A stretch of 64,000 bases of DNA, from assembly GCA_963827685.1 (NCBI GenBank), contig CAWHBU010000006.1, forward strand, positions 416,001 to 480,000, in the 5' to 3' direction. A program made the translations under genes and the position numbers. The stretch comes from an uncultured delta proteobacterium (GTDB taxonomy: Bacteria > Desulfobacterota > BSN033 > UBA1163). The notes beneath the pieces were generated by a model. That model was given only the letters and a program-made list of their open reading frames with translations. It searched no databases and was not told the origin of the DNA. Every line of letters begins with the position of its first letter. Within the stretch, counting starts at the first letter, position 1. Below, in pieces: positions 1 to 64,000 of the stretch.

Positions 1-31
1 TATTTTGCGCACAAAATATTATTCATAAGGC

Positions 32-1261
32 CTATTTCGTCTTCCGTTTGGCTAAGATTTCAAAGGGAAGTCCGCGAACGAAAGCCGCATCCGCGCAGCG
101 TCTCTGATCAAAACCAGTGGTTTTAATGGAACGGATCTCCGGTGAGAAGAGACTCGTCTTCGATTCTCGATTGACGATCTCGATGTTTCCCTTAAAGAGT
201 TTGATCTTATATTTTCCGTTGACCACCTTCTGAGATGTCTCGATGAAGGCATCCAGATCATATCGCAATGGATGGTAAGCCATCCCGTGGTAAATTAAGT
301 AGGCCCACTTCTGATCGATCCCTTTCTTGAACTGAATCTCATCCTTGGTGAGGCAGAACTGTTCCAGGTCTCGATGGAGTTTAAGAATGATCGTAGCGCC
401 AGGGGCCTCATAGATCTCGCGGCTCTTCAGATCCATGATCCCATCCTCAAACATGTCGATCTTGCCGATGGAATGCATGCCGCCAATGGCGTTGAGGGCC
501 GGGATGATTCCCCCGAGAGGCTTCCGTTTATCATTCAATTTGGTGGGAATTCCGTTTTCGAACTCCAGGGTGATAAAGGAAGGTTCGTCAGGGGACTTTT
601 CAACGGGCCGATACCACATCCAGATATTATCCGGAAGGGGCTGGTTCAGGTCGATCGCGCCACTGGCGATGGATCGACACCACATCGTTTTATCATCCCC
701 TCCGGTGATCATCTCGGTTACCGGGACATCCCATGCCCGGCACAGTGCCTCTTCTTCCAATCGGGTTAAATCGAAATCCCGCACCGGCACGAGGATTTTC
801 AGACCAGGGGCAAACATCTTGAAGACATTGTGCATGCGATATTGATCGTTTCCTTTTCCACTGGATCCCTCAAGGATGGCGTCACATCCCTCTTCCCGGG
901 CGACCTCTGCCACCTTACGTGCTACAATCTGTCTGGTCATGGAGGTGGAGACAGGGTAACCCAGATAATCTGAGTTGGCCTGAATGGCCCGCGCAATCCA
1001 GACCTCGGTAAATTCCTTCCGAAGATCGAAAAAGAGAGGTTTGATTTTGAGAGCCTTGGCTTTCCTCTTGCTCTCGAGAACTTCTTCTTCTCCCTGCCCA
1101 ACATCAATCGTGATGGGAAGGATCTTCCTGGCATTATATTTTCTTCTGAGCAATTCAATGGCGAGAGAAGAATCCAAACCTCCGGAGTAAGCCACCGCTA
1201 CTTTGTTCACTTTAGAGGTCTCGGTGTTTTCAATTTTTTTCAAAATCTCCCGAATATCCAT
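32..1261 (-). CDS. argG: Argininosuccinate synthase family protein (divergent)
   Basis: Motifs AYSGGLDSS, GKGNDQ and KSREIYEAPG; ATG at 1261 preceded by GGAGGT RBS. Confidence 0.8.
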   Translation of the reverse strand: MDIREILKKIENTETSKVNKVAVAYSGGLDSSLAIELLRRKYNARKILPITIDVGQGEEEVLESKRKAKALKIKPLFFDLRKEFTEVWIARAIQANSDYLGYPVSTSMTRQIVARKVAEVAREEGCDAILEGSSGKGNDQYRMHNVFKMFAPGLKILVPVRDFDLTRLEEEALCRAWDVPVTEMITGGDDKTMWCRSIASGAIDLNQPLPDNIWMWYRPVEKSPDEPSFITLEFENGIPTKLNDKRKPLGGIIPALNAIGGMHSIGKIDMFEDGIMDLKSREIYEAPGATIILKLHRDLEQFCLTKDEIQFKKGIDQKWAYLIYHGMAYHPLRYDLDAFIETSQKVVNGKYKIKLFKGNIEIVNRESKTSLFSPEIRSIKTTGFDQRRCADAAFVRGLPFEILAKRKTK

Positions 1262-1417
1262 AAAAGGCACACCTCCTTGGAATTTAGTTTGAGATGTTAG
1301 CATAAATGAACGACTTAAACAATGTTTTTAAACAAAGAGTTATAGTTGGAAGAGTATCCAGATTATGATATAGTAAAAGTCAAAAATTAGGACAAATAGG
1401 TATTTCGTCTATTAATA

Positions 1418-1426
1418 GTTGGGGCC
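1418..1426 (+). other. Putative attI-like or secondary recombination point at the start of the first gene cassette
   Basis: GTTGGGGCC immediately before the ATG, near-complementary to GGCCTCAAC at the end of the same cassette; AT-rich upstream DNA with no attC hairpin. Confidence 0.5.
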
Positions 1427-1714
1427 ATGATGAAAATGAAACCCAAACGAATACGATTGGCTGACTATCCACGCGTCACCAAATGCGACTTTCCAAAGAC
1501 ACTCCACGTGGCTTACGCTGTTTGCACAAGTAAATGTGGCGCAAGAGAATTCATTGTCGATGGCAGCACCCAAATGTGTCAGCACTGCGGGGCTCTGATG
1601 TTCCGAACAGAGGTCGCCGCATACACATTGAAAACATTAAGTGGCCTCAACAAACGCATCCACCGTGCAGTTCACCGCGCTGCGCGCGGTGGCCGTACGG
1701 CACGCCGCCGGTGA
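1427..1714 (+). CDS. Small hypothetical cassette protein with two Cys pairs (possible Zn-binding)
   Basis: CTSKC and CQHC motifs; the ORF runs into attC1. Confidence 0.6.
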   Translation: MMKMKPKRIRLADYPRVTKCDFPKTLHVAYAVCTSKCGAREFIVDGSTQMCQHCGALMFRTEVAAYTLKTLSGLNKRIHRAVHRAARGGRTARRR

Positions 1715-1725
1715 TGCGTGGCGTT
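1643..1725 (+). other. attC site 1 (interrupted at its GTT core by an IS)
   Basis: GGCCTCAAC-AAACGCATCCACCG ... CCGGTGATGCGTGGC-GTT imperfect palindrome; continues as GTTAGGCC after the IS. Confidence 0.8.
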
Positions 1726-2311
1726 GAGCCTGTAGAAAAAGTCTTAAAAGCATGATAAAATCGCCATATCAGTAGCGGCAAAGAGAGCGGAGACCGCTTA
1801 GGAGGGACTGGATGGCGAGATACAAAGAGTTTGATTATTCACAGGGAAAGTTCATACCGATCCACTTTGACCGACAGATCTTACCCGGGACGTTTGAGTA
1901 TAGCCTTCATCCGCCTACGCAGGAGACCACGTTCTTGGCCGCGGAGAAATTCGTCGCTTTGGCAGCAATCGTCACAGCGATAGACCTGCTGTGCTTCGGC
2001 GGATTTCGCCAACCGGCGGATGACCCACCGAAGCCTTGGCGTAGGTGGGTATGTTTGTTGGGGACCACGGGCTTGCCCGTGGGGCTCCATTACCTGATTG
2101 ACAACGAGATAGACGTATCGATTTCTGATTGTCGGTACCGAAATGACGGGCTGGGAGCGCTTTCCTATGATCCTGCGATTCTTTTTGAGGTCATCAATAT
2201 AAGGAATTGTGTCACGAATCGAAGAAGCCTCGATGAGAGAAAATGATCATTTTCTATTTTTGATCCAGCAGAAGAAGCGGTTTTTAAAAAAGTGACTTTT
2301 TCTACAGGCTC
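1726..2311 (+). mobile_element. IS1182-family remnant, internally deleted
   Basis: Perfect 18-bp TIRs GAGCCTGTAGAAAAAGTC (1726-1743) and GACTTTTTCTACAGGCTC (2294-2311); GTT on both flanks; transposase N-terminus inside. Confidence 0.8.
1812..2246 (+). pseudogene. Truncated IS1182-family transposase with a 180-bp in-frame palindromic insertion
   Basis: MARYKEFDYSQGKFIPIHFDRQILPGTFEYSLH...HYLIDNEID...YDPAIL resembles the IS1182 (DUF772) N-terminus; no DDE domain. Confidence 0.75.
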
Positions 2312-2330
2312 GTTAGGCCGCCAAAGGACG

Positions 2331-3203
2331 ATGAGTCTATCAGAATTCATCGCAAACAATAAAAAAGCGATCTTGCTCGATGGTGCGATGGGTACTCAAT
2401 TGGCAGAAGCTGGTCTGGAAATGGGCGGTCAAACCAGTATCACCCATCCGGATGCAGTGCTGGCCATTCATCGACAATATGTTGAGTGTGGGGTTGACGT
2501 GCTCATCACAAATACGCTGGCGATGAACCGGGTTAACATTGAGTCGCACAATGTCGGCGTGGATGTGAGGGAGGTGAATTTGGCTGGGGCCAAACTGGCT
2601 AAAGCCTCTGTTCGTCAGGGTCAATATGTGCTGGGGGATATGAGTTCAACCGGCAAAATGCTGAAACCGTATGGGGATCTCTCAGAAGATGACGCTTATG
2701 CTACCTTCAAGGAGCAAGCAGCCATTTTGGCGGAAGGTGGGGTGGATGGCTTCATTATCGAAACGATGTTTGACTTGCGTGAAGCTCTGTGCGCTTTGCG
2801 GGCCTGCAAAGAGGCTGCCGATCTACCAGTCATTGCTTCGATAGCTTTCAACACCGTTAAGAACGGAGGAAGGACCATCATGGGCAACTCTGCACGTGAT
2901 TGTGCCCAAGGCCTGACCGAAGCAGGAGCCTGCGCTGTCGGGGCCAATTGTGGTAGCCTTGATCCGTTCCAGATGTCTGAAGTTGTGTTAAAGATGCGAG
3001 AAGCTACGTCATTGCCTGTTTTGGCTCAACCTAACGCAGGTAAACCTAGATTCGTTGAGAATCGGACGGTCTTTGACATGTCTCCGTCTGATTTTGCTGC
3101 GGGAATATATCAATGTTTACAGGCCGGAGCCCAGTTAATCGGAGGATGTTGTGGAACTTCTCCAGCCCACATCAGGGCCATAGTAGCATTGTTAAGGGAA
3201 TAG
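2331..3203 (+). CDS. Homocysteine S-methyltransferase family protein (cassette 2)
   Basis: LLDGAMGT, GANC, PNAG and GGCCGT Zn-binding motifs. Confidence 0.9.
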   Translation: MSLSEFIANNKKAILLDGAMGTQLAEAGLEMGGQTSITHPDAVLAIHRQYVECGVDVLITNTLAMNRVNIESHNVGVDVREVNLAGAKLAKASVRQGQYVLGDMSSTGKMLKPYGDLSEDDAYATFKEQAAILAEGGVDGFIIETMFDLREALCALRACKEAADLPVIASIAFNTVKNGGRTIMGNSARDCAQGLTEAGACAVGANCGSLDPFQMSEVVLKMREATSLPVLAQPNAGKPRFVENRTVFDMSPSDFAAGIYQCLQAGAQLIGGCCGTSPAHIRAIVALLRE

Positions 3204-3245
3204 ATCGTGCAGCGACGAATTACATCAAAACGAAGGATAGGATTT

Positions 3246-3302
3246 GCATAACAAATCAATCCAGCCAATCGCTTATAGCGCCGGCTGATTTTTATGTTAT
3301 GC
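3246..3302 (+). other. attC site 2 (intact, 57 bp)
   Basis: GCATAAC-AAATCAATCCAGCC ... GGCTGATTTTTAT-GTTATGC. Confidence 0.85.
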
Positions 3303-3332
3303 CCTTTAATACTAAATTGAAAAGGAGTAAAT

Positions 3333-3884
3333 ATGAACAAATGTCTTGTTATGGTTGATTTGCAGAATGATTATTTCCCCGGTGGCAAAATGGAACTTGT
3401 CGGCATCGAAGATGCTGCAGAAAATGCTCGGATTCTCTTGACTGAATTCAGAAAGACAAAATTAACTATCGTCCATATACAGCACATTTCCATCCTCCCT
3501 AACGCTTTCTTCTTCTTACCCGACACTGATGGAGTAAAAATAAACGAAAGGGTAACTCCCCAAGAGGGCGAAGCAGTTGTCTCAAAAAACTATCCAAACA
3601 GCTTCCGTGATACATCCCTACTGGAAATCCTAAGAAATGCGCACGTTGACAATCTCGTAATCTGTGGCGCTATGAGCCACATGTGCATAGACGCAACCAC
3701 CCGAGCGGCCTTTGACTTGGGCTTCAATTGCATTGTTGCGAAGGATGCTTGCGCGACAATGGACTTGGTTTTTAAAAACAAAACCATAAAAGCATCAGAG
3801 GTTCATGCGTCCTTTATGGCGGCATTATCGTTTCCTTACGCCAAAGTAGTTTTAACAAGAGATATCGTGAAAAGCAGGGCATAA
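3333..3884 (+). CDS. Cysteine hydrolase / isochorismatase family protein (cassette 3)
   Basis: VDLQNDYF, KNYPNSF, GAMSHMCIDATTRAAFDLG. Confidence 0.9.
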   Translation: MNKCLVMVDLQNDYFPGGKMELVGIEDAAENARILLTEFRKTKLTIVHIQHISILPNAFFFLPDTDGVKINERVTPQEGEAVVSKNYPNSFRDTSLLEILRNAHVDNLVICGAMSHMCIDATTRAAFDLGFNCIVAKDACATMDLVFKNKTIKASEVHASFMAALSFPYAKVVLTRDIVKSRA

Positions 3885-3917
3885 CCATCGAATCTGGCTG
3901 AGCCGCATCGTTAGAGC
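3877..3917 (+). other. attC site 3 (internally deleted)
   Basis: GGGCATAAC overlapping the stop codon ... GGCTGAGCCGCATC-GTTAGAGC; GGGCATAAC is the exact complement of the cassette start GTTATGCCC. Confidence 0.65.
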
Positions 3918-3933
3918 AATTAAGGAGTACTCC

Positions 3934-4563
3934 ATGGGTTTCATTGAAAAATTCGTGAAGCAATGCAGAAAACCTTCAGGCCGGTTTGGTAAATTTGTCG
4001 GCAGAACTATGAATTTAGGCCATAACAGAATTAGGCACTGGGGGCTCAGTCACATTTCTATTAAGCCTGATGCAAACATTCTCGATATTGGCTGTGGTGG
4101 AGGCAAGGCCGTTCAGGAGTTGGCTATGTCTACTCCAAATGGAAAAGTTTATGGAATCGATTATTCCGAAGATATGGTTCAATTAACAAAAAAGGTAAAT
4201 AAGGCACTTATAAAAAAGGGCTTGGTTGAAATAAAGTACGGAACTGTTTCATCTTTGCCGTTTGCAGACAATATGTTCGATCTTGCAACAGCATTTGAAG
4301 CTTACTATTTTTGGCCGAATTTAATTGACGATCTAAAAGAAATTAAGCGCGTTTTAAAACCAGGAGGAACCTTTTTAATTGTCAATGAAGTTTATAAAGA
4401 TGATAAATTCGAAAAACGAAATACGAAATGGGCTAAATTGCTTGATATGCAGCTTCATACTCCAAATGAATATAAGGACTTTCTAACTAAAGCGGGGTAC
4501 CATATCATTGAAATTGATAATATTCCTCAAAAGAATTGGATTGCCGCTATTGCGAAAAAATAA
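3934..4563 (+). CDS. Class I SAM-dependent methyltransferase (cassette 4)
   Basis: ILDIGCGGG, GIDYS, LPFADNMFD, RVLKPGG; AT-rich. Confidence 0.9.
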   Translation: MGFIEKFVKQCRKPSGRFGKFVGRTMNLGHNRIRHWGLSHISIKPDANILDIGCGGGKAVQELAMSTPNGKVYGIDYSEDMVQLTKKVNKALIKKGLVEIKYGTVSSLPFADNMFDLATAFEAYYFWPNLIDDLKEIKRVLKPGGTFLIVNEVYKDDKFEKRNTKWAKLLDMQLHTPNEYKDFLTKAGYHIIEIDNIPQKNWIAAIAKK

Positions 4564-4568
4564 AGGAA

Positions 4569-4846
4569 TTCTAACAATTACTAAGGAGTCCATAATTGAA
4601 AAGACATATTGTTGTAAAAATCTCCCCTAACCCCTCTTTTCCAAAGAGGGGGAATTCCTCCCTTTTGTAAAGGGAGGGTAGGAGGGATTTGGTCTTCAAC
4701 GTCCATACAATTATGGACTGATTAGTAATTCAAGCAGGATTCGGCTAGCACGAGGTGTGCGGTGGATGATTGTAGTGGTTGAACTCTGATTAATTTTTTG
4801 AATGCGAGTGCAGATACCCGCCGAACCGCCTAATTAACCGTCTGAG
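4569..4846 (+). other. attC site 4 (long type, MITE-interrupted, GTT core reads GTC)
   Basis: Removing the MITE gives TTCTAAC-AATTAATTCAAGCAGGATTCGGC ... GCCGAACCGCCTAATTAACC-GTCTGAG. Confidence 0.55.
4581..4725. mobile_element. MITE with TA duplication (IS630/Tc1-like signature)
   Basis: TIRs CTAAGGAGTCCATAATTG and CAATTATGGACTGATTAG; TA on both flanks; internal CCCCTCTTT..AAAGAGGGG and CCTCCCTTT..AAAGGGAGG hairpins. Confidence 0.7.
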
Positions 4847-4922
4847 ATTGTAAATCCCCTCTCCCCATTGGAAATATAATACACAACTGGTCTTTCGGGT
4901 CCAACTGCCGTATAATTTCCTC

Positions 4923-6269
4923 GTGCCGAAAGCCCTCCTGATCCATTCAACTGAAAAATCGCTCGTGGTGGCCGAGCAGCCTGTCTCGGTCTTTCCGGTC
5001 TTGGGGGTGATTACGGTGGCAGCCCTCTTTCCCGAGAGTTGGGAAGTAAATATCGCCGACGAAACCATCGAGGAGATCGACCTCGACCGGAAGGTCGATC
5101 TTGTAGGTATCTCGACGCTCACCCTCAATGCCTGTCGTGCTTATGATCTGGCAGATCATTTTCGCAATAAAGACATACCTGTTTTGATGGGGGGCATGCA
5201 CCCCTCGGCCCTGCCGGAAGAATCTCTCCAGCACGCTGATGCCGTTGTCGTGGGTGAAGCAGAAGGGGTATTCCATCGCGTTCTTTCGGATCTGGGAAAC
5301 GGCAGGATGAAGGGGATCTATAAGAGTGAGGAGCTTCCGGATATTACGAAAGTGCCGCACCCGCGATTTGACCTCCTTCATCCCAAACACCGCCGTTTCA
5401 TCCACTCCGTCCAGGCCACGCGCGGTTGTCCTCATGACTGTGATTTTTGTTCCGTCACTCCCTTCTTTGGACACAGATACCGTCTGAGACCCGTCGAGGA
5501 TGTCATCCGTGACCTCCGGACTTCCCTCGAACAGGCCTCATCGAGAACGGTCTTCTTCGTTGATGACAATATCGGCGGCAATCCCCCTTATGCGAAGGAA
5601 GTCTTTCGAGCCCTCATCCCTCTGAAGATAAAGTGGGGAAGTTTTGCTTCTGTAGCGTTCACAAGGGATCGTGAATTGATCGACCTCGCCGTAAAATCTG
5701 GCTGTATCGAGCTCTTCATCGGCTTTGAATCTATCTCCCAGGAAAATCTGGACACCTCGCACAAATCCTGGGTCCGAGCGGATCGGATGACGGAGTATAT
5801 CAAGATCTTCCACGACCACGGCATCATTGTTGAGGGCGCATTTATCTTCGGCCATGAAAACGATCGAAAAGATATCTTCCGGAAGACAGTGGATTTTGTC
5901 CAAACGGCCGGCATCCAGGTTCCTGTATTCGGTATCCTCACTCCCTACCCGGCTACCCGCCTGAGAGCTAAACTGACCAATGAAGAGAGGCTTTTACCCG
6001 AGTCCTCCAATTGGCGGCTCTACGACGGTTCCCATGTCCTTTTCAGGCCGGCCCATATGTCGCCCGAAGAACTGGAGGAGGGATTCCTCTGGGCCAAGAA
6101 ATATTGTTCGGCACCGCGCTCGGTCTTCAGAAGGATGTTCCGAGCGCCGAGGACTCATTGGCTTACAGCTCTGGGACTCAATTTTTCGATGTATTTCGGC
6201 AGGACAAAACAGATCAGAGCGCGTTGGCCTCGCTCCAAAGGACGATTGGTCCGGCCAGGGACATGGTAG
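4923..6269 (+). CDS. B12-binding radical SAM protein
   Basis: GGMHPS...GEAE cobalamin-binding domain; TRGCPHDCDFC. Confidence 0.9.
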   Translation: MPKALLIHSTEKSLVVAEQPVSVFPVLGVITVAALFPESWEVNIADETIEEIDLDRKVDLVGISTLTLNACRAYDLADHFRNKDIPVLMGGMHPSALPEESLQHADAVVVGEAEGVFHRVLSDLGNGRMKGIYKSEELPDITKVPHPRFDLLHPKHRRFIHSVQATRGCPHDCDFCSVTPFFGHRYRLRPVEDVIRDLRTSLEQASSRTVFFVDDNIGGNPPYAKEVFRALIPLKIKWGSFASVAFTRDRELIDLAVKSGCIELFIGFESISQENLDTSHKSWVRADRMTEYIKIFHDHGIIVEGAFIFGHENDRKDIFRKTVDFVQTAGIQVPVFGILTPYPATRLRAKLTNEERLLPESSNWRLYDGSHVLFRPAHMSPEELEEGFLWAKKYCSAPRSVFRRMFRAPRTHWLTALGLNFSMYFGRTKQIRARWPRSKGRLVRPGTW

Positions 6270-6336
6270 TGCGGGATTCCTCTCCGGATCGAGGAATGCT
6301 GGATGGGGTCACTTGTCTTCAAGCGGAGGTGAATCT

Positions 6337-6723
6337 ATGGCAGTTCGTATCGTGCAACTCGGAAGTCCCCGTAGAAGCGGCGAAGGGCTGCGCATTGGCA
6401 CAGTTCGGCGCCCACCAAGAGGCGTGCCCAAAAACGAGTTTGCATCGCGCAATTACTATGATGTGTGGCTGCCTAACCTCGCGCCCAGCGACCAGCTTCT
6501 CAAGGCCGGACGAGCAGCTAAAGACGAGACCGATTGGCGCTCTTTCATCAAACGCTACCGCTCGGAAATGAGCCGAGCAGAGAACAGCCGGGTTCTTGAT
6601 CTGCTCGCTGCGTTATCGCACCAAGCGAATTTTTCGGTCGGATGTTATTGCAATGACGAGCAGCACTGCCATCGCTCAGTGCTTCGTCAACTCCTCGCCG
6701 AGCGTGGTGCTTCGCTCGCCTGA
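6337..6723 (+). CDS. DUF488 family protein
   Basis: RIGTVRRPPRGV, DVWLPNLAPS, CYCNDEQHCHRS; GGAGGT RBS. Confidence 0.85.
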   Translation: MAVRIVQLGSPRRSGEGLRIGTVRRPPRGVPKNEFASRNYYDVWLPNLAPSDQLLKAGRAAKDETDWRSFIKRYRSEMSRAENSRVLDLLAALSHQANFSVGCYCNDEQHCHRSVLRQLLAERGASLA

Positions 6724-6814
6724 GTGAGTAGGCAATCGTAGAATAGAAAGAGGGAAGGTTGCTGTGTTTTTGACTCTACATTCTACACTCCGCATTCCGC
6801 AATCTAAATTCTGT

Positions 6815-7561
6815 TCAGACAATTCCCCCATCGACCACGATCGTTTGGCCGGTGATGTAGTTTGAATGTTCTGATGCCAGAAAGAGAACAGCCTGTGCAA
6901 CTTCCTCCGGTTTCCCGATCCTTCCGAGGCTGGAGGATTTAATGATCGCCTCGACTTTCTCCTTGGGCATTTTGGACACCACTTCCGATTCGATCAAGCC
7001 TGGGGCCACCGCATTCACATGGATGTTGAAAGAACCCAATTCTCGAGCAAGCGACTTTGTAAAGCTGATCATCCCTCCTTTGGTTGCCGCATAATTGGCC
7101 TGTCCTGGAGTGCCCATCATCCCGCTGATGGAAGAGATATTGATGATCTTCCCTCTTCTCTGCGGAATCATCTTTCGAATCACGATTCTGCAACAATGGA
7201 AAAGACTGGTCAGATTTGTCCTGAGCAGAGATTCCCAATCCTCATCACTCATCAACATGAGGAAGTTATCCCGGACGAGGCCCACATTATTAACCAAAAT
7301 ATCAATCTTCCCATATTGAGCAAAAGTCTCTTCCACCATCTCTTTTACCTGATCGAACTGTGTGACATCCGCTTTAAACAGACCGAGGCTCAGGCCTCTG
7401 GATTTGGCTTCCTTCTTGAGATCTTCTGCGGCATCCACATCCTTTGAAAAATTGGCGACAACCTTTGCCCCCTGCTCGGCAAAGAGGAGACAGATCGCCT
7501 TTCCGATCCCTTTCGTTCCGCCTGTGACAATGGCTACCTGATTTTCCAATAGCATCTTCAT
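6815..7561 (-). CDS. fabG: 3-oxoacyl-ACP reductase (SDR)
   Basis: [19 protein letters not shown]. Confidence 0.9.
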
Positions 7562-7574
7562 CCTCCAATTTTAA

Positions 7575-7735
7575 GAAATTCGGAATCCGAATATCGAAAT
7601 CCGAAACAATCTCAAAATTCAAATCACCAAAATGTTGAAATCTTTCCGCGTACGTGTTTAGGATTGGGTGCTTTGGTCATTCGAATTTGTTTCGAGTTTC
7701 GAATTTCGTGCTTCGAATTTCAAATCCCAAATTAA
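7575..7735. repeat. Inverted heptamer tandem arrays
   Basis: TCCGAAT/TCGAAAT/CCGAAAC run followed by complementary ATTTCGA/TTTCGAA run. Confidence 0.7.
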
Positions 7736-7751
7736 AACACAAGCCAAGGGG

Positions 7752-9152
7752 TCACTTTAGTTCACTTAATGGTCTTATTCTTGGTCTTTTCATTCTTCCC
7801 ACTAATGCCCACAAGGGTCCTCGGATTCGAAATCTTCGTATTTGCTCTATCAGATTTTGCGTGATGTTGATCTCCAATCCGGGCACGATCCACCGCTTTC
7901 TCGCAAGGGCTTTCTCCTGAATGATTTTGCTCAGTCTTCCTCCCAGTTTCGGCGAAATATAAAAATGAGGATAGATGAGATCAGAATCCTGACGGATGAC
8001 CCCTTGAGAAAGGGAGATTCGCTCCATTTCCGTTCCCGGATAGATTCGGATACCCAACATGGTAATGACCGCCGTGGGATCGAGTTGATCCATCAAATGG
8101 AAAGACTCTTCAATCGTCTCTTCGTCTTCGCCTGGCCCTCCGAACAGGAGATAGTGGCACTGATTCACCATCAATTTTGAACAGATTTTTGAGGATTGGA
8201 TGATATCCTCCTGAGTGAATGACTTCTTATAATTCTCAAGCATCCGCGGAGACCCTGAATCCGTTCCGAATTCGATCCCATCACACCCGGCCTCTTTCAT
8301 CCAATGTAATAGCGTCTCGTTCAGAAAACTCGGGTTAACAAAAGCACTCCATTTGACATCGATCTTTTTCCGAACTATGTCACGGCATAAAGCTTCGGCA
8401 TCGGAGGGTGGATAATTAAAAATGTCGTCAACAAAGTAGACGTAATCCACTCCCTCCTCCACGAGGTGTCGAATTTCCTCTACCACCTCATCCGTCTTTC
8501 TCAGCCTGACCTTTTTCCCTTCTAACAAAGGGTAAGTGCAGTAGATACAGGAGAAAGGGCAGCCTCGCTTCGTCTGAATATTTCCCATCCCTCCTTCTTC
8601 TAAATAACGGTGCGTTTCGAAGAAACTCCGATCAGGATCCTGGATGGGAAAGACCCGAGCTCCTTCTATCAAAGGAGGAAAAGGCTTCTCTTTAATAAGG
8701 ACATTAGGAGATGGGGAGATGGAGTCACCCTTTTCAAGACTCCTCACTAATTGCAGGAAGACTTCTTCCCCTTCTCCTACAATCCCAAAATCGACATCTA
8801 AATGTTGAAGAAGCTCCTTGGGGGCCAAAGAATATCCCGACCCTCCGATGACCAATCGTGATGAAGTGAATTGACGACAGATCCCAATGACCTCCTCCAC
8901 CCCTTTGAGATAAGAGATGGAGGTCGGATAGGTGAGATTATCGAGATTTCTCAGGGAGATGCCGATCAGGTCGGGTTGAAAGCGATGAAGGGTGTTGTTG
9001 AGATCAACCGGTACCTCTTGAGAAAAACAGAGGTCGACGACTTCAATCGGATGGCCTTCCTCTCTTAATGCCTTGGCGATGTAAGCCAACCCCAGAGGAA
9101 AGACAGGAAAAGGCATCCTCTCACGGTTGACGGAGATGAGGAGAATTTTCAT
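7752..9152 (-). CDS. Lipid biosynthesis B12-binding/radical SAM protein (resembles ladderane-cluster family TIGR04072)
   Basis: MKILLISVNRERMPFPVFPLGLAY, GISLRNLDN, QTKRGCPFSCIYC. Confidence 0.8.
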   Translation of the reverse strand: MKILLISVNRERMPFPVFPLGLAYIAKALREEGHPIEVVDLCFSQEVPVDLNNTLHRFQPDLIGISLRNLDNLTYPTSISYLKGVEEVIGICRQFTSSRLVIGGSGYSLAPKELLQHLDVDFGIVGEGEEVFLQLVRSLEKGDSISPSPNVLIKEKPFPPLIEGARVFPIQDPDRSFFETHRYLEEGGMGNIQTKRGCPFSCIYCTYPLLEGKKVRLRKTDEVVEEIRHLVEEGVDYVYFVDDIFNYPPSDAEALCRDIVRKKIDVKWSAFVNPSFLNETLLHWMKEAGCDGIEFGTDSGSPRMLENYKKSFTQEDIIQSSKICSKLMVNQCHYLLFGGPGEDEETIEESFHLMDQLDPTAVITMLGIRIYPGTEMERISLSQGVIRQDSDLIYPHFYISPKLGGRLSKIIQEKALARKRWIVPGLEINITQNLIEQIRRFRIRGPLWALVGRMKRPRIRPLSELK

Positions 9153-10536
9153 AAGGAAGTTCTTTATCTTTGATCCTTCGAATCACCTCCATCTGGGCAC
9201 CCCGTAGGACGAAGTTTGACATCAAGAAATAAAAGAAGTGATGCCTGGGGCCCCAGACCAGGCGTTTTAATATGGATCGAGGGGCGCAGGTATATTTCTG
9301 TGCCCAGAGGTATCCGTCTTGGAGTTCCTGGACGGTCATCTTTTTGGGCTCGAAGACCACATGACTCATGTCATAATGGGACCAGTCACGGTTGAAGATC
9401 CTCCCTTCTTCCTCCAATCGCTTTTGGAGGGGAGTTCCCGGAAAGGGGGTGAGAATGGAGAAGGTGGGAAGTTCGATATTGTTCTTCTGAACAAATTCGA
9501 CCGTTTCTCTAAAAACGTTTGGTGTATCTCCGTCGAATCCAAAGATGAAAGAACCGTGAATTCCTATTTGGTGGTCCTGAATTCTTTTGATCCAATTTGA
9601 TAATTCTTTCGCATTCACAAATCGTTTTGAAACGCCGTCCAGATTCTCCTGAAGAAGAGACTCAAAACCGATGAAGAGGGAAATACAGCCGCTCTCTTGA
9701 GCCTTCTTGAGAAGCTCCTCATTCGTGGCGATCTTGATGGTCGTAAACCCCATCCACCTGACTCCGTGATGTTTAAAGATATCGAAGAGGCCACGGGCAT
9801 AGTCCTCTTTTGCCGTCACGTTGTCATCCGCTAAAAAGAGATATTCCCCTTTCTTCTTGATGATCATGGAGAGTTCTTGATCCACTTCCTCAAGGGGGCG
9901 GAGCCGATAACGCTTCCCATTGATGATCGGAACAGAGCAAAATTCGCACCGGTTCGGACAACCCCGGGTGGTTTCGATCGCTTTAAAGAAGGGACGGTAA
10001 TGTTTGCTCAGAAGATCCCGCCTGGGAAGGGGCATCCCATTTAAATCCGCCCACTCTCGATTTTTATAAAAAGGTTTGAGTTCCCCTGCCTCAAAGTCTT
10101 GCAGAACTTTCTCAAACATCCGCTCTGCCTCTCCGACAAAGACGGAATCAGCATGCTCCTTTGCCTCCTCGGGCAAATGGCTGGGGTGGACGCCTCCCAA
10201 AATTACTTTGACTCCCCTCTCACGAAAACGATCCGCAATCGTGTAGGCTCTTTTTATCACGCAGGTCAGACCGGTGATCCCTACCAAATCAACATCGGCG
10301 TTGAAATCGACCTTTTCAATCGCCTCGTTAATGATCTTAACCTCATAGGCTTTGGGAAAGAGAGAGGCGAGAAGGGTGAGGCCTAATATGGGGAAAGGGT
10401 AAAGTGCGTCATTAGAAAACTTAATCCCTTTCTCCCGAGGAAAGATAAGAAGAACCTTTTTGGAAGACGAAGTTCGGGGTTCGGAGTTTGGAGTTCGGAG
10501 TAAAAACCCAATATCTTCTTTTTCTTTCCTTTTCAT
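9121..10536 (-). CDS. B12-binding radical SAM protein
   Basis: GGVHPS...GEAE, TTRGCPNRCEFC; paralogous to 4923-6269; start uncertain because it lies in a heptamer repeat region. Confidence 0.88.
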   Translation of the reverse strand: MKRKEKEDIGFLLRTPNSEPRTSSSKKVLLIFPREKGIKFSNDALYPFPILGLTLLASLFPKAYEVKIINEAIEKVDFNADVDLVGITGLTCVIKRAYTIADRFRERGVKVILGGVHPSHLPEEAKEHADSVFVGEAERMFEKVLQDFEAGELKPFYKNREWADLNGMPLPRRDLLSKHYRPFFKAIETTRGCPNRCEFCSVPIINGKRYRLRPLEEVDQELSMIIKKKGEYLFLADDNVTAKEDYARGLFDIFKHHGVRWMGFTTIKIATNEELLKKAQESGCISLFIGFESLLQENLDGVSKRFVNAKELSNWIKRIQDHQIGIHGSFIFGFDGDTPNVFRETVEFVQKNNIELPTFSILTPFPGTPLQKRLEEEGRIFNRDWSHYDMSHVVFEPKKMTVQELQDGYLWAQKYTCAPRSILKRLVWGPRHHFFYFLMSNFVLRGAQMEVIRRIKDKELPYENSPHLRQP

Positions 10537-10613
10537 TATTGCATTCCGTGTTCTGTTTTCTGTTCTCAGCTTTAAGATTGATCTCCGAACTCCGAACTCA
10601 TGACTCCGAACTG

Positions 10614-12032
10614 TTAATCCATATTCGGTTGTTTCCAGGGCCTCTTCGTTGCATTCTCCCAAACATAGCGGAGGATGAGCCGGTAGGCCATTCGTTTGAA
10701 AGGATTCGGGTTGAAGAAAGCACCCAGGAGGATCCTCGGTTGGGTGTAATATTTTTTCAGATAGACCTGTTGGAGATGATGAACCTCCTCAGCAGATAAG
10801 AAATTCGTATTCACGACAGGGTGCATGAAATCATATTTACCCAAATCCCTTTCCCGAATCCTCCTCAATCGTTCTGCCTCTTCAAAGTATTTTGTTCCGG
10901 GAAGGGGCGTAGTCAGGGTGAGGACCAAGAAGTCGCTCTGAGACTTGACAAATTGGAAAACCTGCTTGATCGTCTCCTCGGAGTCATTCCAATCTCCGAC
11001 CATGATGTTGGCCATGACCATGATCTTATTTCTTCTGAGAATATCAATGGCCTTCTGGGCCATCTCTCTGGATTGATGTTTTTCATATCGGTCGAGCACA
11101 TCGGGCTGGATGCTCTCGATTCCCAGCATCACTTCATACAGACCGAGCCGCTTCATCTCAGGAATGAGATCTTCATCTCGAAGGATATCCTTGATTCGGG
11201 ATTGAAACCAGAAATGGATACGAAGATGTGACTTCCCCAATTCGTCAAGAAACTCCTCCACCCGCTTCCGACTCCAGTTGAAGGTATTCTCGTTGAAGAC
11301 AAAGAGGGTTTTGCCGTATTGACGGTGTAGATGGGAAATCTCCTCCACGATCTTCTTGCCGCTCCGTCCCCTCCAGACCCCTTCCCAGAATCTGGACTCA
11401 GAACAATAAGCGCATCGATCCCCACAGCCGCGGCTAGTAGAAAGGCCAAAAGTCCTTCTCCCCATTCCATGCCAGTAGTAAGCCTCTTTCTCCATATCAA
11501 TGAGATGGTAGGCTGGAAGAGGAAGGGAGTCTAAATTTGGAATGGGAGGTTGCCTTTCGTTGAGAACGACTTTTCCATTCTCCCGATAAGCGATACTTTT
11601 TACTCCTCTCCCTTTGCCACCTCTAGATAGGTCCTGAAGGAATTGAGAAAAGGCGATCTCCCCTTCGCCTAAGACAATGCAGTCCAGTTCCTTCAACTCC
11701 TGAAGGATGGTTTCGGCCATCAGGGTGAAGTGGCTTCCTCCTGCTACGATGATGGAATTTGGCGAAAGTTTTCGACAGAGACGAATGGTCTGAATGGCCT
11801 CCGGCGAGAGGCAGGTAGCAGAACAGGTGATGCCGATGACATTGGCTCTGGATGTGGAAACGGCAGTCTCAAGATCTTTCCAGGGGGCCGGAAGAGCAGT
11901 GGCATCAATGATTTGAACTTCGTTCCCTTCTCTTTCTAAATAAGCGCCTAATTGGAGGAGACCAAAAGAAGGGGTCCACATCCGAAGGCCTGGAAAGAGT
12001 TTATGCGGCGGATCGATCAGAAGAACCTTCAT
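10614..12032 (-). CDS. B12-binding radical SAM protein (BchE-like)
   Basis: GGSHF...GEGE, SRGCGDRCAYC, TPLPGT. Confidence 0.88.
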   Translation of the reverse strand: MKVLLIDPPHKLFPGLRMWTPSFGLLQLGAYLEREGNEVQIIDATALPAPWKDLETAVSTSRANVIGITCSATCLSPEAIQTIRLCRKLSPNSIIVAGGSHFTLMAETILQELKELDCIVLGEGEIAFSQFLQDLSRGGKGRGVKSIAYRENGKVVLNERQPPIPNLDSLPLPAYHLIDMEKEAYYWHGMGRRTFGLSTSRGCGDRCAYCSESRFWEGVWRGRSGKKIVEEISHLHRQYGKTLFVFNENTFNWSRKRVEEFLDELGKSHLRIHFWFQSRIKDILRDEDLIPEMKRLGLYEVMLGIESIQPDVLDRYEKHQSREMAQKAIDILRRNKIMVMANIMVGDWNDSEETIKQVFQFVKSQSDFLVLTLTTPLPGTKYFEEAERLRRIRERDLGKYDFMHPVVNTNFLSAEEVHHLQQVYLKKYYTQPRILLGAFFNPNPFKRMAYRLILRYVWENATKRPWKQPNMD

Positions 12033-12040
12033 ATTTTCTT

Positions 12041-12141
12041 GTAGCGCCCCCATTGATTGGGGGCGAATGTTCTCGTCGGCATTAAATGCCGACGCTACAT
12101 GAATTTTATTAAAAAACGTAGCCCCCCATTTACTGGGGGCG
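12041..12141. repeat. GTAG-family REP cluster downstream of the RAYT gene
   Basis: GTAG-CGCCCCCA..TGGGGGCG, inverted CGTCGGCA..TGCCGACG-CTAC, third copy at 12118. Confidence 0.85.
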
Positions 12142-12143
12142 AA

Positions 12144-12650
12144 TCAGAGATATCTTTTTATCTCCACATCGAACGATTCACTATATGGATAGTCACCTGC
12201 ATTCTCTACAATGCCTTTTCTAACCGGGTTATTCCGAATATACTCGATGACCCCTTTCAAATTTTCCTCTGTTCTGATGACATGGTCAAAAGCAGATTTT
12301 TGCCATACCTTCTTTAAGTCTTTCCTTTCCCTGAAGACTGCCGTTGTTCTCCCTTTAAAAATATTCAGAAATTTGGACAGTGGAAGAGTCGACTCGCCGG
12401 GAGATACGATAACATGGAGATGGTCAGGCATTAGGCAATAACATAGCATTCTGAATCTAACATCTTTTGCTGCTTTTAATAGTTCATCGATCACAATCTT
12501 CGCATTGATCTCTGAATCAAAAATATTTTTCTTATTATCCATGCAGACGGTCACATGGACAGGTCGATCTTTTGAATAATCATAATTGGGTAACCTATTA
12601 GAACGGCTCTTCCTCCATGTTTTATATTGTTCCTTAGCTTTTGTTTCCAT
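12144..12650 (-). CDS. REP-associated tyrosine transposase (RAYT/TnpA-REP, Y1 HUH)
   Basis: YCLMPDHLH (HUH), WQKSAFDHVIR, YIRNNPVRKG; flanked by REPs. Confidence 0.9.
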   Translation of the reverse strand: METKAKEQYKTWRKSRSNRLPNYDYSKDRPVHVTVCMDNKKNIFDSEINAKIVIDELLKAAKDVRFRMLCYCLMPDHLHVIVSPGESTLPLSKFLNIFKGRTTAVFRERKDLKKVWQKSAFDHVIRTEENLKGVIEYIRNNPVRKGIVENAGDYPYSESFDVEIKRYL

Positions 12651-12655
12651 GCTTT

Positions 12656-12713
12656 GTAGCGCCCTCATTTATTGCGGGCGAGTATCTCCGTCGGCAGTAA
12701 ATGCCGACGCTAC
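12656..12713. repeat. GTAG REP doublet upstream of the RAYT gene
   Basis: GTAGCGCCCTCA..TGCGGGCG plus CGTCGGCAGTAAATGCCGACGCTAC. Confidence 0.85.
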
Positions 12714-13132
12714 ACCTCCAAATACTTTCGCATCGCCTCGATTCTTTCAAACACCTCCGGAGGAACTCGGTAGAGAAGATTCCCTTTAAGATCGGTGAGG
12801 ACATGCGTGGTGGATCCTGTAGCGAGAACCTTTCTGTTTTCTTGATCAAGGACCCGGTAGTGAAAGATCAGCTTGGCCACCTCGGTTTTCTCCATTGTCG
12901 TCTGGATGACGAGGGAAGCACCGAAGGCGGCTGGGAGCTTAAACTGGCAGTTTAATTCCACCACCGGTGCCAAGAAATTCATCTCCTTGAGCTGAAGCGG
13001 ACCCATTTGAAATCGCTGGGTCAGATCATTTCGACCCGCCTCAAACCAACCCACATAGTGACCATGCCAAGCCACTCCATAAGCATCCACTTCATAAAAA
13101 CGAACCTGGAGGGATGTCTCATGGTATTTCAT
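12710..13132 (-). CDS. Acyl-CoA/ACP thioesterase (YbgC/4HBT hotdog fold)
   Basis: VRFYEVDAYGVAWHGHYVGWFEAGR. Confidence 0.88.
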   Translation of the reverse strand: MKYHETSLQVRFYEVDAYGVAWHGHYVGWFEAGRNDLTQRFQMGPLQLKEMNFLAPVVELNCQFKLPAAFGASLVIQTTMEKTEVAKLIFHYRVLDQENRKVLATGSTTHVLTDLKGNLLYRVPPEVFERIEAMRKYLEV

Positions 13133-13133
13133 C

Positions 13134-14057
13134 TTACATCCTTTCCAGTAAATGATCCCCGGCAGAAAACGCCTCTGCCTCCCGATCAATCCATCGCATC
13201 AATTTCGTAAGCGTTGCTTCATGTCCCACTTCGACGAATCGGGTAAACCCTTCCTCAAGCAAGTTCTCCACACATCGGATCCAATACACCGGTCGCCCGA
13301 TCTCTTGCGAGAGAAAATCTTTGATCTCCTCTCTTCTCAAAGGTTTGATCGTCCAATGATTGAGGATGGGAACTTTGAGGGGTTGAATCGTGATCTCTTG
13401 GAGGATCTCCATGATCTCTTCCCTCAAAGAATAGAGCAAAGGGGAATGAAGAGCCGTATTGAAGGCAAGACGGGTGGCGGAGACGGCCTTCCTGGAAAGG
13501 GCAAGAGAAATCGCCTTGTCCACACCCCCATCCTCTCCCGAAAGGACGAAATGCATCGAGCCATTATAATTGGCGATGGAGAGTTGAAACCCGTTAAGGT
13601 CTTGACAGATCTTTTTGACTTCCTCTAAGGGGAGACCGATGATGCTGGCCATGCCTCCTCGGTGAATCGCCCCTTCTCTTTTGAGGAGCCGGCCGATGGC
13701 CTCCGTGATAAAGAGCCCCTCTTCAAAACTAATGGCTTCCGAGGCAGACAGTGCTGCATAGATTCCCATACTATGTTCTGCAAAAATATCCGGATTCCAT
13801 CCTGCGGCTCGAAGACGATAGAAGTGGGCCATAGAAAGGATGTAGGTCGAGATCTGAAGCTTAAGGCTGAAATCCTCTTCTTTCTCCTCACCCCTGAACG
13901 AGAAGTTGAGGAGGTCGAATTTCGTCTGGTTGGAAGCCCTTGCTAATAACCCTTTAAAATGTGGATTCTCCATCAGGGGACCATGATCTTCCAAGATCGG
14001 CTTCTCTCGAAGTTGGCCGGGAAAGCAAAAAGCCGTTTTCCCTTTTGGTGTTCTCAT
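13134..14057 (-). CDS. FabD-like ACP acyltransferase (atypical)
   Basis: FCFPGQ, EHSMG, IANYN, ALHS, PVYW. Confidence 0.85.
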   Translation of the reverse strand: MRTPKGKTAFCFPGQLREKPILEDHGPLMENPHFKGLLARASNQTKFDLLNFSFRGEEKEEDFSLKLQISTYILSMAHFYRLRAAGWNPDIFAEHSMGIYAALSASEAISFEEGLFITEAIGRLLKREGAIHRGGMASIIGLPLEEVKKICQDLNGFQLSIANYNGSMHFVLSGEDGGVDKAISLALSRKAVSATRLAFNTALHSPLLYSLREEIMEILQEITIQPLKVPILNHWTIKPLRREEIKDFLSQEIGRPVYWIRCVENLLEEGFTRFVEVGHEATLTKLMRWIDREAEAFSAGDHLLERM

Positions 14058-14326
14058 GCGGTCCCCTGATGTTCTAAAACATATCGGGCCATGGTTCTCA
14101 CGGACTGAAAGACTTTTTTCCCCACCTCAGCATCGGGAATGATGACTCCAAATTCTTTCTCCAAGCCCAGGACGAGTTCAAGGGCATCGATAGAGTCCAG
14201 TCCGAGGCCCTCACCGAAGAGAGGGGCATCGGTCTCGATCATCTCGGGGGTCATGTCCGCAAGTTTTAATCTCTGGATGATGAGCTCTTTAATCTTTTCG
14301 ATCAGATGATCATTCGGTTCAACCAT
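14054..14326 (-). CDS. Acyl carrier protein
   Basis: PLFGEGLGLDSIDALEL phosphopantetheine motif, of the aryl-polyene/ladderane-cluster ACP type. Confidence 0.92.
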   Translation of the reverse strand: MVEPNDHLIEKIKELIIQRLKLADMTPEMIETDAPLFGEGLGLDSIDALELVLGLEKEFGVIIPDAEVGKKVFQSVRTMARYVLEHQGTA

Positions 14327-14445
14327 TCTTCTCCTCTTCTAATAAAAAAATTTCTAAAGGGTCCCAGAATTCAAGGGTTCGGGGGTTTAAGATTTATCTT
14401 TTAATTTACTGGGCCGCTTGAATCCTTGACTCCTTGAACCCTCCC

Positions 14446-15357
14446 TTATTCATTCCAATAAGAATAGAAATTATACCATTGATCTGGATATTTTTCGATA
14501 TAGCCTTCAAATTTTTTGATCAATCTTTCCATCCCCTCTCGAATGACAGCCTCCCGATCCTTTCTCGAAGAGGGACTAAAATAGATAGGGGGTTCAATGA
14601 TTCCTCTATACTTTCGATTTCTCTCCATCACGACGAAGACCGGTAAAACCGGGGCTTCCGTGGCCATAGCGAGAATGGCGACCCCGATGGGAAAGGCCGT
14701 CTTCTTCCCAAAGAAATCGAAGACCATGGTCTTTTGAGACTCTATCCGATCTCCTAACATGGCCAGGATTTCGTTCCGTCGAAGAGCTTTGACGGCATCC
14801 AAAACAGCCATCGGAGAGTCGTCCTTCGGATTGATATAGAGATTTTTTATTCCTCTTCTTCTTCTCATCTCCTCTCGAAAGGACCTGGTATCCAAATCTC
14901 TCTCATCGAGGGTGAGGACATTAAGCTTTCCTCCTTTAAAGGAGAAGAGCAATCCCCCGATCTCCCAATTCCCAAGATGAGGCGTGATGCAGATCACTCC
15001 TTTTCCGGCACGAAGGGCCTCCATCATATAATCCGCTCCCACCTCTTCTTCAACCCATCGGTTTTTATTCGACGGACGGAGGCGATGCATCACCATATAA
15101 TCCAAAAGGTATTGGCCGTAGTTCTGGAAAGTCTTGCGCGTTAAGACATCCACTCTTTCCTTTGACCACCTTCCTCTGCTCACTCCTTCAATATTTTTTC
15201 GGACACGGGCTCTCGTCTTTTTCATCAGAAAGTAAAAGAGATCTCCCACGACCACACTGAAGAATTTCTGGATCGACCGGGGGATGAGCGTCGAGCAGAA
15301 CTGGAAGAGGAAGAGGTATATAAACCGATTAAGAGATCGGGGGTGACGTTTTTCCAT
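14446..15357 (-). CDS. LpxL/HtrB-family (lysophospholipid) acyltransferase
   Basis: TPHLGNWE, LGDR, FFGK, YPDQWY. Confidence 0.88.
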   Translation of the reverse strand: MEKRHPRSLNRFIYLFLFQFCSTLIPRSIQKFFSVVVGDLFYFLMKKTRARVRKNIEGVSRGRWSKERVDVLTRKTFQNYGQYLLDYMVMHRLRPSNKNRWVEEEVGADYMMEALRAGKGVICITPHLGNWEIGGLLFSFKGGKLNVLTLDERDLDTRSFREEMRRRRGIKNLYINPKDDSPMAVLDAVKALRRNEILAMLGDRIESQKTMVFDFFGKKTAFPIGVAILAMATEAPVLPVFVVMERNRKYRGIIEPPIYFSPSSRKDREAVIREGMERLIKKFEGYIEKYPDQWYNFYSYWNE

Positions 15358-15358
15358 T

Positions 15359-16729
15359 TTAACCCCCGAAGTAGTCTCTTAGAAAACCAAGAAGCGTCCG
15401 GATACCCAAACGATGTTTCTTGATGTGATGCCAGATGTCCTGAATCGCCTTTTTCGATCGGGTATAGTAAAGGAGATGCGCCTTGAGCAGAAGCCATTCC
15501 ATTCGAATAAAAGAGAGATGATCGTGTTTGAAAACCAAATGCTGCATATCAAAGAAGGACCAGGGCGATCTCCATTTGAAGATCCGGTCCTTCACCTGCT
15601 GATAGATGGCTGTTCCCGGATAAGGGGTGAGGATGGCGAACTGGGCCACATTCGTATCGAGCTGTTTCGCAAAACGGATGGTGTCATGGATCGTCTTGAC
15701 GGTATCATGGAGCCCTCCCAGGATATAGGAGGCATGAATTTCCAGGCTATTCCGTTTTAGCATCTCTACAGTCCGAACGGTTTCCTCCACATCTATCCCC
15801 TTTCTCAACTCTTCGAGGGTTCTCGGACTGGAGGATTCCACTCCGATGAAAACCGATTTTGCCCCTGCCCTGACCATCTCTTTAACCATTTCTTCATTTC
15901 GAAGCAGGAGGTCTATCCTGGATAGGCACCACCACCAGAGGTCAAGTTTCTTTTCAACGATCCCATGGCAAATTTCAATCACTCTCTTCGGAATGAGGTT
16001 AAAGGTGTCATCCACAAAGGCGACGGCATTAAAATGATATCGGTGATAGACCTCTTCGAGTTCCTTTAAAACAGAGGCCACACTTCTGGCCCTAATTTTT
16101 GTTCCCCAAAAATGGGAGGAAGCACAAAAAACACATTGATAGGGACACCCACGGCTCGTGATCAAAGGGGTGATGGGGCGGTCTCCAATTTTTGTCCTTT
16201 GATAATCGTCGATATGGATGAGATGTCTGGCAGGAAGGGGGAGACTGTCGAGATTTTCAATGAAGGGTCTGGGAGGGGTTCGGACAAGTTTTCCGCTTGA
16301 AAAGAAACTGATTCCCTGGATCGAATCGAATTGACCATCTTTCTTCTCTAAAGCAGCGACCAATGCCGAAAAGGTAACCTCCCCTTCTCCTCGGACGATG
16401 AAATCAACCCTTTTGGTCGCAAGGATTTCTTCATCCACATAGCCGGGGTGTGGCCCACCTATCACAACCGTGCAACCGTTTGCCTTGGCTCTCTTAGCTA
16501 ATTGGAGAGCCTGACGATGGCGGGTCGTATCCGTGGAGATGCCGACCAGGTCATATTTCTTAAAATCGATCTCCTCCTTCTTCCTACGAACAGCCAAATC
16601 CCTGACCACAACCTGCTGTCCGTCCCTTTCCGCATAAGCAGCGACATAGAGAAGGCCAAGAGGCGGAAAAAGAACCCCTGTTGCTTTCAGAGTCCCTGTG
16701 GGAGCAGGATTGATTAACAAGATATTCAC
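15359..16729 (-). CDS. B12-binding radical SAM protein
   Basis: PPLGLLY, GGPHP..GEGE, TSRGCPYQCVFC, TPYPGT. Confidence 0.9.
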   Translation of the reverse strand: MNILLINPAPTGTLKATGVLFPPLGLLYVAAYAERDGQQVVVRDLAVRRKKEEIDFKKYDLVGISTDTTRHRQALQLAKRAKANGCTVVIGGPHPGYVDEEILATKRVDFIVRGEGEVTFSALVAALEKKDGQFDSIQGISFFSSGKLVRTPPRPFIENLDSLPLPARHLIHIDDYQRTKIGDRPITPLITSRGCPYQCVFCASSHFWGTKIRARSVASVLKELEEVYHRYHFNAVAFVDDTFNLIPKRVIEICHGIVEKKLDLWWWCLSRIDLLLRNEEMVKEMVRAGAKSVFIGVESSSPRTLEELRKGIDVEETVRTVEMLKRNSLEIHASYILGGLHDTVKTIHDTIRFAKQLDTNVAQFAILTPYPGTAIYQQVKDRIFKWRSPWSFFDMQHLVFKHDHLSFIRMEWLLLKAHLLYYTRSKKAIQDIWHHIKKHRLGIRTLLGFLRDYFGG

Positions 16730-16782
16730 AGGAAAAATCCTTCAAGAATTATTTGATCGCCAGCTTTGCATCGCATGGCGTC

Positions 16783-16910
16783 CAAAATCCCAAATTACAA
16801 ATCTCAAACAAACTCCAATCCCAAATATCGAATGATCGAAACCGATTTTGCTTTGAATTTGGAATTTGAGTCATTGGAGCTTATTTGTTATTTGGTGCTT
16901 GGGATTTGGT
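16783..16910. repeat. Inverted heptamer tandem arrays
   Basis: AAATCCC/AAATTAC/AAATCTC run followed by TTGGAAT/TTGGTGC/TTGGGAT run. Confidence 0.75.
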
Positions 16911-16935
16911 GCTCTTCCTCGCTACGCTTTCTGCT

Positions 16936-17892
16936 CTATGCTTTCTCGGAAAGCCGATACCGCTCGCAGAGGTCTCCCCAGCAGGCCACCACTTGATGGT
17001 CCACGAGAAGCTCAATCACCTCACATTGATTTCCACACTCCCCGCAATCAAATCCCCGTGTAGAACAGGACTTTCGGAGAAGGTCAAATCCCCTAAATTG
17101 GGTTTTGGAGAGTTTGGCCCTTTTTACCAATTTAGCTGCGCCGATAGCACCCATGACATCGAAATCTTTCGGAATGACGAGAGAGACATCCAGTTCCCTT
17201 TCGAGCGCTTTTCGGATACCTCGATTTGCTGCGACGCCGCCTTGGAAGACAATGGGAAAGAGGATTTCTTTCCCCCGGCAGACATTATTCAGATAATTCT
17301 TCACCAGGGAGTCACAGAGGCCAGCTACGATATCCTCAACAGAATGTCCGATCTGTTGCTTATGAATCATATCTGTCTCGGCAAAAACCGTGCATCGTCC
17401 CGCGATCCGGACGGGGTGATGGGCCTTGAGAGCAAGATCCCCAAAGGCTTCGATGGAGATCCCGAGTCTGGCGGCTTGTTGATCTAAAAAAGATCCTGTG
17501 CCTGCTGCGCAGACCGTATTCATGGCGAAGTCGACCACAACGCCATTTCTCAGCACGATGACCTTGGAATCCTGCCCACCGATTTCGATGATGGTCTTTG
17601 CCTCGGGGAGAAAGTCAATTACGGCAATGGCATGGGCGGTAATCTCATTTTTGATCAGATCGCCCCCCACCAAATAGCCGGCCAAATGTCGGGCGCTGCC
17701 GGTCGTGGCGACTCCGTCGATGGGAACGGCTTTCCCTAATTGAGTCAGGATTTCCTCCATCCCTTGCTGAATGGCTTCAATGGGCCGGCCACTGTTGCGA
17801 ATATACGACTTGGCTAAAACTTGGTCGTGTTCGTTCATTACCACCAACTTGGTGGTAATGGACCCGACATCAATGCCTAAATAATTTGCCAT
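16936..17892 (-). CDS. Acyl-CoA dehydratase activase (BcrAD/BadFG ATPase), PlsA/Ger-like activation module
   Basis: GIDVGSITTK, EIGGQDSK, MNTVCAAGTGSFLD, RCTVFAE; C-terminal CGECGNQC...GDLCERY. Confidence 0.9.
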   Translation of the reverse strand: MANYLGIDVGSITTKLVVMNEHDQVLAKSYIRNSGRPIEAIQQGMEEILTQLGKAVPIDGVATTGSARHLAGYLVGGDLIKNEITAHAIAVIDFLPEAKTIIEIGGQDSKVIVLRNGVVVDFAMNTVCAAGTGSFLDQQAARLGISIEAFGDLALKAHHPVRIAGRCTVFAETDMIHKQQIGHSVEDIVAGLCDSLVKNYLNNVCRGKEILFPIVFQGGVAANRGIRKALERELDVSLVIPKDFDVMGAIGAAKLVKRAKLSKTQFRGFDLLRKSCSTRGFDCGECGNQCEVIELLVDHQVVACWGDLCERYRLSEKA

Positions 17893-17903
17893 GGTAAGAA
17901 TTT

Positions 17904-17987
17904 GTAGCGCCTCCATTTACTGGAGGCGAAATCCTAAAATCCCGTCGGCAATACCTGCCTGCCGGCAGGCAGGAATGCCGACGCTAC
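17904..17987. repeat. GTAG REP doublet with nested CCTGCCTGCCGGCAGGCAGG palindrome
   Basis: Same REP family as at 12041 and 12656; 20-bp palindrome at 17954-17973 sits in the loop of the second REP. Confidence 0.85.
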
Positions 17988-18002
17988 TCTATTTGAACTT
18001 TG

Positions 18003-19082
18003 TCATTTACCATTAATTTGAGCTTTGACATTTGAACTTCGTAATTTCTTCTGCTCTTCCATCACATCCCGGAACGCCTCCAATCGGGTGGTCAACCCTT
18101 CCCTTCCCGTATGCTCATCGAAAGAGAGAATGAGAAGGGGGATGGATGAGCCACCCCGAACTTTCAACCTTCTCTTGATGAATTCTTGAAGGAGGGCATC
18201 AATGCCACATTTAAAGGAAGTGAGGAAGACCGCCCCATCCACTCCACCGGATAGAAAGTGAAACAGAGACCCCACAATCTCTCTTCCGGATGACCAGTAA
18301 ATCTCTTTGGAAAGGTCAGAAACTTCCCGATCGATTTCCTTTTCAGAGAGGAAATCGGAAGTCGTGATCTCCATCCCTAAACTTTTCGCCAGGGCGAGGA
18401 GATCTTTGTTAATATCGATGTCAAAGAGATTGTAAGGATGGCCGATGAAAGCGACACGCAATGGACTTCCAATTCCTTTCCCTCCCCTTTTTACTGCTTC
18501 CCCCTCCCCTTTATCCCCTCCCACCAAGGGAGGGGAAATTTTGGAGGGAGGCGGTGTGGAAACATCCATTTCAAAGAGTTGCCCGGTGGGAAGTTGGTTG
18601 ATTCGATCCATCCAGTCTCTTTGAAATTTGTTGAAAGAATGCTCCGCCTCTCGAAAGGCTTTCTTGCTCTCCTGCCTCGATGCGCCGAGCCTTTCACCGA
18701 TCTTTAGAAAAGTCTGAAGGAGGGACATTCCCCCTTTTCGAAGATCGATGGTTTCGTCAATGACGGAAACATTTTCTCCCGTGGCAAGCCGCACAATATC
18801 CGGAGCTCCCCGAAACTTTGGACACATGATGTAATTTCGATGAACGCTGACTAATCGAGGGACAAAAAGATGATCCACCTTGTCTTTCAATTGAACGGCA
18901 TGCGTGATCAGAAGTTTCATCGGAAGGCAACTGTCTTCGAAATAGATGATCTTCTCCTTCTGTCTTACCCCGTCGGAAATCATCACCTTCCAACCCAACC
19001 TTTCAAAGAAGGGTCGCCAGAAGGGAAAGTAACGATAAAACATCAGGGCCCTGGGAATGCCTACGCAGCCCTTCTCTTCCAT
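18003..19082 (-). CDS. DUF2229 acyl-CoA dehydratase activase-related protein (reductase module 1)
   Basis: VGIPRALMFY, CLPMK, MCPKFRG, GHPYN, FKCGID, DEHTGREGLTTRLEAF. Confidence 0.85.
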   Translation of the reverse strand: MEEKGCVGIPRALMFYRYFPFWRPFFERLGWKVMISDGVRQKEKIIYFEDSCLPMKLLITHAVQLKDKVDHLFVPRLVSVHRNYIMCPKFRGAPDIVRLATGENVSVIDETIDLRKGGMSLLQTFLKIGERLGASRQESKKAFREAEHSFNKFQRDWMDRINQLPTGQLFEMDVSTPPPSKISPPLVGGDKGEGEAVKRGGKGIGSPLRVAFIGHPYNLFDIDINKDLLALAKSLGMEITTSDFLSEKEIDREVSDLSKEIYWSSGREIVGSLFHFLSGGVDGAVFLTSFKCGIDALLQEFIKRRLKVRGGSSIPLLILSFDEHTGREGLTTRLEAFRDVMEEQKKLRSSNVKAQINGK

Positions 19083-20161
19083 TCCAACATCTCCACGAAG
19101 GCCTCAAGGAGTGTCTGAATGCGGCCTTCGATTTCTTGCTCGTCTAAAATGAGAGTGAGGATAGGAATGTTCCAATCCTTTCCGACTTTTGTCAGGATTC
19201 CTGAAGCCGTGGTCTCCGGCATGCAGGCAAATGGCATGAGATGGACGATCCCATCGTATCCTTCTTTGGATCTCAGGATGGCCTCACCGATGGAGACATT
19301 ACATTCTGCACCCACATCGTAACCCAGATAAGCCTTGGAAGCTTCGAAGAAACGAACCCGTTCTGAAGCTTGATCAGCCTTATTTTTCCGAAGGCTCCTC
19401 AGGATATGCGTGGAGAACCAAGAGGTGCGCGTCACCTCCACGCCCAATTCCCCCAATTTTTGTTCCACTCCTCGATTGATATGGGGATCCATCACCGTGT
19501 AAAGTTCGCCCACAATGGCCACTTTAAACGGGATGCGGGAATGATCTTGCTCCATTTCTTGAAGAAGGACCTTTGCTTCCCGAACCGCTTGTTCAACGGC
19601 TTTCGGATTTTTGGCCTCATCCACCCAGGAGAGCGCCTTCTTCAATCGCTTCTGAGCCTCCCCTTTCTTGATCTCCATGGGCCTGACCTTCATGGTCAAT
19701 CGCTCCAATGCCTCGCAGGCCATCATCTTCTTCCACCCCATCCAAAGTCCGTAAGGGAAGAAGAGGACGTTTTTGGCACTCAATTCTTTTCTCAGCTCCT
19801 TCGTCTCTTCATGATTCTTCCACATGGCCTGCCAAGTCAACCGAGGTGGAATGGTCAGCCATCGATAATGGAGACCCATATCTTCAAGGATGATTTTCTG
19901 GACAAGGTCATAGAGTCCCAGACGACAGGGAGGGCCACTGCCCACCATCACAATGGTATCCGCTCCCATCTGAAGGGCTTCGATGAAATTCCCTAGGATG
20001 AGTTTGAAAGGAAGACAGATACACTCATTCGAGTGGAGGACACCCAGGGTCAGAGTTTTTCGGCTGGTTTCAGGGGGAACAATATAGGGAATGCCGGCGG
20101 TTTCTGCAATCGCCTTGCAAAAGATGTGCATCGAACCCAGATGAGGAAAAGTTACCTTCAT
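19061..20161 (-). CDS. 2-hydroxyacyl-CoA dehydratase-like / PlsR-like protein (reductase module 2)
   Basis: MKVTFPHLG, CLPFKLILGN, PCRLGLY, VGELY, PFACMPE, LEAFVEML. Confidence 0.85.
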   Translation of the reverse strand: MKVTFPHLGSMHIFCKAIAETAGIPYIVPPETSRKTLTLGVLHSNECICLPFKLILGNFIEALQMGADTIVMVGSGPPCRLGLYDLVQKIILEDMGLHYRWLTIPPRLTWQAMWKNHEETKELRKELSAKNVLFFPYGLWMGWKKMMACEALERLTMKVRPMEIKKGEAQKRLKKALSWVDEAKNPKAVEQAVREAKVLLQEMEQDHSRIPFKVAIVGELYTVMDPHINRGVEQKLGELGVEVTRTSWFSTHILRSLRKNKADQASERVRFFEASKAYLGYDVGAECNVSIGEAILRSKEGYDGIVHLMPFACMPETTASGILTKVGKDWNIPILTLILDEQEIEGRIQTLLEAFVEMLEWKRRAA

Positions 20162-21555
20162 CCATGTTTACCCACTACCTTTTTCCTTTCTGAAAGGGGC
20201 TGAGGGTTTAGACCCTCCACTTTTCCCCTCCAGGCAGCCTCTGCAATCTCTCCATAAGTTTTGGCGTAGCTATCGATGGCCTGTGCAAAATCCGTAAAAA
20301 GCTGATCTGCCCCTTCATGGGTAAAGTATTTCGCATGCTGAAGGGCAATTTCCCTACCCTGTTCAGGGTGATCGATCAGAGGACAGGCCCGAAATAAGTT
20401 CTCCGAGAAAGGCTGGCGTGATCGCATTTCCCTGAATAGAGGAGAATTGAGAGCCTCCATGAGAGACTTCTCTTTGATATTGTCAGAGGCAAAATGGCAA
20501 AAGATGCAGGGCTCCACATCCCCGCGGGCATTGACATGAAAGTATTTCCTCCCCGCTGCGATGCATCCCTGAGTGAGACATCCATCATTCCAGAAGTCAA
20601 CGAATAGCATGGGTTTGGTGGCCCGAAAATAGGCGAGCCGCTCCCTCGCCCGGCTCCTCTGTTCAGGAGTCACCATGAGGGAAAGATCGGGGTTTCTTCC
20701 GATGGGGACATAATGGAAGTTCCAGAGAAGAATGCATCCCTTCTCTACCAGAAAATCGACAAAGGCATCGCTCGTCAGGACATCATGATTTCGGGAAGTC
20801 TGTGTCGTGGAGACAGCAAAAAAGATCCCAGCTTCTCTGAGCCCATCCATCACCTGCAGGATTCGATCGAACTGGCCCTGACCCCTTCTCCCGTCGGTTT
20901 CTTCTCTGAGCCCTTCGAGGCTGATCGCGGGAGCGACATTTCCCAGAGCCACAAATCGATCGATCATCTTCTCGTCGATCAATGTGGCGTTGGTATAGAC
21001 TTGGAACATCATATCTTCATGCTTTTCGAAGAGGTCGAAAAGATCCTGCCTCAAGAAGGGTTCTCCACCCGTCATCATGACCAGATGAATGCCCATCTCC
21101 TTACATTCTCCCATTAACCGATCCAGCACCCCGTAAGGAAGATCCTCGTGGGAATAGACCCCTGAATAACATCCATAGCAATTCAGATTGCACCGCATCG
21201 TCGGGCTGATCAACATGGCGTCCGGCGGATAGAATCCCCTCTCTGCCTCAAAGGCCTTTCTCCGGTTGGTACCTACCAGAAGCTGGTTAATGATGAAGTT
21301 GGAGATGAGCTTTTTCCGATGATGGGGGTGTGTCTCGCTGAGCACTCTTCGCGCAATCGCCAGACCAGGATGATCACTTTGGAAAAGAGTGCGAATCCAT
21401 CGAATCTTTTCTCGATAGGATTCCTTTTGAGGAATTTTCTCTGCAAGATGGGTCAGGCGAATCAAATTTTCTGTGGAGGCGTTGGCCAGAAGAGAAAGAG
21501 CGCTCGTCGTGAATTTTCCAATGGAATATCGCTTAGCCCGTTGATAAAAATCCAT
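20158..21555 (-). CDS. Radical SAM protein with SPASM/twitch domain
   Basis: ISPTMRCNLNCYGC, GGEP, DFWNDG, GCIAAGRKYFHVNARGDVEPC, ACPLID. Confidence 0.88.
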   Translation of the reverse strand: MDFYQRAKRYSIGKFTTSALSLLANASTENLIRLTHLAEKIPQKESYREKIRWIRTLFQSDHPGLAIARRVLSETHPHHRKKLISNFIINQLLVGTNRRKAFEAERGFYPPDAMLISPTMRCNLNCYGCYSGVYSHEDLPYGVLDRLMGECKEMGIHLVMMTGGEPFLRQDLFDLFEKHEDMMFQVYTNATLIDEKMIDRFVALGNVAPAISLEGLREETDGRRGQGQFDRILQVMDGLREAGIFFAVSTTQTSRNHDVLTSDAFVDFLVEKGCILLWNFHYVPIGRNPDLSLMVTPEQRSRARERLAYFRATKPMLFVDFWNDGCLTQGCIAAGRKYFHVNARGDVEPCIFCHFASDNIKEKSLMEALNSPLFREMRSRQPFSENLFRACPLIDHPEQGREIALQHAKYFTHEGADQLFTDFAQAIDSYAKTYGEIAEAAWRGKVEGLNPQPLSERKKVVGKHG

Positions 21556-21563
21556 CTTCCTCC

Positions 21564-22244
21564 TCACCAAAACAGACTTCGAAGAAAAAGTTTACAGACC
21601 ATCCAGGTATCGACCACTGGCCTGAAATGGCTGGAACCAGTTCCATCGACCCTTGGTGTATTAATAGGAACAGATAACACACTGAACCTCTTTTTGCAAG
21701 CTTTAATAAGGAGTTCCAATTCTGTCTCAAATCGGGAGGTCGAGAGGTCGACTTTTTTCAGTACTTCTGTCCGAATCAGTCTAAAACCCGACTGACTATC
21801 CGTAATGTCTGCGTGGCAAAGCCGTGCGACGGCCTTCACCCCCAAACGATTCCAGAAGCGACGGAGGAAGGTCATCTTCCCAAATTCTGTAGCCCGAGAG
21901 GCAATGAGGATATCAGGTTTGACGCTTTTGAAAACCTTAAGAAGGGATGGAATTTCTTCAGGATCATGTTGACCATCGGCATCCAGAGTGATGACCACCT
22001 CATAGTCTTTTTGGAGGATATATTGGAATCCCGTCCGGAGGGCAGCACCCTTCCCAAGATTGAGGGGATGCTCCAGGAGTCGGGCTCCATGTTCTGAAAC
22101 CACTCTCTTCGTCTCATCCGAAGATCCGTCATCGACAACAATGATATCCCCCTTCAGAGGTTCAATCTTTTTTAAGACAGAGCCAAGAGTCGCCTGGGCG
22201 TTATAAGCAGGGATGAGGACACAGATCTTCTCTGACCGCTGCAT
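21564..22244 (-). CDS. Glycosyltransferase family 2 (DPM synthase-like)
   Basis: IPAYN, VDDGSSD, NLGKGAAL, LDADGQH, DSQSGFR, SHFRP. Confidence 0.9.
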   Translation of the reverse strand: MQRSEKICVLIPAYNAQATLGSVLKKIEPLKGDIIVVDDGSSDETKRVVSEHGARLLEHPLNLGKGAALRTGFQYILQKDYEVVITLDADGQHDPEEIPSLLKVFKSVKPDILIASRATEFGKMTFLRRFWNRLGVKAVARLCHADITDSQSGFRLIRTEVLKKVDLSTSRFETELELLIKACKKRFSVLSVPINTPRVDGTGSSHFRPVVDTWMVCKLFLRSLFW

Positions 22245-22294
22245 AGAATCTATTGCTTCCGATTTAAGATAACTGTCATATCTTGACCCACAAA

Positions 22295-22430
22295 GCACCA
22301 AATTCCAAGTACCAAGCTCGAAATAAATCTCAATAACCAAAATTCCAAATTCGAAACAAAATTATTTCAGTCATTGGGTTTTGCTAATTGGGATTTGTTT
22401 GTGATTTGCGATTTGGAAATTGGAATTTTC
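22295..22430. repeat. Inverted heptamer tandem arrays
   Basis: AAGCACC/AAATTCC/AAGTACC run followed by TTGGGAT/TTGCGAT/TTGGAAA run. Confidence 0.7.
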
Positions 22431-22493
22431 GGCCCCAGCCTCTCCGAATCTGCATTTTCGTTCTAACATTTTATGCATCGATTGTTAAGGGCA

Positions 22494-23791
22494 TCACCTT
22501 CTCTCTAAAAATCGTTTCATCTCTGCATCATAGAGAAAGGTGAAAAAGGTTGCAACCGATCCAAGTAGTGGAAGCGGATCATCTCTTGAAAATATATCAT
22601 AGGAGGTATTGGGGTTAGAGAAATCAAAGAAGGGGGGATGAAGATGAAAACGATTGGGATTGTTTAGAAAATGGAGAATATCACCCAACAGGAGCCAGCG
22701 ACAGCGCTTCCCCACTTCATAGTGACGTATGGGTTCGAAACTTTCTCTCCTGGCCATCCTCAAAATAAGGTAGGGAAAATCGACTCCAGAAACAATGGCC
22801 AGTTGCAATGAACCCCAGAAACGGGGATTGAGTTCCATCAGTTTCGGGATTCCATCCCTTGGGTCCACTTTGAATTCAACCATGCCCACGCCGACCCAAT
22901 TTAATGATTTAAGGAGGGAGAGACCTAACTCCATGATCTGAGGATGTTCAACCGCTTCCCGCAATGTGCTGGGACCTCCTTGGACTGGATACATCCTCAA
23001 CTTTTTGTGGACAAAGGCCGCTTTCATGTTCGAAGCCTCGTCAAAAAGGGCAGAGAGCCCAAAGGTCCCCGCTCCATCGGGAATCCATTCCTGAATTAAT
23101 GGAAGAGGATATCGGGCATGGACGCTTTGATAAGAGGAGATGAGATCCTCTCTTTTTTTCACATAGACAATGCCAAAGGAACCGGAGCTAATCCGTGGTT
23201 TAACCACCGCCGGAATTGGAATAGAAGAAAGACTTCCCCCCTCACCCTCCCCTCTCCCACCAGTCGTTGCGACTCGAAACCGAGGGGAGAGGGATAGAGC
23301 ACCGCTGATTCCTCCCTCTTGGAATGGGGGGGAGACTGGCTTCCCTTCCCCTCCCCCTCGAGGGGGAGGGTGCGGGAGGGGGGGACATAAAATGTTCTAG
23401 GGGTAGGAATACCTATTTTCTCCGCAAACCGTAAAAGATTTCCTTTATCCCGAACGAATTCAATCTCTTTCAAATCAGGAATGAGGAGGTAAGTATATTC
23501 AGAGATTTCAGAATGATATTTTGCCAATAAAAGCAGAGTCCCCTCTTCCATCGGGAAGAGGCAATCGTAGTGGTTCTCTCTAATCTCTCTTAGAAGAAAT
23601 TCGATAAATTGATTTGGGGACTGCTGTGGCGAAGGATAGATGAGGCGCCTGGTGCAATATTTCGAAAAGAAGGAGGTATTCAGGAATGTCCGCTCTCCAA
23701 CTGTGACACGAACCCCTTTCCGACCAAGGGATCGAACCACAGCCAATGATTTTCTAAAGTGCCCATCCGTGACCAGAACGCGCATCTTCAT
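22494..23791 (-). pseudogene. ATP-grasp carboxylate-amine ligase, split by a frameshift inside REP insertions
   Basis: N-part RVLVTDG..AVVRSLG..DKG..GIPTP; C-part VVKPRISSGS, IQEWI, VEFK, MELNPRFWGS in a different frame; palindromes at 23235-23385. Confidence 0.8.
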
Positions 23792-23870
23792 ATTGCGGAA
23801 TGCAGATTGCGGATTGCGGAATTTAGATTCTTCGTTTTACATTCCGAATTCCGCATTCCGAAATCCGAAA

Positions 23871-24560
23871 TCAAATCAGTCCTTCGTCGGCGAGGCTTCG
23901 ATAACTCTCGCCCGCCAAGATGATATGATCATAAACCTTAATCCCAAGAAGCCGGCCCGCTTCTACCAACTGTTTGGTGATCCGAAGATCCTCTTCACTG
24001 GGGCTTGGATTTCCACTCGGGTGATTGTGGATCAAAATAATTCCTGCCGCAGGTTCTAAGAGAGCCTCATGAAAGACATCCCTCGGATGGACAATGCTCG
24101 CCTCGAGTGTCCCTTCTGAGATCGTCACGTCCTTAATCAAACGGTTCGCTCTATTAAGAAGAATGACTTTGAAGACCTCTTTTCTTAAATCTCTCATCAA
24201 AGGGAGATAGTGGTTTGCGACATCCGAAGATCGCTTAAAAGAGGCCTTGGAGCTATCTTTCTGGGATTGAATCCTTCTCACCAGCTCAAAGGCGGCCGAG
24301 AGGGTAGCGGCTTTGGCAGATCCAATGCCCTTGACCTTCATCAATTCCGAAGGGGAACGAGAGAAAAGTTTCTGAAGAGATTCGTACTGATCTAAGAGCT
24401 CCCTTGCCAAATCAATGGCTGTCTTCTTCCTTGTTCCCTTTCCAAGTAAAATACCTAAAAGTTCTGCTTCAGTGAGGGGTTGAGGACCATGTTGGAGAAG
24501 TCGTTCTCTGGGTCTCTCCTTCTTGGGCCACCGAGTAATCTTGTAAGAGGATTCGGCCAT
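23871..24560 (-). CDS. radC: RadC family JAB-domain protein
   Basis: ERPRERLL, VKGIGSAKA, HPRDVF, HNHPSGNPSPSEED, DHII. Confidence 0.95.
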   Translation of the reverse strand: MAESSYKITRWPKKERPRERLLQHGPQPLTEAELLGILLGKGTRKKTAIDLARELLDQYESLQKLFSRSPSELMKVKGIGSAKAATLSAAFELVRRIQSQKDSSKASFKRSSDVANHYLPLMRDLRKEVFKVILLNRANRLIKDVTISEGTLEASIVHPRDVFHEALLEPAAGIILIHNHPSGNPSPSEEDLRITKQLVEAGRLLGIKVYDHIILAGESYRSLADEGLI

Positions 24561-24566
24561 GATTGA

Positions 24567-25346
24567 TTAAGTGGAAGCAGGGGATTCTGCCTTATTCCCA
24601 TCACTTTCAGAAGAAACCGGTGCAGGCTTTTTCCCAAAAATCTTAGAAAGTAGGATGCTCAACTCATAGAGCCCTATCAAAGGAAAGGCCATGAGCACCT
24701 GAGAGATTAGATCAGGAGATGGGGTCACAACCGCCGCGAAGATGAAAATGAGGAGGATCGCGTATTTCCTCTGCCGGGCCAACATCTTTGCATCAATGAT
24801 TCCGATCTTCGATAAAAGGACTAAAACCACGGGAAATTCGAAAACCAGACCACAGGCGAGCAAAAACTTGATGCTGAAAGACAGGTACTCTTTCATGCTC
24901 GGCATGGGTTTGATGATGTCAGTGGCATAACCCAAAAGAAAACCAAAACCGACGGGAATGGCAACGTAATATCCGAAGAGAACCCCTAAGGCAAAAAAAA
25001 GCGAACCACCGAGGACAAAAGGGATCACATATCTTTTCTCTTTTTGATATAGACCCGGGGCGACAAAAGCCCAGATTTGGTAAAGGATGAAGGGCGAGGT
25101 AACGATAATACCCGCGATGAACGCCACTTTCATGTATGTGAAGAACGCTTCGGCTACGCTGGTGAAGATCAATGATCCCCCTTTGGGCATCAATTCCTTC
25201 ATGAGAGGGGCGGCAAGAATGTTGAAGATAGAATCAGCGAAGGCATAGCAGAGGAAGAAACCTACCCCCATCGCGATAAATGAAAAAATGAGTCGTTTCC
25301 TCAGTTCCTGGAGGTGAGCGGTGAGGGGGAGTTTCTTCTCATCCAT
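24567..25346 (-). CDS. tatC: Twin-arginine translocase subunit TatC
   Basis: [33 protein letters not shown]. Confidence 0.95.
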
Positions 25347-25767
25347 GGGAAGGAATCCCCTCTTTCGATTCTTCGGGTCCCTCCTTTTTTCCCTTTTCGA
25401 TCTTTTCCTCTTCCTTGGGGGTTGAAGCCGCTTCGTGGGCTGGGGTCTCTGTGAGGACAGAGGCTTCACTCCCTGCCATTCTCTCGGTGGTGGCCTCGGA
25501 AGAAATCGAGGCCTCTTCCATAGTCTCCGATACACCTTCGGTCAGATTACTAAGAAATTTTTCTCTCTCTTCAGTGAGGGTGCCTTTCAGTTCTTCGAGA
25601 TCCTTTGTTTCGGCCTCAAAACTTTCTTTCACCTCTTCAGTTGCCTTCTTAAACTCCCTCATTGCCCTGCCAAAAGCCCTGGCCAGCTCAGGAAGCTTAT
25701 TCGGACCGAAGACGATCAAGGCAATGGCCACGATGATCAACAGTTCCGGAAATCCAATATTAAACAT
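25339..25767 (-). CDS. Twin-arginine translocase TatA/TatB subunit
   Basis: [26 protein letters not shown] with long acidic tail; upstream of tatC. Confidence 0.9.
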
Positions 25768-26280
25768 AAATCCTCCTCCAAGTTTTATATCATAATTTTT
25801 CTCTCTATTGCAATGGGAAGCGAGCTCAGAGCCTTTATGGCTCAAAGTCCAAAGCTTAAAGGGTCAAGCTTAAAGCTTTGAGTTTTCAGCCTTTAGCTTT
25901 CAGCGTTCTAATGCTCCAAACTCATCACTCCGAACTATATACTCCGAGCTGAGAATTGTCTACCACCATAAATTGCCAAAAAAATCTTCCCATTTCGGTT
26001 ATAATAGTTTTTTAAGGAAGACCCGTGGCACTTGAATTTCTCAAAACCTTAATGCTTTGCATTGTTGAAGTCTCGAATTCCAAGAAGAGTTGTGATCTAT
26101 CCCGGCAGTGAAACAATTGAGTTTAGTGATAGAGCATGATATAAATTGTTTTACTCCGCTTTTCTGGTTTATTTAGTTTTCCGGTCCATCTGGTTGAATT
26201 TATGAATGGGACAAGATAAACCCCGAAAACTGAAAAAACCCAAAAGCCCTTTGAAACCCGAGAGCCAGGAGACCTTAAGC

Positions 26281-27045
26281 ATGACCGTCATTCATATTAA
26301 TGTGCCCTATGCCATGCTTCTTCACCGCATCGATTTTGCCATCGAGAACCGAATCAATCCTGAAATCTATTTCAGTGCGGAAGATTTGGATGCCTGCCGT
26401 GAGAAAGATGCTCAATCCCTGTCAAAAATGCTCCAAGAAAACCAATTGGAAATTACCCTCCATGGTCCATTCATGGATTTAAGCCCTGGAGGAGTGGATC
26501 GAAGGGTCAAAGAGGTGACCCGTGACCGACTGTCAAAGACGATCAAATTGGCACAATTCTTCAAACCCAAGATGATCGTCTTTCATCCAGGGTACGAGAG
26601 ATGGAAATTTGATGGAAATATCGAGCTTTGGCTCGAGAGCAGTCTTCAAACCTGGAGACCGCTGGTCAAGGCGGCAGAGGAGATGGGGTTAACCCTCGCC
26701 ATTGAAAATGTTTTTGAAGAGACCCCCGATTCTATCAAAAATCTTTTGGAAGAGATCCATTCACCCCATTTTCGATTCTGCTTCGACACGGGCCACCACA
26801 ACGTTTTCAGCAAGGCCCCTCTCCCGATTTGGATGGAAGCCTTGGGGGAATTTCTGGGTGAGGTCCACCTCCACGATAATCACAAGGAGATGGACGAACA
26901 TCTTCCTGTGGGAGAAGGAAGGTTCGATTTTAACCAATTCTTCTCCCTCCTTTCACAATATAAACTGAATCCTCTTTATACTATCGAGCCCCATGAAGAA
27001 GCCCATCTCTGGAGGGGATTGGAGGCCGTAAAGAAATACATTTAA
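26281..27045 (+). CDS. Sugar phosphate isomerase/epimerase (AP endonuclease 2 TIM barrel) family
   Basis: HGPFMDL, FHPG, IEN, FDTGH, HLHDN..DEHLPVGEG, TIE. Confidence 0.88.
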   Translation: MTVIHINVPYAMLLHRIDFAIENRINPEIYFSAEDLDACREKDAQSLSKMLQENQLEITLHGPFMDLSPGGVDRRVKEVTRDRLSKTIKLAQFFKPKMIVFHPGYERWKFDGNIELWLESSLQTWRPLVKAAEEMGLTLAIENVFEETPDSIKNLLEEIHSPHFRFCFDTGHHNVFSKAPLPIWMEALGEFLGEVHLHDNHKEMDEHLPVGEGRFDFNQFFSLLSQYKLNPLYTIEPHEEAHLWRGLEAVKKYI

Positions 27046-27121
27046 GATTTCAGATTGTAGATTGCAGATTGAAATCCCGCCTTTGGCGGGACTGAAATCG
27101 GGATGCTCAAATCTAAAATAA

Positions 27122-27335
27122 GGTTCTTCCGGCTTTCGTGTGGGTGGCATCCGCCTAACCCCCCTTCATCCCCCCTTAAGTTAAGGGGGGATGAAGGGGG
27201 GTTAGACAACGGGAGTTGAGGCGTAAGTCAGACCGATGCGGAAAGGACCCTCTGGGCACGCCTGCGAAACAGGTAACCCCACCCAACCTCCCCTTAAATA
27301 AGGGGAGGTAACCCACAAAAAAATCCGGAAGAGCC
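27122..27335. mobile_element. MITE-like element carrying a DUF559 endonuclease fragment
   Basis: Inverted ends GGTTCTTCCGGCTTT..TGTGGGT and ACCCACA..ATCCGGAAGAGCC; two hairpins; fragment RELRRK/QTDAERTLWARLRNR at 27210-27276. Confidence 0.6.
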
Positions 27336-27357
27336 ATAGTTTTGAATTTCCGCTTTT

Positions 27358-28080
27358 CTACGTCTCACCCAGATAGGCTTTCCGTACCATCCCGTTCGCG
27401 CGTAAATTCTCCGCTGTGTCACTGAGCACCACAGAACCACTTTGCAGAACGTAGCCCCGGTTGGCAACTTGAAGGGCGATGGATGCGTTTTGTTCCACCA
27501 GAAGGATGGTTGTACCCCCTGCGTTCAGTTGCTGGATCGTTTCAAAGATACTATCGACCAGCACCGGTGCCAAACCCATTGAAGGTTCATCCATCAAGAG
27601 AAGTCGTGGGTTCGCCATCAGAGCCCGACCAATAGCCAGCATCTGTTGCTCCCCACCACTGAGCGTACCCGCCACCTGTTTGCCGCGTACTTTCAGCTTT
27701 GGGAAGAGCGTGAAGGCCTTTTCGAGGTTCGCCCGGATCAACTTGGGATCTTTGCAGCCGAAGGCACCCATCTCCAGATTCTCCATCACGGTGAGTTGTT
27801 CGAACACGCGACGTCCTTCGGGAACCTGCACGACCCCCTTGACCACAATCTCATGGGGAGGGTAGCAGGTGAGGTCTTCACCATCGAGACGGATTGACCC
27901 CAGGCGCGGTCGCAACAGACCGCTGATTGTTTTGAGCAAGGTGGTCTTGCCCGCTCCATTCGCTCCGATCAGAGTGACGATCTCCCCTGTCTCAACAGAA
28001 AGCGAAACATCTTTGAGGGCATGGATATGTCCGTAGTAGGTGTGGATGTTTTCGACTTCAAGCATCGGCCTGTTGCTCAC
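27358..28080 (-). CDS. livF: Branched-chain amino acid ABC transporter ATPase
   Basis: GANGAGKTT, LSGGEQQM, DEPSMGLAP. Confidence 0.93.
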   Translation of the reverse strand: MSNRPMLEVENIHTYYGHIHALKDVSLSVETGEIVTLIGANGAGKTTLLKTISGLLRPRLGSIRLDGEDLTCYPPHEIVVKGVVQVPEGRRVFEQLTVMENLEMGAFGCKDPKLIRANLEKAFTLFPKLKVRGKQVAGTLSGGEQQMLAIGRALMANPRLLLMDEPSMGLAPVLVDSIFETIQQLNAGGTTILLVEQNASIALQVANRGYVLQSGSVVLSDTAENLRANGMVRKAYLGET

Positions 28081-28086
28081 ACTCTT

Positions 28087-28878
28087 CTATCCACTGGCGC
28101 TCCGAGCTTCGACCTCGCTCCTTCGCCCCAAATACGCCTCGATGACCCGCGGGTTATTCTGAACTTCGGCCGGAGTGCCTTCAGCGATCTTCTCCCCGTA
28201 GTCTAACACCGTCACAATCTCTGAGATACCCATCACAACCCGCATCTGATGTTCAATGAGAAGGATGGAAATACCCAATTCGTCACGGAGGTGGCGAATA
28301 AAGTCCATCATCTCTCGCGTCTCCCGCGGATTCATTCCAGCCGTGGGCTCATCGAGGAGAAGTAATTTTGGCCGGTTGGCGAGGGCTCGGGCAATCTCCA
28401 GCCGTCGCTGGTCGCCATAGGGAAGATTCTTTGCCAGAAAATCCCCTTTCACAGCAAGGTTGACAAACTGGAGGAGGTGCTGCGCCTCTTCTGCAGCCTC
28501 TTTCTCTTCTTGCCGGGTGGCAGGCCATCCCAAAACAATACCGAGGAATCCCGCTTTTAAATGGCTATGAAGGCCCACCAGGACATTCTCCTTCGCTGTC
28601 AGATTGGGGAAGAGGCGAATATTCTGATAGGTTCGGGCAATCCCGAGCCGAACGACTTGGTCAGGCAAGAGGCCAACCAGCGAATGGCTGTCCAAGAGAA
28701 TCTCTCCAGCCTCAGGCCGGTAAAATCCGGTGACACAGTTGAAGAAGGTCGTCTTGCCCGCACCATTGGGTCCGATGATGCTGTGGATCGCATGCTCTTG
28801 GACTTCCAGGTCTAACTCATCCAGAGCAACCAATCCGCCAAACCGTTTCGTAGCTTTTCGTGCAGTGAGAATAGCCAT
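28087..28878 (-). CDS. livG: Branched-chain amino acid ABC transporter ATPase
   Basis: GPNGAGKTT, LPYGDQRRLEIARAL, DEPTAGMN. Confidence 0.93.
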   Translation of the reverse strand: MAILTARKATKRFGGLVALDELDLEVQEHAIHSIIGPNGAGKTTFFNCVTGFYRPEAGEILLDSHSLVGLLPDQVVRLGIARTYQNIRLFPNLTAKENVLVGLHSHLKAGFLGIVLGWPATRQEEKEAAEEAQHLLQFVNLAVKGDFLAKNLPYGDQRRLEIARALANRPKLLLLDEPTAGMNPRETREMMDFIRHLRDELGISILLIEHQMRVVMGISEIVTVLDYGEKIAEGTPAEVQNNPRVIEAYLGRRSEVEARSASG

Positions 28879-29151
28879 AAGATCTTCATCCCTCAACGTT
28901 GCATTCAATCGGCAGGTGAGTGTGCTTCCAAAACTTCATCATTGCGGTTCTTATATAAGCTTTATGGGTAACATACGATTTCACCTAAGGTAACCTTTGC
29001 AATATGCTTGGAAACCGGGTAGTAAATGTTCGAAGGAGCCGCAATAAAGTTTTGGCGATAAATCGCCCGGAGCTGTAGTTGTCTTTTTTATTTTTTGCCG
29101 GCCCAGCACACCCACCTGTCTCTGGCAACGTTTATTGTGCAATTGTTAGGT

Positions 29152-30849
29152 CTACTCACGTGATGCAGAGCCCGATGCCAATTCTCTCTCAGTCTCAGTC
29201 GATCCCTCTTTGTGCAACTCCTGACGCCGTTTCGCCTCGGGCCAGAGGCCTTCCGGCCGGAGAATCATCATTGCCACGAGAGCTGCTCCATAAACAAGAA
29301 GACGATACTCCGCAAATTCCCGAAGCAGCTCGGGGAGGCCCACGAGAGCGATAGCTCCCACGATGACTCCGGGGATGCTTCCCATACCTCCCACAATGAT
29401 GAGGCAGAGGATGTTAATGGAAATCATCACGTTGAAACTGTGAGGATAGACCGATCCGAGTTTGCTCGCGAAGATGGCCCCACTTAAAGCTGAGAAGCCG
29501 GCGCCGGTGGCGAAGGCAAGCAGCTTGGCGGCAACGAGATTGATTCCCATGGCCTGGGCCACGTCCTCATCTTCGCGTACTGCCATCCAGGCACGACCCA
29601 ACCGGGAATCTCTTAGGCGCCAGGAGATAAAGCCGGCAAGCAAACACCCGGCGAGCAGGAGATAGTAGATCTGCTGGGGAGTGGCGAACTCAATCCCTCC
29701 AATCGACGCCTTCGGGATTTTAGCAATACCCTGTGCTCCTCCAAGCCATGGTCGCAAAAAGTCGGAAAGGACAAGAATGCGAATAATTTCGCCAAAGCCA
29801 AGGGTTGCAATGGCGAGGTAGTCGCCACGCATCTTGAGGACAGGTATTCCTAAAAGAATCCCGGACACTACTCCCATAACGATCGCAAAGGGGAGAGCTT
29901 CCCAAAATGACAGATTTAAAAAGCCCAGCTCAGGCGAGGTCAATACGGCAACCGTGTAGGCACCAATGGCAAAGAAGGCCACGTAACCGAGATCTAAGAG
30001 ACCAGCGAATCCGACGACAATATTTAGGCCCAAACCCAGGAGAACGAAGAGGCCAACAATGGTCAATACTTCACTTAAGAAGAGACCGAGAATCTGTGGC
30101 AGAGCAACCAAGATAACGACGAAAAGAAGGGAACTCGTTATCCTTAGGGCACGCTGGCGTGAAGGAGGCAGGCGCTGCAGGCCTGTTTTAATCGTGCCCC
30201 CACTTTTCATCCAATAGTAGGAAACGGCGGAGATGAGAATGAACAACGATAGCGCACCCGGAACGGTGAGTCCGTTCACGGGGAAAAACCACTGGTTGAT
30301 CTCTGCAACCGGTCCCCAAGCCGCAAAGATGGCACGAAGCAAATCTTGTAGCAAACCCGCCATAGCCACACCGCCCAAGGACGTGATCAATATGCGACGA
30401 AGAAGTGAAGGAGAAAGATAGAGCAGACCTGAAAGTGAGCTACTCAAGCTTGCTAAAATAAGAAGCAGGACAATACCGGTCCCTACCCCTTGATTAAAGG
30501 TGAGCAGTTTATAAAGCCCCGGCGACGCATTGATGAAGACAGCCCTTAGTCTCACCATGCTTCCCACAGTAACCAGTAGTGACATCAGTCCACCGAGGAT
30601 CAGACCCGAGATGAGGCTGTTGACAAGAACCCTTAAGGGCTCAGGCCGAGTTGTCCGTCTTGCAGACAGGTATCCTGTAAACATTGCGACCACGAGCAAC
30701 AGGGTTTGGCCCATTGAAATGGCATCGCTGATCATATAGCGTTGGCTAAATGCCTCCACCATTCCGACGAGTGCCAACAGGACTTCTACGATGCCTCCGA
30801 TCAGTCCAATTCTTATTCCCTGTCGCCAAACAGACCGAAGTTGTATCAT
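29152..30849 (-). CDS. livM: Branched-chain amino acid ABC permease with long hydrophobic N-terminal extension
   Basis: GLNIVVGFAGLLDLGYVAF, RGDYLAIATLGFGEI, RPEGL. Confidence 0.9.
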   Translation of the reverse strand: MIQLRSVWRQGIRIGLIGGIVEVLLALVGMVEAFSQRYMISDAISMGQTLLLVVAMFTGYLSARRTTRPEPLRVLVNSLISGLILGGLMSLLVTVGSMVRLRAVFINASPGLYKLLTFNQGVGTGIVLLLILASLSSSLSGLLYLSPSLLRRILITSLGGVAMAGLLQDLLRAIFAAWGPVAEINQWFFPVNGLTVPGALSLFILISAVSYYWMKSGGTIKTGLQRLPPSRQRALRITSSLLFVVILVALPQILGLFLSEVLTIVGLFVLLGLGLNIVVGFAGLLDLGYVAFFAIGAYTVAVLTSPELGFLNLSFWEALPFAIVMGVVSGILLGIPVLKMRGDYLAIATLGFGEIIRILVLSDFLRPWLGGAQGIAKIPKASIGGIEFATPQQIYYLLLAGCLLAGFISWRLRDSRLGRAWMAVREDEDVAQAMGINLVAAKLLAFATGAGFSALSGAIFASKLGSVYPHSFNVMISINILCLIIVGGMGSIPGVIVGAIALVGLPELLREFAEYRLLVYGAALVAMMILRPEGLWPEAKRRQELHKEGSTETERELASGSASRE

Positions 30850-30880
30850 TGCTTCTCTTCCCAACGGAAAAATAATTTCT

Positions 30881-30926
30881 AATCCCCCCTCGCCCCCCTT
30901 TGTTAAAGGGGGGCGAGGGGGGATTT
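30881..30926. repeat. REP-like palindrome
   Basis: AATCCCCCCTCGCCCCCCTTT-GTT-AAAGGGGGGCGAGGGGGGATT. Confidence 0.75.
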
Positions 30927-31987
30927 TAAGCCTTTTTCACGGCCAACCGCTCGCCGAGTATGCCCGTGGGTCGAAAGATCAGCACGAGCACGAGCATGGT
31001 AAAGGCAATGGCATCTTTCAATTGGTAAGGTGCCACAATGCCCAGACCATCGAGAAAGAGGCTGGGCCCCACTGATTCGACGAGCCCAAGAAAAATTCCT
31101 CCCAGCATGGCACCAGGGATATTGCCGATGCCTCCCAACACCGCTGCCGTAAAGGCCTTGATCCCTGGAACAAAGCCCATAAAAAAATGAACCTGCTTGA
31201 ACATCAAAGCGTAGAGGACCCCGGCGGCTCCGGCTGCCATCCCACCGATCACGAATGTCGTCACAATCATCCTGTCGATGTTGATTCCCATCAGCGCCGA
31301 TATCTCCTTATCTTCCGACACCGCGCGTATCGCCTTACCCACTCGGGTGCGCTGAATAAAGGTGTAGAGGCTCATCATGAGAAATGCCGCAGCCAATATC
31401 ACCACCGCTTGAAACCTTAAGATCCGGAATCCACTGATGACAATCGGACCTTCCAGGATCTTCACCGTGGGGTATGCTTGAAAACCCGAACCGTAAAGCC
31501 CCCGAAAGGTGTATTGTAAGAAGAAAGACGCTCCGATCGCAGTGATGAGCGGGACCAAGCGGGGTGCATTCCTCAAGGGGCGGTAAGCAACGCGCTCGAG
31601 AAGAACGGCAATCAGAGTTGAGGTGGCCATAGAAACAATGAAAACGATGAGAAGGCTGATGACGGGCTGACGATCGAGGAAACCCGATTTGTTGAGAGAA
31701 GCCGCGACAAAATAAGCGGTGTAAGGACCGCTCATGAAGACCTCGCCGTGGGCAAAATTGATCATCCGCAGAATCCCATAGACCATGGTGTAGCCCATAG
31801 CGATGAGGGCGTAGATGCTCCCTTGAGCTAAACCGAAGATAATGAAATCGAACCAGTGCCGAGAGGTATATCGGCCTGCTGTTAAAGTGGCGATGGACCC
31901 CCAAACAATCAAGGTTAAAACGGCTCCACCAATGGACCACATGAGGATATCTGTGAGCGTGATTGACTCTTTCCATCGTTTCAGCAT
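30926..31987 (-). CDS. livH: Branched-chain amino acid ABC permease
   Basis: GSIYALIAMGYTMVYG..INFAHG, KAFTAAVLGGIG, RPTGILG. Confidence 0.93.
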   Translation of the reverse strand: MLKRWKESITLTDILMWSIGGAVLTLIVWGSIATLTAGRYTSRHWFDFIIFGLAQGSIYALIAMGYTMVYGILRMINFAHGEVFMSGPYTAYFVAASLNKSGFLDRQPVISLLIVFIVSMATSTLIAVLLERVAYRPLRNAPRLVPLITAIGASFFLQYTFRGLYGSGFQAYPTVKILEGPIVISGFRILRFQAVVILAAAFLMMSLYTFIQRTRVGKAIRAVSEDKEISALMGINIDRMIVTTFVIGGMAAGAAGVLYALMFKQVHFFMGFVPGIKAFTAAVLGGIGNIPGAMLGGIFLGLVESVGPSLFLDGLGIVAPYQLKDAIAFTMLVLVLIFRPTGILGERLAVKKA

Positions 31988-32175
31988 AAGAATTCCTGCC
32001 CCTTGAGATCGACTAATAAATCGCATTTTGCCATTACTTTAGACGAATGGTCAAGAACAGATTAACTTCTTTACTGCGGCTCTGATTTAGAGGAACGATT
32101 CTTTGGCCGGCTCATCCTGGTTGTTTACAAGAACCCCAGTGTTCTTCACGAAACCGGGCTTCTTTGAGTGGGAGA

Positions 32176-33432
32176 CTAGTAAGGCTTCCAGAAGGGTTTA
32201 TGCGGCATTACCAACTCCTTCACATTGTCTGCTATCGTCTGATAGACCGCGATTCTCGGGTCCGCGCAGTCACCATAGACGTCGCAGGTGAGCGTCCCCG
32301 TCAATCCCTTGAAGCCCTTGGTAGCGTAGAGAGCATCCCGGAGGGCCTGGCGACCAATATAGAGTGTACCGTCCGGCGCCTTCTTCGCCACCTTCTCAAT
32401 AGCGGCAAAGATTATCATCGCCGCATCATAGGCATGGGCATGAAAAACAGAAAGTGGTTTTTCGCCGTATTTCATCTGATGCTTTTCTAAGAAGCTTCTA
32501 TAACCCCCGGCAAAAGCGGAGAAGTCAGGGCTTGAGTGAAACATGCCAATTGCCGCCTCGCCTGCAGCCTTGTAAAAATCCGGAGAGAACATGCCATCCG
32601 CACCCATCAGGTAAACCTTCTCCAATCCAGCTACCTCTTTCGCTTGGCGCGTGATATGGCCCCCTGCGGCGATAAAGACCGGGTAGTAGATGAACTCAGG
32701 CTTGCCTGTTGCAATCTTGGTCAGCACTGGCCGCATATCTGTGTCGGTAGGACCAACAGCCTCCTGAGAAGTAATGGTTCCACCCAGTCTCTTGAACGTT
32801 GCGGCAAAGACCGCCTGCAGTTGCTCGGAATACGGACTGCCGTCGTGAATGGTGGCTGCCCTTTTAACAGCCAATTTCTTGTGGGCAAACTCAGCCGCTA
32901 CGGCTCCCTGTACCTTATCATTGTGTGCTGTGCGCAGATAACCGGCATATTCCGCGCCGCGTTTCGGAGACGTCAGTTCCGGTGCGGTATTCGAGGGTGA
33001 GACCGTAACAATTCCAGCTTTCCAAAGGATTGGCGCGCCGGGGCGAGCCTCGCTCGAGCAAGTCGAGCCAATCGCTGTTACGATGGTGGGGTCAGCAGCG
33101 ATTTTGGTTGCAGCCGCCTGGCCCCCTTCGGGGTTACAGCCCGTGTCTTCAACGGTCAGTTTAATGGGGAAGCCAAGCAGTTTACTGCCTCTATCTTCAA
33201 TGGCAATCTCTACACCCCGCTTGGAATCTATGCCCAACGAGGCTTCCGACCCCGCCACGGCGAGCCAGCATGCGATGTGGATGGGTTCGCCAGGCTTGAT
33301 CTTCACCACGCCAATCTTATCTTCGTATACGAAAGATGATTTCGGCTTTGCAGGCGAAGCCGCTGGCGCGGAGGTCACATCCGAACCCAGTACCATGTTG
33401 AGAACAGTAAAGAAGAGAACGAGTCGTTTCAC
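32176..33432 (-). CDS. livK: Branched-chain amino acid ABC substrate-binding protein
   Basis: Signal peptide, DTGC, CSSE, RTAHND..QG, AYDA. Confidence 0.88.
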   Translation of the reverse strand: MKRLVLFFTVLNMVLGSDVTSAPAASPAKPKSSFVYEDKIGVVKIKPGEPIHIACWLAVAGSEASLGIDSKRGVEIAIEDRGSKLLGFPIKLTVEDTGCNPEGGQAAATKIAADPTIVTAIGSTCSSEARPGAPILWKAGIVTVSPSNTAPELTSPKRGAEYAGYLRTAHNDKVQGAVAAEFAHKKLAVKRAATIHDGSPYSEQLQAVFAATFKRLGGTITSQEAVGPTDTDMRPVLTKIATGKPEFIYYPVFIAAGGHITRQAKEVAGLEKVYLMGADGMFSPDFYKAAGEAAIGMFHSSPDFSAFAGGYRSFLEKHQMKYGEKPLSVFHAHAYDAAMIIFAAIEKVAKKAPDGTLYIGRQALRDALYATKGFKGLTGTLTCDVYGDCADPRIAVYQTIADNVKELVMPHKPFWKPY

Positions 33433-33659
33433 AGTTACCTCCCTTCTGGCAACTTCTTTCAGGCAACCTCTTTCAAGTTGCCCCCTTTTCTTAAGAAATT
33501 ATAATATTGAAAACTAAACTCTTGTCAATCATTTTTATCAAATCATTTCCCTCCACAGAATCTATTCTTCCCAAAATTGAGCAGGCTCCTACTACGAGAA
33601 AGCCCATCTCCGAGCGAATACGTCTTGAATCCCTTATGTATTCCAAATCTAAAAATAAT

Positions 33660-33687
33660 TTGACAACGATCAGGAGTTGTATATAAT
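33660..33687 (+). promoter_or_regulatory. Sigma70-type promoter
   Basis: TTGACA-N16-TATAAT. Confidence 0.7.
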
Positions 33688-33777
33688 GCTCAGCAAGAGG
33701 GGATATTGGAGTAGGGGCCATTAATCCTTTAACGGTGGGGAAAGGCAATGATAAGCCCTGATCATCCAACAAAATTG

Positions 33778-33843
33778 GGCTCTCATAGCTCCAACCTGCC
33801 TGCGGTAAGCAGGAAAGGTATGGGCTATGAGGGCTTTTTTATT
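33778..33843 (+). terminator. Intrinsic terminator-like hairpin in the kinase leader (REP in loop)
   Basis: GCTCTCATAGCTC ... GGGCTATGAGGGC-TTTTTT; CCTGCCTGCGGTAAGCAGG lies in the loop. Confidence 0.6.
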
Positions 33844-33905
33844 ACCCACAAAATTAGGAGATGGGTAATACTCCGGACTCCGAACTAATCTGTGAGGGTG
33901 CCAGG

Positions 33906-36900
33906 ATGAAAGATCAATACAAGACGAAAAAGCAACTCATTGAGGAATTGGAGGTTTTACGCAATCAGCTCGTTAAACTTAAAAAGGCAAAAACTAACCG
34001 TAAGCGGTCAGAAGAAACACTGCGGGAGAGCGAAGAAACCTTTAAGGCTCTCGCCGAGAACGCTAATGATGGCATCTTGATAACCGTGGGCGAGGGAATC
34101 CAGGCCTACGCCAACAGGCGGGCCGGTGAAATAACTGGTTACAGCGTGGCCGAATTGCTAAAAAGCAGTATTAAGGACTTGGTGCACCCCGATGAGTTAG
34201 AGAAGATAATGGGAAAATACAGAAAAAGACTCGCGGGGGAGCCTGCCCCGCCCCAGTATGAGACCATCATCATCCGCAAAGACGGGAAGAGCTTACCCAT
34301 AGAGTTAACCGCCGCCAAAACAGTCTGGCAGGGGCGACCCGCCGATTTGGTCATTATCCGAGACATCACCGAGCGCAAGCAGGCGGAGAATGAACTGAGG
34401 GAATTCAAAGCAATTTCTGATAACGCAGGCTATGGTGTTTCGATAATTGACCTTGAAGGTAATGTCATTTATAACAACGCGGCTTATGATAGGATGCATG
34501 GATATACACCAGGTGAACTAATTGGTAAACACCTTTCTGCTTTTCACACTGAAAAGCAAATGGCGAATGTGAATAGACTAATAGAACAAGCTTAACCGAG
34601 AAGGTAACTACGTTGCGGAAGAGGTTTGGCATAAAAGGAAAGACAACTCTGAGTTTCCTACTTTGATGACTGGTACGCTTATAAAGGGTGCAAACGGAAC
34701 CCCTCTATTCATGGCTGGCACAGCTATAGACATCACCGACCGCAAGCGTGCAGAGGATGATTTGAAAATAAGGGAAGATTTCCTTCAAAAAGTAATCGAA
34801 CAAACACCCAATGCAATCTGGATATCAGATGAGCACGGAACCGTGATAAGAATGAACCAAGCGCTTAGAGATCTTTTGGAAATAACTGACGAGGAAATCA
34901 TAGGGAAATATAATGTATTAAGAGATGTCCAAGTTATAAAGCAAGGCTTTCTTCCTTTAGTAAAGAGCGTATTTGAAGAAGGCATGACCGTCAATTTTGT
35001 GATTGATTATTACACTGAAAAAGAGAAGCAAGTTGAATTAGCACACAGAACACATAAAGTACTTCAAATAGTTCTTTCTGCAATCAAAAATAAAGATGGC
35101 AAGATAGTTAATGCTATTTGTCAATATAGGGACATCACCGACCGCAAGCGGGCAGAGGAAGAATTGCGGGAGAGCGAGGAGAAATACCGGACGCTCTTTG
35201 AAGAGTCCTTCGACGGCCTCTTTATCACATCCCCCAGAGGAAAAATCCTCGACATGAACAAGAAGGGCATCATGATGTTCGGTTATGACACAAAAGATGA
35301 AATCTTGAGTCTTGATCTGGAGCGGGATGTCTACGCGTATCCACCGGATAGAAAGCGGATACTTGCAATGGTCAATGCACAGGGTACCGCCGAATATGAG
35401 GTCGTCGTCAAGAAAAAGAACGGTGAAGAGATGCTTACCTACTGCTCTTTAACCGCGGTGAAAGACGAACAGGGCGCCATCACCACATACCGGGGCATCA
35501 TCCGCGACATCACCGAGCGCAAGCGAGCGGAGGAGGCGCTGAAGGAATCTGAGAGCAGGTTCCGAAATATCATTGAGAACAGCAAAGATGGCATCATCTT
35601 TTTCGACGGAAAAACCCAAAAGATCCTCTTCGGAAACGGCGCCATGGCTGAGTTGCTGGGATGTTCCAATGAGGACTTGGTTGGCCGGTCCATTCAATCC
35701 CTACATCCCTCAGAAGAATGGGCAAGTATTAAACAGGAATTCCAGAAACATGTGAGTGGTGAGCTTTCGCTTTCTAGTGGGATTCCCGTCTTGCGTAATG
35801 ACGGCTCTGTCTTCTACGCGGACATCAGTTCGAGTCTCATAACGCTTTATGGGAGAACCTACTTCTCTGCCTTCTTTCGCGACATCACCGAGCGCAAGAA
35901 AGCGGAGGAAGCGCTGCGGGAAAGCGAGGAGAAATATCGTGACTTGGTGGAAAATATAAACGACATCCTCTATGCTACCGACGAAAAGGGCATAGTAACC
36001 TATATCGCCCCTACTATAGAATCTCTCAGCGGATACGCTCCCTCCGAAATCATCGGCCGTCCCTTCTATGACTTCGTCTATCAGGAAGACGTGCCATTTG
36101 TGCTGGAGAAGTTTCAGCAAGATGTTTCGGGCCATACCGAGCCACATGAGTACCGGATGGTGACAAAATCAGGCGTTGTCCGCTGGGCGCGCACGTTCAG
36201 CCGGCCCTTCTTTAGAGAAACTCGTGCTGTTGGTTTGCGTGGTGTCATGACCGACGTCACCGACCGCAAGCGGGCAGAGGAGGAAAGTGAAGCCCTTCGA
36301 GAACAACTTCGCCAGTCTCAGAAAATGGAAGCCATTGGCCGATTGGCGGGCGGCATTGCGCATGATTTCAACAATCTTCTTACGATCATTAAAGGGTACA
36401 GCCAACTCTCCCTTATCGAACTCAAAGAAGATACTCCCTTGAAGGGAAACATTGAGCATATTCACACTGCCACAGATAGAGCAGCAGACCTTGTTCGACA
36501 ACTTCTGGCCTTCAGCCGCCGTCAAATCCTGGAGATGAGGGTGTTAGACCTCAACACCACTTTGGCAAACCTCCACAATATGCTTCGCCGGCTCATTGGT
36601 GAGGACATTGAGTTGACCATGGTATTGGCAGAAGATTTGGGAAGGGTGAAAACCGATCTCGGGTGGATCGAGCAAGCCATCATGAACCTTGTCGTGAATG
36701 CCAAGGATGCGATGCCCAAAGGAGGGAAACTTATTATTGAGACGGCCAATGTGGAGTTGGACGAGGCATATGCGCGCGCTCATGTCGCAGTGACGTCCGG
36801 TCGTTATGTCATGATTGCGGTAAGTGATACAGGGGCGGGGATGACTCCGGAGGTCAGGGAGCGACTGTTTGAGCCCTTTTTTTCAACTAAAGAGAAGGAC

Positions 36901-37443
36901 AAAGGGACGGGACTGGGCTTGTCTACAGTCTATGGAATTGTAAAACAGAGCGGTGGCGACATCTGGGTCTATAGTGAACCAGGTAAGGGATCGACCTTTA
37001 AGATCTACCTCCCGAGGGTGTATGAGCCCCTGGAGCAGCCGAGAGAGAAAGTCTTGGGCGATGAGCTTCTTCGGGGAAGCGAGACGATTCTGCTGGTGGA
37101 GGATGAAGAGGACGTACGGAAATTGGCCCTTCGTGTCCTGGAGAGACAGGGATACAAAGTTTTGGCGGCCCGCGACGGAGATGAAGCCTTACTTGTCTGC
37201 GAGCGGCATAAGGACCCAATCCATCTGATGTTGACCGACGTCGTGATGCCGGGGATGAGCGGTCATGAGGTGGCCAAACGTTTGGAACCCTCCCACCCCG
37301 AAACGAAGGTGCTCTATATGTCGGGCTATACGGACAATGCGATTGTCCTGCACGGTGTTTTGGTGCAAGGAGTAAATTACATCCAGAAGCCTTTTACAGT
37401 GGATGCCCTGACAAAAAAAGTTAGGGAGGTGCTGGAGCAATAA
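33906..37443 (+). pseudogene. Six-PAS hybrid sensor histidine kinase (HisKA-HATPase-REC) with a +1 frameshift at ~34588
   Basis: DITERK-type linkers, GGIAHDFNNLL, GTGLGL, LTDVVMP; the two ORFs rejoin if one A of CAAG is removed. Confidence 0.85.
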
Positions 37444-37461
37444 CCAGAGAATGAGAAGTAA

Positions 37462-37990
37462 AGAACCCCGCAGCAGAGCTGCGGGGCATTAAAATTCAAA
37501 ACTTAATTGCTCCTGTTGCTGATACTTTATATAGCGACGTATGACTTCAGAGGTAACTTTGTCTCCAACAGACCGAACAAAATACCCATCACTCCAAAAC
37601 TCTCCACCCCAAAGCTCTTTCTTCACCTCTGGAAACTGCTTGAACACCATTTTCGCCGAGATACTCTTTATGATCTGCACAATCTCTGCCGGACAATACC
37701 GAGGAGGGGCAGACAAAAATAAATGAACATGATCATCCTTTACCTCCATCGTATCTATCTCAAACTCGTACCTCTCCGATATTTGCTCAAAACTCATCTT
37801 AAGCCTTTTTGCCAACTCACCTCCCAATATCATCTTCCGATATTTGGGAACCCATACCATATGATATTTCAAATCGTAGACCGCATGGCTTGTTCTTTTT
37901 ATCGAGCTCATGCAGTACTTATACCATGTCTTATCGCTTCGCGAACCTGTTTTCATCCGCCCAGCAGAGCTGGGCGGTATTCAACAGGTA
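37462..37990 (-). mobile_element. IS200-type element (tnpA only)
   Basis: Subterminal hairpins CCCCGCAGCAGAGCTGCGGGG and CCGCCCAGCAGAGCTGGGCGG bracket tnpA. Confidence 0.8.
37489..37911 (-). CDS. tnpA: IS200/IS605 transposase TnpA (Y1 HUH)
   Basis: YHMVWVPKYRK, DHVHL, FWSDGYFV, YIKYQ. Confidence 0.95.
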   Translation of the reverse strand: MSSIKRTSHAVYDLKYHMVWVPKYRKMILGGELAKRLKMSFEQISERYEFEIDTMEVKDDHVHLFLSAPPRYCPAEIVQIIKSISAKMVFKQFPEVKKELWGGEFWSDGYFVRSVGDKVTSEVIRRYIKYQQQEQLSFEF

Positions 37991-38055
37991 TTTTTTATAA
38001 ATTGAGGGGCCAAAACTCTAATGGTTATCCATAAGGATGCTCGTTCAATTTATGG

Positions 38056-38116
38056 ACATGACGGCGTCTTTAAGTCGCGAGTGGTCAGGGAGTTGGCTTG
38101 ATGAGCTTGTTAGGCC
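38056..38116 (-). other. Degenerate attC site of a solitary cassette
   Basis: Minus strand GGCCTAAC-AAGCTCATCAAGCC ... GACTTAAAGACGCC-GTCATGT; cassette starts with GTTAGGCC at 38633. Confidence 0.6.
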
Positions 38117-38125
38117 ATCCGTACA

Positions 38126-38608
38126 TTACGGCGCCTGCTCCTTGAGACAATTCCACACGTTAAGGCCTTCCTTACGCGCAGCCTCCGCCAGCCCCAAATC
38201 TGCCGTCACCAGGATTGGCTGGGCTTCTGGAAACCTGGAAAAGAGGTCCTTTTTAATGGTGACGATTTGGTAAGCATCGACGATGTCGAGACCGTAAAGC
38301 TTCGCCGTTTTTTCGACTTCCCAAAATATCTCACTTTCCGAGATATCTACGTCCGCGAGTTCTATACGATCGCCGATGTGGCTCTTTAATATGTCGCCTG
38401 CCTTGAAATATGTCTCTTGATCGATTTCTTTGTGTGAATATTTTGACTTCAGTGCACCAAGAGCCTCCGCAAAGGAGAGTGATATGGCATAGAACGTCGA
38501 TGTATGTTCCACCGCCATATACTTTTCGATCGCCTCGCCACCGCTCTCTTTTACTGCGAGCCTAATTAACGCCGAAGCATCTAAGTAATGCACACGATGA
38601 GAATCCAT
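38126..38608 (-). CDS. PIN-domain (VapC-like) protein
   Basis: YLDASALI, DAYQI, LVTADLGLAEAARKEGL; GAGGAG RBS. Confidence 0.85.
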   Translation of the reverse strand: MDSHRVHYLDASALIRLAVKESGGEAIEKYMAVEHTSTFYAISLSFAEALGALKSKYSHKEIDQETYFKAGDILKSHIGDRIELADVDISESEIFWEVEKTAKLYGLDIVDAYQIVTIKKDLFSRFPEAQPILVTADLGLAEAARKEGLNVWNCLKEQAP

Positions 38609-38681
38609 ATACTTCTCCTCAAATAGGCCTAACATCCTGTTTCATGTTGATGCTATATTTTCACTAACGACCAAACCTTCA

Positions 38682-38893
38682 ATTGTGAACGACTTATTAA
38701 AGTAGTCATTGCGAGGAGTCCCGCCTTGGCGGGATGACGTGCCTGCGCGCTGAAGCGCTACGCCTGCCTGCGCGAAGCCGCTTCGGCGAAGGCAGGGCGC
38801 GCAAGCGCGGCAATCTCATGGGATTGCTTCATCCCGCAGGGCGGGATTCGCAATGACACCACATGACGGCAACTTATCTATCATGTTCACTAT
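38682..38893. repeat. Nested REP/MITE cluster
   Basis: Outer ATTGTGAAC/GTTCACTAT, then GTCATTGCGA/TCGCAATGAC, inner GCTGAAGCGCT unit and the 34-bp CCTGCCTGCGCGAAGCCGCTTCGGCGAAGGCAGG. Confidence 0.75.
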
Positions 38894-39293
38894 GGCAATG
38901 TTATACCACATCCTCATCATCAATGAACAATACTATCCGGCTTGAATGAATGAACAGGCTTTTGAATTGCCACTTACGGTTTGAAATATACACCCTTTTG
39001 GGAGTTTTTGGAAGTGAAGATTTCATCAAGGAAGAGAGGGTTACGAAAAGGGATGATCGGTCCCACCGGCAAAGCTGGAATATTGTTGTGCTGAGGATTC
39101 TAAGGCTTATGGGATCTGAATGTCCATCCGCACCCTTCCCTCCCGCTTCGGAGGGAGAGGGAAGGGTGCGGAGCTACGAATCATTTCCCCCGCACCACCT
39201 AAAGCCTCGTTCTCCAGAACATGGATCTAACGGTGCATTAAAATATCTACCTCAAGGAAAGGTTCTTGCCTAAACACGGGGTGCGGGGTTTAA

Positions 39294-39629
39294 TTACGAA
39301 GTGAAAGAGGGTCCCCCGATTTTCCCTTCCAACTCCTTCACCTTTGCCTCAAGCTGAAAAACCTTCTCTTCGGTGACTCTCTTATAACTTTCCATATCGA
39401 CATCTTTAGAGGCTAATTGTCTATTTTTATGTTCAACTTCCTCCTTTAACCGATTCATTTCGGCTTCCTTCGCATTCGATTCCCTTTTCAACTTTGCCAT
39501 CTGTTGCTTCAGCAGGGCCACCTCATTCTTCTTTGGTTTTCTCACCACCTTGGCTTTGGCCACCTTCTTTGCCTTCGCTTTGACCACCCTTTTTGCCTTG
39601 GCTTTGACCTTCTTAATCTTTTTAGCCAT
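39294..39629 (-). CDS. Hypothetical protein with Lys/Ala-rich N-terminus and coiled coil
   Basis: MAKKIKKVKAKAKRVVKAKAKKVAKAK...; RBS present; directly after thiC. Confidence 0.7.
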   Translation of the reverse strand: MAKKIKKVKAKAKRVVKAKAKKVAKAKVVRKPKKNEVALLKQQMAKLKRESNAKEAEMNRLKEEVEHKNRQLASKDVDMESYKRVTEEKVFQLEAKVKELEGKIGGPSFTS

Positions 39630-39719
39630 AACTTCTCCCCCTTTCTTAGATTCTAGATTTGCGATTTCAGACTTAAGGTCCAATTCCGCATTCTGCGATC
39701 CGCAATCCGCAATCCGCAA

Positions 39720-41006
39720 TTAAGCTTTGTTAAAAAAGTCCTTCACCCTTTTGATGGCGCAAAACTCGCCGCACATCGTACAGACGTCTTTTTCTCCAGA
39801 TTTGCCTTCCTCATGATAGCGCTTTGCCTTCTCGGGGTCAAGTGAAAGTTCTATCTGTTTCTCCCAGTCAAAAGCCATTCGAGCCTTTGACATCTCGATA
39901 TCCCTCTGAAGGGCTATCTTATTTCCTCGTGCGATATCCGCAGCATGACCCGCAATCCTCGTAGCAATCACCCCTTCCCGGACATCCTCGATAGAGGGCA
40001 ACTTGAGATGCTCCGAAGGGGTCACATAACATAAGAAATCCGCTCCTGCTTTGCCCGCAATGGCGCCACCGATGGCACAGGTGATGTGATCATATCCTGG
40101 AGAGACATCTGTCACCAATGGTCCGAGTACATAAAAAGGAGCTCCCTTGCACAACCTCTTTTCCAAAAGAACATTGGCTTCAATCTGATCAAGCGGGACA
40201 TGGCCGGGTCCTTCGATCATTACCTGAACTCCCTCTGCCCATGCCCTTTCTGTCAATTCTCCGAGAACAATCGTCTCCTCCACTTGAGGCCGATCTGTGG
40301 CATCTGCCAGGCAGCCTGGCCTCAACCCATCTCCTAAGCTCAACGTCACATCATGCCTTTTTGCAATTTCTAAGAGTCGGTCATAATGTTCGTAGAGCGG
40401 ATTTTCTTGACCATTGTAAATCATCCATTCAATGAGAAAAGATCCACCCCGGCTGACCACTCCCAAAAGCCGACGAGTCCTCCTCAGCCTCTCCACAGTA
40501 CTCCGGGTCACACCGCAATGGACCGTGATAAAGTCAACGCCTTCTTCTGCCTGACGCTCAATGACTTCGAAGAGATCTTCAACCCTCATTTTAGCAAGTG
40601 CTTTCCTCTTCTTGACCGCTTCGATAGCTGCTTCGTAAATAGGAACAGTCCCCACAGGGATAGGAGATTGACGAATGATCTCTTTACGGATGACATCGAT
40701 ATCTCCGCCTGTGCTCAGGTCCATCACTGTATCGGTCCCGGCTTGAATGGAAACTTCAAGCTTTTCCAGCTCCTCTTCTAAATCGACGTGGTCAGAAGAA
40801 GTTCCGAGGTTCGTATTCACCTTGATCCGGAGCCCTTCTCCAATCCCCACAGGCTTAACGCCACGATGATGTCGGCTGACCGGGATCACGACCCGACCCG
40901 AAACAATCTTTTCTCGGAGCCATTCTGGAGAGACCCCTTCTTCTCTTGCAACCCTCTTCATTTCTTTTGTAACGATACCCTTTTGGGCTTTTATTCTTTG
41001 GGTCAT
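39720..41006 (-). CDS. thiC: Phosphomethylpyrimidine synthase
   Basis: KVNTNLGTS, MDLSTGG, VSRGGS, EGPGH, CTMCGEFC. Confidence 0.96.
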   Translation of the reverse strand: MTQRIKAQKGIVTKEMKRVAREEGVSPEWLREKIVSGRVVIPVSRHHRGVKPVGIGEGLRIKVNTNLGTSSDHVDLEEELEKLEVSIQAGTDTVMDLSTGGDIDVIRKEIIRQSPIPVGTVPIYEAAIEAVKKRKALAKMRVEDLFEVIERQAEEGVDFITVHCGVTRSTVERLRRTRRLLGVVSRGGSFLIEWMIYNGQENPLYEHYDRLLEIAKRHDVTLSLGDGLRPGCLADATDRPQVEETIVLGELTERAWAEGVQVMIEGPGHVPLDQIEANVLLEKRLCKGAPFYVLGPLVTDVSPGYDHITCAIGGAIAGKAGADFLCYVTPSEHLKLPSIEDVREGVIATRIAGHAADIARGNKIALQRDIEMSKARMAFDWEKQIELSLDPEKAKRYHEEGKSGEKDVCTMCGEFCAIKRVKDFFNKA

Positions 41007-41099
41007 GCGATCACCTTCTTTTAATGTATGCAGAAGGCAGTAAGCAGAAGGCAGAAGAAGATAAAAAATGAGGTCTGCTCTCTGCCGGCCTCCTGCTAC

Positions 41100-41468
41100 T
41101 TATGGAGTTTTGAACTTCTCCGGGGTAGCAATCATGGCACCCAGCATTTTCCCTACGTCTTCATATCCACATAACAGTCCATCATATCGTTCTCGAGACA
41201 GATAACCGCAGTCTTGGGCAAAATCAAGCCAAACTTGTGTTTCAGTTCCCTCGCTGTCAGCATCAGCCATTTTGCTTATGAACATATTTGGATATCTTCG
41301 TTTACGATACCCCTCTGCTATATTCGTGGCCACACTTCGTGAAGAACGGCGGATCTGGTCCGTCAAAGAGTAACGTTCTTCCATGGGGAACGACTTGGTT
41401 TCGTTGAAAATCTCCATTGCTAACTTGTAAGCCAACTGATAAACTTTCAAATCTCTATGCCCACGCAC
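41100..41468 (-). CDS. Four-helix bundle protein (23S rRNA IVS-like, TIGR02436)
   Basis: DLKVYQLAY, FPMEERYSLTDQIRRSSRSVATNIAEG, ETQVWL; flanked by heptamer arrays. Confidence 0.92.
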   Translation of the reverse strand: MRGHRDLKVYQLAYKLAMEIFNETKSFPMEERYSLTDQIRRSSRSVATNIAEGYRKRRYPNMFISKMADADSEGTETQVWLDFAQDCGYLSRERYDGLLCGYEDVGKMLGAMIATPEKFKTP

Positions 41469-41608
41469 CTTCTCCCCCTCCTTTCTCAGAAAGCAGTAAA
41501 CACTATGCAGTGCGCAGTAAATTCAATCCCATTTACTTCGTTGTCCATACAGCTTTATGTCTTCTTTTTTTCTGTAAGCTTTCTGCATTCTATCTTTTTG
41601 TTCCCTGC

Positions 41609-42946
41609 TTACTGCCTACTGTCTACTGCCTTCAATATTTTCTGAACGACATCGTTTGGGTTTCTTCCCAGCACTCGGACCATCGGTTCTTTACCCACAT
41701 CGCCTTCATCGTAGATGAAATCAGGGACCCGCTTCATCTTTGTCAAGACCTCTCCCACACCCCATTCTAAGGAAGAACCTTCCTCCTCCTTCACCCTCTT
41801 CGGCTCGAGCCTTCGATCAAAATGGCCGACGAGAAAACCTTTTCTCTTTAACTGCGAAATGTTCTCTTTTGAATATCGAATATTCATTGCCGAACGATAC
41901 TCAGGATCAAATTTCATGATCGTAAGAATGATATCGGCGACGTGCTGAGAAGCGCCGAATTCCGGATCACTAAGAGTGGTCACCGAATCTTTGATTCGGA
42001 CGATCCTACCCGGAAAGGCAGCCACATCTTCAATCCCCTCAGCTTGGGGAAGGGCATAGCCTAAGTTGGAAGAAACCTCTGGAATAAGATGTCCTATCTT
42101 CTCCTCCTTCAATACTTCCACTGCCCTCTTTAACTCCTGGGTCACCCGATACCGTTCCATCTCCCTCAGGACATAAGCAGAGGGGTTGGCAGGACCTGCT
42201 CCTTTTCCGAGGCTGAGACCGGATTGGATCGCCATGGTGATGAAGGTCTTTGCCTTTCTCACCGCTTCATAAACAGTATCCCCTCTCGCCAAGAGCGTTG
42301 CAATCGCTGAGGCAAAGGTGCAACCCGTTCCATGGGTATTCTTCGACTCAATCCTCGGTCCTTCCATCTCATCAAAATTTCTTCCGTCGTAAAGGAGGTC
42401 AATGGCCATCCTTTTGAGATGGCCTCCTTTCACGACCACATGTCTTGCTCCCAATTTGTAAATGAGATGAGCGGCTTTCTTCATCCCATCAAGAGAGTTT
42501 ACCTTTAATCCGGTGAGAGCCGATGCCTCCATAAGATTCGGCGTCACCACCCACGCAAGAGGAATCAATTTCCTGATGAGCGACTCTTGAGCATCCTTTC
42601 GAAGAAGGTGAGCCCCGCTCTTTGAGATCATCACCGGATCCACCACCACCTTCCTCACTTTATACTGTTTAATCTTTTTGGACACGACCTCAATAATTTC
42701 TTTATTTGCCAGCATCCCTGTCTTGATGGCATCAGCCCCGATGTCAGAGAGAACCGAATCGATCTGCTTTTCGACAAATCGGGCAGGAATCTCATGGATG
42801 CCTTGGACCCCCACTGTATTCTGTGCTGTCAGGGCAGTGAGCACACTCATCCCATAACCGCCGAGTAAAGTGATGGTTTTTAGATCTGCCTGAATTCCTG
42901 CACCGCCTCCAGAATCTGATCCGGCAATTGTCAGTATTCGTTTCAT
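41609..42946 (-). CDS. thiDN: HMP/HMP-P kinase fused to ThiN thiamine-phosphate synthase
   Basis: [22 protein letters not shown]; C-terminal [28 protein letters not shown]. Confidence 0.92.
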
Positions 42947-43749
42947 TTCGATCTCCGTAACTCTTTCATAATCAAAGAGGCCACCTTTTCCCCTGACAGG
43001 AGCATCCCTCCGAAGATAGGACCCATTCGATAGGACCCGAAAGTGGCATTGGCAGCCATGCCGCATACATAGAGCCCCGGAAAGACCTCCCGTGTATTGA
43101 CCATCGTATCCTTCTCAGCCGCTTCCGCCCACAATGACTTCTCGCCGACGATTTTGCCTGTCTCAGTAAATAGTCTGATATCATTTTTCTTTTGGAGGAT
43201 AGCAACAACCTCCGTGGCATGGCCTGTGGCATCGACAACGAATTTCGATTGAATGGTCAAAGGATCGACATGCAAACTGGCCATCTCCACGGCCGTCCAA
43301 TTGAGAACCAACCCAGAAACTCGATTTTCCCGGATGATGAGATCTTCAGAACTGATCAGATTAAATATGGCCACTCCTGACTTCACCGCTTTTGAACAGA
43401 GCGTTGAGATAGCCTCGATAGAATCAGCGGTGTAGTAGCCATTGCTGTAAGGTTTGGATCGAATTCCAAATTCATCAAGGATTCTCTTCCCCTCCTCCTG
43501 GACGACGATCTCATTGAGCATCATCCCGCCGCCCCACATTCCTCCTCCGATCGAGAGTTTCCTCTCGAAAAGAGTGACTTTAAACCCATTTTTGGCCAAG
43601 TAATATGAACAGACCAATCCAGAAGGCCCTCCTCCTACAATCGCCACATCGACGGAGAGGTTTTCCCTAAATTTCTCGTAGTATCGATCAACAATTGCCT
43701 GGGTGATAATCTTTTCATCAAGTACCATACAAATCTCCTTTCTTGCCAT
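42943..43749 (-). CDS. thi4: Sulfide-dependent adenosine diphosphate thiazole synthase
   Basis: [38 protein letters not shown]. Confidence 0.93.
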
Positions 43750-43785
43750 GAACCCTACGGGTTCATGTTTTCACTGCTCTGGTAC

Positions 43786-43827
43786 AACAAAAAAAGCCGT
43801 AATTCCAAATGGAGGTATTACGGCTTT
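43786..43827 (-). terminator. Riboswitch expression-platform terminator
   Basis: Minus strand AAAGCCGTAATACC..GGAATTACGGCTTTTTTT. Confidence 0.8.
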
Positions 43828-43840
43828 CTTTCCGTTTTCC

Positions 43841-43937
43841 GCTTCCCTTCGCTGGAATTACCCAAACAGGTTCGGAGGGTCTCCCTGTCCCGCTGTAGCA
43901 GGACAAGGACTCTCAGCCCAATGAGCTCCCCTAGCTA
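43841..43937 (-). ncRNA. TPP riboswitch
   Basis: Minus strand AGGGGAGC..GCTGAGA..ACCC.CCGAACCTG..TGGGTAATTCCAGCGAAGGGA upstream of thi genes. Confidence 0.95.
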
Positions 43938-43950
43938 ACTTTTTAAAGTT

Positions 43951-43979
43951 ATTATTACGAAGTAATTGTAATATGTCAA
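43951..43979 (-). promoter_or_regulatory. Sigma70-type promoter of the thi operon
   Basis: TTGACA-N17-AATAAT just upstream of the riboswitch. Confidence 0.6.
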
Positions 43980-44281
43980 CTAGTCTTTGTGAAAAAACAA
44001 TAAGCTCTCATTCGGGGGATAGCCGGGGGTTTACTATCTCTCTCGAACTTACCGTGCCGATGGATGATAGATAGAAGCTTTCCAGCCTCAAAACTGTTTA
44101 TTAATTTAATGAAATCATTGATGTATTCTCTGTGACGTTGGAGCCAGATTAACTTTGTGAAAAATTTCTTGACTTCTGGGAATCTTTACTTTATATTCTA
44201 CCCAAACTTTTGACAAATCTTCCCCACCAAAGTTATCATATCTGAAAATTTTTGCGGGGATCGTAAAGAGGAGAGGGCATT

Positions 44282-46798
<2,517 letters not shown>

Positions 46799-46821
46799 TC
46801 GTTGATTGATACACAAATAAG

Positions 46822-46859
46822 AAAAGCCCTCACCTCGCAAGGGGTGAGGGCTTTTTATT
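46822..46859 (+). terminator. Intrinsic terminator
   Basis: AAAGCCCTCACCTC-GCAA-GGGGTGAGGGCTTTTT. Confidence 0.8.
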
Positions 46860-46862
46860 TGC

Positions 46863-46950
46863 GGCTCTTCCGGGTTTCTTGTAGGTTACCTCCCCTAACC
46901 CCCCTTCATCCCCCCTTAATTTAAGGGGGGAATAGAGGGGGGTTACAAGA
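46863..46950. repeat. Partial copy of the 27122 MITE
   Basis: GGCTCTTCCGGGTTTCTTGTAGGTTACCTCCCC plus CCCCCTTCATCCCCCCTTAA..TTAAGGGGGG hairpin. Confidence 0.65.
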
Positions 46951-46981
46951 GGGGGCCCTTTTGTCCTATGCCCTTTGCGTT

Positions 46982-47347
46982 CTACGGCCAATTCAAATCA
47001 AAGGCATCCCGGATCAATTCGATCTCTTCTCCTCCAGGGGTGAGGAGAATGGCAACAACATCAAACCTTGCCTTCACATCTCCTATCTTTTTCTCTTTGA
47101 GGAAATTTAATGCCACCTTGGAAAGCTGCCTCTGTTTCCAGGAAGTCACCGCCAGTTGGGGAGGACCAAAGTCCATGGATGTCCGAGTTTTCACTTCGAT
47201 GAAGACCAGGGTGTCTTTCTCCTTGCCAATGAGGTCCATCTCACCCATTTTACAGACATAATTTTTTTCGATGATACGATACCCTCTCTTCTTTAAGAAT
47301 CGAAGGGCCTTTTCCTCACCCTTCTTTCCGAGTTCTTTCTTCTGCAT
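46982..47347 (-). CDS. yraN: YraN family endonuclease-like protein
   Basis: LGKKGE, GEMDLI, FIEVKTR, RFDVVAI. Confidence 0.92.
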   Translation of the reverse strand: MQKKELGKKGEEKALRFLKKRGYRIIEKNYVCKMGEMDLIGKEKDTLVFIEVKTRTSMDFGPPQLAVTSWKQRQLSKVALNFLKEKKIGDVKARFDVVAILLTPGGEEIELIRDAFDLNWP

Positions 47348-47460
47348 CGCCAGTCCCAAAAGGGTTCGAGGATTCTCGGGTTCAAGGGTTCAAGTTACTT
47401 CTTTTGATATTTATTTATTCACCTTGACCCCTGGAATCCTTGACCCCTTGAACCTTTGCA

Positions 47461-48087
47461 TTACAAGTACTCTTTCACGCCTCGAAAGGTTTTGCGGTGG
47501 AGTTCGCAGACCCCGAATTTTTCAATCGCCCTCCGATGTTCCTTTGTCCCATAACCTTTATGTCTGGCAAAATTATATTGAGGATATTTTCGGTGGCATT
47601 CCAGCATCATTCGGTCCCGGGTCACTTTGGCTATGATGGAAGCTGCCGCAATGGAGTTACAGAGCTGATCGCCCTTCCGGATAGGTTTCTGAGGAATGGG
47701 GAGTGTAATACCTTGAAGACCATCGATAAGAATAAAATCTGGAGGCGGGGAAAGGTTTTCAATGGCCAGGGCCATGGCTTTTAGCGTGGCCTGGAGAATA
47801 TTGATACGATCGATCTCTTCTTGTCCAATAATTCCAATTCCTACTCCTTGGGCTTCTGAAAGGATCGCTTCATAAAGATGCTCTCTCTTTTTCGACGAAA
47901 TTTTTTTTGAATCAAAAACTTCCTCTTTAATACCGTTTCTGGATAGGACAACAGCCGCGGCGACAACCGGCCCGGCTAAGGGCCCTCTTCCCACCTCATC
48001 CACACCAGCAATCCGATTGTAACCACGACCATAGAACATCTTTTCGAAAAAATCCATGGGTTGGGTTGGGAGGGATGGAAAAAGCAT
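47461..48087 (-). CDS. rnhB: Ribonuclease HII
   Basis: GVDEVGRGPLAGPV, DSKK, IAAASIIAKVTRD, HKGYGT. Confidence 0.96.
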   Translation of the reverse strand: MLFPSLPTQPMDFFEKMFYGRGYNRIAGVDEVGRGPLAGPVVAAAVVLSRNGIKEEVFDSKKISSKKREHLYEAILSEAQGVGIGIIGQEEIDRINILQATLKAMALAIENLSPPPDFILIDGLQGITLPIPQKPIRKGDQLCNSIAAASIIAKVTRDRMMLECHRKYPQYNFARHKGYGTKEHRRAIEKFGVCELHRKTFRGVKEYL

Positions 48088-48097
48088 AAACCATTAG

Positions 48098-48185
48098 AGT
48101 AGGCAGGAGGTAGTAGACAGTAAGCAGAAAAAAAATAAAGATTCGATCTTCCACTACCTACTGCATTCTGCCTTCTGCATTCTGG
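48098..48185. repeat. Inverted heptamer arrays (GCAG class) with no gene inside
   Basis: GTAGGCA/GTAGACA/GTAAGCA run followed by CTACTGC/TTCTGCC/TTCTGCA run. Confidence 0.7.
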
Positions 48186-48188
48186 TTA

Positions 48189-48542
48189 TCAGGCGACCTG
48201 TTTCTTTTCGCCCCGGATACGAGCCGCCTTCCCCTTCAGGCCTCGAAGGTAGAAAAGCTTAGCCCGTCTCACCTTTCCTCGGCTGATCACATCGATCCGA
48301 TCAAGCCGGGGTGAATGGAGGGGAAAAACCCTCTCAACGCCGATCCCGTAAGAGATCTTCCTCACGGTGAAGGTAGATCGAATCCCCCCCCTTTTCTTAC
48401 GAATGACCACTCCTTCAAAAGGTTGTATTCTTTCCTTCTCTCCCTCTACTATCTTTACATGGACCCTTATTGTATCTCCCACCCTGAAATCCGGGAGATC
48501 TGTCCTCAGCTGTTCTCTTTCAACCAATTCCATCGGATTCAT
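48189..48542 (-). CDS. rplS: 50S ribosomal protein L19
   Basis: [33 protein letters not shown]. Confidence 0.97.
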
Positions 48543-48663
48543 CTTCTTCTCCTTCCCTATACAATTTCAAAATGCGGATCGCGGAGTGCGGAATAAAAAT
48601 CGAAATTCATGTCTTGAAAACTTAAATTAAGAAATTCCGCATTCTGCATTCCGAATTCCGCAA

Positions 48664-49227
48664 TCACGAACGGTCTCCCAATAATCGATCTAAAATAATC
48701 GCCACTGCTGAGCGAACTGGAAGGTGATTATATCCTTTCCCCTCGATTGGCGCCAGGACATAATCAGAGCCATCCTTCACCTCCTGAGTTAAACCCCATC
48801 CCGTTCCAAAAAGAATGAAGAAGGGGGTGCTTTCATCTTTCAATGACTTCTTTAAGAATCCAAAATCAATACTCTTTGGATGGGGGGAGGCTCCTGTTGC
48901 CACTCTTTTCACTCTTGTCTGCCAGAGATCGGAGATCTCTTGATCAGCTTCGTCAATGCTCCGTGAGACCCGGACGAGAGAAAGAGATTCCTTCCTCGTT
49001 GGGTTGTAAACCGACCCGATGCCCTCTACCCAATGCCGAATAATCCTCTCTGCTAACCGAATCTGGCTTTCCAATGGGGTAATAATGAAGAAACCTCCTG
49101 CTCCAAATGTCTTTGCACAACGCGCAATGTCGTGAATGTCAAAATTGGTGATGGCTGTAGCTACTACCTCTCTTTTCTTATCATAGATAGGATAGTGGAC
49201 CAATCCTATGTAAAGATTAGATCCCAT
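48664..49227 (-). CDS. SPOUT RNA methyltransferase (TrmD-associated type)
   Basis: [36 protein letters not shown]. Confidence 0.9.
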
Positions 49228-49975
49228 CCCCGGCCTGTTCCCTCCTGATTTGCTGAAGGATTTCTTCCAAGAGTTTCTTATCCTCATCAGAGAGATTGGC
49301 CTTGGCTAACAGATCTGGCCGTCTCAACGATGTCCGCCTGAGTGCCTCTTTTTTCCTCCAGAGAGAAATCGCTGAATGGTTTCCAGAAAGGAGGACTTCC
49401 GGAACGCAACGCCCTCTGAAATCAGAGGGCCGCGTGTACTGCGGATATTCTAAGAGAGAGTTGAAGAAGGAATCGTCCTCGGCGGAGCGATCGGATCCCA
49501 AAACCCCGGGAATGAACCTTGAGACAGCGTCGACAAGGACCATCGCCGCCAATTCCCCTCCTGTCAGGACATAGTCTCCAATCGAAATCTCCTCTTCGAT
49601 AAAGAGCGCTCTTGCTCTTTCATCCACTCCCTCATATCGGCCACAGAGAAGGATGAGATGAGGTTGAGTGGAAAGCCTCCGAGCCAAATCCTGGTTGAGG
49701 GGTTCCCCCTGGGGAGTCAGATAAACCACCCGGGCAGATGGATTTTGAGACTTGACCGATTCGATAGCCCGGGCAATGGGCTCCACTTTCATCACCATGC
49801 CCTGGCCTCCTCCATAAGGATTATCATCCACCACCTGATGTTTATCCAGGGCAAAATCCCGGATGTTAATGGTTCGAATTTGGATAAGCCCTTTCTCGAT
49901 GGCTTTGCCTAAAATGCTTTCCTGCAGAGGGGAGGAAAACATATTAGGAAAGAGGGTTAGAATGTCAAACCTCAT
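49217..49975 (-). CDS. trmD: tRNA (guanine37-N1) methyltransferase
   Basis: [36 protein letters not shown]. Confidence 0.97.
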
Positions 49976-50498
49976 CTTCGTCCTCCCACAAGCCCTCCAT
50001 TCGGACGACTTTCATCACTCCTTTCTTAAGGTCTATGCTCCGGATCACCTCCTCGGTCGCTGGCAGTAAGATTTCTCCCCTTTTTCCTTCGACAACGTAG
50101 ACGTCATTGGCCCCCGTACGAAAGATCTTCCTGACCTCTCCGATCCTTTTGCCCCCCTGGGTCTCAACCTTCATTCCCAAGAGGTCCACCCAATAATATT
50201 CTCCTTCTTCCAATTCAAGAAGTGCTTCTTTCTCAATGAGAATCTCTTTCCCCATCAGAGACTCTGCCTCTTCAATCTTTTCAATCCCTTTTAATCGGAG
50301 GATGAGACGCGGTGGTTGAGGAATTGCCTCTAAGATCTCGTAAGCCTTAGGTCTGCCCTTTTCGTCCTCGATGAAAATCTCACGATAGAGAGAAAGCCGG
50401 TGGAGGTCTTCTCCAAAATACTCCACTTTCACCTTCCCCCTGACCCCGTGGAGTTTGACCACCCTGCCGATGGGGAAAAGATTTTTTTCGCCAATCAT
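49965..50498 (-). CDS. rimM: Ribosome maturation factor RimM
   Basis: [21 protein letters not shown]; operon context. Confidence 0.93.
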
Positions 50499-50746
50499 TA
50501 CCTTCCGGTTGTACAAAAAACGTTCCAAAAGGCAGCTGAGTCTGTTGAAGAACCTTTACACCTGCTTGCCCGTGGCCGCTTCGGCGAAGGCAGGGCGACA
50601 CCTTTGAACGTTTAGCTACTCAGTTTCCAAGCGTATAACAAAGGTCACTTCAGATGACACTGCACGCTATCCATAAAAGATGGAAAAACTCGCTTGGTAA
50701 TGGTTTGAAAGGAAATCCAACTGCCGATTTAACGCAACATTAACGG

Positions 50747-50983
50747 TTATTCGATGATCTCTAAAACGGAACGTTTCCCCAAATTCGCCGAGACCGCCCC
50801 CAAGATGACCCGAAGGGCCCTGGCCGTCCTCCCCTGTTTTCCGATCACCTTCCCCAAATCTTCCTTCGCCACAGAGAGTTCAATAATGGAAGTTTTCTCA
50901 CCTTCGATTTCAGAGACCTTGACTTGATCCGGATAATCAACCAATGCCTTGGCAATATACTCAACGAGCTCTTTTGCGTTCAT
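50747..50983 (-). CDS. khpA: KH-domain RNA-binding protein
   Basis: [17 protein letters not shown]. Confidence 0.93.
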
Positions 50984-51054
50984 ATCCCCACCTCCACTCT
51001 TCGCATCAGTCTTTGATGAGTCTCATGATCAGCAAGGGCTTGGAAAAAGGCGGC

Positions 51055-51324
51055 TCATGCAGTCTTCTCTTCCATCAACTTCTTTGAAATCCCGGACCGT
51101 ATTAGAAGTTGACGAACGGTCGGGGTGGGCTGAGCTCCCTTTCTCAGCCACTGAATCGCCTTTTCTTCCTTGAACCGAACCTCCACTGGATTTTTCTTGG
51201 GATCATAGGTTCCCACCTGGTCAATAAATCTGCCGCCTCTGGAAAAACGACGATCCGAAACTACAATTCGGTAATAGGGGCTCTTCTTTCCACCAAATCT
51301 CATCAATCTCATCGATGCAGCCAT
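51055..51324 (-). CDS. rpsP: 30S ribosomal protein S16
   Basis: RLMRFGGKKSPYYRIVV, GTYDP, GAQPT. Confidence 0.95.
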   Translation of the reverse strand: MAASMRLMRFGGKKSPYYRIVVSDRRFSRGGRFIDQVGTYDPKKNPVEVRFKEEKAIQWLRKGAQPTPTVRQLLIRSGISKKLMEEKTA

Positions 51325-51559
51325 ATCGTTTTCTACCACCTCCTTCTGTCAAAGAATCGCAAAGGGCATACCCTATAGATCGTAAAATTCCAAATGCCAA
51401 TATCCCTGCCTACCGGCAGGCAGGCAAATCTCAAATAAGCTCAAAATACCAGACTAAAATGACCGAAACGATTCTGTTTGAAATTTAGAATTTGGGTCAT
51501 TGAAACTTGTTTGTCATTTGGTGCTTGGGATTTGGCGCTTCTCTTCTGCGTTATTCTAT

Positions 51560-52900
51560 TCACGAAAAGAAAGGCACTCGTCCTCTTCCGAATCCTTTTT
51601 CTCCCATCTTCGTAAATTGCTTCATCATCTTTCGAGCTTGGGCATATTGTTTAAGCAGTCGGTTGACATCTTGAACACTCGTCCCGCTTCCTCGAGCAAT
51701 CCTCAATCTCCGGCTTCCATTGACGATCTGATAATTGGCCCGCTCTTTAGGCGTCATGGAATTGACAATAGCTTCCACCCTCACCAATTCCTTCTCATCG
51801 AAATCGAGGCCCCCTATTCCTTTCATCTTTTTTGGAAGTCCTGGGATCATCCCCAAGATCGATTCCAATGATCCCATCTTTCGAACCTGTTGAATCTGGT
51901 CCCGAAAATCCTCCAAGGTAAAAGAATCTTTCCGAATCTTCTTCTCTAACTCCCTTGCCTTCTTCTCGTCGAACGCAGTTTCTGCCTTCTCGATCAGGGT
52001 GAGGACATCTCCCATCCCCAGAATTCTTGAAGCCATTCGATCGGGATGGAAAGTCTCCAAGGCATCTAACCTTTCTCCCACTCCGATAAATTTAATGGGT
52101 TTTTGTGTCACGGATCTAATTGAGAGGGCCGCTCCTCCCCGTGCATCCCCATCCATTTTGGTGAGGATGATTCCATCAATCCCCAGCCGGTCATTGAAGT
52201 TTTTTGCAATATTGACCGCATCCTGGCCGGTCATGGCATCGGCTACCAAGAGCACCTCACTGGGCTTGATCTGGGTTTTGATCTCCCGGAGTTCCAGCAT
52301 TAAAGCCTCATCAATATGAAGCCTCCCGGCAGTATCGATGAGCATCAAATCATAACCTCCCTTCAGGGCGAAGTCCTTTGCTTTTAAACAGATCTCCATT
52401 GGGGTTTGCGAAGCTTCGGGGCGGTAAAAATCAACTTTCAACTCCTCCCCTAATTTCTGCAATTGCTCGATCGCCGCGGGTCGGTAAACATCAGCGGGAA
52501 CAAGGTAAGGTCGCTTCTTTTTTCCCTGAAAATACCGCGCCAGTTTACCTGCGGTGGTTGTTTTCCCACAGCCGTGGAGACCTACCAGCATCATTGGAAC
52601 GGGAGGACTTCCCGAAAGATGAATCCTCTGCTCCTCACCGCCCATCAGGGAAATCATCTCTTCTTTTACAATCTTGATCAATTGTTGAGCAGGGGTGAGG
52701 CTGCCCATCACTTCCTGACCGACAGCCCTTCCCTCGACTTGCTGAATAAAATCCTTGACGACCTTGAAATTAACATCCGCCTCCAAGAGGGCAATCCTCA
52801 CTTCCTTTAAGGCTTCTTGGATATTCTGCTCCGTCAACTTTCCATGGCCTCTCAGTTTCTTAAAGATCGAATCTAATTTGGTTGAAAGATTTTCAAACAT
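51560..52900 (-). CDS. ffh: Signal recognition particle protein
   Basis: MFENLS, GKTTT, DTAGR, TKMDGDARGGAALS, Met-rich M domain. Confidence 0.97.
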   Translation of the reverse strand: MFENLSTKLDSIFKKLRGHGKLTEQNIQEALKEVRIALLEADVNFKVVKDFIQQVEGRAVGQEVMGSLTPAQQLIKIVKEEMISLMGGEEQRIHLSGSPPVPMMLVGLHGCGKTTTAGKLARYFQGKKKRPYLVPADVYRPAAIEQLQKLGEELKVDFYRPEASQTPMEICLKAKDFALKGGYDLMLIDTAGRLHIDEALMLELREIKTQIKPSEVLLVADAMTGQDAVNIAKNFNDRLGIDGIILTKMDGDARGGAALSIRSVTQKPIKFIGVGERLDALETFHPDRMASRILGMGDVLTLIEKAETAFDEKKARELEKKIRKDSFTLEDFRDQIQQVRKMGSLESILGMIPGLPKKMKGIGGLDFDEKELVRVEAIVNSMTPKERANYQIVNGSRRLRIARGSGTSVQDVNRLLKQYAQARKMMKQFTKMGEKGFGRGRVPFFS

Positions 52901-53041
52901 ACCTAAATCCAAATAGACTATAACCAATTTATTCTATTCGCTCTTCTCCAGGTTGTCAAATTCCCACGTGCTTTTGGAATGACACGGAGACAGGGTGATA
53001 GCGCGATACGGTGAAGCTCGCCGGGTCTTCGCGTCTTCGAC

Positions 53042-53101
53042 CGCTGAAGCGCTTCGCCTGCCTGCGCGAAGCCGCTTCGGCGAAGGCAGGGCACGCAAGC
53101 G
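53042..53101. repeat. Nested REP (same 34-bp core as 38763-38796)
   Basis: GCTGAAGCGCTTCG[CCTGCCTGCGCGAAGCCGCTTCGGCGAAGGCAGG]GCACGCAAGCG. Confidence 0.8.
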
Positions 53102-53122
53102 TCTCCCCCATCTCTTTTTCAG

Positions 53123-53524
53123 TTACAGTCCCTTTATGATTTTCCATTCCTTTCCCTCTTTCTTGAAAAAGAGGACCTCTTTACCAGAATAGCGATTCTT
53201 CTTCATGCCTTTCTCTACTTCTAAATGAAATTGCTGGATGACGATTGCCGTTTCTCCATCGATTTGGATAGATCGGTCCCAACTGGAATAGGAAATCCGA
53301 TCGAAGGTTTTAAAATATCCTTCGATCCGTTTTTGAAGCCGGCTAAGGTCTTCCTCCTTATCTTGATAGGCCTTGGAGATGCAGGAGAGGTAAAGGGAGA
53401 GGTCTCTTCTCTGGAGGGCCTCTTGCCTTTGATTCAAGATTTGATAGATTTTTTCTTCTTCGGAGACCTGACAGGCTAAGAGGAAAAGAATAGGGAGCAG
53501 AAAGGAGAGGAAACTTCTTCTCAT
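53123..53524 (-). CDS. NTF2-like lipoprotein (hypothetical)
   Basis: Lipobox LLAC; C-terminal WKI motif; overlaps the stop of the upstream gene. Confidence 0.7.
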   Translation of the reverse strand: MRRSFLSFLLPILFLLACQVSEEEKIYQILNQRQEALQRRDLSLYLSCISKAYQDKEEDLSRLQKRIEGYFKTFDRISYSSWDRSIQIDGETAIVIQQFHLEVEKGMKKNRYSGKEVLFFKKEGKEWKIIKGL

Positions 53525-55221
53525 TTCAGCTTTTCAATTTCTCCGGGCTGAATCTTCGCCTTTCCTCGTCCACTCGGCCCTCCTTTCACATCGACCCGGT
53601 TCTTATCGATATCAAAAATGATCTCATCTCCCGAGACGATATTCTCCCCTTCCGAAACTTTCGGGTCACCCGTCAAAACCACTTTTTGGTCAAGGTTGTA
53701 AAAAACGGCCTTCTGACAATTGGCGACTCGAAGACCCTGTTGGATCTTCACATTTCCCCCGGCAGTCACCCGATCAATCCCCTTGCCGTCTTCAATGATC
53801 ACTGCCTCTAAAGAATCAGCATAGATCACTATATCCCTCTGTCGAGCAATGACATTCCCTGTGAAGATGATCAAATTCTCCTTCCAGTAGGCCTCCACTT
53901 TGTCGGAGGTGATATCGATGGGTTGGCTCTTATCCACAAGCTTGGCGTCCTCAGTCTCCAGAGGAATCCCCTTCTTGACTTTTTCTTTCTCCTTGGAACG
54001 TATCGGGGAACTCGGTAATGCGGTGTTCCGTTTCTCCTCAACAGGCTTTACCTCTACCTTCGGTGCTGTTTTGGCAGAAGGGGGAGACGGAGGAATTCGA
54101 TCTTCCTTTACCGGTTCTCCAGTTGGAATGGGTTCGACCTTCTTGGCTTCTATGGAGCGAGGAATGGCTTGGCGTCTCTCCTCTTGAATGGGTTCGACCG
54201 CCACGGGTGCCACTGGCTTCCTGGATTCTTCTTTAGGAGGAATTGCCTTAACCGACTCGCTCGTGACAGGGAGGGAAGCCAATTGCTCCTGCTCCTTCCT
54301 CGTCTCAACCTTTTTCTCCTCCTTCAGAGAAACAGGCTGTTTCCCTTCCTCTTCGAATTTGACCAAGGCAACCCTATCGGGTTCTATCCCGGCACCTTCG
54401 TCTTTCTTCTTGGACTCTTTGGTTTTGGTCTTGCGAAGAGAGACTTTCTTTTCCGATAGACCTTTATCAACAATGACTCTGGCTTCTTGATAATAGGGGC
54501 TTTTGGGATATTCGGTGACAATCTTCCTAAAGGCCGCTTCAGCCTTCTCCCATCGTTCGAGTTCAAGATAACTCTTTCCTAAGAAGTAGAGAGTCATATC
54601 CTCATCGGGGTCTTTAGGAAATTTTTCTAATAACCCCTCAAAACGTGAAGCAGCGGCTTGAAATCTTCCTTGTTTGTAATAGAAATTTCCAACATAGAAT
54701 TCATGGTCAGCCATCCGTTTTTTACAGACACCAATTTTTTCCTTTGCCTTCTCGGTAAAGAGGCTGGGGGGATAATTGGCGATCAGATATTCGAAGCTGG
54801 AGAGGGCCTTCTTCGAGGGAGTCTGATCCCGATCAAGGGTGAACATCTGATTGAAATAGGACATCCCAATTTGATACTGAACATAAGGAATCTCTTCATG
54901 GCTTGGATGGATCTTCTTAAACTCCTCATAAGCTGCAATCGCCTCTACATATGCTTTCTGTAAGAAGTGACAATCGCCGACCTTCAGTTCTGCCCAAAGG
55001 GTATAGGGAGGACTATCGGGAAAACTTGACTTCAACTCTTCGAATTTCTTCATGGCCTCGATATAGTCTCTTTTATTGAATCGAGCCAATCCCTGCTTAT
55101 AAAGGATTTCAGGATCTCCTTCAATTTTCTTAATATCCTTCCCCTTCCCACCACATCCAAAAAGAAGGGAGAGGGCGATAGGCAACAAGAGCATCCATTT
55201 TAGAAATATTCTCTTTTTCAT
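53521..55221 (-). CDS. bamD: BamD lipoprotein fused to a C-terminal LptA/OstA domain
   Basis: Lipobox LFGC, TPRs with DRDQT and HEFYVGNFY; Pro/Glu/Lys linker; PIDITSD..FTGNVIARQ..LTGDPKV. Confidence 0.85.
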   Translation of the reverse strand: MKKRIFLKWMLLLPIALSLLFGCGGKGKDIKKIEGDPEILYKQGLARFNKRDYIEAMKKFEELKSSFPDSPPYTLWAELKVGDCHFLQKAYVEAIAAYEEFKKIHPSHEEIPYVQYQIGMSYFNQMFTLDRDQTPSKKALSSFEYLIANYPPSLFTEKAKEKIGVCKKRMADHEFYVGNFYYKQGRFQAAASRFEGLLEKFPKDPDEDMTLYFLGKSYLELERWEKAEAAFRKIVTEYPKSPYYQEARVIVDKGLSEKKVSLRKTKTKESKKKDEGAGIEPDRVALVKFEEEGKQPVSLKEEKKVETRKEQEQLASLPVTSESVKAIPPKEESRKPVAPVAVEPIQEERRQAIPRSIEAKKVEPIPTGEPVKEDRIPPSPPSAKTAPKVEVKPVEEKRNTALPSSPIRSKEKEKVKKGIPLETEDAKLVDKSQPIDITSDKVEAYWKENLIIFTGNVIARQRDIVIYADSLEAVIIEDGKGIDRVTAGGNVKIQQGLRVANCQKAVFYNLDQKVVLTGDPKVSEGENIVSGDEIIFDIDKNRVDVKGGPSGRGKAKIQPGEIEKLK

Positions 55222-55421
55222 ATGAAACGTTCCCAAAAGTTCCATTATTATGATAGGAAGCGCTTAGGATGTCAATACAAAAATCCCTTTCTCAGTGAAA
55301 TTCAAGGTAAGAGATGGTTTATCCAAAAGCATCTTTTATCTTGAATTTCAAATGGAAAGCCCTTAAGATGAAAAGAGATTTAAAAAATGCTTGCCCACCG
55401 CGAGGAGGAAGGGAGCGACGG

Positions 55422-56588
55422 ATGCGAATCGGCATGGCAAAAAGAATTGATCAAATCCCTCCTTATCTTTTCGCAGAGATAGATAAGAAGAAAGAGGACC
55501 TGAGGAGGAAGGGAGTAGATCTCATTGACCTGGGAATTGGAGATCCGGACCTCCCCACCCCCAAACCGATTATTGAACGATTAAAAAAAGCGGCGGAAAA
55601 TTCCAAAAACCACCGGTACCCCTCCTACGAAGGGATGATTGAATTCAGAACGGCGGTGGCCCAATGGTATGAAAGGAGGTTTGGCGTCAAGCTTGATCCG
55701 GGAACAGAGGTGCTCTCTCTCATCGGTTCGAAGGAAGGCATCGCCCATATCCCTCTTGCCTTTGTCAACCCGGGAGATTATGTTCTGGTTCCTACTCCCG
55801 GCTATCCTGTTTATCGTGTCTCGACCCTTTTCGCCGGGGGCGCCCCTTATTTCTTACCGCTTCGTGAAGAGAATGGATTTCTACCGAACCTTTCTGAAAT
55901 CCCTGAGAAGGTAGCCAAAAAAGCAAAACTCCTTTTCATCAACTATCCCAATAATCCCACATCCGCCATCGCTGAGAAACCTTTCTTTGAAGAGGTCGTG
56001 ACCTTCGCCCAGCACTACCAGATCATCGTTTGCCATGATGCAGCCTATTCAGAAATCGCTTTCGATGGATACCAACCTCTCAGTTTTTTGGAAGTGAAGG
56101 GGGCCAAGGAGGTGGGAGTCGAATTTCACAGCCTCTCAAAAACCTTTAATATGACGGGATGGAGAATCGGATTCGCGGTGGGGCATTCTGAAATACTCGC
56201 CGGATTGGGAAGGGTGAAGACCAATATCGATTCCGGTGTTTTCCAAGCGATCCAGGAAGCCGGAGCAGAAGCCCTCAATCACCTTGACACTCCGCTTCCG
56301 GAAATCATTAACATTTATGAGAGACGAAGAGATGTGATGGTAAGGGGTCTTCAAGAGATTGGGTTAGAAGTACATCGTCCCAAGGCCACCTTCTATCTCT
56401 GGATTCGAGTACCAAGGGGATATACCTCCGCTCAATTCGCTACGCTCTTGATCGAGCAAGGGGGAATCGTCGCTACCCCAGGAAACGGTTTTGGAGAGGG
56501 AGGAGAAGGCTACATCCGAATGGCTCTTACGGTCGATGAAAAAAGGTTGAAAGAAGCGATCGAAAGACTGAAACGAATCAAATTCTGA
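55422..56588 (+). CDS. dapL: LL-diaminopimelate aminotransferase
   Basis: [39 protein letters not shown]. Confidence 0.88.
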
Positions 56589-56688
56589 AGACTTCTCTTT
56601 TTATAAACCTGTTGGATGGAATTCGGTCGTTTGCTATTTTCTTTTTACCTCTTCTTTGGTCCTCGAACAAAAAATAGGAGGGTATAAA

Positions 56689-58002
56689 ATGGAAGGACTT
56701 TTGGGAGAGATATTTCTCATTGCTATGCTTATCCTCTTAAGCGGCTATTTAGCTGGGACAGAGATTGCGGTGGTGACCGCGAGGAAAATCAACATTAAAC
56801 AGATGGCCGAAAGTGGAAAAAGAAATGCAAAAATCTTTCTAAAACTCAAAGAAGAACCGGACCGATTTCTGGCAACCATCCAGATCGGAATTACTCTGAT
56901 GGGTGTTCTTGCATCAGCAATTGGTGGTGCGGCATCCGTAAAGGTGATTGAACCTTTGCTAAAAGAGGTGCCGATCAAAGCAATATCTTTAGCAGCCGGG
57001 CCTATTGCCATCGGGATTGTGGTCGTCATCATCACTTATTTTTCTGTGATCTTTGGTGAACTTGTGCCCAAGTCGATTGCCTTGATGCATCCAGAAACGA
57101 TAGGACTCTGGACGGCCAGATCCATCGATACCTTTTCGAAGGTCGTTTCGATTTTTGTCAAAACCCTCACTTTCAGCACGGCCGTCATGCTCAGACCTTT
57201 TGGCGAAAAACCGTTTACTGAGAGGGCCCATGTTACTGAGGAAGAAGTGAAGATGCTGATCAAAGAAGGCGGGAAACACGGCGTATTTGAACCCACGGAA
57301 GAAAAAATCCTCCAAAGCGTTTTCGAATTCACGGACATGTCCGTGAAAGAGGTGATGGTTTCGGATACACAGATGATGATGATTCAGATTGATAAATCGG
57401 TTCAAGAAATCGTTTCACTCATCGAAGAGGAACAGTTTTCTCGTTATCCTGTTTTCGGAAGGGAACTCAATGACATCAGGGGAATCCTTTATGCAAGAGA
57501 ATTCCTCACCACTCTCGCAAAAACAGGACAGGTCGATATCCGAAAGATCATCAAGCCTCCCTATTTCATCCCCGAGACGATGAAAATCAGCCTCCTCTTA
57601 AGGGAAATGCAAAGAAAGAGGATCCATATGGCTCTGGTGGTGGATGAATACGGCGGGATCTCTGGTTTGGTCACCATCGAAGATCTGATTGAAGAGATCG
57701 TTGGGGAAATCAGAGATGAATATGATATCGAAAGCCCTGTGATTCAACTCTCGGATGGAACGATGCTGATCGATGCGTCAATCAGCCTGAGGGATCTGAA
57801 AGAGGACCATCAGATCTCGTTACCGGAATCACCTGAATATGAAACCCTGGGAGGTTTCTTGATGGCGATCCTCCAGAGGATTCCTCAAGCCGGTGATATG
57901 GTAGAAATTGAAGGGAAGCGGATAAAAATTGTCGAAATGGTGGGACAGAGAATTTCAAAGGTAAAGTTAGAAAGGTTACCCGAACCTGCCGAAAAGAACT
58001 AA
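56689..58002 (+). CDS. HlyC/CorC (CNNM-CBS-CorC) family membrane protein
   Basis: [45 protein letters not shown]. Confidence 0.92.
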
Positions 58003-58107
58003 GAAGTATAGTGCAAATCAGATATCCAGTTTGCGTTGAGCTCATAGGGACTGATGTAGAAAGAGGATTCATCGACTTTGTGCGGGCAGAATGAAGGCGG
58101 ATTATTT

Positions 58108-58485
58108 TTATTTAAAGATGGGATTTGCTTCCGCTGCCAATTCTTGAGCGATTGAGATCCTTTGATCCTTATCTTCTGGCCACCCGACAATATCTGCATG
58201 CCTTATTGGAGGAGGGTCAGTGGGGGCGACAACTAAAGCCTTTGATAAAATGTTAAAAACCCTTATATCAGCTCGTCCCAATAATGGCTTCCCTCGCATT
58301 CTGGCAACTTCAAGACCAATTTCCCAAATTTCAACGTTAGTAATCCCAGAAATCCTGCAGACCGACGTCCTACCATTATTGTTTGGCATAAAAGCTTGAT
58401 GCTTTATTGTGCGATTTGCCCTAAAATGGTTCTTATCAACTATAAATCTTGATAAATATTCAAACGGATTGATCGCCTCGGGCAT
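58108..58485 (-). CDS. Hypothetical protein, possible ADP-ribosyltransferase/RES-like fold
   Basis: LSRFI..AFMP..TSVCR..RHADIVGWP spacing; third gene of the AT-rich islet. Confidence 0.65.
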   Translation of the reverse strand: MPEAINPFEYLSRFIVDKNHFRANRTIKHQAFMPNNNGRTSVCRISGITNVEIWEIGLEVARMRGKPLLGRADIRVFNILSKALVVAPTDPPPIRHADIVGWPEDKDQRISIAQELAAEANPIFK

Positions 58486-58486
58486 A

Positions 58487-58987
58487 TTATGAATAAAGCC
58501 TATTTAAACCTGTTAATACTATCGCAGGGAGAGAATCAGAAAAATATTCGGTTCCATGGGTTTTGTTTATTCCAAATAATCCAGCATACACAATACTGTT
58601 TTTTCCAGAAACAGTAACCACAAATACGTGTCGATTATCTCTATACCATTCTAGTGATATTTCCCCATCGTTGTCGGGACTAATCTCAGGCAATGGCAAA
58701 TTCAGGTTAATAGGTAAACTTTTGACGAAGCTTTCTGCTTCATGGTACGCATCTTCAGATAGGGGTAGTGCTCCTTCTCCATCCCAGTTCGGGACAGAAT
58801 ATTCTATGAATATCCTGCGAAGGTCCTGAAGGATCTTGTCTTGAGCTCCTAAGGTTTCTGTTTCCACAAATCCTTCCACAATACGATCCATATATCCCTT
58901 TAATTTTCCAGAATCAGCGCTAATTCCTATGGCTGAGAAGTTCGTAATACTACTGCAATCAACACAGGCAATTGCTCTTGTTGTCAT
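58487..58987 (-). CDS. Hypothetical protein (partner of the TIGR04255 gene)
   Basis: PNWDGEGA..P, PDNDGEISLEWY; 4-nt overlap with the upstream gene. Confidence 0.75.
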   Translation of the reverse strand: MTTRAIACVDCSSITNFSAIGISADSGKLKGYMDRIVEGFVETETLGAQDKILQDLRRIFIEYSVPNWDGEGALPLSEDAYHEAESFVKSLPINLNLPLPEISPDNDGEISLEWYRDNRHVFVVTVSGKNSIVYAGLFGINKTHGTEYFSDSLPAIVLTGLNRLYS

Positions 58988-59730
58988 ATATAAATCTCCT
59001 TTAACTTTTCTGTGATAAACCCAAAAAATATTTGGTTCTTAAAATTCCGCATCTTCTCGAGGAGATTCCAAGCTTCTCTTTCCTCAATTCCTGCAGTTCG
59101 TTCTTTATTTACATCAATATCCAATATTACTGGAAGTTTGGGCATTTCTACAGGCATTGCTTCAAGTGCCTGCGTGATTATTGCATTGGCTTCTAATTCT
59201 GGCACATGAACATTCAGCCGGATCAAAAAGCTATGAACTCCCTGAGGCAATCCTTCGGGAAGAACTGGAGGAGCTACAAGATAATCAGCAAAATCTATTA
59301 CTGGCATCGGAATATTCAGGTTGTTTATGTATCGCAGGGCAACCCTGGTGATGGCTTCTGGGAGTACCGCTTCCTTGTACAATAACCATAATCTATTTGC
59401 CTCATTTCTAAATTCTTCCCAACTTAAATACGGAGGGAGTCTGTTATAAGTGAAACCATCAAGTCTTGCTTGGAAGATTTCGTTCTTATTCCTCGAAATG
59501 TAGCGGTAACCAGTTATTCTTAAAGGAACTGATTGTACTAATTCAGAACCAGGCTTTAATGCAAATTGCAATTGAGAGTGTCTTTGCTCTTGCTTCTCCG
59601 GATAACTTTCATTAACCTTCTCATAAACAGAGTCGATTCTTTTAACATCAAAATCACTAGGCAGTTTTACCCTTAAGTCAATAAGGGCCTCTTTAATAGG
59701 AGCTTTTGTTAATTTTGGATACCCTTCCAA
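58984..59730 (-). CDS. TIGR04255 family protein
   Basis: LTKAPIKEALIDLR, PYLSWEEF, TRVALRYIN, VILDID, KNQIF. Confidence 0.85.
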   Translation of the reverse strand: MEGYPKLTKAPIKEALIDLRVKLPSDFDVKRIDSVYEKVNESYPEKQEQRHSQLQFALKPGSELVQSVPLRITGYRYISRNKNEIFQARLDGFTYNRLPPYLSWEEFRNEANRLWLLYKEAVLPEAITRVALRYINNLNIPMPVIDFADYLVAPPVLPEGLPQGVHSFLIRLNVHVPELEANAIITQALEAMPVEMPKLPVILDIDVNKERTAGIEEREAWNLLEKMRNFKNQIFFGFITEKLKEIYI

Positions 59731-60051
59731 ATTTAAACCTTCTTCGATGAGGTAATTTTCTAATATTTCTACTATTTTTCTAAAATCGTGTCAATCCAAT
59801 CGAAATTTTTAGAAAAATCAGTTGGTTAATTTGTTTTGCTCTACCATTGGGAGATTTAGGTTCTAGAACATTCTGAGGTTAAGGCATTTTCCCCGATTTG
59901 CCCCCCTTAAAAAAGGGCCAACCGTTGTCAAGTCGTTTCAGAACCTACGCCCCCTTTCTTGTCGGCATTTCAACTGATCAGTCTGCAAATCATAAATCAG
60001 GATATGGGTCTATTCGGGGTACCCGTGTCAGGAAGCTCATCGTAGCGAGGG

Positions 60052-61038
60052 TTACTTCCGGAACATGGTCTCGGGGGGTACCCCTTCGTTCAGAATCAGA
60101 ACTTCTACTCGTCTGTTGAGTTGTCTTCCGCCGGCAGAGTCATTGCCGGCCACAGGGAATTGCTTCCCATACCCCTTTGTGATAATCCGATCCGGGCTAA
60201 TCCCATTTGCGACCAACTGTTCTTTCACTGCATCGGCCCGTTTCTCAGATAGAGCCAGGTTAAAGTCGTCCGAACCGACACTATCGGTATAACCCTCAAC
60301 CAATATGTTGCGCGTTGGATTTTTTTGTAGAAAATCAGCTACCTTTTCAACGTTTCGAATGCCGCCTGACAACAATGTGGACTGACCGAAGGCAAATAAT
60401 ACATCGCCCATGGTCAAGACGACCCCTCGCTCAGTCTGCTGGGCCTTTAATTCGGAGAACTCTTTTAAGAGCTGATCCGTTTCGGCTTTGGTTTTTTCAG
60501 CCCTCTCTGCTTCCGCCGTGGCTCTCAGCCTCGCCTGTTCCGCTTCCTTTTTCGCTTTTTCAGCGGTCACTGCTTCCGCCGCGGCTGCTGACCGTGCTTG
60601 TTCAGCCTCCCGTGCTTTCGCCTCGGCTTCCCTTTTCGCCAGATTTGCCTCCAGAACCCGCTTTTGGAGAAGAAGATCGGTCGCTTCCTTGCTAAGAGCC
60701 TCGGTCTCCTTTTCAACCCTCTTCCCTTCTGCGATGGTCACAGCAGTTTGGGCTTTCTTTTCGGCAAGGTAGCCCAGTTGCTCCATCTCCACATAATCCT
60801 TAGTCTGCTCTGCTGCCTGTAGGATTTTACCTGCGTCAGCCAGCGGGGCTGGGGCATAAATCTCAACGTTTGGATTGGCCTTCGCCTGCCCATAAGCGGC
60901 GTTGGCACGCTCTAAACTTCTTTTGGCCCTGATTTCCTGCTGGGAAGCGCATCCCGTGACAAATAATAAAATGAGTAAACTGAACGGAATGAGTAATTCC
61001 AACCCTCTTTTGATTGATGTGGGAGCAATAACGGTCAT
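60052..61038 (-). CDS. OmpA-family lipoprotein with DUF4398
   Basis: Lipobox VTGC; TERGVVLTMGDVLF, EGYTDSVG, NRRVE. Confidence 0.92.
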   Translation of the reverse strand: MTVIAPTSIKRGLELLIPFSLLILLFVTGCASQQEIRAKRSLERANAAYGQAKANPNVEIYAPAPLADAGKILQAAEQTKDYVEMEQLGYLAEKKAQTAVTIAEGKRVEKETEALSKEATDLLLQKRVLEANLAKREAEAKAREAEQARSAAAAEAVTAEKAKKEAEQARLRATAEAERAEKTKAETDQLLKEFSELKAQQTERGVVLTMGDVLFAFGQSTLLSGGIRNVEKVADFLQKNPTRNILVEGYTDSVGSDDFNLALSEKRADAVKEQLVANGISPDRIITKGYGKQFPVAGNDSAGGRQLNRRVEVLILNEGVPPETMFRK

Positions 61039-61060
61039 GGTCTATTTCCTCCTTGAAGAG

Positions 61061-61447
61061 TTATTGTTTGGACAAGAGTTCAATTTCCTGTCGTAGGGTG
61101 TTGATGCTTTGACGTAACTCCTCAGCTTTCTTCTTTGCCTTCTCGGAGGTCCCTTTGGCGCGAGCGTAATCAGCATCGACCAAAGCCTGCTCAGCCAGGC
61201 GGGTAGCTTCTTCATAGTCCTTTTTGCCGAGAGCTGTTTTCGCTGCCCCAAGTTTATCCTGAGCGGCCTTCAGCTCGGTGGGCGCATTGAGACTAGCATT
61301 ACTTTCCTCAGCCTCATTGACCGCCTTATCAGCCTGGGAAATTTTCTCCTTTGGAAGGGCAGCATAGGTAGCACACCCACTTATGAGAAGCAGGCTAAGA
61401 ACTGCAACGCCAGCAAACAACTGTTGTAATCTTCTCTTCCCCTTCAT
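61061..61447 (-). CDS. DUF4398 lipoprotein
   Basis: ISGC lipobox, APTELKAAQDKL, AEQALVDADYA. Confidence 0.85.
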   Translation of the reverse strand: MKGKRRLQQLFAGVAVLSLLLISGCATYAALPKEKISQADKAVNEAEESNASLNAPTELKAAQDKLGAAKTALGKKDYEEATRLAEQALVDADYARAKGTSEKAKKKAEELRQSINTLRQEIELLSKQ

Positions 61448-61906
61448 TTAATGCTCCTTTCCGTAATTCATTTGGATAGATTGCTTTGAGGTCCTTATCG
61501 ATTTCGGGTTGTCAAGTTTTGGGTTAGTTTTCCTCAGTTCGACACGTTCTTGAGGTTTTTTAGATCCCTGACTTGAATCGTCAACATATTCCCCTCAGGC
61601 CTCACGAAGGTCACAGCAGGCGAATTCTTGACGATCTTCTGGACAAACACCGTTTCATTATAACCCTCGCGAACTCCTCGGCGCAAGAGTACTTTTCTGT
61701 ATGTAATAAGGGTTGGGAGCAAGAAAGAAGATAAGGGCATGAGATTCATTAAGGAGGGCGTCAAGTCTACATCACTGGGACAAATAACTGGGGACGGCTG
61801 TAATAAAATGTAGCATTTGAAATCGGTTATAGCTTAATGATTTAATTGTTCTCCCTGTTTCCTGATCACCCCATCTTCTCAACTCCCCATTACCTCATCT
61901 CCTTAT

Positions 61907-63325
61907 TCAGGAAGTCTCTTGCTGTCCTCCAACCACCAACTCCGGAATTCTCAGAGTGGGTTGGGCATCGGAGACCGGAACCCCTTGGCCATCCTTCCCA
62001 CAGGTCCCGATCCCATACCCGAGATCACTGCCGACCATATCGATATCTTTCAGCACCTGGGGTCCGTTGCCAATAAGGACGGCTCCGCGGACCGATTCTC
62101 CGACACTTCCTTTTTCAATCAAATAACCCTCACTGACTTCAAAGATAAAATCACCATTGACGGTATTGACTTGCCCACCGCCCATCTTCTTCACAAACAA
62201 TCCCTTTTCTACAGAATGAACAATCTCTTCGGGCCGCATCTTCCCCGGAAGGATCATCGTGTTGCTCATCCTGGGAATCGGTTTATGCTGATAGGACTCT
62301 CTTCTTCCATTTCCACTCGATTCCACCCCGTCTTCAAAGGCGGATAGCCGATCATAAAGATATCCTCTCAAGATTCCCTGCTCCACCAGGATCGTTCTTC
62401 GAGAAGGGACCCCTTCATCATCAAAGGCATAGGACCCTCTTCTTTGAGGAAGGGTGGGATCATCTACTACAGTGATCAGAGAAGAAGCAACCTTTTCCCC
62501 AATTTTCTTAGAATACACAGAGAGCCCTTGCTGGGCGAGATCTGCCTCCAATCCATGGCCAATGGCTTCATGGATCATCGTTCCTCCTGCTTCGCTCGAT
62601 AAGACCACCGCCATTCTTCCCATCGGTGCTTTTCTGGCCGAAAGCATGAGAAGAGCTCTCTTTGTGGCCACCTCAGCCACTTCCTCGGGAGGATGAAGAT
62701 CAAAGAGCTCAAAACCCACCGTTCCTCCTGCCGGTTCATATCCGGTCTGGACAACATCCCCTTTCGCAGAAACGACCTGTACGGAGAAAATGGTCCCCAC
62801 CCTTTCCCCTTCTGTCAAAATCCTCTCTGAATTTGAAATAGTAAGCTTTTGATGGACATCCCGATAGAGAACTTTCACCTGCTGAATGTGGGGGTCCAGT
62901 CTCCGGGCCACTTCATTGGCTCGTTTCACCACTGAAACCCTCTCTCCCATGGAGAGCCTCTCAGGATGTTTCTGAATGGGATAAAGGGATTTGGAAATCG
63001 GAAGAGACGAAAGTGCGGCCCGAGGTGGCTCGGAAAAACGATTTATCCTTCCCTCTCCACCTTCTTTCGCAGACCGACTTATCCGTTTAGCTAAATCGAG
63101 GAGAGATTCTTTTGAGATCTCTGTTGTAAAACCATAAAATGTTTTTCCACCAAAGAGAACTCGAAGTCCCACCCCCATATCCAGACCTGAGATGACCTTC
63201 TCGATACGATCTTCTTCACAGAGGATCACCACCGAATGGGTCTGTTCAAAAAAGAGGTCTGCAAACTCCCCTCCTCCCTTTAGAGTTTCTTTCAGTATCT
63301 TCTCGTATGGAATCCCCTCTATCAA
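61907..63325 (-). CDS. tldD: TldD metalloprotease
   Basis: HEAIGHGLEAD, DDEG, GNGRRESY, PRMSNT, CGKDGQGVPV; TTG start inferred. Confidence 0.93.
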   Translation of the reverse strand: MIEGIPYEKILKETLKGGGEFADLFFEQTHSVVILCEEDRIEKVISGLDMGVGLRVLFGGKTFYGFTTEISKESLLDLAKRISRSAKEGGEGRINRFSEPPRAALSSLPISKSLYPIQKHPERLSMGERVSVVKRANEVARRLDPHIQQVKVLYRDVHQKLTISNSERILTEGERVGTIFSVQVVSAKGDVVQTGYEPAGGTVGFELFDLHPPEEVAEVATKRALLMLSARKAPMGRMAVVLSSEAGGTMIHEAIGHGLEADLAQQGLSVYSKKIGEKVASSLITVVDDPTLPQRRGSYAFDDEGVPSRRTILVEQGILRGYLYDRLSAFEDGVESSGNGRRESYQHKPIPRMSNTMILPGKMRPEEIVHSVEKGLFVKKMGGGQVNTVNGDFIFEVSEGYLIEKGSVGESVRGAVLIGNGPQVLKDIDMVGSDLGYGIGTCGKDGQGVPVSDAQPTLRIPELVVGGQQETS

Positions 63326-63563
63326 TTTCCCTCTCCGCGCGAATTTAGGAATGTCAAATGCCAAAGTTCGCACAAAGTGATGAACCAAAGGTGAATCAAT
63401 GTCAATTCAAATCCAAAGTCCAAATGAGATGCCGAAATAAATTCGGCATGAGGTGAATGTCATTCTGAACTTGTTTCAGGATCAGGGTCTTCGATTTCAG
63501 AATCCAATTTCGCCAGTTCAATAATGAAGTGCAACACTTAGGGTGACGTAGTATCCTAAGTAT

Positions 63564-64000
63564 ATGGAAAAGCTAAACTATCAACATCTCTCCAGTGAAG
63601 AGAGAGACAAAATTGCATATCTTCACGCACGAGGTAAAAGCATCTCGGAGATAGCCGAGAGTATCGGGCGAAACAAAGGTTCCATTTCACGAGAACTCAA
63701 GCGTAACCGATCGCCCATCTACAACGTTTACTTGGCCAATAGGGCCCATGAAAGAGCCGTTAAACGAAAACATGAATCCGTCCAACGACAGCGAATACGC
63801 AATCCTTTGATCCGTAGGTATATCATGAAAAAGCTCAAGCTCAAATGGTCTCCCGAACTGATTTCAGGAAGACTTTCTTTAGAATATCCAGACCTTCGTA
63901 TCAGCCATGAGGCCATTTATCAATTCATCTATGATAAATCGATCCCTACGAAGCAGAACCTGGTGCCCTATCTGACTCGGGCTCACAAGCGCCGTAGACT
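63564..64000 (+). mobile_element. IS30-family transposase (truncated by window end)
   Basis: MEKLNYQHLSSEERDKI..GRNKGSISRELKRN..WSPELISGRL..ISHEAIYQFIY; left-end-like GTGCAACA near 63530. Confidence 0.9.

Follow-up and report, generated by a model that had tools for sequence, protein, structure and literature searches.

The window, by which we mean the whole 64,000-nucleotide stretch of DNA that was analysed, carries a true operon of ~17 kb on its minus strand (6815-23791). We give a probability of roughly 50% to the reading that this operon is one part of a multi-locus, ACP-dependent pathway for a specialised lipid, in which a trio of proteins would reduce an ester to an ether. The operon is a variant of a known, uncharacterised aryl-polyene/"ladderane-like" class and includes a dedicated split Ger-like module. 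The host is an uncultured, Syntrophaceae-like member of the Thermodesulfobacteriota, one of the peat and sediment relatives of sulfate reducers. The first-pass annotation had proposed a ketosynthase-free lipid-tailoring cluster; its observation was confirmed, whereas its interpretation was partly supported and did not hold for a stand-alone, ketosynthase-free unit.

Gene content and conservation of the operon

Pfam and NCBIfam searches of the window bore out the co-oriented gene run, with the genes in the order in which they had been listed:

23791-22494, minus: ATP-grasp ligase, both halves (Pfam/NCBIfam)
23159..23791, minus: ATP-grasp ligase, N-terminal half (NF005315 positions 4-137)
22494..23207, minus: ATP-grasp ligase, C-terminal half (PF15632, 38 bits; PRK12767 models over about 148-309)
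21564..22340, minus: GT2 glycosyltransferase, polyprenyl-phosphate-sugar synthase type (PF00535, 94.3 bits)
20158..21570, minus: SPASM radical SAM enzyme (PF04055 and PF13186; CX3CX2C at residue 127)
19061..20161, minus: DUFa, DUF2229/HGD-D-tail protein, counterpart of the fused PlsA/Ger-type protein's second catalytic half
18003..19082, minus: DUFb, DUF2229 protein (PF09989, 134.8 bits), corresponding to the first catalytic half
16936..17916, minus: ATP-dependent activase with a single BcrAD_BadFG domain and a Cys4 tail (TIGR00241, 203.3 bits, cut-off 125.4)
15359..16729, minus: B12_1, B12-binding radical SAM enzyme, BchE/HpnJ-like (PF02310 and PF04055)
14446..15357, minus: LpxL/PatA-type acyltransferase, Lip_A_acyltrans (PF03279, 122.3 bits)
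14054..14326, minus: ACP, ApeE type (NF006617, 74.1 bits, cut-off 70; GLDS attachment motif)
13134..14057, minus: FabD-like acyl/malonyl transferase, Acyl_transf_1 (PF00698, 63 bits)
12710..13189, minus: hot-dog thioesterase, 4HBT/YbgC-type (PF13279 and PF03061)
12144-12668 (element 12039..12714), minus: RAYT, REP-associated tyrosine transposase (NF047646, 106 bits, cut-off 80)
10614..12053, minus: B12_2, B12-binding radical SAM enzyme, BchE-like (CX3CX2C at residue 210)
9121..10662, minus: B12_3, B12-binding radical SAM enzyme, DUF4070 subfamily (PF04055, PF02310, PF13282)
7752..9152, minus: B12_4, B12-binding radical SAM enzyme (TIGR04072, 392.6 bits, cut-off 360)
6815..7561, minus: FabG 3-oxoacyl-ACP reductase, the last operon gene here (TIGR01830, 300.9 bits, cut-off 297.75)
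4923..6269, plus: B12_5, convergent B12-binding radical SAM enzyme, 43% identical to B12_3

Conservation of gene order in relatives had been set beforehand as a test of the cluster. The genes present followed the order of the window in all 31 public MAG loci, which were collected with DUFb, and the order was also kept in six genomes of the same family, which is far beyond chance. Among 23 loci with both flanking genes, 12 contain B12_1 and 11 lack it. The ATP-grasp ligase, whose family had been recognised correctly, is frameshifted here into two overlapping ORFs in different frames, whereas a single frame of 414-415 aa spans both halves in 18 of the 19 relatives holding both. A palindromic, GC-rich insert (about 23220-23380) contains the break, which, given a length variant at this point in one metagenome contig, may mark either a pseudogene or an assembly error. 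Both the broken ATP-grasp gene of this copy and the optional nature of B12_1 count against the operon pathway. RAYT, as had been suggested, is an insertion and not a pathway gene: two 61-nt REP-like direct repeats flank it (12039-12099 and 12654-12714), positions 12145-12688 are skipped in two contigs of one metagenome run, and it was found in 5 of 20 relatives. Judging by where alignments begin in relatives, GT2, the thioesterase and B12_3 appear to have been listed with starts too far upstream. Alignments to GT2 begin mostly at residue 37, and its true start is probably near 22244; those to B12_3 are scattered from residue 1 to 65, and its start probably lies downstream of 10662.

Each of the six radical SAM enzymes that had been counted (one SPASM and four B12 enzymes in the operon, plus the convergent one) keeps one CX3CX2C motif. 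When they were placed against curated models, B12_4 was the sole B12 enzyme of the window above a family cut-off, and the others fell under all of them. B12_1 scored 192.6 bits against BchE (cut-off 481) and 183.6 against HpnJ (577.6), and B12_2 scored 243.3 against BchE (481). Across the phylum, TIGR04072 matches form two score classes, ~560-670 and ~360-430 bits, and B12_4, which lies in the lower one, appears to be a peripheral member of this family, on which a literature search found nothing. The SPASM enzyme has a 110-residue N-terminal extension and meets no NCBIfam cut-off (best, NirJ2, 106.5 vs 500). B12_5 does face the operon as annotated, but it is not a conserved neighbour: it was matched in one of five same-genus genomes, there on another contig, was not seen 3' of FabG in three further loci (L047, L050 and L018), and shares 35-45% identity with at least five paralogues. 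Its membership in the pathway is not supported.

Among the remaining enzymes, the acyltransferase has an N-terminal hydrophobic stretch and the sequence HLGNWE, and its best NCBIfam match is the PIM acyltransferase model (112.5 vs 209). The FabD-like protein scored below the TIGR00128 cut-off (154.8 vs 260.9 bits) and contains an HSMG stretch, and the thioesterase fell just short of that of TIGR00051 (64.9 vs 68.7 bits). The top NCBIfam matches of GT2 were AglJ and PpgS, both far under their cut-offs.

The split PlsA/Ger-like trio

Together, DUFa, DUFb and the activase aligned over the full length of the fused 1411-aa PlsA/Ger-type protein that the same genome encodes, in keeping with the split PlsA/Ger-like reductase that had been proposed. 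DUFb matched residues 687-994 (26% identity, E 4e-27), DUFa matched residues 1016-1397 (24% identity, E 8e-27), and the activase shared 49-50% identity with either activase domain. The invariant cysteines C49, C79 and C313 of DUFa align with C1063, C1098 and C1354 of the fused protein. Two of the three invariant cysteines of DUFb (C52, C87 and C292) align with fused-protein cysteines in the pairwise alignment; C87 sits six residues from C778, and DUFb has a variable low-complexity loop. The cluster cysteines and Cys4-tail cysteines of the activase align as well. The fused protein was the only other match to DUFa and DUFb in the genome, and their HGD-D matches are 60-residue tails under the Pfam cut-off. 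An HgdAB-type dehydratase identity was rejected for the trio, since no cluster protein was matched at E<=1 by either of two full-length HGD-D proteins from a relative; a grouping with amino-acid-fermentation dehydratases, which would have refuted the first-pass annotation, was not seen. These alignments place the trio with the DUF2229-type PlsA/Ger enzymes, as what appears to be a dedicated three-gene split paralogue of the fused enzyme.

The predicted DUFa-DUFb heterodimer scored 0.87 (best control 0.00), passing a mark that was attained in 116 of 157 solved complexes and in 2 of 215 mismatched pairs; this pass may partly reflect likeness to the solved HgdAB and BCR complexes. Three runs shared at least 98% of contacts, with a partner pLDDT of at least 84, and the modelled interface covers the conserved-cysteine segments.

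The trio shares with PlsA/PlsR and Ger the activase, the DUF2229 domains, the HGD-D-like tails, the conserved cysteines and the Cys4 tail. It differs in being encoded by three genes, arranged DUFa-DUFb-activase, and not as one fused protein, in having one activase domain instead of two, and in catalytic halves that are only 24-26% identical. It is a second, dedicated copy within a biosynthetic operon. Two statements in the available part of PMC13274423 count against the operon pathway: PlsA and Ger are not distinguishable by sequence, and no role is known for PlsA homologues that lack an activase domain.

Partner loci and the closest known systems

PF00109 had 20 matches in the genome, none of them within the window, and no FabA/FabZ domain was found among the cluster ORFs by Pfam. 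The description "ketosynthase-free" therefore holds within the window, but this look is due to rearrangement, the chain-building enzymes being encoded elsewhere in the genome. A dedicated FabF-type KS lies directly 3' of FabG in three relatives (G186, G090 and G011) and about 7 kb past it in two others (G328 and G330). The genome-wide search for a partner ketosynthase that had been suggested located its orthologue here on another contig (G000:C4:104267-105475), with active-site-like TACSSS, AHGTGT and GHCLG stretches. A KS/CLF-FabZ-methyltransferase locus lies 105 kb from the operon (C6:308995-317391) and encodes an acyl-CoA dehydrogenase, a CLF-like protein, FabZ, two methyltransferases, a KS and a KS-like protein, with phytoene-desaturase-like genes and another B12 enzyme nearby.

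Co-occurrence links this locus to the operon, as does gene neighbourhood in other families. Of 301 phylum genomes sampled, 15 were matched by DUFb, all of them among the 19 of 301 with the locus marker MT286, although three of the 15 matches are weak or to fused proteins and the counts come from related genomes that are not independent. DUFb, TIGR04072 and MT286 are jointly absent from three family genomes. A DUFb orthologue heads a KS-CLF-FabZ-MT operon in family f13, genes of the operon and of the KS/CLF locus are interleaved in one locus in four further families, and G126 has this gene set scattered across four loci. Given the dedicated KS and the linked KS/CLF locus, the operon is best regarded as a variant of aryl-polyene/"ladderane-like" type II clusters and not as the stand-alone tailoring unit first envisaged.

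Literature searches found no matching characterised cluster, in agreement with the first-pass annotation. Aryl-polyene (APE) type II clusters encode an LpxL-type acyltransferase, a GT2, a hot-dog thioesterase, a FabG-type reductase, a KS/CLF pair and FabZ; here, the KS/CLF pair and FabZ are supplied in trans. Five radical SAM enzymes, the ATP-grasp ligase, the Ger-like trio and the division of the pathway over several loci set our operon apart from them; aryl-starter enzymes and LolA/MMPL export genes were not seen in the window. An ApeE-type ACP is a further shared feature. The closest solved relative of the operon ACP was 9ls6_A (61.1 bits; next 38.9), which is ApeE, described in the available part of PMC12624758 as an aroyl-starter carrier. 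The ACP is thus closest to ApeE of aryl-polyene clusters.

We also compared anammox "Cluster I" (KustE3603-3608), the K. stuttgartiensis and D. psychrophila clusters (Rattray 2009) and mined "ladderane" clusters in non-anammox phyla. Shared features are a dedicated ACP, FabZ, active and CLF-like FabF, a phytoene-desaturase-like protein and a B12 radical SAM enzyme, and one of our enzymes passes TIGR04072. The available text of Rattray 2009 nowhere uses the terms activase, 2-hydroxyglutaryl or benzoyl-CoA, and the function of ladderane-like clusters in Desulfobacterota is reported as unknown in the available parts of three sources (PMC9902471; bioRxiv 10.64898/2026.05.19.726425; PMC2649909). 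MT286 has no close solved relative. The partner-locus FabZ scored no better against the PDB entries that we take to be anammox FabZ (85-90 bits) than against ordinary FabZ (115 bits), and nothing here suggests a ladderane product.

Proposed pathway and alternative readings

We infer all of the chemistry, including ether formation, from the gene content. Malonyl units would be loaded onto the ACP, ketosynthases would lengthen the chain, and FabG and FabZ would process it, while SAM methyltransferases and B12 radical SAM enzymes could alter unactivated chain carbons. The LpxL-type enzyme would then transfer the acyl chain to a hydroxyl on an acceptor lipid or glycolipid, and GT2, the ATP-grasp ligase and possibly the SPASM enzyme may build the head group of this acceptor. 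The ATP-hydrolysing activase would pass a low-potential electron to the DUFa/DUFb iron-sulfur heterodimer, which would reduce the acyl ester to an ether of the vinyl or alkyl type, the reaction that PlsA/PlsR and Ger carry out with glycerol esters. The earlier sequence of methylation or cyclisation, transfer, reduction to an ether and glycosylation is plausible in this light.

It is possible, if rather doubtful, that the trio acts in the same pathway on an ACP- or CoA-thioester during chain assembly and not on a finished lipid ester, as a ketyl-radical dehydratase or a dearomatising/reducing enzyme of the HAD/BCR kind. The B12_4-FabG pair, which stays joined even in f13, comes after two canonical HGD-D genes in two of the three f13 genomes examined, directly after two full-length ones in G126 and G218, which hints at thioester chemistry. 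The f13 DUFb orthologue likewise stands in a KS-CLF-FabZ operon and not beside an acyltransferase, and the ApeE type of the ACP fits an aroyl starter. One locus (L018) keeps the trio and downstream radical SAM genes without the LpxL, ACP, FabD and thioesterase genes between them, and no acyltransferase accompanies the paralogous trios of G156 and G011; these arrangements count against the ether pathway, the first also favouring a thioester substrate. Ester reduction is favoured by the exclusive match of DUFa and DUFb to the DUF2229-type fused protein, with HGD-D tails under the cut-off, and by the partner locus, which already supplies a FabZ-type dehydratase. In the available part of PMC13159169, glycerol-ester reduction is the only tested function reported for DUF2229 proteins.

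Two other readings concern the substrate. SPASM and ATP-grasp enzymes are common in ribosomal-peptide and lipopeptide maturation systems, B12_1 and B12_2 scored 101.7 bits against the RiPP C-methyltransferase model TIGR03975 (cut-off 281.85), and the ACP weakly matches TIGR04069. That the radical SAM enzymes, ATP-grasp ligase and carrier protein mature such a peptide is nevertheless barely credible, given that the intergenic gaps hold no plausible precursor, only short ORFs reading through simple repeats, and that the conserved partners are fatty-acid-synthesis enzymes. Tailoring of hopanoids or another polyprenoid lipid in place of a fatty-acyl chain is very improbable. The genome does encode a squalene-hopene cyclase, and the B12-binding and radical SAM architecture is shared with HpnH, HpnJ, HpnP/HpnR and BchE, which are the best-scoring named models for B12_1, B12_2 and B12_3 (HpnJ and HpnR being best or near best for the first two); the SPASM enzyme and GT2 weakly match HpnH and HpnB. 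Every window enzyme, however, scores far under the hopanoid-model cut-offs, and the conserved set includes the ACP, FabD, FabG, thioesterase and KS. Canonical HpnJ (746 vs 577.6 bits) and HpnH (523 vs 225) adjoin the cyclase on another contig, C7.

Gene content and conservation of the operon

The first-pass annotation had described one co-oriented run of genes faced by a convergent B12 radical SAM gene, and both the genes listed and their order were borne out by ORF listing, Pfam and NCBIfam. The run, on the minus strand, reads ATP-grasp, GT2, SPASM radical SAM enzyme, DUFa, DUFb, activase, the B12 radical SAM enzyme B12_1, LpxL-type acyltransferase, ACP, FabD-like protein, thioesterase, RAYT, three further B12 enzymes (B12_2 to B12_4) and FabG.

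23791-6815 (minus): operon, ATP-grasp to FabG
19061-20161 (minus): DUFa, reductase-like
18003-19082 (minus): DUFb, reductase-like
16936-17916 (minus): activase
4923-6269 (plus): B12_5, convergent B12 radical SAM gene

Curated NCBIfam cut-offs were exceeded by the activase (TIGR00241, 203.3 versus 125.4 bits), the ACP (NF006617, 74.1 versus 70), FabG (TIGR01830, 300.9 versus 297.75) and B12_4 (TIGR04072, 392.6 versus 360 bits), with B12_1, B12_2, B12_3 and B12_5 lying below the TIGR04072 cut-off (86-120 versus 360 bits). The FabD-like protein, thioesterase, LpxL-type acyltransferase, GT2, SPASM enzyme and other B12 enzymes had a superfamily match but no curated equivalog in Pfam and NCBIfam. 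Each radical SAM protein carries one CX3CX2C motif, and we found a GLDS site in the ACP, an HLGNWE stretch in the acyltransferase and an HSMG stretch in the FabD-like protein. Among solved structures, the SPASM enzyme returned generic relatives only. GC content is even over the cluster region, promoter-like and terminator-like sites were no more numerous than in shuffles, and the small ORFs of three intergenic gaps run through simple repeats. An Rfam search of the cluster gave no match; the sole match in the window is a TPP riboswitch (RF00059) at 43827-43942 on the minus strand (60.5 bits versus a gathering score of 54.3). A DUF488 ORF, as listed at 5980-6723 (plus), shares 290 nt with the 3' end of B12_5, and its true start is probably later given that the domain begins only at residue 122.

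Database relatives of DUFb number 716, and identity to it is 76-90% in the best 120. A scan of species-representative genomes gave 31 loci with DUFb, all in MAGs labelled Thermodesulfobacteriota, Syntrophaceae, Syntrophorhabdus or delta proteobacterium, and the genes present follow the window's order in 31 of 31. The same gene run occurs in six same-family genomes, four of which span GT2 to FabG. B12_1 is present in 12 of the 23 informative loci, and at one locus (L018) the activase adjoins B12_2 directly, the intervening genes being skipped. In a 301-genome sample of the phylum we found DUFb matches in 15; by family, carriers made up 6/9 in the organism's own family, 4/4 in f13 and 1/1 in f25. 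The convergent B12_5 had also been counted as part of the cluster, a membership that we do not retain: it is one of many paralogues and was matched in one of five same-genus genomes (G330), on another contig.

In genomes of the family, extra paralogous activase-DUFb-DUFa sets were seen at L051 (G186:C19), L068 (G156:C5) and L069 (G011:C149). The G186 set is doubled and lies beside SPASM, LpxL-type, SRPBCC and B12 genes, and that of G011 has LemA and DUF2207 genes before it and phosphoesterase, YegS/DAGK-type lipid kinase and MFS genes after it. A conserved core of SPASM, activase, DUF, LpxL and B12 genes, suggested by the G186 set, was dropped because no such neighbors accompany the trios in G156 and G011.

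The split reductase trio

Three DUF2229 matches exist in the genome: DUFa, DUFb and an open frame at C1:93892-98145, which encodes a fused protein of 1411 residues from its first start codon. In Pfam, DUF2229 (PF09989) scored 134.8 bits in DUFb and 47.4 bits in DUFa, above the cut-off of 29.4, and a 1217-residue part of the fused protein showed DUF2229 and two BcrAD_BadFG stretches. By BLASTP the trio covers the fused protein end to end, the activase being 49-50% identical to each of its activase domains, DUFb corresponding to residues 687-994 (26% identity, E 4e-27) and DUFa to residues 1016-1397 (24% identity, E 8e-27). DUFa and DUFb have three invariant cysteines each (14-15 sequences); in pairwise alignment five of the six fall on cysteines of the fused protein, with the sixth offset by six residues, and the Cys4 tail of the activase also aligns. 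Two activase domains plus DUF2229 on one polypeptide are the layout conserved in all confirmed alkyl-ether producers, according to the available part of PMC13159169. The fused copy has this PlsA/Ger layout, whereas the trio is divided over three genes and holds one activase domain. Our comparison is with the genome's own fused paralogue rather than with T. maritima or D. alkenivorans Ger, and PlsA and Ger are described as still indistinguishable by sequence in the accessible text of PMC13274423.

We considered that the trio may instead act on an ACP- or CoA-thioester. An HGD-D link in two of the three f13 genomes examined favors this alternative, and we use that link solely in its support. On the other side, the trio did not group with the amino-acid-fermentation dehydratases, a grouping that the first-pass annotation had named as one that would refute it; the genome has four HGD-D pairs, and neither DUFa nor DUFb matches any of them. 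In the two DUF proteins Pfam placed PF06050 (HgdAB type) only at residues 300-359 and 280-339 (24.8 and 19.5 bits versus a cut-off of 28.4), with a full-length match absent from both, and BLAST of two full-length HGD-D proteins from a relative against the cluster proteins returned nothing at E<=1. We prefer to regard the trio as a putative split enzyme of the PlsA/Ger type, a family that turns glycerol ester bonds into vinyl or alkyl ethers.

The predicted DUFa-DUFb complex scored 0.87 against 0.00 for the best control, a mark reached by solved complexes in 116 of 157 cases and by mismatched pairs in 2 of 215, and this pass may partly be likeness because related HgdAB and BCR complexes have been solved. 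At least 98% of the model's contacts were common to three runs, partner pLDDT was at least 84, and the predicted interface would cover the conserved-cysteine segments. No solved structure came near DUFb, and DUFa found only tails at E 0.07. The look-alikes of DUFa in the atlas are stand-alone DUF2229 proteins, mostly from Bacillota, that carry no functional name.

Partner loci, known systems and a possible product

The cluster had been called ketosynthase-free, which holds inside the window, where Pfam and a genome-wide ketosynthase (KS) search found no KS and no dehydratase and where none of the genome's nine strong KS genes lies, but not beyond it, where a dedicated KS adjoins FabG in G186, G090 and G011. 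In G186 a 400-residue KS begins 8 nt after FabG, in G090 and G011 the KS follows FabG directly, and in G328 and G330 it lies ~7 kb beyond on the same strand. The genome's own orthologue (C4:104267-105475) is 74-78% identical to the KS of G186, G090 and G011, shows TACSSS, AHGTGT and GHCLG stretches, and adjoins unrelated genes and an IS200-like gene. Across a 41-genome family sample the KS orthologue was full-length in 21 and partial in 4; G124, G216 and G274 gave FabF-like matches of 42-46% only.

A DUFb orthologue (45-47% identical) heads an operon in f13 with the order DUF2229-KS-CLF-small exporter-FabA/Z-methyltransferase-two unknown genes-B12 radical SAM-methyltransferase-LolA. Its orthologues in the source genome form a partner locus ~105 kb from the window cluster.

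C6:308995-317391: partner locus; acyl-CoA dehydrogenase, CLF-like, exporter, FabZ-like, two methyltransferases, KS, KS-like
C6:294581-301758: near the partner locus; two phytoene-desaturase-like genes, DUF4070-type B12 enzyme, SDR

When the cluster's ACP was the BLAST query, the C6 partner stretch yielded no ACP gene. The marker methyltransferase of the partner locus, MT286, has no close relative among solved structures. It matched 19 of the 301 phylum genomes, all 15 DUFb-positive ones among them, and the three family genomes without DUFb (G124, G216 and G274) also lack TIGR04072 and MT286, counts drawn from related genomes rather than from independent events. Other families carry genes of the two loci in one locus, and in G126 the set is spread over four loci (Table). 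Orthologues of DUFa and the ACP (66-72% identical) are kept in 5/5 f13/f25 genomes searched.

Table. Gene order in genomes of relatives.
G074: B12_1-LpxL-B12, then MT286-FabD, then ATP-grasp-B12_4-KS-like-KS, then SPASM
G170: ACP-thioesterase-GT2-KS-KS-like-B12_4-MT286-SPASM-B12_3-exporter-MT-KS-CLF-desaturase-like
G162: FabG-ACP-FabZ-like protein, then GT2-MT286
G252: the G162 run plus ATP-grasp, B12 enzyme, LpxL
G169: B12-DUFb-DUFa adjoining MT286
G147: MT286, then fused DUFb/DUFa-like ORF, then activase
G126, locus: ATP-grasp-GT2-SPASM-DUFa
G126, locus: ACP-FabD-thioesterase-B12_2-B12_3
G126, locus: DUFb-KS-CLF plus remainder of that operon
G126, locus: two HGD-D genes, then B12_4-FabG

In G170 (L063, G170:C30:93586-95765), a TIGR04072-like B12 radical SAM gene and an MT286-like methyltransferase gene lie end to end, apparently within a single open frame of 855-893 residues, and may be fused.

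The lipid-pathway interpretation of the cluster was partly right: a conserved lipid gene set is present, but it is not self-contained, with KS/CLF and FabZ encoded elsewhere. Judged from sequence, the apparently ketosynthase-free block is a piece of a larger, rearranged gene set and would be half of a conserved lipid pathway in the aryl-polyene/ladderane-like class, its genes shuffled among loci. The larger set can be defined as ApeE-type ACP, KS/CLF, FabZ, two methyltransferases, SPASM and B12 radical SAM enzymes, LpxL-type acyltransferase, GT2 and ATP-grasp, and its distinctive addition in some lineages is a dedicated relative, in split form, of PlsA/Ger, the ether-lipid enzymes.

Genome mining reports clusters of the ladderane-like and aryl-polyene-like kinds across many anaerobic phyla, and we know of no product of such clusters beyond the classic pigments. 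The best solved relative of the ACP is ApeE from an Acinetobacter aryl-polyene cluster (9ls6_A, 61.1 bits versus 38.9 for the next). The window shares this type of carrier protein with aryl-polyene systems, which keep KS/CLF, dehydratases and aryl-starter enzymes in the same cluster, whereas here KS/CLF and FabZ are 105 kb away. Anammox Cluster I comprises ACP, FabZ, FabF2/FabFmut, a desaturase-like protein and a B12 radical SAM enzyme in the available part of bioRxiv 10.64898/2026.05.19.726425. Its analogous parts are here divided between the window and C6:294-317 kb. Ordinary FabZ structures scored better with the partner-locus FabZ than did the PDB entries that we take to be anammox FabZ. 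As far as the accessible text of two papers goes, the anammox genes are syntenic with Desulfotalea, where ladderanes were not detected (PMC2649909), and "ladderane" clusters without an assigned role occur in Desulfobacterota and other phyla (PMC9902471).

TIGR04072 is above cut-off in 55 of the 301 phylum genomes, in two score classes, with B12_4 in the lower. The window enzymes reach none of the curated NCBIfam cut-offs for HpnJ (best score 183.6 versus 577.6), HpnH (49.2 versus 225), HpnR (147.9 versus 650) or BchE (243.3 versus 481). Squalene-hopene cyclase and canonical HpnJ (746 bits) and HpnH (523 bits) are encoded at C7:212330-224636, and the window enzymes are therefore not HpnJ or HpnH. 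These hopanoid genes belong to a strict-anaerobe lineage. The available portion of a 2026 review on radical SAM enzymes that modify lipids (PMC13459092) covers the Tes, Mss, Gms, Grs, Gmm, Cds and Hpn enzymes, Jaw5 and ladderane candidates, and no system like the present operon is among them; literature under TIGR04072 or DUF2229 yielded nothing on it.

The product and every chemical step of the pathway are what we infer. We give a probability of roughly one in eight to the reading that the operon and its partner loci make an undescribed class of membrane lipid or glycolipid with an ether linkage and with several C-methylations or cyclisations, in which the split Ger-like enzyme would form an ether on a substrate delivered by the LpxL-type protein, and which could be one anaerobic source of orphan branched alkyl ethers (brGDGT or branched-glycerol-ether type). 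Carriers turn up widely in metagenomes from peat, wetlands and freshwater sediments, and their lipids could therefore be a source of branched alkyl ethers. If true, this would link the operon to orphan branched alkyl ether lipids used as climate proxies. The analysis names this peat, wetland and sediment lineage as a place to seek new ether or branched lipids and supplies concrete constructs for anaerobic expression.

Sequence breaks, RAYT and repeats

The ATP-grasp gene is frameshifted, with the break inside a palindromic GC-rich insert; in relatives it is a single ORF of 414-415 residues, intact in 18 of 19. One metagenome contig over 22989-23437 had 0 substitutions and 22 gap positions, in a comparison covering four runs with fragmentary DNA contigs and mixed strains. 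Because of this gapped contig we consider the break site to vary in length, and the frameshift reflects either a pseudogene or an assembly error. GC-rich palindromic inserts lie within coding regions at 23220-23380 (ATP-grasp linker) and 18464-18550 (DUFb loop), both translating into low-complexity Pro/Gly/Glu-rich segments. DUFb ranges from 321 to 411 residues among relatives, and its insert at 18465-18549 is replaced in one metagenome contig.

RAYT is above its NCBIfam cut-off (NF047646, 106 versus 80 bits) and is flanked on both sides by 61-nt REP-like repeats with hairpins (12039-12714). Among 20 relatives, 5 have a RAYT orthologue (62-88% identical) at this junction, and a RAYT-less variant exists, given that two contigs of one metagenome run join 12144 to 12689. 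A third, partial copy of the REP-like repeat lies between DUFb and the activase (17901-17931).

Repeats of ~150 nt at 4576-4731 (with inverted ends) and 7576-7720, the latter filling the FabG/B12_4 spacer, have dozens of copies at 70-99% identity in same-genus genomes. In the operon spacers 10469-10612, 16845-16913 and 22294-22362 there are short periodic repeats of the TTCGGAG type as well as long inverted repeats; the arms of one inverted pair are 69 nt long, 77% complementary and 5.4 kb apart. Several repeat-bearing spacers differ in length among metagenome contigs.

Follow-up and report, generated by a model that had tools for sequence, protein, structure and literature searches.

The window, a 64,000-nucleotide stretch of DNA, carries four adjoining minus-strand open reading frames at the coordinates listed below: a radical SAM enzyme (rSAM), two reductase subunits (D2 and D1) and an activase. 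They overlap or abut, as the sequence-only reading had claimed, with a 4-nt overlap between rSAM and D2, a 22-nt overlap between D2 and D1 and an 86-nt gap between D1 and the activase. All four lie within a longer operon with genes for a GT2 glycosyltransferase (8 nt from the rSAM gene), four B12-binding radical SAM proteins (B12-rSAMs), an LpxL-type acyltransferase, an ACP, FabD, a thioesterase and FabG. That reading had omitted this larger ACP/FabD/thioesterase/FabG/LpxL-type/GT2 operon around the four genes.

22494..23791, minus strand: ATP-grasp gene (Pfam ATPgrasp_Ter), disrupted into overlapping ORFs 23791..23159 and 23207..22494
21564..22340, minus strand: GT2 glycosyltransferase (Pfam Glycos_transf_2, 94.3 bits), resembling polyprenyl-phosphate sugar transferases; NCBIfam AglJ/PpgS-like, below cut-offs
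20158..21555, minus strand: rSAM whose N-terminus is extended by ~110 aa of helix and whose C-terminal domain is SPASM/twitch-like; candidate Mss-family lipid C–C coupling enzyme
19061..20161, minus strand: D2, 366 aa, DUF2229/HGD-D subunit that runs colinear with the reductase half at the C-terminus of fused PlsA/Ger-type proteins
18003..19082, minus strand: D1, 359 aa, DUF2229 subunit that runs colinear with the first of the reductase halves in fused PlsA/Ger-type proteins
17902..17930, no strand assigned: REP-like palindromic repeat in the D1–activase spacer, 86% identical to the copies on either side of the Y1 transposase gene
16936..17916, minus strand: activase, 326 aa, single-domain ATP-dependent BcrAD_BadFG protein with a C-terminal four-cysteine tail
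15359..16729, minus strand: B12-rSAM, candidate C-methylase (Pfam B12-binding and Radical_SAM; BchE, HpnJ and HpnR sub-threshold)
14446..15357, minus strand: LpxL/PatA-type lipid acyltransferase (Pfam Lip_A_acyltrans, 122.3 bits; NCBIfam sub-threshold)
14054..14326, minus strand: dedicated ACP (Pfam PP-binding; NF006617, 74.1 bits, over its cut-off of 70)
13134..14057, minus strand: FabD-like acyltransferase (Pfam Acyl_transf_1; TIGR00128, 154.8 bits, below cut-off)
12710..13189, minus strand: 4HBT-type thioesterase (Pfam 4HBT_2 and 4HBT)
12039..12714, minus strand: IS200/Y1-type transposase element (gene 12668..12144, Pfam Y1_Tnp; 61-nt REP-like repeats at 12039–12099 and 12654–12714)
7752..12053, minus strand: three further B12-rSAM genes (12053..10614, 10662..9121 and 9152..7752; Pfam)
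6815..7561, minus strand: FabG-type 3-oxoacyl-ACP reductase, the final cluster gene (Pfam adh_short_C2; TIGR01830, 300.9 bits, over its cut-off of 297.75)

Both D subunits carry DUF2229 (47.4 bits in D2, 134.8 bits in D1), and D2 has in addition an HGD-D match of 24.8 bits, under the 28.4 cut-off. Each contains three invariant cysteines: C49, C79 and C313 in D2, and C52, C87 and C292 in D1, which also has a variable low-complexity insert at residues ~161–204. The AlphaFold2 model of D1 is of low confidence (pLDDT 64.4); its 10 best Foldseek matches are all enzymes of the BCR/HAD/DCCP group, each being DCCP, HadBC, BzdNO or MbdON. The activase has one BcrAD_BadFG domain (Pfam, 165.7 bits; TIGR00241, 203 bits against a cut-off of 125) and is most similar in the PDB to MbdQ (E = 5e-42) and HadI (4e-38), with HgdC also matched and E values up to 3e-35. 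Its C-terminal tail, CGECGNQC...GDLCERY, is as quoted in the earlier reading and supplies cysteines C291, C294, C298 and C317.

The same genome encodes its own fused PlsA/Ger-type BBD protein (1411 aa, contig C1) with domain order B-B-D1-D2. D1 and D2 are colinear with it over their full length at 26% and 24% identity, respectively (C1:95082-93937 for D2). The activase is 49–50% identical to both of its B domains and at most 37% identical to the other activases of the genome; these B domains are the measure of its likeness to PlsA/PlsR and Ger. The four-cysteine tail aligns to the linker between the second B domain and the D region and is common only to that linker, which bears out the idea of a single-domain activase with a PlsA/Ger-type linker and supports equating this activase with the fused enzyme's second B domain together with its Cys-rich linker. 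By sequence, D2, D1 and the activase are related to this fused protein but split and reordered, with the cofactor cysteines conserved; the operon order D2-D1-B, set against B-B-D1-D2, agrees with the proposal that a normally fused enzyme is here divided among three genes in reverse order.

PlsA/PlsR of Clostridium perfringens and Ger (Thermotoga maritima Tmari_0479; Desulfatibacillum alkenivorans) combine the same BcrAD_BadFG activation and DUF2229/HGD-D reductase domains within the BCR/HAD family, and their Fe–S cysteines are conserved in the window module. A two-gene split is already known for C. perfringens PlsA/PlsR (PMC12838417). The window module differs in consisting of three separate genes in the order D2-D1-B, in the low identity (24–26%) of D1 and D2 to a canonical fused paralogue in the same genome and in its position in an ACP/B12-rSAM operon, translationally coupled to an rSAM. 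It has one B domain, whereas two (BBD) are reported as conserved in alkyl-ether producers. Whether a vinyl or an alkyl ether is made cannot be read from sequence (PMC13274423).

The association of the rSAM with the split module recurs across genomes. D2-homologue ORFs are present in 15 of 80 fetched rSAM loci, and of the 12 loci in which the rSAM reaches 76% identity or more, 10 have them at full length. Among 301 sampled genomes of the phylum, 68 contain the rSAM (E ≤ 1e-60) and 17 a D2 match; 10 of the 301 (G000 included) keep the two homologues no more than 100 nt apart on the same strand, an arrangement not due to chance. In this sample, 9 of the 11 non-self rSAM matches with at least 59% identity are directly adjacent to D2; one of the other two has D2-like genes 1.1 kb away, and the second lies on a short contig while a D2 match starts another contig. 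The pairing takes three gene orders in two phyla. A Syntrophobacteraceae-type clade encodes a D1-D2 fusion of ~740 aa and a separate activase, and a Dehalococcoidia MAG has overlapping rSAM-D1-D2-activase-PlsX genes and no ACP cluster on its 7.4-kb contig; the PlsX neighbour ties the pair to phospholipid synthesis. Two Geobacter/Desulfuromonadaceae loci (L054 and L021) carry the rSAM in an ACP/LpxL/B12 cluster without D1, D2 or activase, and the rSAM can therefore do without the reductase.

Several surrounding genes are also retained in relatives. In tier-1 loci, as in the Geobacter/Desulfuromonadaceae loci, the GT2 gene precedes the rSAM. The B12-rSAM that follows the activase is kept in most, not all, close relatives: it is directly downstream in L006, L007, L012, L013 and L016, LpxL takes this position in L011 and L015, and in L008 a B12 homologue stands immediately behind a D2 fragment. 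Clusters of relatives add ketosynthase (KS), FabA-like, MMPL and CsgG/NHL genes. Together with the KS, FabA-like and MMPL genes of relatives, the ACP, FabD, thioesterase, FabG, LpxL and GT2 genes of the window point to a dedicated ACP-dependent, possibly exported lipid, over simple remodelling of bulk membrane phospholipid.

The operon can be compared with the FAS II/radical SAM 'ladderane-type' clusters of Kuenenia, Desulfotalea, Geobacter and Pelobacter, as set out by Rattray et al. 2009 (PMC2649909). The last B12-rSAM of the window (9152..7752) passes TIGR04072, 'lipid biosynthesis B12-binding/radical SAM protein' (392.6 bits, cut-off 360), and the Geobacter MAG locus L054, with polysaccharide deacetylase, GT2, rSAM, LpxL, ACP, B12-rSAM, thioesterase and KS genes, resembles these clusters as described there. 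The window cluster differs in having neither a ketosynthase nor a phytoene-desaturase-like gene, and the split PlsA/Ger-type module is absent from the published description. For K. stuttgartiensis, Table S21 of PMC13159169 gives no Mss homologue.

The rSAM is 465 aa long from its ATG, or 470 aa from a TTG 15 nt upstream. Its translation contains ISPTMRCNLNCYGC and DFWNDGCLTQGCIAAGR, the motifs to which the sequence-only reading had drawn attention, and it matches Pfam Radical_SAM (72.7 bits) and SPASM (36.1 bits). The CxxxCxxC cysteines (C122/C126/C129) and C331, C350 and C391 are present in all 41 aligned family members. The AlphaFold2 model is well defined (pLDDT 91.3); its best Foldseek matches are the generic SPASM enzymes SuiB, SkfB and anSME, and the best generic NCBIfam matches are NirJ2 and AhbD. 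The family comprises 18914, 3418 and 626 representative clusters (50% identity) at E ≤ 1e-3, 1e-10 and 1e-30, respectively. The last figure, with at least 595 genome matches in anaerobes, shows it to be very common in such organisms, in line with the earlier reading. Members from different phyla are 43–55% identical over their full length, N-terminal extension included. The window rSAM nests inside this family, in an 11-row clade that a quick tree supports at 100%, and the sole paralogue in its genome falls far outside. Some genomes have 2–5 copies, and most members (Bacillota, Actinomycetota, Desulfobacterales) are solitary among housekeeping genes.

The published Mss criterion is E ≤ 1e-50 and at least 30% identity to WP_129545148.1. 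Set beside Mss through published descriptions, the window rSAM agrees with it in length, annotation, AhbD/NirJ-like core and phylum range; this agreement is circumstantial and makes the rSAM a candidate member of the Mss family. Mss of T. ethanolicus (WP_129545148.1) and of T. maritima (TM0824) is an rSAM of similar length by description (~465–482 aa); the T. maritima protein has 482 aa, is annotated 'Fe-S oxidoreductase' and has an AhbD/NirJ-like rSAM as its next paralogue (Table S20, PMC13159169). Both Mss and the window rSAM have an AhbD/NirJ-like core plus an extension under the same generic annotations, and both groups are confined to anaerobes in overlapping phyla (section 9, PMC13159169). 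Members of the window family occur in Moorella, Thermosediminibacterales and Halanaerobiales, genera or orders with listed Mss homologues, and in Humimicrobium, whose class Humimicrobiia is reported to contain them. Published Mss genes differ in standing alone or beside a TetR gene, whereas the window rSAM forms its own clade and shares an operon with the split reductase and B12-rSAMs.

Archaeal Tes/GDGT-MAS and Gms, which act on lipid tails, are likewise SPASM/twitch-type rSAMs, and Gms also has an N-terminal extension (~100 aa) before its AhbD-like core. Identity with Tes/GDGT-MAS is unsupported: GDGT-MAS gave no phmmer match to the window rSAM at E ≤ 0.01 and ranked 41st by Foldseek. Identity with Gms is unsupported as well; Gms is 36% identical to AhbD (E = 7e-79), and the window rSAM reaches only 88.9 bits over half of the AhbD model.

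In the window, a widespread 465-aa rSAM is translationally coupled to a module that belongs to the PlsA/Ger branch of the BCR/HAD superfamily and is split over three genes. We consider it probable that the operon is conserved and serves lipid tailoring in a Thermodesulfobacteriota anaerobe, with a dedicated ether-linked, possibly branched or tail-coupled (glyco)lipid as its most likely product, not bulk phospholipid. Ether formation, tail coupling and methylation by operon enzymes are functions that we infer from sequence, as are the labels 'ester reductase', 'chain coupling' and 'methylating' of the earlier reading. Two activase copies, joined by a [4Fe-4S] cluster at C136/C175, would form a homodimer that spends ATP on driving a low-potential electron into D1/D2. 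These two subunits would pair as a heterodimer, with three conserved cysteines in each to hold an Fe–S cluster. D1/D2 would then convert the carbonyl of an acyl-glycerol-type lipid ester to an alkenyl or alkyl ether, like PlsA/PlsR and Ger, and the adjacent rSAM would abstract hydrogen from an unactivated tail carbon to form a C–C bond between alkyl chains, like Mss. The B12-rSAMs would add methyl branches; ACP, FabD, FabG, thioesterase and LpxL would make an acyl chain or load it onto an acceptor, which GT2 may glycosylate. The split ether-lipid reductase and the rSAM of this sediment and peat anaerobe would thereby offer concrete candidate genes for the synthesis of unusual ether lipids or membrane-spanning ones.

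Several points weigh against this reading. The classical substrates of BCR/HAD enzymes are CoA thioesters, and acyl chains bound to ACP are what this operon provides; the 24–26% identity to the fused protein means that the D1/D2 substrate may differ from the canonical one. The one-B split architecture departs from the BBD pattern, the rSAM occurs without the reductase in L054 and L021, and its fold search places generic SPASM enzymes ahead of GDGT-MAS.

A competing explanation, which we regard as unlikely but give real weight, is that the rSAM carries out another radical modification of the operon lipid (intramolecular cross-linking, cyclisation, desaturation or head-group chemistry) rather than tail-to-tail coupling, within a functionally mixed family. 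The large number of family clusters fits such a mixture, and multiple copies per genome suggest diversification; four clades have the rSAM in B12-rSAM/ACP clusters of a type to which ladderane or polyunsaturated lipid chemistry was at one time ascribed as a proposal, and published work notes that an Mss homologue is not always accompanied by membrane-spanning lipids. The unusual full-length conservation, the identical cysteine set, the nesting of the window rSAM within the family and the circumstantial matches to Mss argue against this explanation.

Slightly less probable is a thioester-directed role, in which D2, D1 and the activase form a BCR/HAD ketyl-radical dehydratase or reductase acting on the operon's ACP- or CoA-bound acyl chain, not a glycerol-ester reductase, and either fill in for an absent FabZ/FabA or enoyl-reductase activity or introduce an unusual unsaturation. 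By Pfam, no dehydratase, enoyl reductase or ketosynthase is encoded among the operon genes of the window, which do include ACP, FabD-like, FabG and thioesterase genes; the solved fold relatives are CoA-thioester enzymes and DCCP, and a canonical PlsA/Ger-type protein, only distantly similar to D1 and D2, is kept elsewhere in the genome. However, DUF2229, found in both D subunits, is a domain of PlsA/Ger-type fused proteins, and the activase with its tail is specifically of the fused type. The Dehalococcoidia MAG pairs the same module and rSAM with plsX, and L017 keeps the module despite a FabA-like dehydratase in its cluster.

The sequence-only reading had seen in coupling, ether-forming and methylating enzymes a one-operon toolkit for branched membrane-spanning ether lipids. 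The shared operon stands, since the B12-rSAM genes belong to it; an anaerobic toolkit for brGDGT-like tetraethers, in which membrane phospholipids would be coupled by an Mss-type enzyme, converted to ethers by a Ger-type one and methylated by B12-rSAMs, is possible but in our judgement quite improbable. All three enzyme types do lie together, and Desulfobacterota genomes that contain both Mss and Ger homologues have been proposed to have brGDGT potential (PMC11868695). Near-identical DNA (at least 0.2 of sampled words) was found in 15 runs from 9 studies, whose labels are freshwater sediment, wetland, peat, sediment or plain 'metagenome'; the sample from which the window came may be among them, and no RNA run was listed. 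In four of the runs (X1, X2, X3 and X5), contigs cover 29–30 of the 30 bins into which the stretch was divided. Against the tetraether proposal, the ACP, FabD-like, thioesterase, FabG, LpxL-type and GT2 genes, with KS, FabA-like, MMPL and CsgG/NHL in relatives, look like a pathway dedicated to a lipid that may be exported, the genome keeps another, canonical fused PlsA/Ger for bulk lipids and the methylase role of the B12-rSAMs is putative. That unrelated genes are merely packed together without functional coupling, as the solitary setting of most family members might suggest, is very improbable given the 4-nt and 22-nt overlaps, adjacency retained down to 59% rSAM identity and recurrence in three gene orders and two phyla.

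The ATP-grasp gene is a conserved upstream cluster member in relatives, upstream of the rSAM in L017 too, and in L006 it is a single 403-aa ORF whose residues 21–158 align to the first window ORF and 167–403 to the second. The Y1 transposase element is inserted between the thioesterase and the next B12-rSAM; the same transposase gene follows the thioesterase in L006, and L012 has no room for it. Finally, a REP-like repeat copy (17902–17930) extends into the opening codons of the long activase ORF, and six of eight full-length tier-1 activase alignments start at residue 9; for these reasons, the true start may be the ATG at 17892 instead of 17916.

The four genes lie within a run of minus-strand open reading frames (ORFs) that spans window positions 22340 to 6815, in the following arrangement.

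Genes of the radical SAM–reductase group
21555..20158, minus strand: radical SAM protein (rSAM), 465 aa (470 aa if translation starts at a TTG 15 nt upstream), Radical_SAM and SPASM
20161..19061, minus strand: reductase D2, 366 aa, DUF2229
19082..18003, minus strand: reductase D1, 359 aa, DUF2229
17916..16936, minus strand: activase, 326 aa, one BcrAD_BadFG domain

A GT2 gene ends 8 nt before the rSAM gene, rSAM and D2 overlap by 4 nt, D2 and D1 overlap by 22 nt, and 86 nt separate D1 from the activase gene. These ORF coordinates and junctions bear out the sequence-only reading that the four genes overlap or abut; the motifs it quoted are all present in the translations, and Pfam agrees that the activase has a single domain. 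A scan for promoters and terminators found about as many as shuffled sequence would give (19 versus 18.4 and 27 versus 24.8) and yielded no operon boundaries except for a strong hairpin after the transposase gene described below. Among the listed sequencing runs that carry this DNA, none was of RNA. Contigs from four DNA runs over the window are short and of mixed strains, with joint sides of fewer than 30 letters at REP-like repeats.

The association of the rSAM with the split module (D2, D1 and activase) is a real, conserved feature. Among the best 80 of at least 595 rSAM loci, 15 contain D2-homologue ORFs. Twelve loci have an rSAM of 76% identity or more: 10 of them contain a full-length D2 (at least 82% identical), L008 retains only a D2 fragment, and L009 stops 49 nt past the rSAM gene. 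Across a phylum sample of 301 genomes (thresholds of E ≤ 1e-60 for rSAM and E ≤ 1e-15 for D2), the rSAM was found in 68 and a D2 match in 17, and the two lie within 100 nt on one strand in 10, including the genome studied here. D2 adjoins nine of the 11 non-self rSAM matches with at least 59% identity in this sample. The tenth has D2-like genes 1.1 kb downstream of the rSAM, and in the eleventh the rSAM sits on a short contig while a D2 match opens another. No rSAM match at or below 53% identity in these genomes shares a contig with a D2 match.

The arrangement varies with lineage. A Syntrophobacteraceae-type clade has a D1–D2 fusion of ~740 aa with a separate, convergent activase gene, and a Dehalococcoidia metagenome-assembled genome (MAG) has overlapping genes in the order rSAM–D1–D2–activase–PlsX. 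Geobacter and Desulfuromonadaceae MAG loci (L054 and L021) place the rSAM in a wider cluster without the split module, and members from Bacillota, Actinomycetota and Desulfobacterales stand alone beside unrelated genes. One genome of the same family (G341, contig C19:36518-43053) has a second locus in which an rSAM of 60% identity is followed by two D2-like genes (40% and 34%), suggesting a duplication of the rSAM–reductase pair.

Sequence identities, colinearity, cysteines, the activase tail, and activator and fold matches show that the module, although split, is complete and belongs to the PlsA/Ger branch of the BCR/HAD superfamily. D1 and D2 score 134.8 and 47.4 bits against DUF2229 (PF09989), both above the Pfam cut-off of 29.4, and 19.5 and 24.8 bits against HGD-D (PF06050), both below its cut-off of 28.4. 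The same genome encodes, on contig C1, a canonical fused 1411-aa protein of the PlsA/Ger type with two BcrAD_BadFG domains and DUF2229. D1 and D2 are 26% and 24% identical to consecutive segments of this protein (tblastn) and align colinearly, over their full length, with its D1 and D2 halves. Each reductase has an invariant cysteine triad in the alignments (C52, C87 and C292 in D1; C49, C79 and C313 in D2). Because the activation (B) and reductase (D) domains follow each other as B-B-D1-D2 in the fused protein and as D2-D1-B in the operon, the description of a normally fused enzyme split into three genes in reverse order is correct. Profiles of D1 and D2 found no significant match among PDB sequences, the best being DCCP (E 0.014 over 60 residues). 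The ten best Foldseek hits of the AF2 model of D1 are double-cubane cluster protein, 2-hydroxyisocaproyl-CoA dehydratase and benzoyl-CoA reductase subunits; since the model is of low confidence (pLDDT 64.4), they serve as a weak check only. Residues about 161-204 of D1 (window ~18470-18600) form a proline/glycine-rich insert of variable length among relatives, modeled at pLDDT ~30, and related-strain contigs break within it, with loose ends at 18498-18536.

The activase scores 165.7 bits against PF01869 and 203.3 bits against TIGR00241 (cut-off 125.4), and solved BCR/HAD activators match it at E 5e-42 to 3e-35 (PDB sequences). By tblastn it shares 49% and 50% identity with the two B domains of the fused protein, and none of the genome's five other activase-like regions exceeds 37%. 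An eight-sequence alignment shows conservation of its cluster cysteines, C136 and C175, and a C-x2-C-x3-C...C tail is present in all six aligned split activases. The same four-cysteine tail occurs in the B2-to-D linker of the fused protein and is absent from B1, which substantiates the earlier assignment of a PlsA/Ger-type cysteine linker to the activase. With a single B domain in its own gene, the module lacks the 'BBD' pattern (two activation domains and one D domain in one protein) that Sahonero-Canavesi et al. 2022 describe for Ger, as given in excerpts of PMC13159169; this architecture is found instead in the fused protein on contig C1. Architectures with a single B domain or without one are recorded in Table S21 of PMC13159169 and in PMC13274423, and a homodimer of the single B domain could replace the two fused ones. 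The fused-protein gene (C1:93892-98127, equivalent to L004:5892-10127, minus strand) adjoins an oxaloacetate decarboxylase beta subunit gene, with a 948-aa IS66-type transposase ORF ~2.5 kb away.

The window rSAM belongs to a large family, which matches its description as common in anaerobes: representative clusters related to it number 18914 at E ≤ 1e-3, 3418 at E ≤ 1e-10 and 626 at E ≤ 1e-30, and a genome scan with an 11-sequence alignment matched at least 600 stretches and gave at least 595 confirmed relatives. The best 80 of these come from Thermodesulfobacteriota, Nitrospirota, Bacillota, Actinomycetota, Chloroflexota, Atribacterota, Armatimonadota, Caldisericota, Planctomycetota, Spirochaetota, Zixibacteria and Saccharibacteria, with none from Thermotoga or Thermoanaerobacter. 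Members are ~450-490 aa long and can be aligned over their full length, including a ~110-aa N-terminal helical extension, and a quick tree (SH-aLRT support only) places the window rSAM within an 11-row clade at 100% support. In 41 sequences, C122 of the CxxxCxxC motif (C122/C126/C129) is invariant and the other two cysteines nearly so. SPASM (PF13186) scores 36.1 bits (cut-off 21.5); because C331, C350 and C391 are the only invariant C-terminal cysteines family-wide, one (twitch-like) auxiliary cluster is as likely as two. The AF2 model is confident (pLDDT 91.3), and its best Foldseek matches are generic SPASM enzymes; the ESM Atlas likewise returned only generic rSAM/SPASM clusters.

Published descriptions agree well, if circumstantially, with the assignment of this family to that of Mss (a synthase of membrane-spanning lipids), which we consider very probable. 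The published homology criterion for Mss is E ≤ 1e-50 and at least 30% identity to WP_129545148.1. The T. maritima Mss, TM0824, has 482 aa and is annotated 'Fe-S oxidoreductase', and the paralogue that comes next is an AhbD/NirJ-like rSAM of 316 aa labeled 'heme biosynthesis' (E 3e-17; Table S20, PMC13159169). The window rSAM resembles TM0824 in size (465 aa) and in its relation to AhbD/NirJ, a likeness that is consistent and not specific; its best generic NCBIfam hits are NirJ2 (106.5 bits) and AhbD (TIGR04545, 88.9 bits), over the core only. The phyla of the family overlap the Mss range given in section 9 of PMC13159169. Named members come from Moorella, Thermosediminibacterales, Thermoanaerobacterales, Halothermothrix and Humimicrobium, and published lists include Mss homologues for these groups or for their orders or classes.

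Kinship with Gms, another relative of AhbD, is unlikely because Gms stands far closer to AhbD than the window rSAM does. According to excerpts of PMC11214058, Gms is 36% identical to AhbD (E 7e-79) and has a COG4001 N-terminal domain, whereas the window rSAM matches the AhbD model at positions 7-188 of 339 only. We reject both a Gms-like and a Tes-like reading. The suggested comparison with the archaeal tetraether synthase Tes (GDGT-MAS, 7TOL) gave no support: GDGT-MAS is absent from the window rSAM's 10 PDB sequence matches at E ≤ 0.01 and ranks only 41st by Foldseek (query TM-score 0.39), behind SuiB, SkfB, anSME and others.

Downstream of the activase, the run continues with a B12-binding rSAM (B12-rSAM), an LpxL/PatA-type acyltransferase, ACP, a FabD-like transferase and a 4HBT thioesterase, then a Y1 transposase gene with REP-like repeats on either side, three further B12-rSAMs and FabG; upstream of the rSAM lie the GT2 gene and a disrupted ATP-grasp gene. 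The last of the four B12-rSAMs (9152..7752) scores 392.6 bits against TIGR04072 (lipid-biosynthesis B12-binding/radical SAM; cut-off 360), and the other three score 93-120 bits, under that cut-off. Gene order is kept in close relatives. Ketosynthases, a FabA-like dehydratase, an MMPL transporter, a CsgG/NHL lipoprotein and a polysaccharide deacetylase join the set in clusters that are further removed, which recall the FAS II clusters with rSAM genes described for Kuenenia, Desulfotalea and Geobacter in excerpts of PMC2649909. The gene context of the operon and its relatives suggests that the product is a dedicated ACP-dependent lipid, acylated and perhaps glycosylated and exported.

Several minor features accompany the operon. 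The ATP-grasp gene (22494-23791), upstream of GT2, is broken into two overlapping ORFs; in a 91%-related locus (L006) it is one 403-aa ORF, and ~160 nt separate the homologous parts here versus 8 residues there. It may be a pseudogene or reflect an assembly fault. At 12039-12714, the Y1/IS200-type transposase gene, which L006 also has after the thioesterase gene, is flanked by 61-nt palindromic REP-like repeats that are 85% alike, with further copies at 12115-12143 and in the D1–activase spacer (17902-17930); together they constitute a RAYT/REP-like system within the operon. Just beyond FabG, on the plus strand, lie a fifth B12-binding rSAM (4923-6269) and a class I SAM methyltransferase (3934-4563).

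Alongside the observed gene identities, cofactor residues, conserved adjacency and family sizes, we propose a mechanism in which an activase homodimer would drive ATP-dependent electron transfer to a D1/D2 heterodimer, a pairing suggested by homology with heterodimeric BCR/HAD enzymes. D1/D2 would reduce a lipid ester to an ether, an activity that homology leads us to infer for the module; whether the product is a vinyl or an alkyl ether cannot be read from sequence (PMC13274423). The rSAM would form C–C bonds between alkyl tails and the B12-rSAMs would carry out C-methylation. The ether-forming module and the rSAM would supply tailoring steps on the operon's dedicated lipid.

Branched tetraether lipids serve widely as climate proxies, and to our knowledge the anaerobes that produce them, like several of the enzymes involved, have yet to be identified. 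The operon could encode, by itself, an anaerobic route to lipids that are methyl-branched, ether-linked and tail-coupled (membrane-spanning) in Syntrophia-like Thermodesulfobacteriota from peat, wetland and sediment. On this view an rSAM of the Mss type and a split reductase of the Ger type would work as a coupled pair, and the four B12-rSAMs would be the long-sought alkyl-chain C-methylases of brGDGT-like lipids. We think this full reading improbable, and its brGDGT component a minority possibility; the portions of the literature searched name no brGDGT methylase. Mss and Ger homologues co-occur at the genome level in Desulfobacterota, according to excerpts of PMC11868695, and we found no report of their physical linkage in the parts of the literature searched. 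Nor did those parts describe an mss-like gene in an operon with a split PlsA/Ger module and B12-rSAMs; the supplementary figures and trees of PMC13159169 may already show this clade. At ~15 kb, the compact, conserved operon with its tightly coupled rSAM and split reductase and its nearby B12-rSAMs would make an anaerobically expressible construct, directly open to testing. Even if the product is a different specialized ether lipid, the operon would show PlsA/Ger machinery divided into separate genes, put in a new order and taken over by an ACP-dependent pathway of its own.

The only other hit to the rSAM in the genome studied here, a second and very divergent rSAM (446 aa, 35% identity over 278 aa; C3:1200728-1202068, equivalent to L005:8728-10068, minus strand), was considered as the true family member and rejected because the tree sets it far outside the family, at the tip of a very long branch, and its PDB matches are generic only. 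It has Radical_SAM and Fer4_12 domains without a SPASM hit. Upstream of its gene is an RND efflux system; downstream are a 239-aa ORF that has no annotation and a SAM methyltransferase gene. Four members from Bacillota-class genomes (L099, L100, L102 and L104, from G018, G053, G042 and G073) have a single in-frame TGA in an otherwise open frame of 468-634 aa and may be selenocysteine-containing versions of the enzyme. A plasmid collection (tblastn) yielded four distant stand-alone relatives in uninformative contexts. Escherichia albertii and Klebsiella pneumoniae have stand-alone members with 34-35% identity and 91-95% coverage (L116, NZ_CP117576.1:2254-3633; and NZ_CP077819.1:86681-87955) on plasmids that are conjugative or large, where they are annotated only as 'radical SAM protein'.

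Follow-up and report, generated by a model that had tools for sequence, protein, structure and literature searches.

The present analysis of a 64,000-nt stretch of DNA from an uncultured delta proteobacterium (the window) identified an islet of three coupled genes, g1, g2 and g3 (Table 1), which is best read as a toxin-antitoxin-like or defence module whose third component can be exchanged. Judging from structural models, g2 is proposed as an adaptor or antitoxin that binds g3; from its conserved residues, g3 is proposed as an effector enzyme; and g1, a TIGR04255 protein, is proposed as the exchangeable first component, either a sensor or a stabiliser. In its more specific form, this reading makes the islet a horizontally acquired, self-contained conflict module of three components, toxin-antitoxin-like and probably devoted to abortive infection or anti-phage activity, to which we give a little less than an even chance.

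Table 1. Features of the islet and of its upstream region (positions in the window)
Feature	Position	Strand	Basis
Islet, three coupled genes	58108-59730	-	ORF list
g1, TIGR04255-family protein, 248 aa, TTG start	59730..58984	-	ORF list, HMM
g2, 166-aa protein, WDGxGA-loop and beta-sheet domain	58987..58487	-	ORF list
g3, 125-aa alpha/beta protein, conserved R13/S41/H96	58485..58108	-	ORF list, AF2
AT-rich upstream region, putative own promoter	59731..59900	-	Sequence reading

The coupled AT-rich trio described in a previous sequence-only reading was confirmed in its coordinates and junctions: g1 and g2 overlap by 4 nt (ATGA) and g2 is separated from g3 by a 1-nt gap (TAA-T-ATG). The islet is also the lowest-GC stretch of the window, with a GC content of 0.394 (g1, 0.384; g2, 0.393; g3, 0.415) compared to a window mean of 0.480, and to 0.45 for the neighbouring CorC-type gene and 0.514 for the OmpA-type gene. 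In sliding windows of 1623 nt (sd 0.028), the GC minimum of the whole window lies at 58301, and the 0.64% of sliding windows with a GC content as low as that of the islet all overlap it. The housekeeping setting devoid of mobility genes was likewise found as described, the flanks encoding a CorC/CNNM-type CBS protein, an OmpA-family protein and TldD and the islet itself carrying no mobility gene. An ORF starting at 63564, 3.8 kb from the islet, resembles an IS30-type transposase gene. A search of positions 50000-64000 found no tRNA, and no direct repeats flank the islet as an insertion scar, the sole spanning pair being 15 nt long with 87% identity.

The AT-rich region upstream of g1 probably holds the promoter of the module, as far as can be read from its letters. 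It includes a TTGACA at 59794-59789, which was read by eye (the motif scan did not report promoter hexamers), and GAAGAAGG, a Shine-Dalgarno-like stretch ahead of the TTG start of g1. A perfect 12-nt inverted repeat (59774-59785 / 59807-59818) was considered as an autoregulatory operator. Chance is an unlikely origin for this repeat, since simulating the 321-nt spacer 2000 times with a first-order Markov model gave one of this length only six times; however, upstream inverted repeats with arms of at least 10 nt were found at only three of 53 related loci, for two of which none of 200 simulations reached the same arm length. Because the repeat is not conserved in relatives, no operator is claimed.

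A word search retrieved 79 homologues of g3, and the family comprises 3163 clusters (50% identity) at E ≤ 0.001 in a representative library. Of the 80 loci with a g3 relative, 77 carry g2 directly upstream and 59 carry a TIGR04255 gene upstream of g2-g3. Two of the three loci without an upstream g2 have g3 at the start of a contig, and g2 is not detectable in the third (L030). According to the record titles, the module loci belong to about 17 phylum-level groups, and their flanking genes are otherwise unrelated. The trio is a conserved, self-contained module present in many phyla. One locus (L005) carries a g1-g2 fusion of 414 aa, although a search of the word index for longer (fused) forms of g2 found none. 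The first gene can be replaced by a 219-aa family (seven loci), a 238-aa family (three loci) or, at locus L032, by the N-domain of PDC-M32A; hhalign detected no kinship of these alternative first genes with TIGR04255 (probability ≤ 1.4%, from shallow alignments). Furthermore, the length of g2 before its WDG motif tracks the type of first gene: (i) 45-74 aa with TIGR04255, (ii) 91-97 aa with the 219-aa family, (iii) 138-145 aa with the 238-aa family, and (iv) 15 aa in L032.

The assignment of g1 to TIGR04255, already made from the sequence, is upheld by a full-length HMM match (E 4.4e-38, 131.5 bits for a curated cut-off of 30 bits), in which residues 6-245 align to positions 1-249 of the 252-position profile, and the ESM Atlas clusters nearest to g1 are all named TIGR04255. 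Eight residues (P11, E14, Y101, R133, N136, D204, K231 and F235) are invariant among 56 sequences. Neither g1 nor 56 relatives matched SecB or any other Pfam family, single-protein and profile searches found no PDB sequence relative of g1, and TIGR04255 is not mentioned in the indexed main texts searched. Elsewhere, TIGR04255 genes precede other two-gene cassettes: on a Vibrio plasmid, one is followed by genes for a hypothetical protein and a zeta-toxin/AAA_33 protein, and a plasmid TIGR04255 gene was also found adjoining a VapC pair, the genes downstream of these plasmid loci being unrelated to g2 or g3. This suggests that TIGR04255 proteins are generic partners of diverse effector cassettes.

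No Pfam, NCBIfam or PDB sequence match was found for g2 or g3. The g2 motifs pointed out in the sequence-only reading are real, W68, D69, G70, A73, G108 and W114 being invariant in 19 sequences. The AF2 model of g2 has a mean pLDDT of 72, with values below 50 for residues 1-23 and 36-46; the N-terminal tail (about 1-46) is variable and poorly modelled, and Foldseek returned weak polo-box-like matches, none at E ≤ 0.001. Models of the g2-g3 complex reached ipSAE values of 0.90, 0.91 and 0.90 across runs (best control, 0.01), shared at least 98% of their contacts from run to run, and gave partner pLDDT values of 92-93; in the calibration of the tool, 116 of 157 solved complexes reach the ipSAE mark applied, as do two of 215 mismatched pairs. 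The predicted interface involves residues 69-74 (the invariant WDG loop) and 101-146 of g2 and includes S41 of g3. These models support binding of g2 to g3, as an antitoxin or an adaptor would do, in line with the antitoxin role first assigned to g2. A type II toxin-antitoxin pair consists of adjacent, co-transcribed genes whose products bind each other, one product being toxic and neutralised by its partner; here, adjacency is nearly constant among the loci and binding is predicted. Type II antitoxins usually carry a DNA-binding domain, and no recognisable one (Pfam) was found in g1, g2 or g3.

Across 150 diverse members of the g3 family, S41 is invariant and at least 90% retain R13 and H96; the His together with the A-[DN] that comes after it likewise occurs in at least 90%. 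No polar residue of the protein is better conserved than the Arg, Ser and His initially singled out. The AF2 model of g3 (pLDDT 93.7) places R13, S41 and H96 in the strands formed by residues 10-15, 40-44 and 96-100, respectively. The source annotation of g3 seems to begin at Met33 (93 aa, P0007), a start that would remove the conserved E9 and R13. In the ESM Atlas, the 30 nearest g3 clusters are all devoid of a Pfam family; DUF6098, at 0.92, is a mere lead.

The ADP-ribosyltransferase (ART)/RES-like fold initially suspected for g3 is not established, Foldseek searches of the PDB and BFVD giving no match at E ≤ 0.001 (best E 0.25 and 0.041, respectively) and only weak Tpt1- or DarT-like ones. 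Since no fold match is significant, an enzymatic role of g3 is proposed solely from its conserved Arg, Ser and His. It is improbable, in our view, that g3 is a true minimal ART-superfamily enzyme in which R13, S41 and H96 stand in for the R-S-E triad and which modifies or degrades a target with NAD+, like CmdT, DarT or RES toxins. This possibility draws on the location of R13, S41 and H96 on strands 1, 2 and 5 of the model, since the R, S-T-S and E motifs of R-S-E ARTs occupy such strand positions, and on the recurrence of ART-superfamily entries among the weak Foldseek matches. These include exotoxin A domain III (PDB rank 1, TMq 0.17), Tpt1 (ranks 6, 11, 13, 19 and 47, TMq 0.44-0.47; for the best, TMq 0.47, rmsd 4.2 over 97 columns and prob 0.54), a chain of the TreTu-TriTu complex, EcPltA (PltA) and a phage DarT fragment (BFVD rank 20, TMq 0.44). 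However, HIT-family proteins rank level with them, the Pfam families of ART, RES, DarT and Tpt1 match neither g3 nor the 150 diverse members (E ≤ 5), hhalign of g3 with KptA of E. coli gives a probability of 0.18%, and a profile search of PDB sequences with g3 found nothing relevant. The catalytic triad of the ART superfamily is R-S-E or H-Y-[EDQ], whereas the third conserved position of g3 is a His and not the catalytic Glu. Overall, g3 resembles the toxins of DarT-DarG and RES-Xre and the Tpt1/KptA enzymes as a small alpha/beta protein with few conserved Arg, Ser and His, but it differs from them by its R-S-H set (not R-S-E, H-Y-E or R-E-S), by the absence of any significant structural or sequence match and by having g2 as its partner instead of a macrodomain or Xre protein.

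Profile comparisons point to a distant kinship of g2 and g3 with PDC-M32, a candidate system of PADLOC. PDC-M32 is presented as a two-gene (A, B) defence candidate found in silico via 'guilt-by-embedding' (bioRxiv 10.1101/2024.01.29.577857); it is reported as a PADLOC match in Sinorhizobium prophages (PMC12429752) and is otherwise absent from the indexed main texts. A comparison with PADLOC, proposed along with the sequence-only reading, gave a weak match of g2 to PDC-M32A (E 1.6e-6, positions 271-343 of the 375-position profile) and none for g1 and g3 at E ≤ 1. Among g2 homologues, 18 of 19 match the C-terminal part of PDC-M32A (best E 6.9e-7), whereas 14 sampled g1 relatives show no PDC-M32A match at E ≤ 0.01. 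The match of g2 thus covers the C-terminal part alone, not the full length (N-domain plus C-terminal WDG domain) that characterises a PDC-M32A protein. Weak matches to PDC-M32B were obtained for four of 31 g3 homologues (E 0.009-0.023) and for 13 of the 80 g3 locus copies (E 5e-5 to 9e-3), covering positions 18-114 of 123, nearly the full length. The islet and PDC-M32 share the order large protein or domain, WDG domain, small protein. Furthermore, locus L032 pairs a bona fide PDC-M32A N-domain with the same g2-g3 core, the ORF upstream of this core matching the N-terminal 252 positions of PDC-M32A (E 6e-53). In contrast to PDC-M32, the A protein is split in the islet, its N-domain is replaced by a TIGR04255 protein without detectable similarity, and the matches lie far below the PADLOC calling level. 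The word 'undescribed', first applied to the system, is only partly right, given this distant relationship of g2 and g3 to PDC-M32.

The islet can also be compared to the three-gene toxin-antitoxin-chaperone (TAC) systems. The antitoxin of these systems has a tail on which a generic third protein acts, and in CmdTAC the chaperone senses a capsid protein, which frees the ART toxin (PMC11618068; bioRxiv 10.1101/2024.02.24.581848). The islet likewise consists of three coupled genes, as TAC and CmdTAC consist of three small co-transcribed genes; the tail of g2 varies with the kind of first gene present, and one locus has g1 and g2 fused. In known TACs, the chaperone-addiction element lies at the C-terminus, whereas the tail of g2 is N-terminal. 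The islet further differs in that its gene order is third component, adaptor, effector, that neither SecB nor any Pfam family matches the sequence of g1, and that g3 is not recognisable as an ART, HigB or MqsR toxin.

A defence context applies to the relatives of the islet, often found near restriction-modification or BREX genes, but not to the islet of the window, which lies among housekeeping genes. Of 150 neighbour ORFs scanned, 29 gave a PADLOC match at E ≤ 1e-5; these ORFs are spread over 22 of the 48 loci, and the count has no background control. The matches include type I and IIG restriction-modification genes, BrxF/BrxC, DrmD and PD-Lambda-2, but some are non-defence genes (RtcR, a desaturase, a kinase). 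A plain addiction module, post-segregational or selfish, formed by a toxin-antitoxin pair with an accessory protein on mobile DNA and without any role in phage defence, would show the same tight coupling, predicted binding and patchy distribution. It would also suit the lack of defence neighbours in the window and the plasmid TIGR04255 genes adjoining a VapC pair and a zeta-toxin gene. We nevertheless hold this explanation to be unlikely, as tblastn searches of 72,556 plasmid and 50,697 phage records yielded no relative of either g2 or g3, the module of the window comes with no mobility gene, and relatives often lie beside or among restriction-modification or BREX genes.

Still less probable is a non-conflict role, in which g2 and g3 would form a stable accessory enzyme of two subunits, for instance of nucleic-acid repair or processing or of nucleotide metabolism, TIGR04255 would assist in assembly or regulation, and the genes would spread through their usefulness in some niches. 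The R/S/H set of g3 with its weak Tpt1/HIT-like structural echoes, the recurring RadC-like and DprA-like neighbours (five loci each) and the strong predicted heterodimer, which could equally well be an obligate complex or a toxin-antitoxin pair, agree with it, but the foreign composition, the sporadic distribution, the lack of any conserved metabolic neighbour among related loci, the swapping of the first gene among unrelated families and the presence of TIGR04255 in unrelated cassettes, including one with a zeta toxin, argue against it. Such swapping of components is typical of conflict systems.

Under the preferred reading of a toxin-antitoxin-like or defence module, the invariant core would be a g2-g3 heterodimer, in which g2 would be a non-enzymatic WDG-loop/beta-sheet protein and g3 a small alpha/beta enzyme-like protein with R13, S41 and H96 as its sole strongly conserved polar residues. 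The beta-sheet and the WDG loop of g2 would clamp g3 and may thereby restrain it. The exchangeable first gene, here TIGR04255, would act via the variable N-terminal tail of g2, and may either sense the trigger or stabilise g2. Upon loss or displacement of g2, g3 would act on a phosphate-rich substrate, which could be a nucleotide (e.g. NAD+) or a nucleic acid. In this scheme, we infer the toxicity of g3, its inhibition by g2, the sensing by g1 and any phage phenotype.

A broader joint reading, which we consider unlikely, would bring these components together in a new abortive-infection family, concentrated in uncultured environmental bacteria and combining exchangeable sensors, a new WDG-loop inhibitor domain that keeps g3 inactive and a clade of R-S-H minimal enzymes that is possibly an offshoot of the ART fold. 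The g3 clade would then be very large, previously unrecognised and directed at NAD+ or nucleic acid, and TIGR04255 and the unrelated proteins of similar size would be a new class of infection sensors plugging into various adaptor-effector cassettes, including those of zeta toxins.

This work defines, out of three 'hypothetical proteins', a module whose core is a predicted heterodimer and whose first component is exchangeable; it also names three candidate catalytic residues and links the module to the candidate PDC-M32. With the module defined and its residues named, a direct bench test is therefore possible. The g3 family comprises thousands of 50%-identity clusters in many phyla, yet has no Pfam family. 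If the module is harmless, this large 'conflict-looking' family would need a different explanation; if g3 is a new type of enzyme, or TIGR04255 a new type of sensor, the module would represent a new branch of bacterial immunity.

This islet is a genuine, conserved and unusual feature. It had been described from sequence as three tightly coupled, AT-rich genes lying among housekeeping genes and beginning with a TIGR04255 gene, and all of this was confirmed: the first two genes (g1 and g2) share an ATGA overlap, one base separates g2 from the third gene (g3), the GC content is 0.394 compared to 0.480 for the window (sd of 0.028 in equal-sized sliding windows), the lowest-GC point of the whole window in sliding windows falls within the islet, and g1 unambiguously belongs to TIGR04255 (131.5 bits for a cut-off of 30). 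We found no mobility gene within the islet and no tRNA near it. The sole mobility-type gene in its vicinity, 3.8 kb away, is an ORF running off the window end that presumably encodes an IS30-family-like transposase with an N-terminal helix-turn-helix-like stretch. The window also carries a second low-GC patch (GC about 0.40), whose ORFs we take to encode an isochorismatase/cysteine-hydrolase-like protein (183 aa) and a class I SAM methyltransferase-like protein (209 aa).

An AT-rich leader of 170 nt lies 5' of g1. Read by eye, it shows a TTGACA, a putative promoter element, and a Shine-Dalgarno-like stretch; a promoter scan of this leader reported no promoter there. TTGACA is flanked by a perfect 12-nt inverted repeat. 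Repeats of that length occurred in 6 of 2000 simulated spacers, and arms of at least 10 nt were found upstream of g1 in only 3 of 53 related loci; either a local operator or chance could explain the repeat. In the collection, the window g3 (P0007) is a 93-aa copy that covers 74% of the query at 100% identity, and therefore the deposited annotation seems to start at Met33. Since E9 and R13, upstream of Met33, are conserved in g3 homologues of 125-131 aa, the start that gives 125 aa is the better call.

Features of the window and of related loci (positions in L loci are those of each locus)
Feature	Coordinates	Strand	Description
Islet	58108-59730	-	three genes
g1	59730..58984	-	ORF, 248 aa, TTG start
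g2	58987..58487	-	ORF, 166 aa
g3	58485..58108	-	ORF, 125 aa
CorC/CNNM-type CBS protein, OmpA-family protein, TldD			islet neighbours, ordinary housekeeping genes
Inverted repeat	59774-59785 / 59807-59818		5' of g1
IS30-like ORF	63564-63998	+	presumed transposase
Second low-GC patch	3333-4563	+	two ORFs
L052 g2	3322-3813		Opitutales MAG
L052 inserted ORF	4015-5499	-	494 aa, presumed DDE transposase-like
L052 g3	5974-6372		Opitutales MAG
L083	158-2105		Vibrio parahaemolyticus plasmid CP063527.1
L032	4245-6363		Pyrinomonadaceae

Neither g2 nor g3 belongs to a Pfam or NCBIfam family, and g1 has no Pfam match and no sequence relative in the PDB, either as a single protein or as a 56-member set. The only PADLOC match is a weak one, between g2 residues 67-141 and positions 271-343 (of 375) of PDC-M32A (E 1.6e-6), a component of the phage defence candidate PDC-M32. 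The term TIGR04255 and its name variants are absent from all full texts searched.

A scan for the g3 pattern, with one genome per species, gave 135 confirmed relatives, of which the best 80 were kept. Comparison of these 80 loci bears out the trio as a conserved unit: in 77 of them g3 is immediately preceded by a g2 homologue, and in 59 g2 is immediately preceded by a TIGR04255 gene. Among the three loci without g2, g3 is at the contig start in two (L004 and L047), and the third (L030) has room yet no detectable g2. Judging by their record titles, the loci span about 17 phylum-level groups and include no cultured isolate; the flanking genes beyond the module are mostly unrelated between loci. 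The family of g3 is large, with 3163 clusters (50% identity) at E <= 0.001 and 2246 at E <= 1e-10, and no relatives of g2 or g3 were found in plasmid or phage collections. In L052, an ORF that we take to be DDE transposase-like lies between g2 and g3, an arrangement that can be read as a module split by insertion.

The first gene of the module is exchangeable. Among the 77 loci with g2, it is a separate TIGR04255 gene in 58, fused in frame to g2 in one (L005, 414 aa), a member of an unrelated 219-aa family in seven and of an unrelated 238-aa family in three; four have other upstream genes, and four have none or reach the contig end. These alternative first genes show no kinship to TIGR04255 (hhalign probability <= 1.4%, from shallow alignments). 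How many g2 residues precede the WDG motif varies with the first gene present: 45-74 next to TIGR04255, 91-97 next to the 219-aa family, 138-145 next to the 238-aa family, and 15 in L032. It is this tail that the AF2 model predicts with low confidence (pLDDT <50 for residues 1-23 and 36-46). On three plasmids, TIGR04255 genes precede other cassettes, unrelated to g2/g3: (i) two hypothetical proteins in Crinalium, (ii) a hypothetical protein of 179 aa followed by a zeta-toxin/AAA_33 protein in V. parahaemolyticus (L083), and (iii) one hypothetical protein in Thermus. Taken together, the swaps, tail lengths and plasmid cassettes point to an exchangeable first component, an adaptor with a partner-specific tail and a small conserved protein. 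The L083 layout has the same three-gene order as the trio, its third gene being of a known toxin type. One Desulfobacterales MAG harbors two module variants (L041, JACNIU010000266.1; L051, JACNIU010000105.1): a TIGR04255-type module with brxF-brxC less than 1 kb downstream, and another whose first gene, unrelated and of 239 aa, is accompanied by a g2 with a long tail.

The predicted complex supports binding of g3 by g2. Three runs gave ipSAE values of 0.90, 0.91 and 0.90 (best control 0.01), with at least 98% of contacts in common and partner pLDDT of 92-93. When the tool was calibrated, 116 of 157 solved complexes reached the mark used, as did two of 215 mismatched pairs; these counts are only rough here because our own alignments were used. 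We know of no complex resembling g2-g3, and a memorised pass therefore seems unlikely. On the g2 side, the predicted interface involves the sheet and the WDG loop (69-74); on the g3 side, it involves residues 16-36 and 64-66, S41 and the helix at the C-terminus (105-118). The conserved residues of g2 look structural (W68, D69, G70, A73, several Pro/Gly and W114); its model, helices followed by a five-stranded sheet, has no significant structural match.

The model of g3 is of high confidence (pLDDT 93.7), and the R, S and H residues singled out by the sequence-only reading are conserved, S41 being invariant and R13 and H96 being among those kept in at least 90% of 150 diverse representatives; R13 and H96 are absent from the confident contact list. 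That g3 is an ADP-ribosyltransferase (ART), as that reading proposed, is unlikely. ART-superfamily entries do recur among its weak Foldseek matches: exotoxin A domain III ranks first, though at a TMq of only 0.17, Tpt1 occupies several ranks (its best match has TMq 0.47, a probability of 0.54 and an rmsd of 4.2 across 97 columns), and a TreTu-TriTu complex chain, EcPltA and a phage DarT fragment (BFVD rank 20) are also listed. Furthermore, the model places R13, S41 and H96 on strands 1, 2 and 5, a possible topological echo of R-S-E ARTs, in which these strands bear R, S-T-S and the catalytic E. However, HIT proteins rank as well as ART entries, no match in the PDB or BFVD reached E <= 0.001, the ART, RES, DarT and Tpt1 Pfam models matched none of 150 g3 members at E <= 5, and hhalign against E. 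coli KptA gave a probability of 0.18%. Even if the fold proved to be that of an ART, the His in place of Glu could mean a different chemistry.

Distant kinship to PDC-M32 extends to both core genes. The C-terminal part of PDC-M32A is matched by 18 of 19 g2 homologues, and PDC-M32B by the g3 copies of 13 of the 80 loci, nearly full length (E 5e-5 to 9e-3), and by four of 31 g3 homologues in another comparison. By its gene content, L032 bridges the family of the window module and PDC-M32: a 309-aa ORF matching the first 252 positions of PDC-M32A (E 6e-53) is followed by a 137-aa ORF, a tail-less 112-aa g2 and g3, with nothing conserved downstream. We take the 137-aa ORF, inserted before g2, to be PIN-like, and a 1304-aa ORF further upstream to be a type IIG restriction-modification enzyme.

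Among 150 of the 264 listed neighbour ORFs of L001-L048 (two per module side), 29, in 22 of the 48 loci, match PADLOC models at E <= 1e-5, a raw count that includes some non-defence genes and has no background control. They include type I restriction-modification (L006, L010, L015, L034), type IIG (L008, L046), BrxF and BrxC (L041), DrmD (L047), PD-Lambda-2 (L043) and a methyltransferase with Vsr (L037). Unlike these defence-flanked relatives, the window copy has housekeeping neighbours. RadC-like JAB genes (six ORFs in five loci, identity scanned in L006 only) and DprA-like genes with PADLOC 'PsyrA' matches (five ORFs in five loci) also recur beside the module, at L006, L015, L019 and L034 (downstream of g3), L008, L024 and L030, in several cases accompanied by type I restriction-modification genes. 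According to bioRxiv 10.1101/2024.01.29.577857, the 145 PDC systems are untested candidates, proposed because they lie embedded in loci of BREX, DISARM or type I restriction-modification systems; its main text does not discuss PDC-M32.

The mechanism envisaged for the trio would be akin to that of toxin-antitoxin-chaperone systems, CmdTAC among them, in which capsid protein is sensed by a third protein whose loss frees an ART toxin (PMC11618068). A purely selfish addiction module is improbable for the islet, and a two-subunit accessory enzyme playing no part in conflict somewhat more so. The reading that we tentatively favor is a toxin-antitoxin-like or abortive-infection system, for which we infer a toxic g3, an inhibitory g2, a sensing first component and any effect on phages. 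The earlier sensor/antitoxin/effector proposal is partly supported, by the conservation of the trio and the predicted g2-g3 binding; the ART identity of g3 is unlikely. The literature searched holds nothing on the function of the trio. The system, earlier called undescribed, does have distant kin. Overall, the islet is a distant split variant of the in-silico candidate PDC-M32 with a different first component, in which g3 would be the effector, g2 would restrain it through direct binding, and the first gene product, here TIGR04255, may act via the g2 tail as a sensor or stabiliser.
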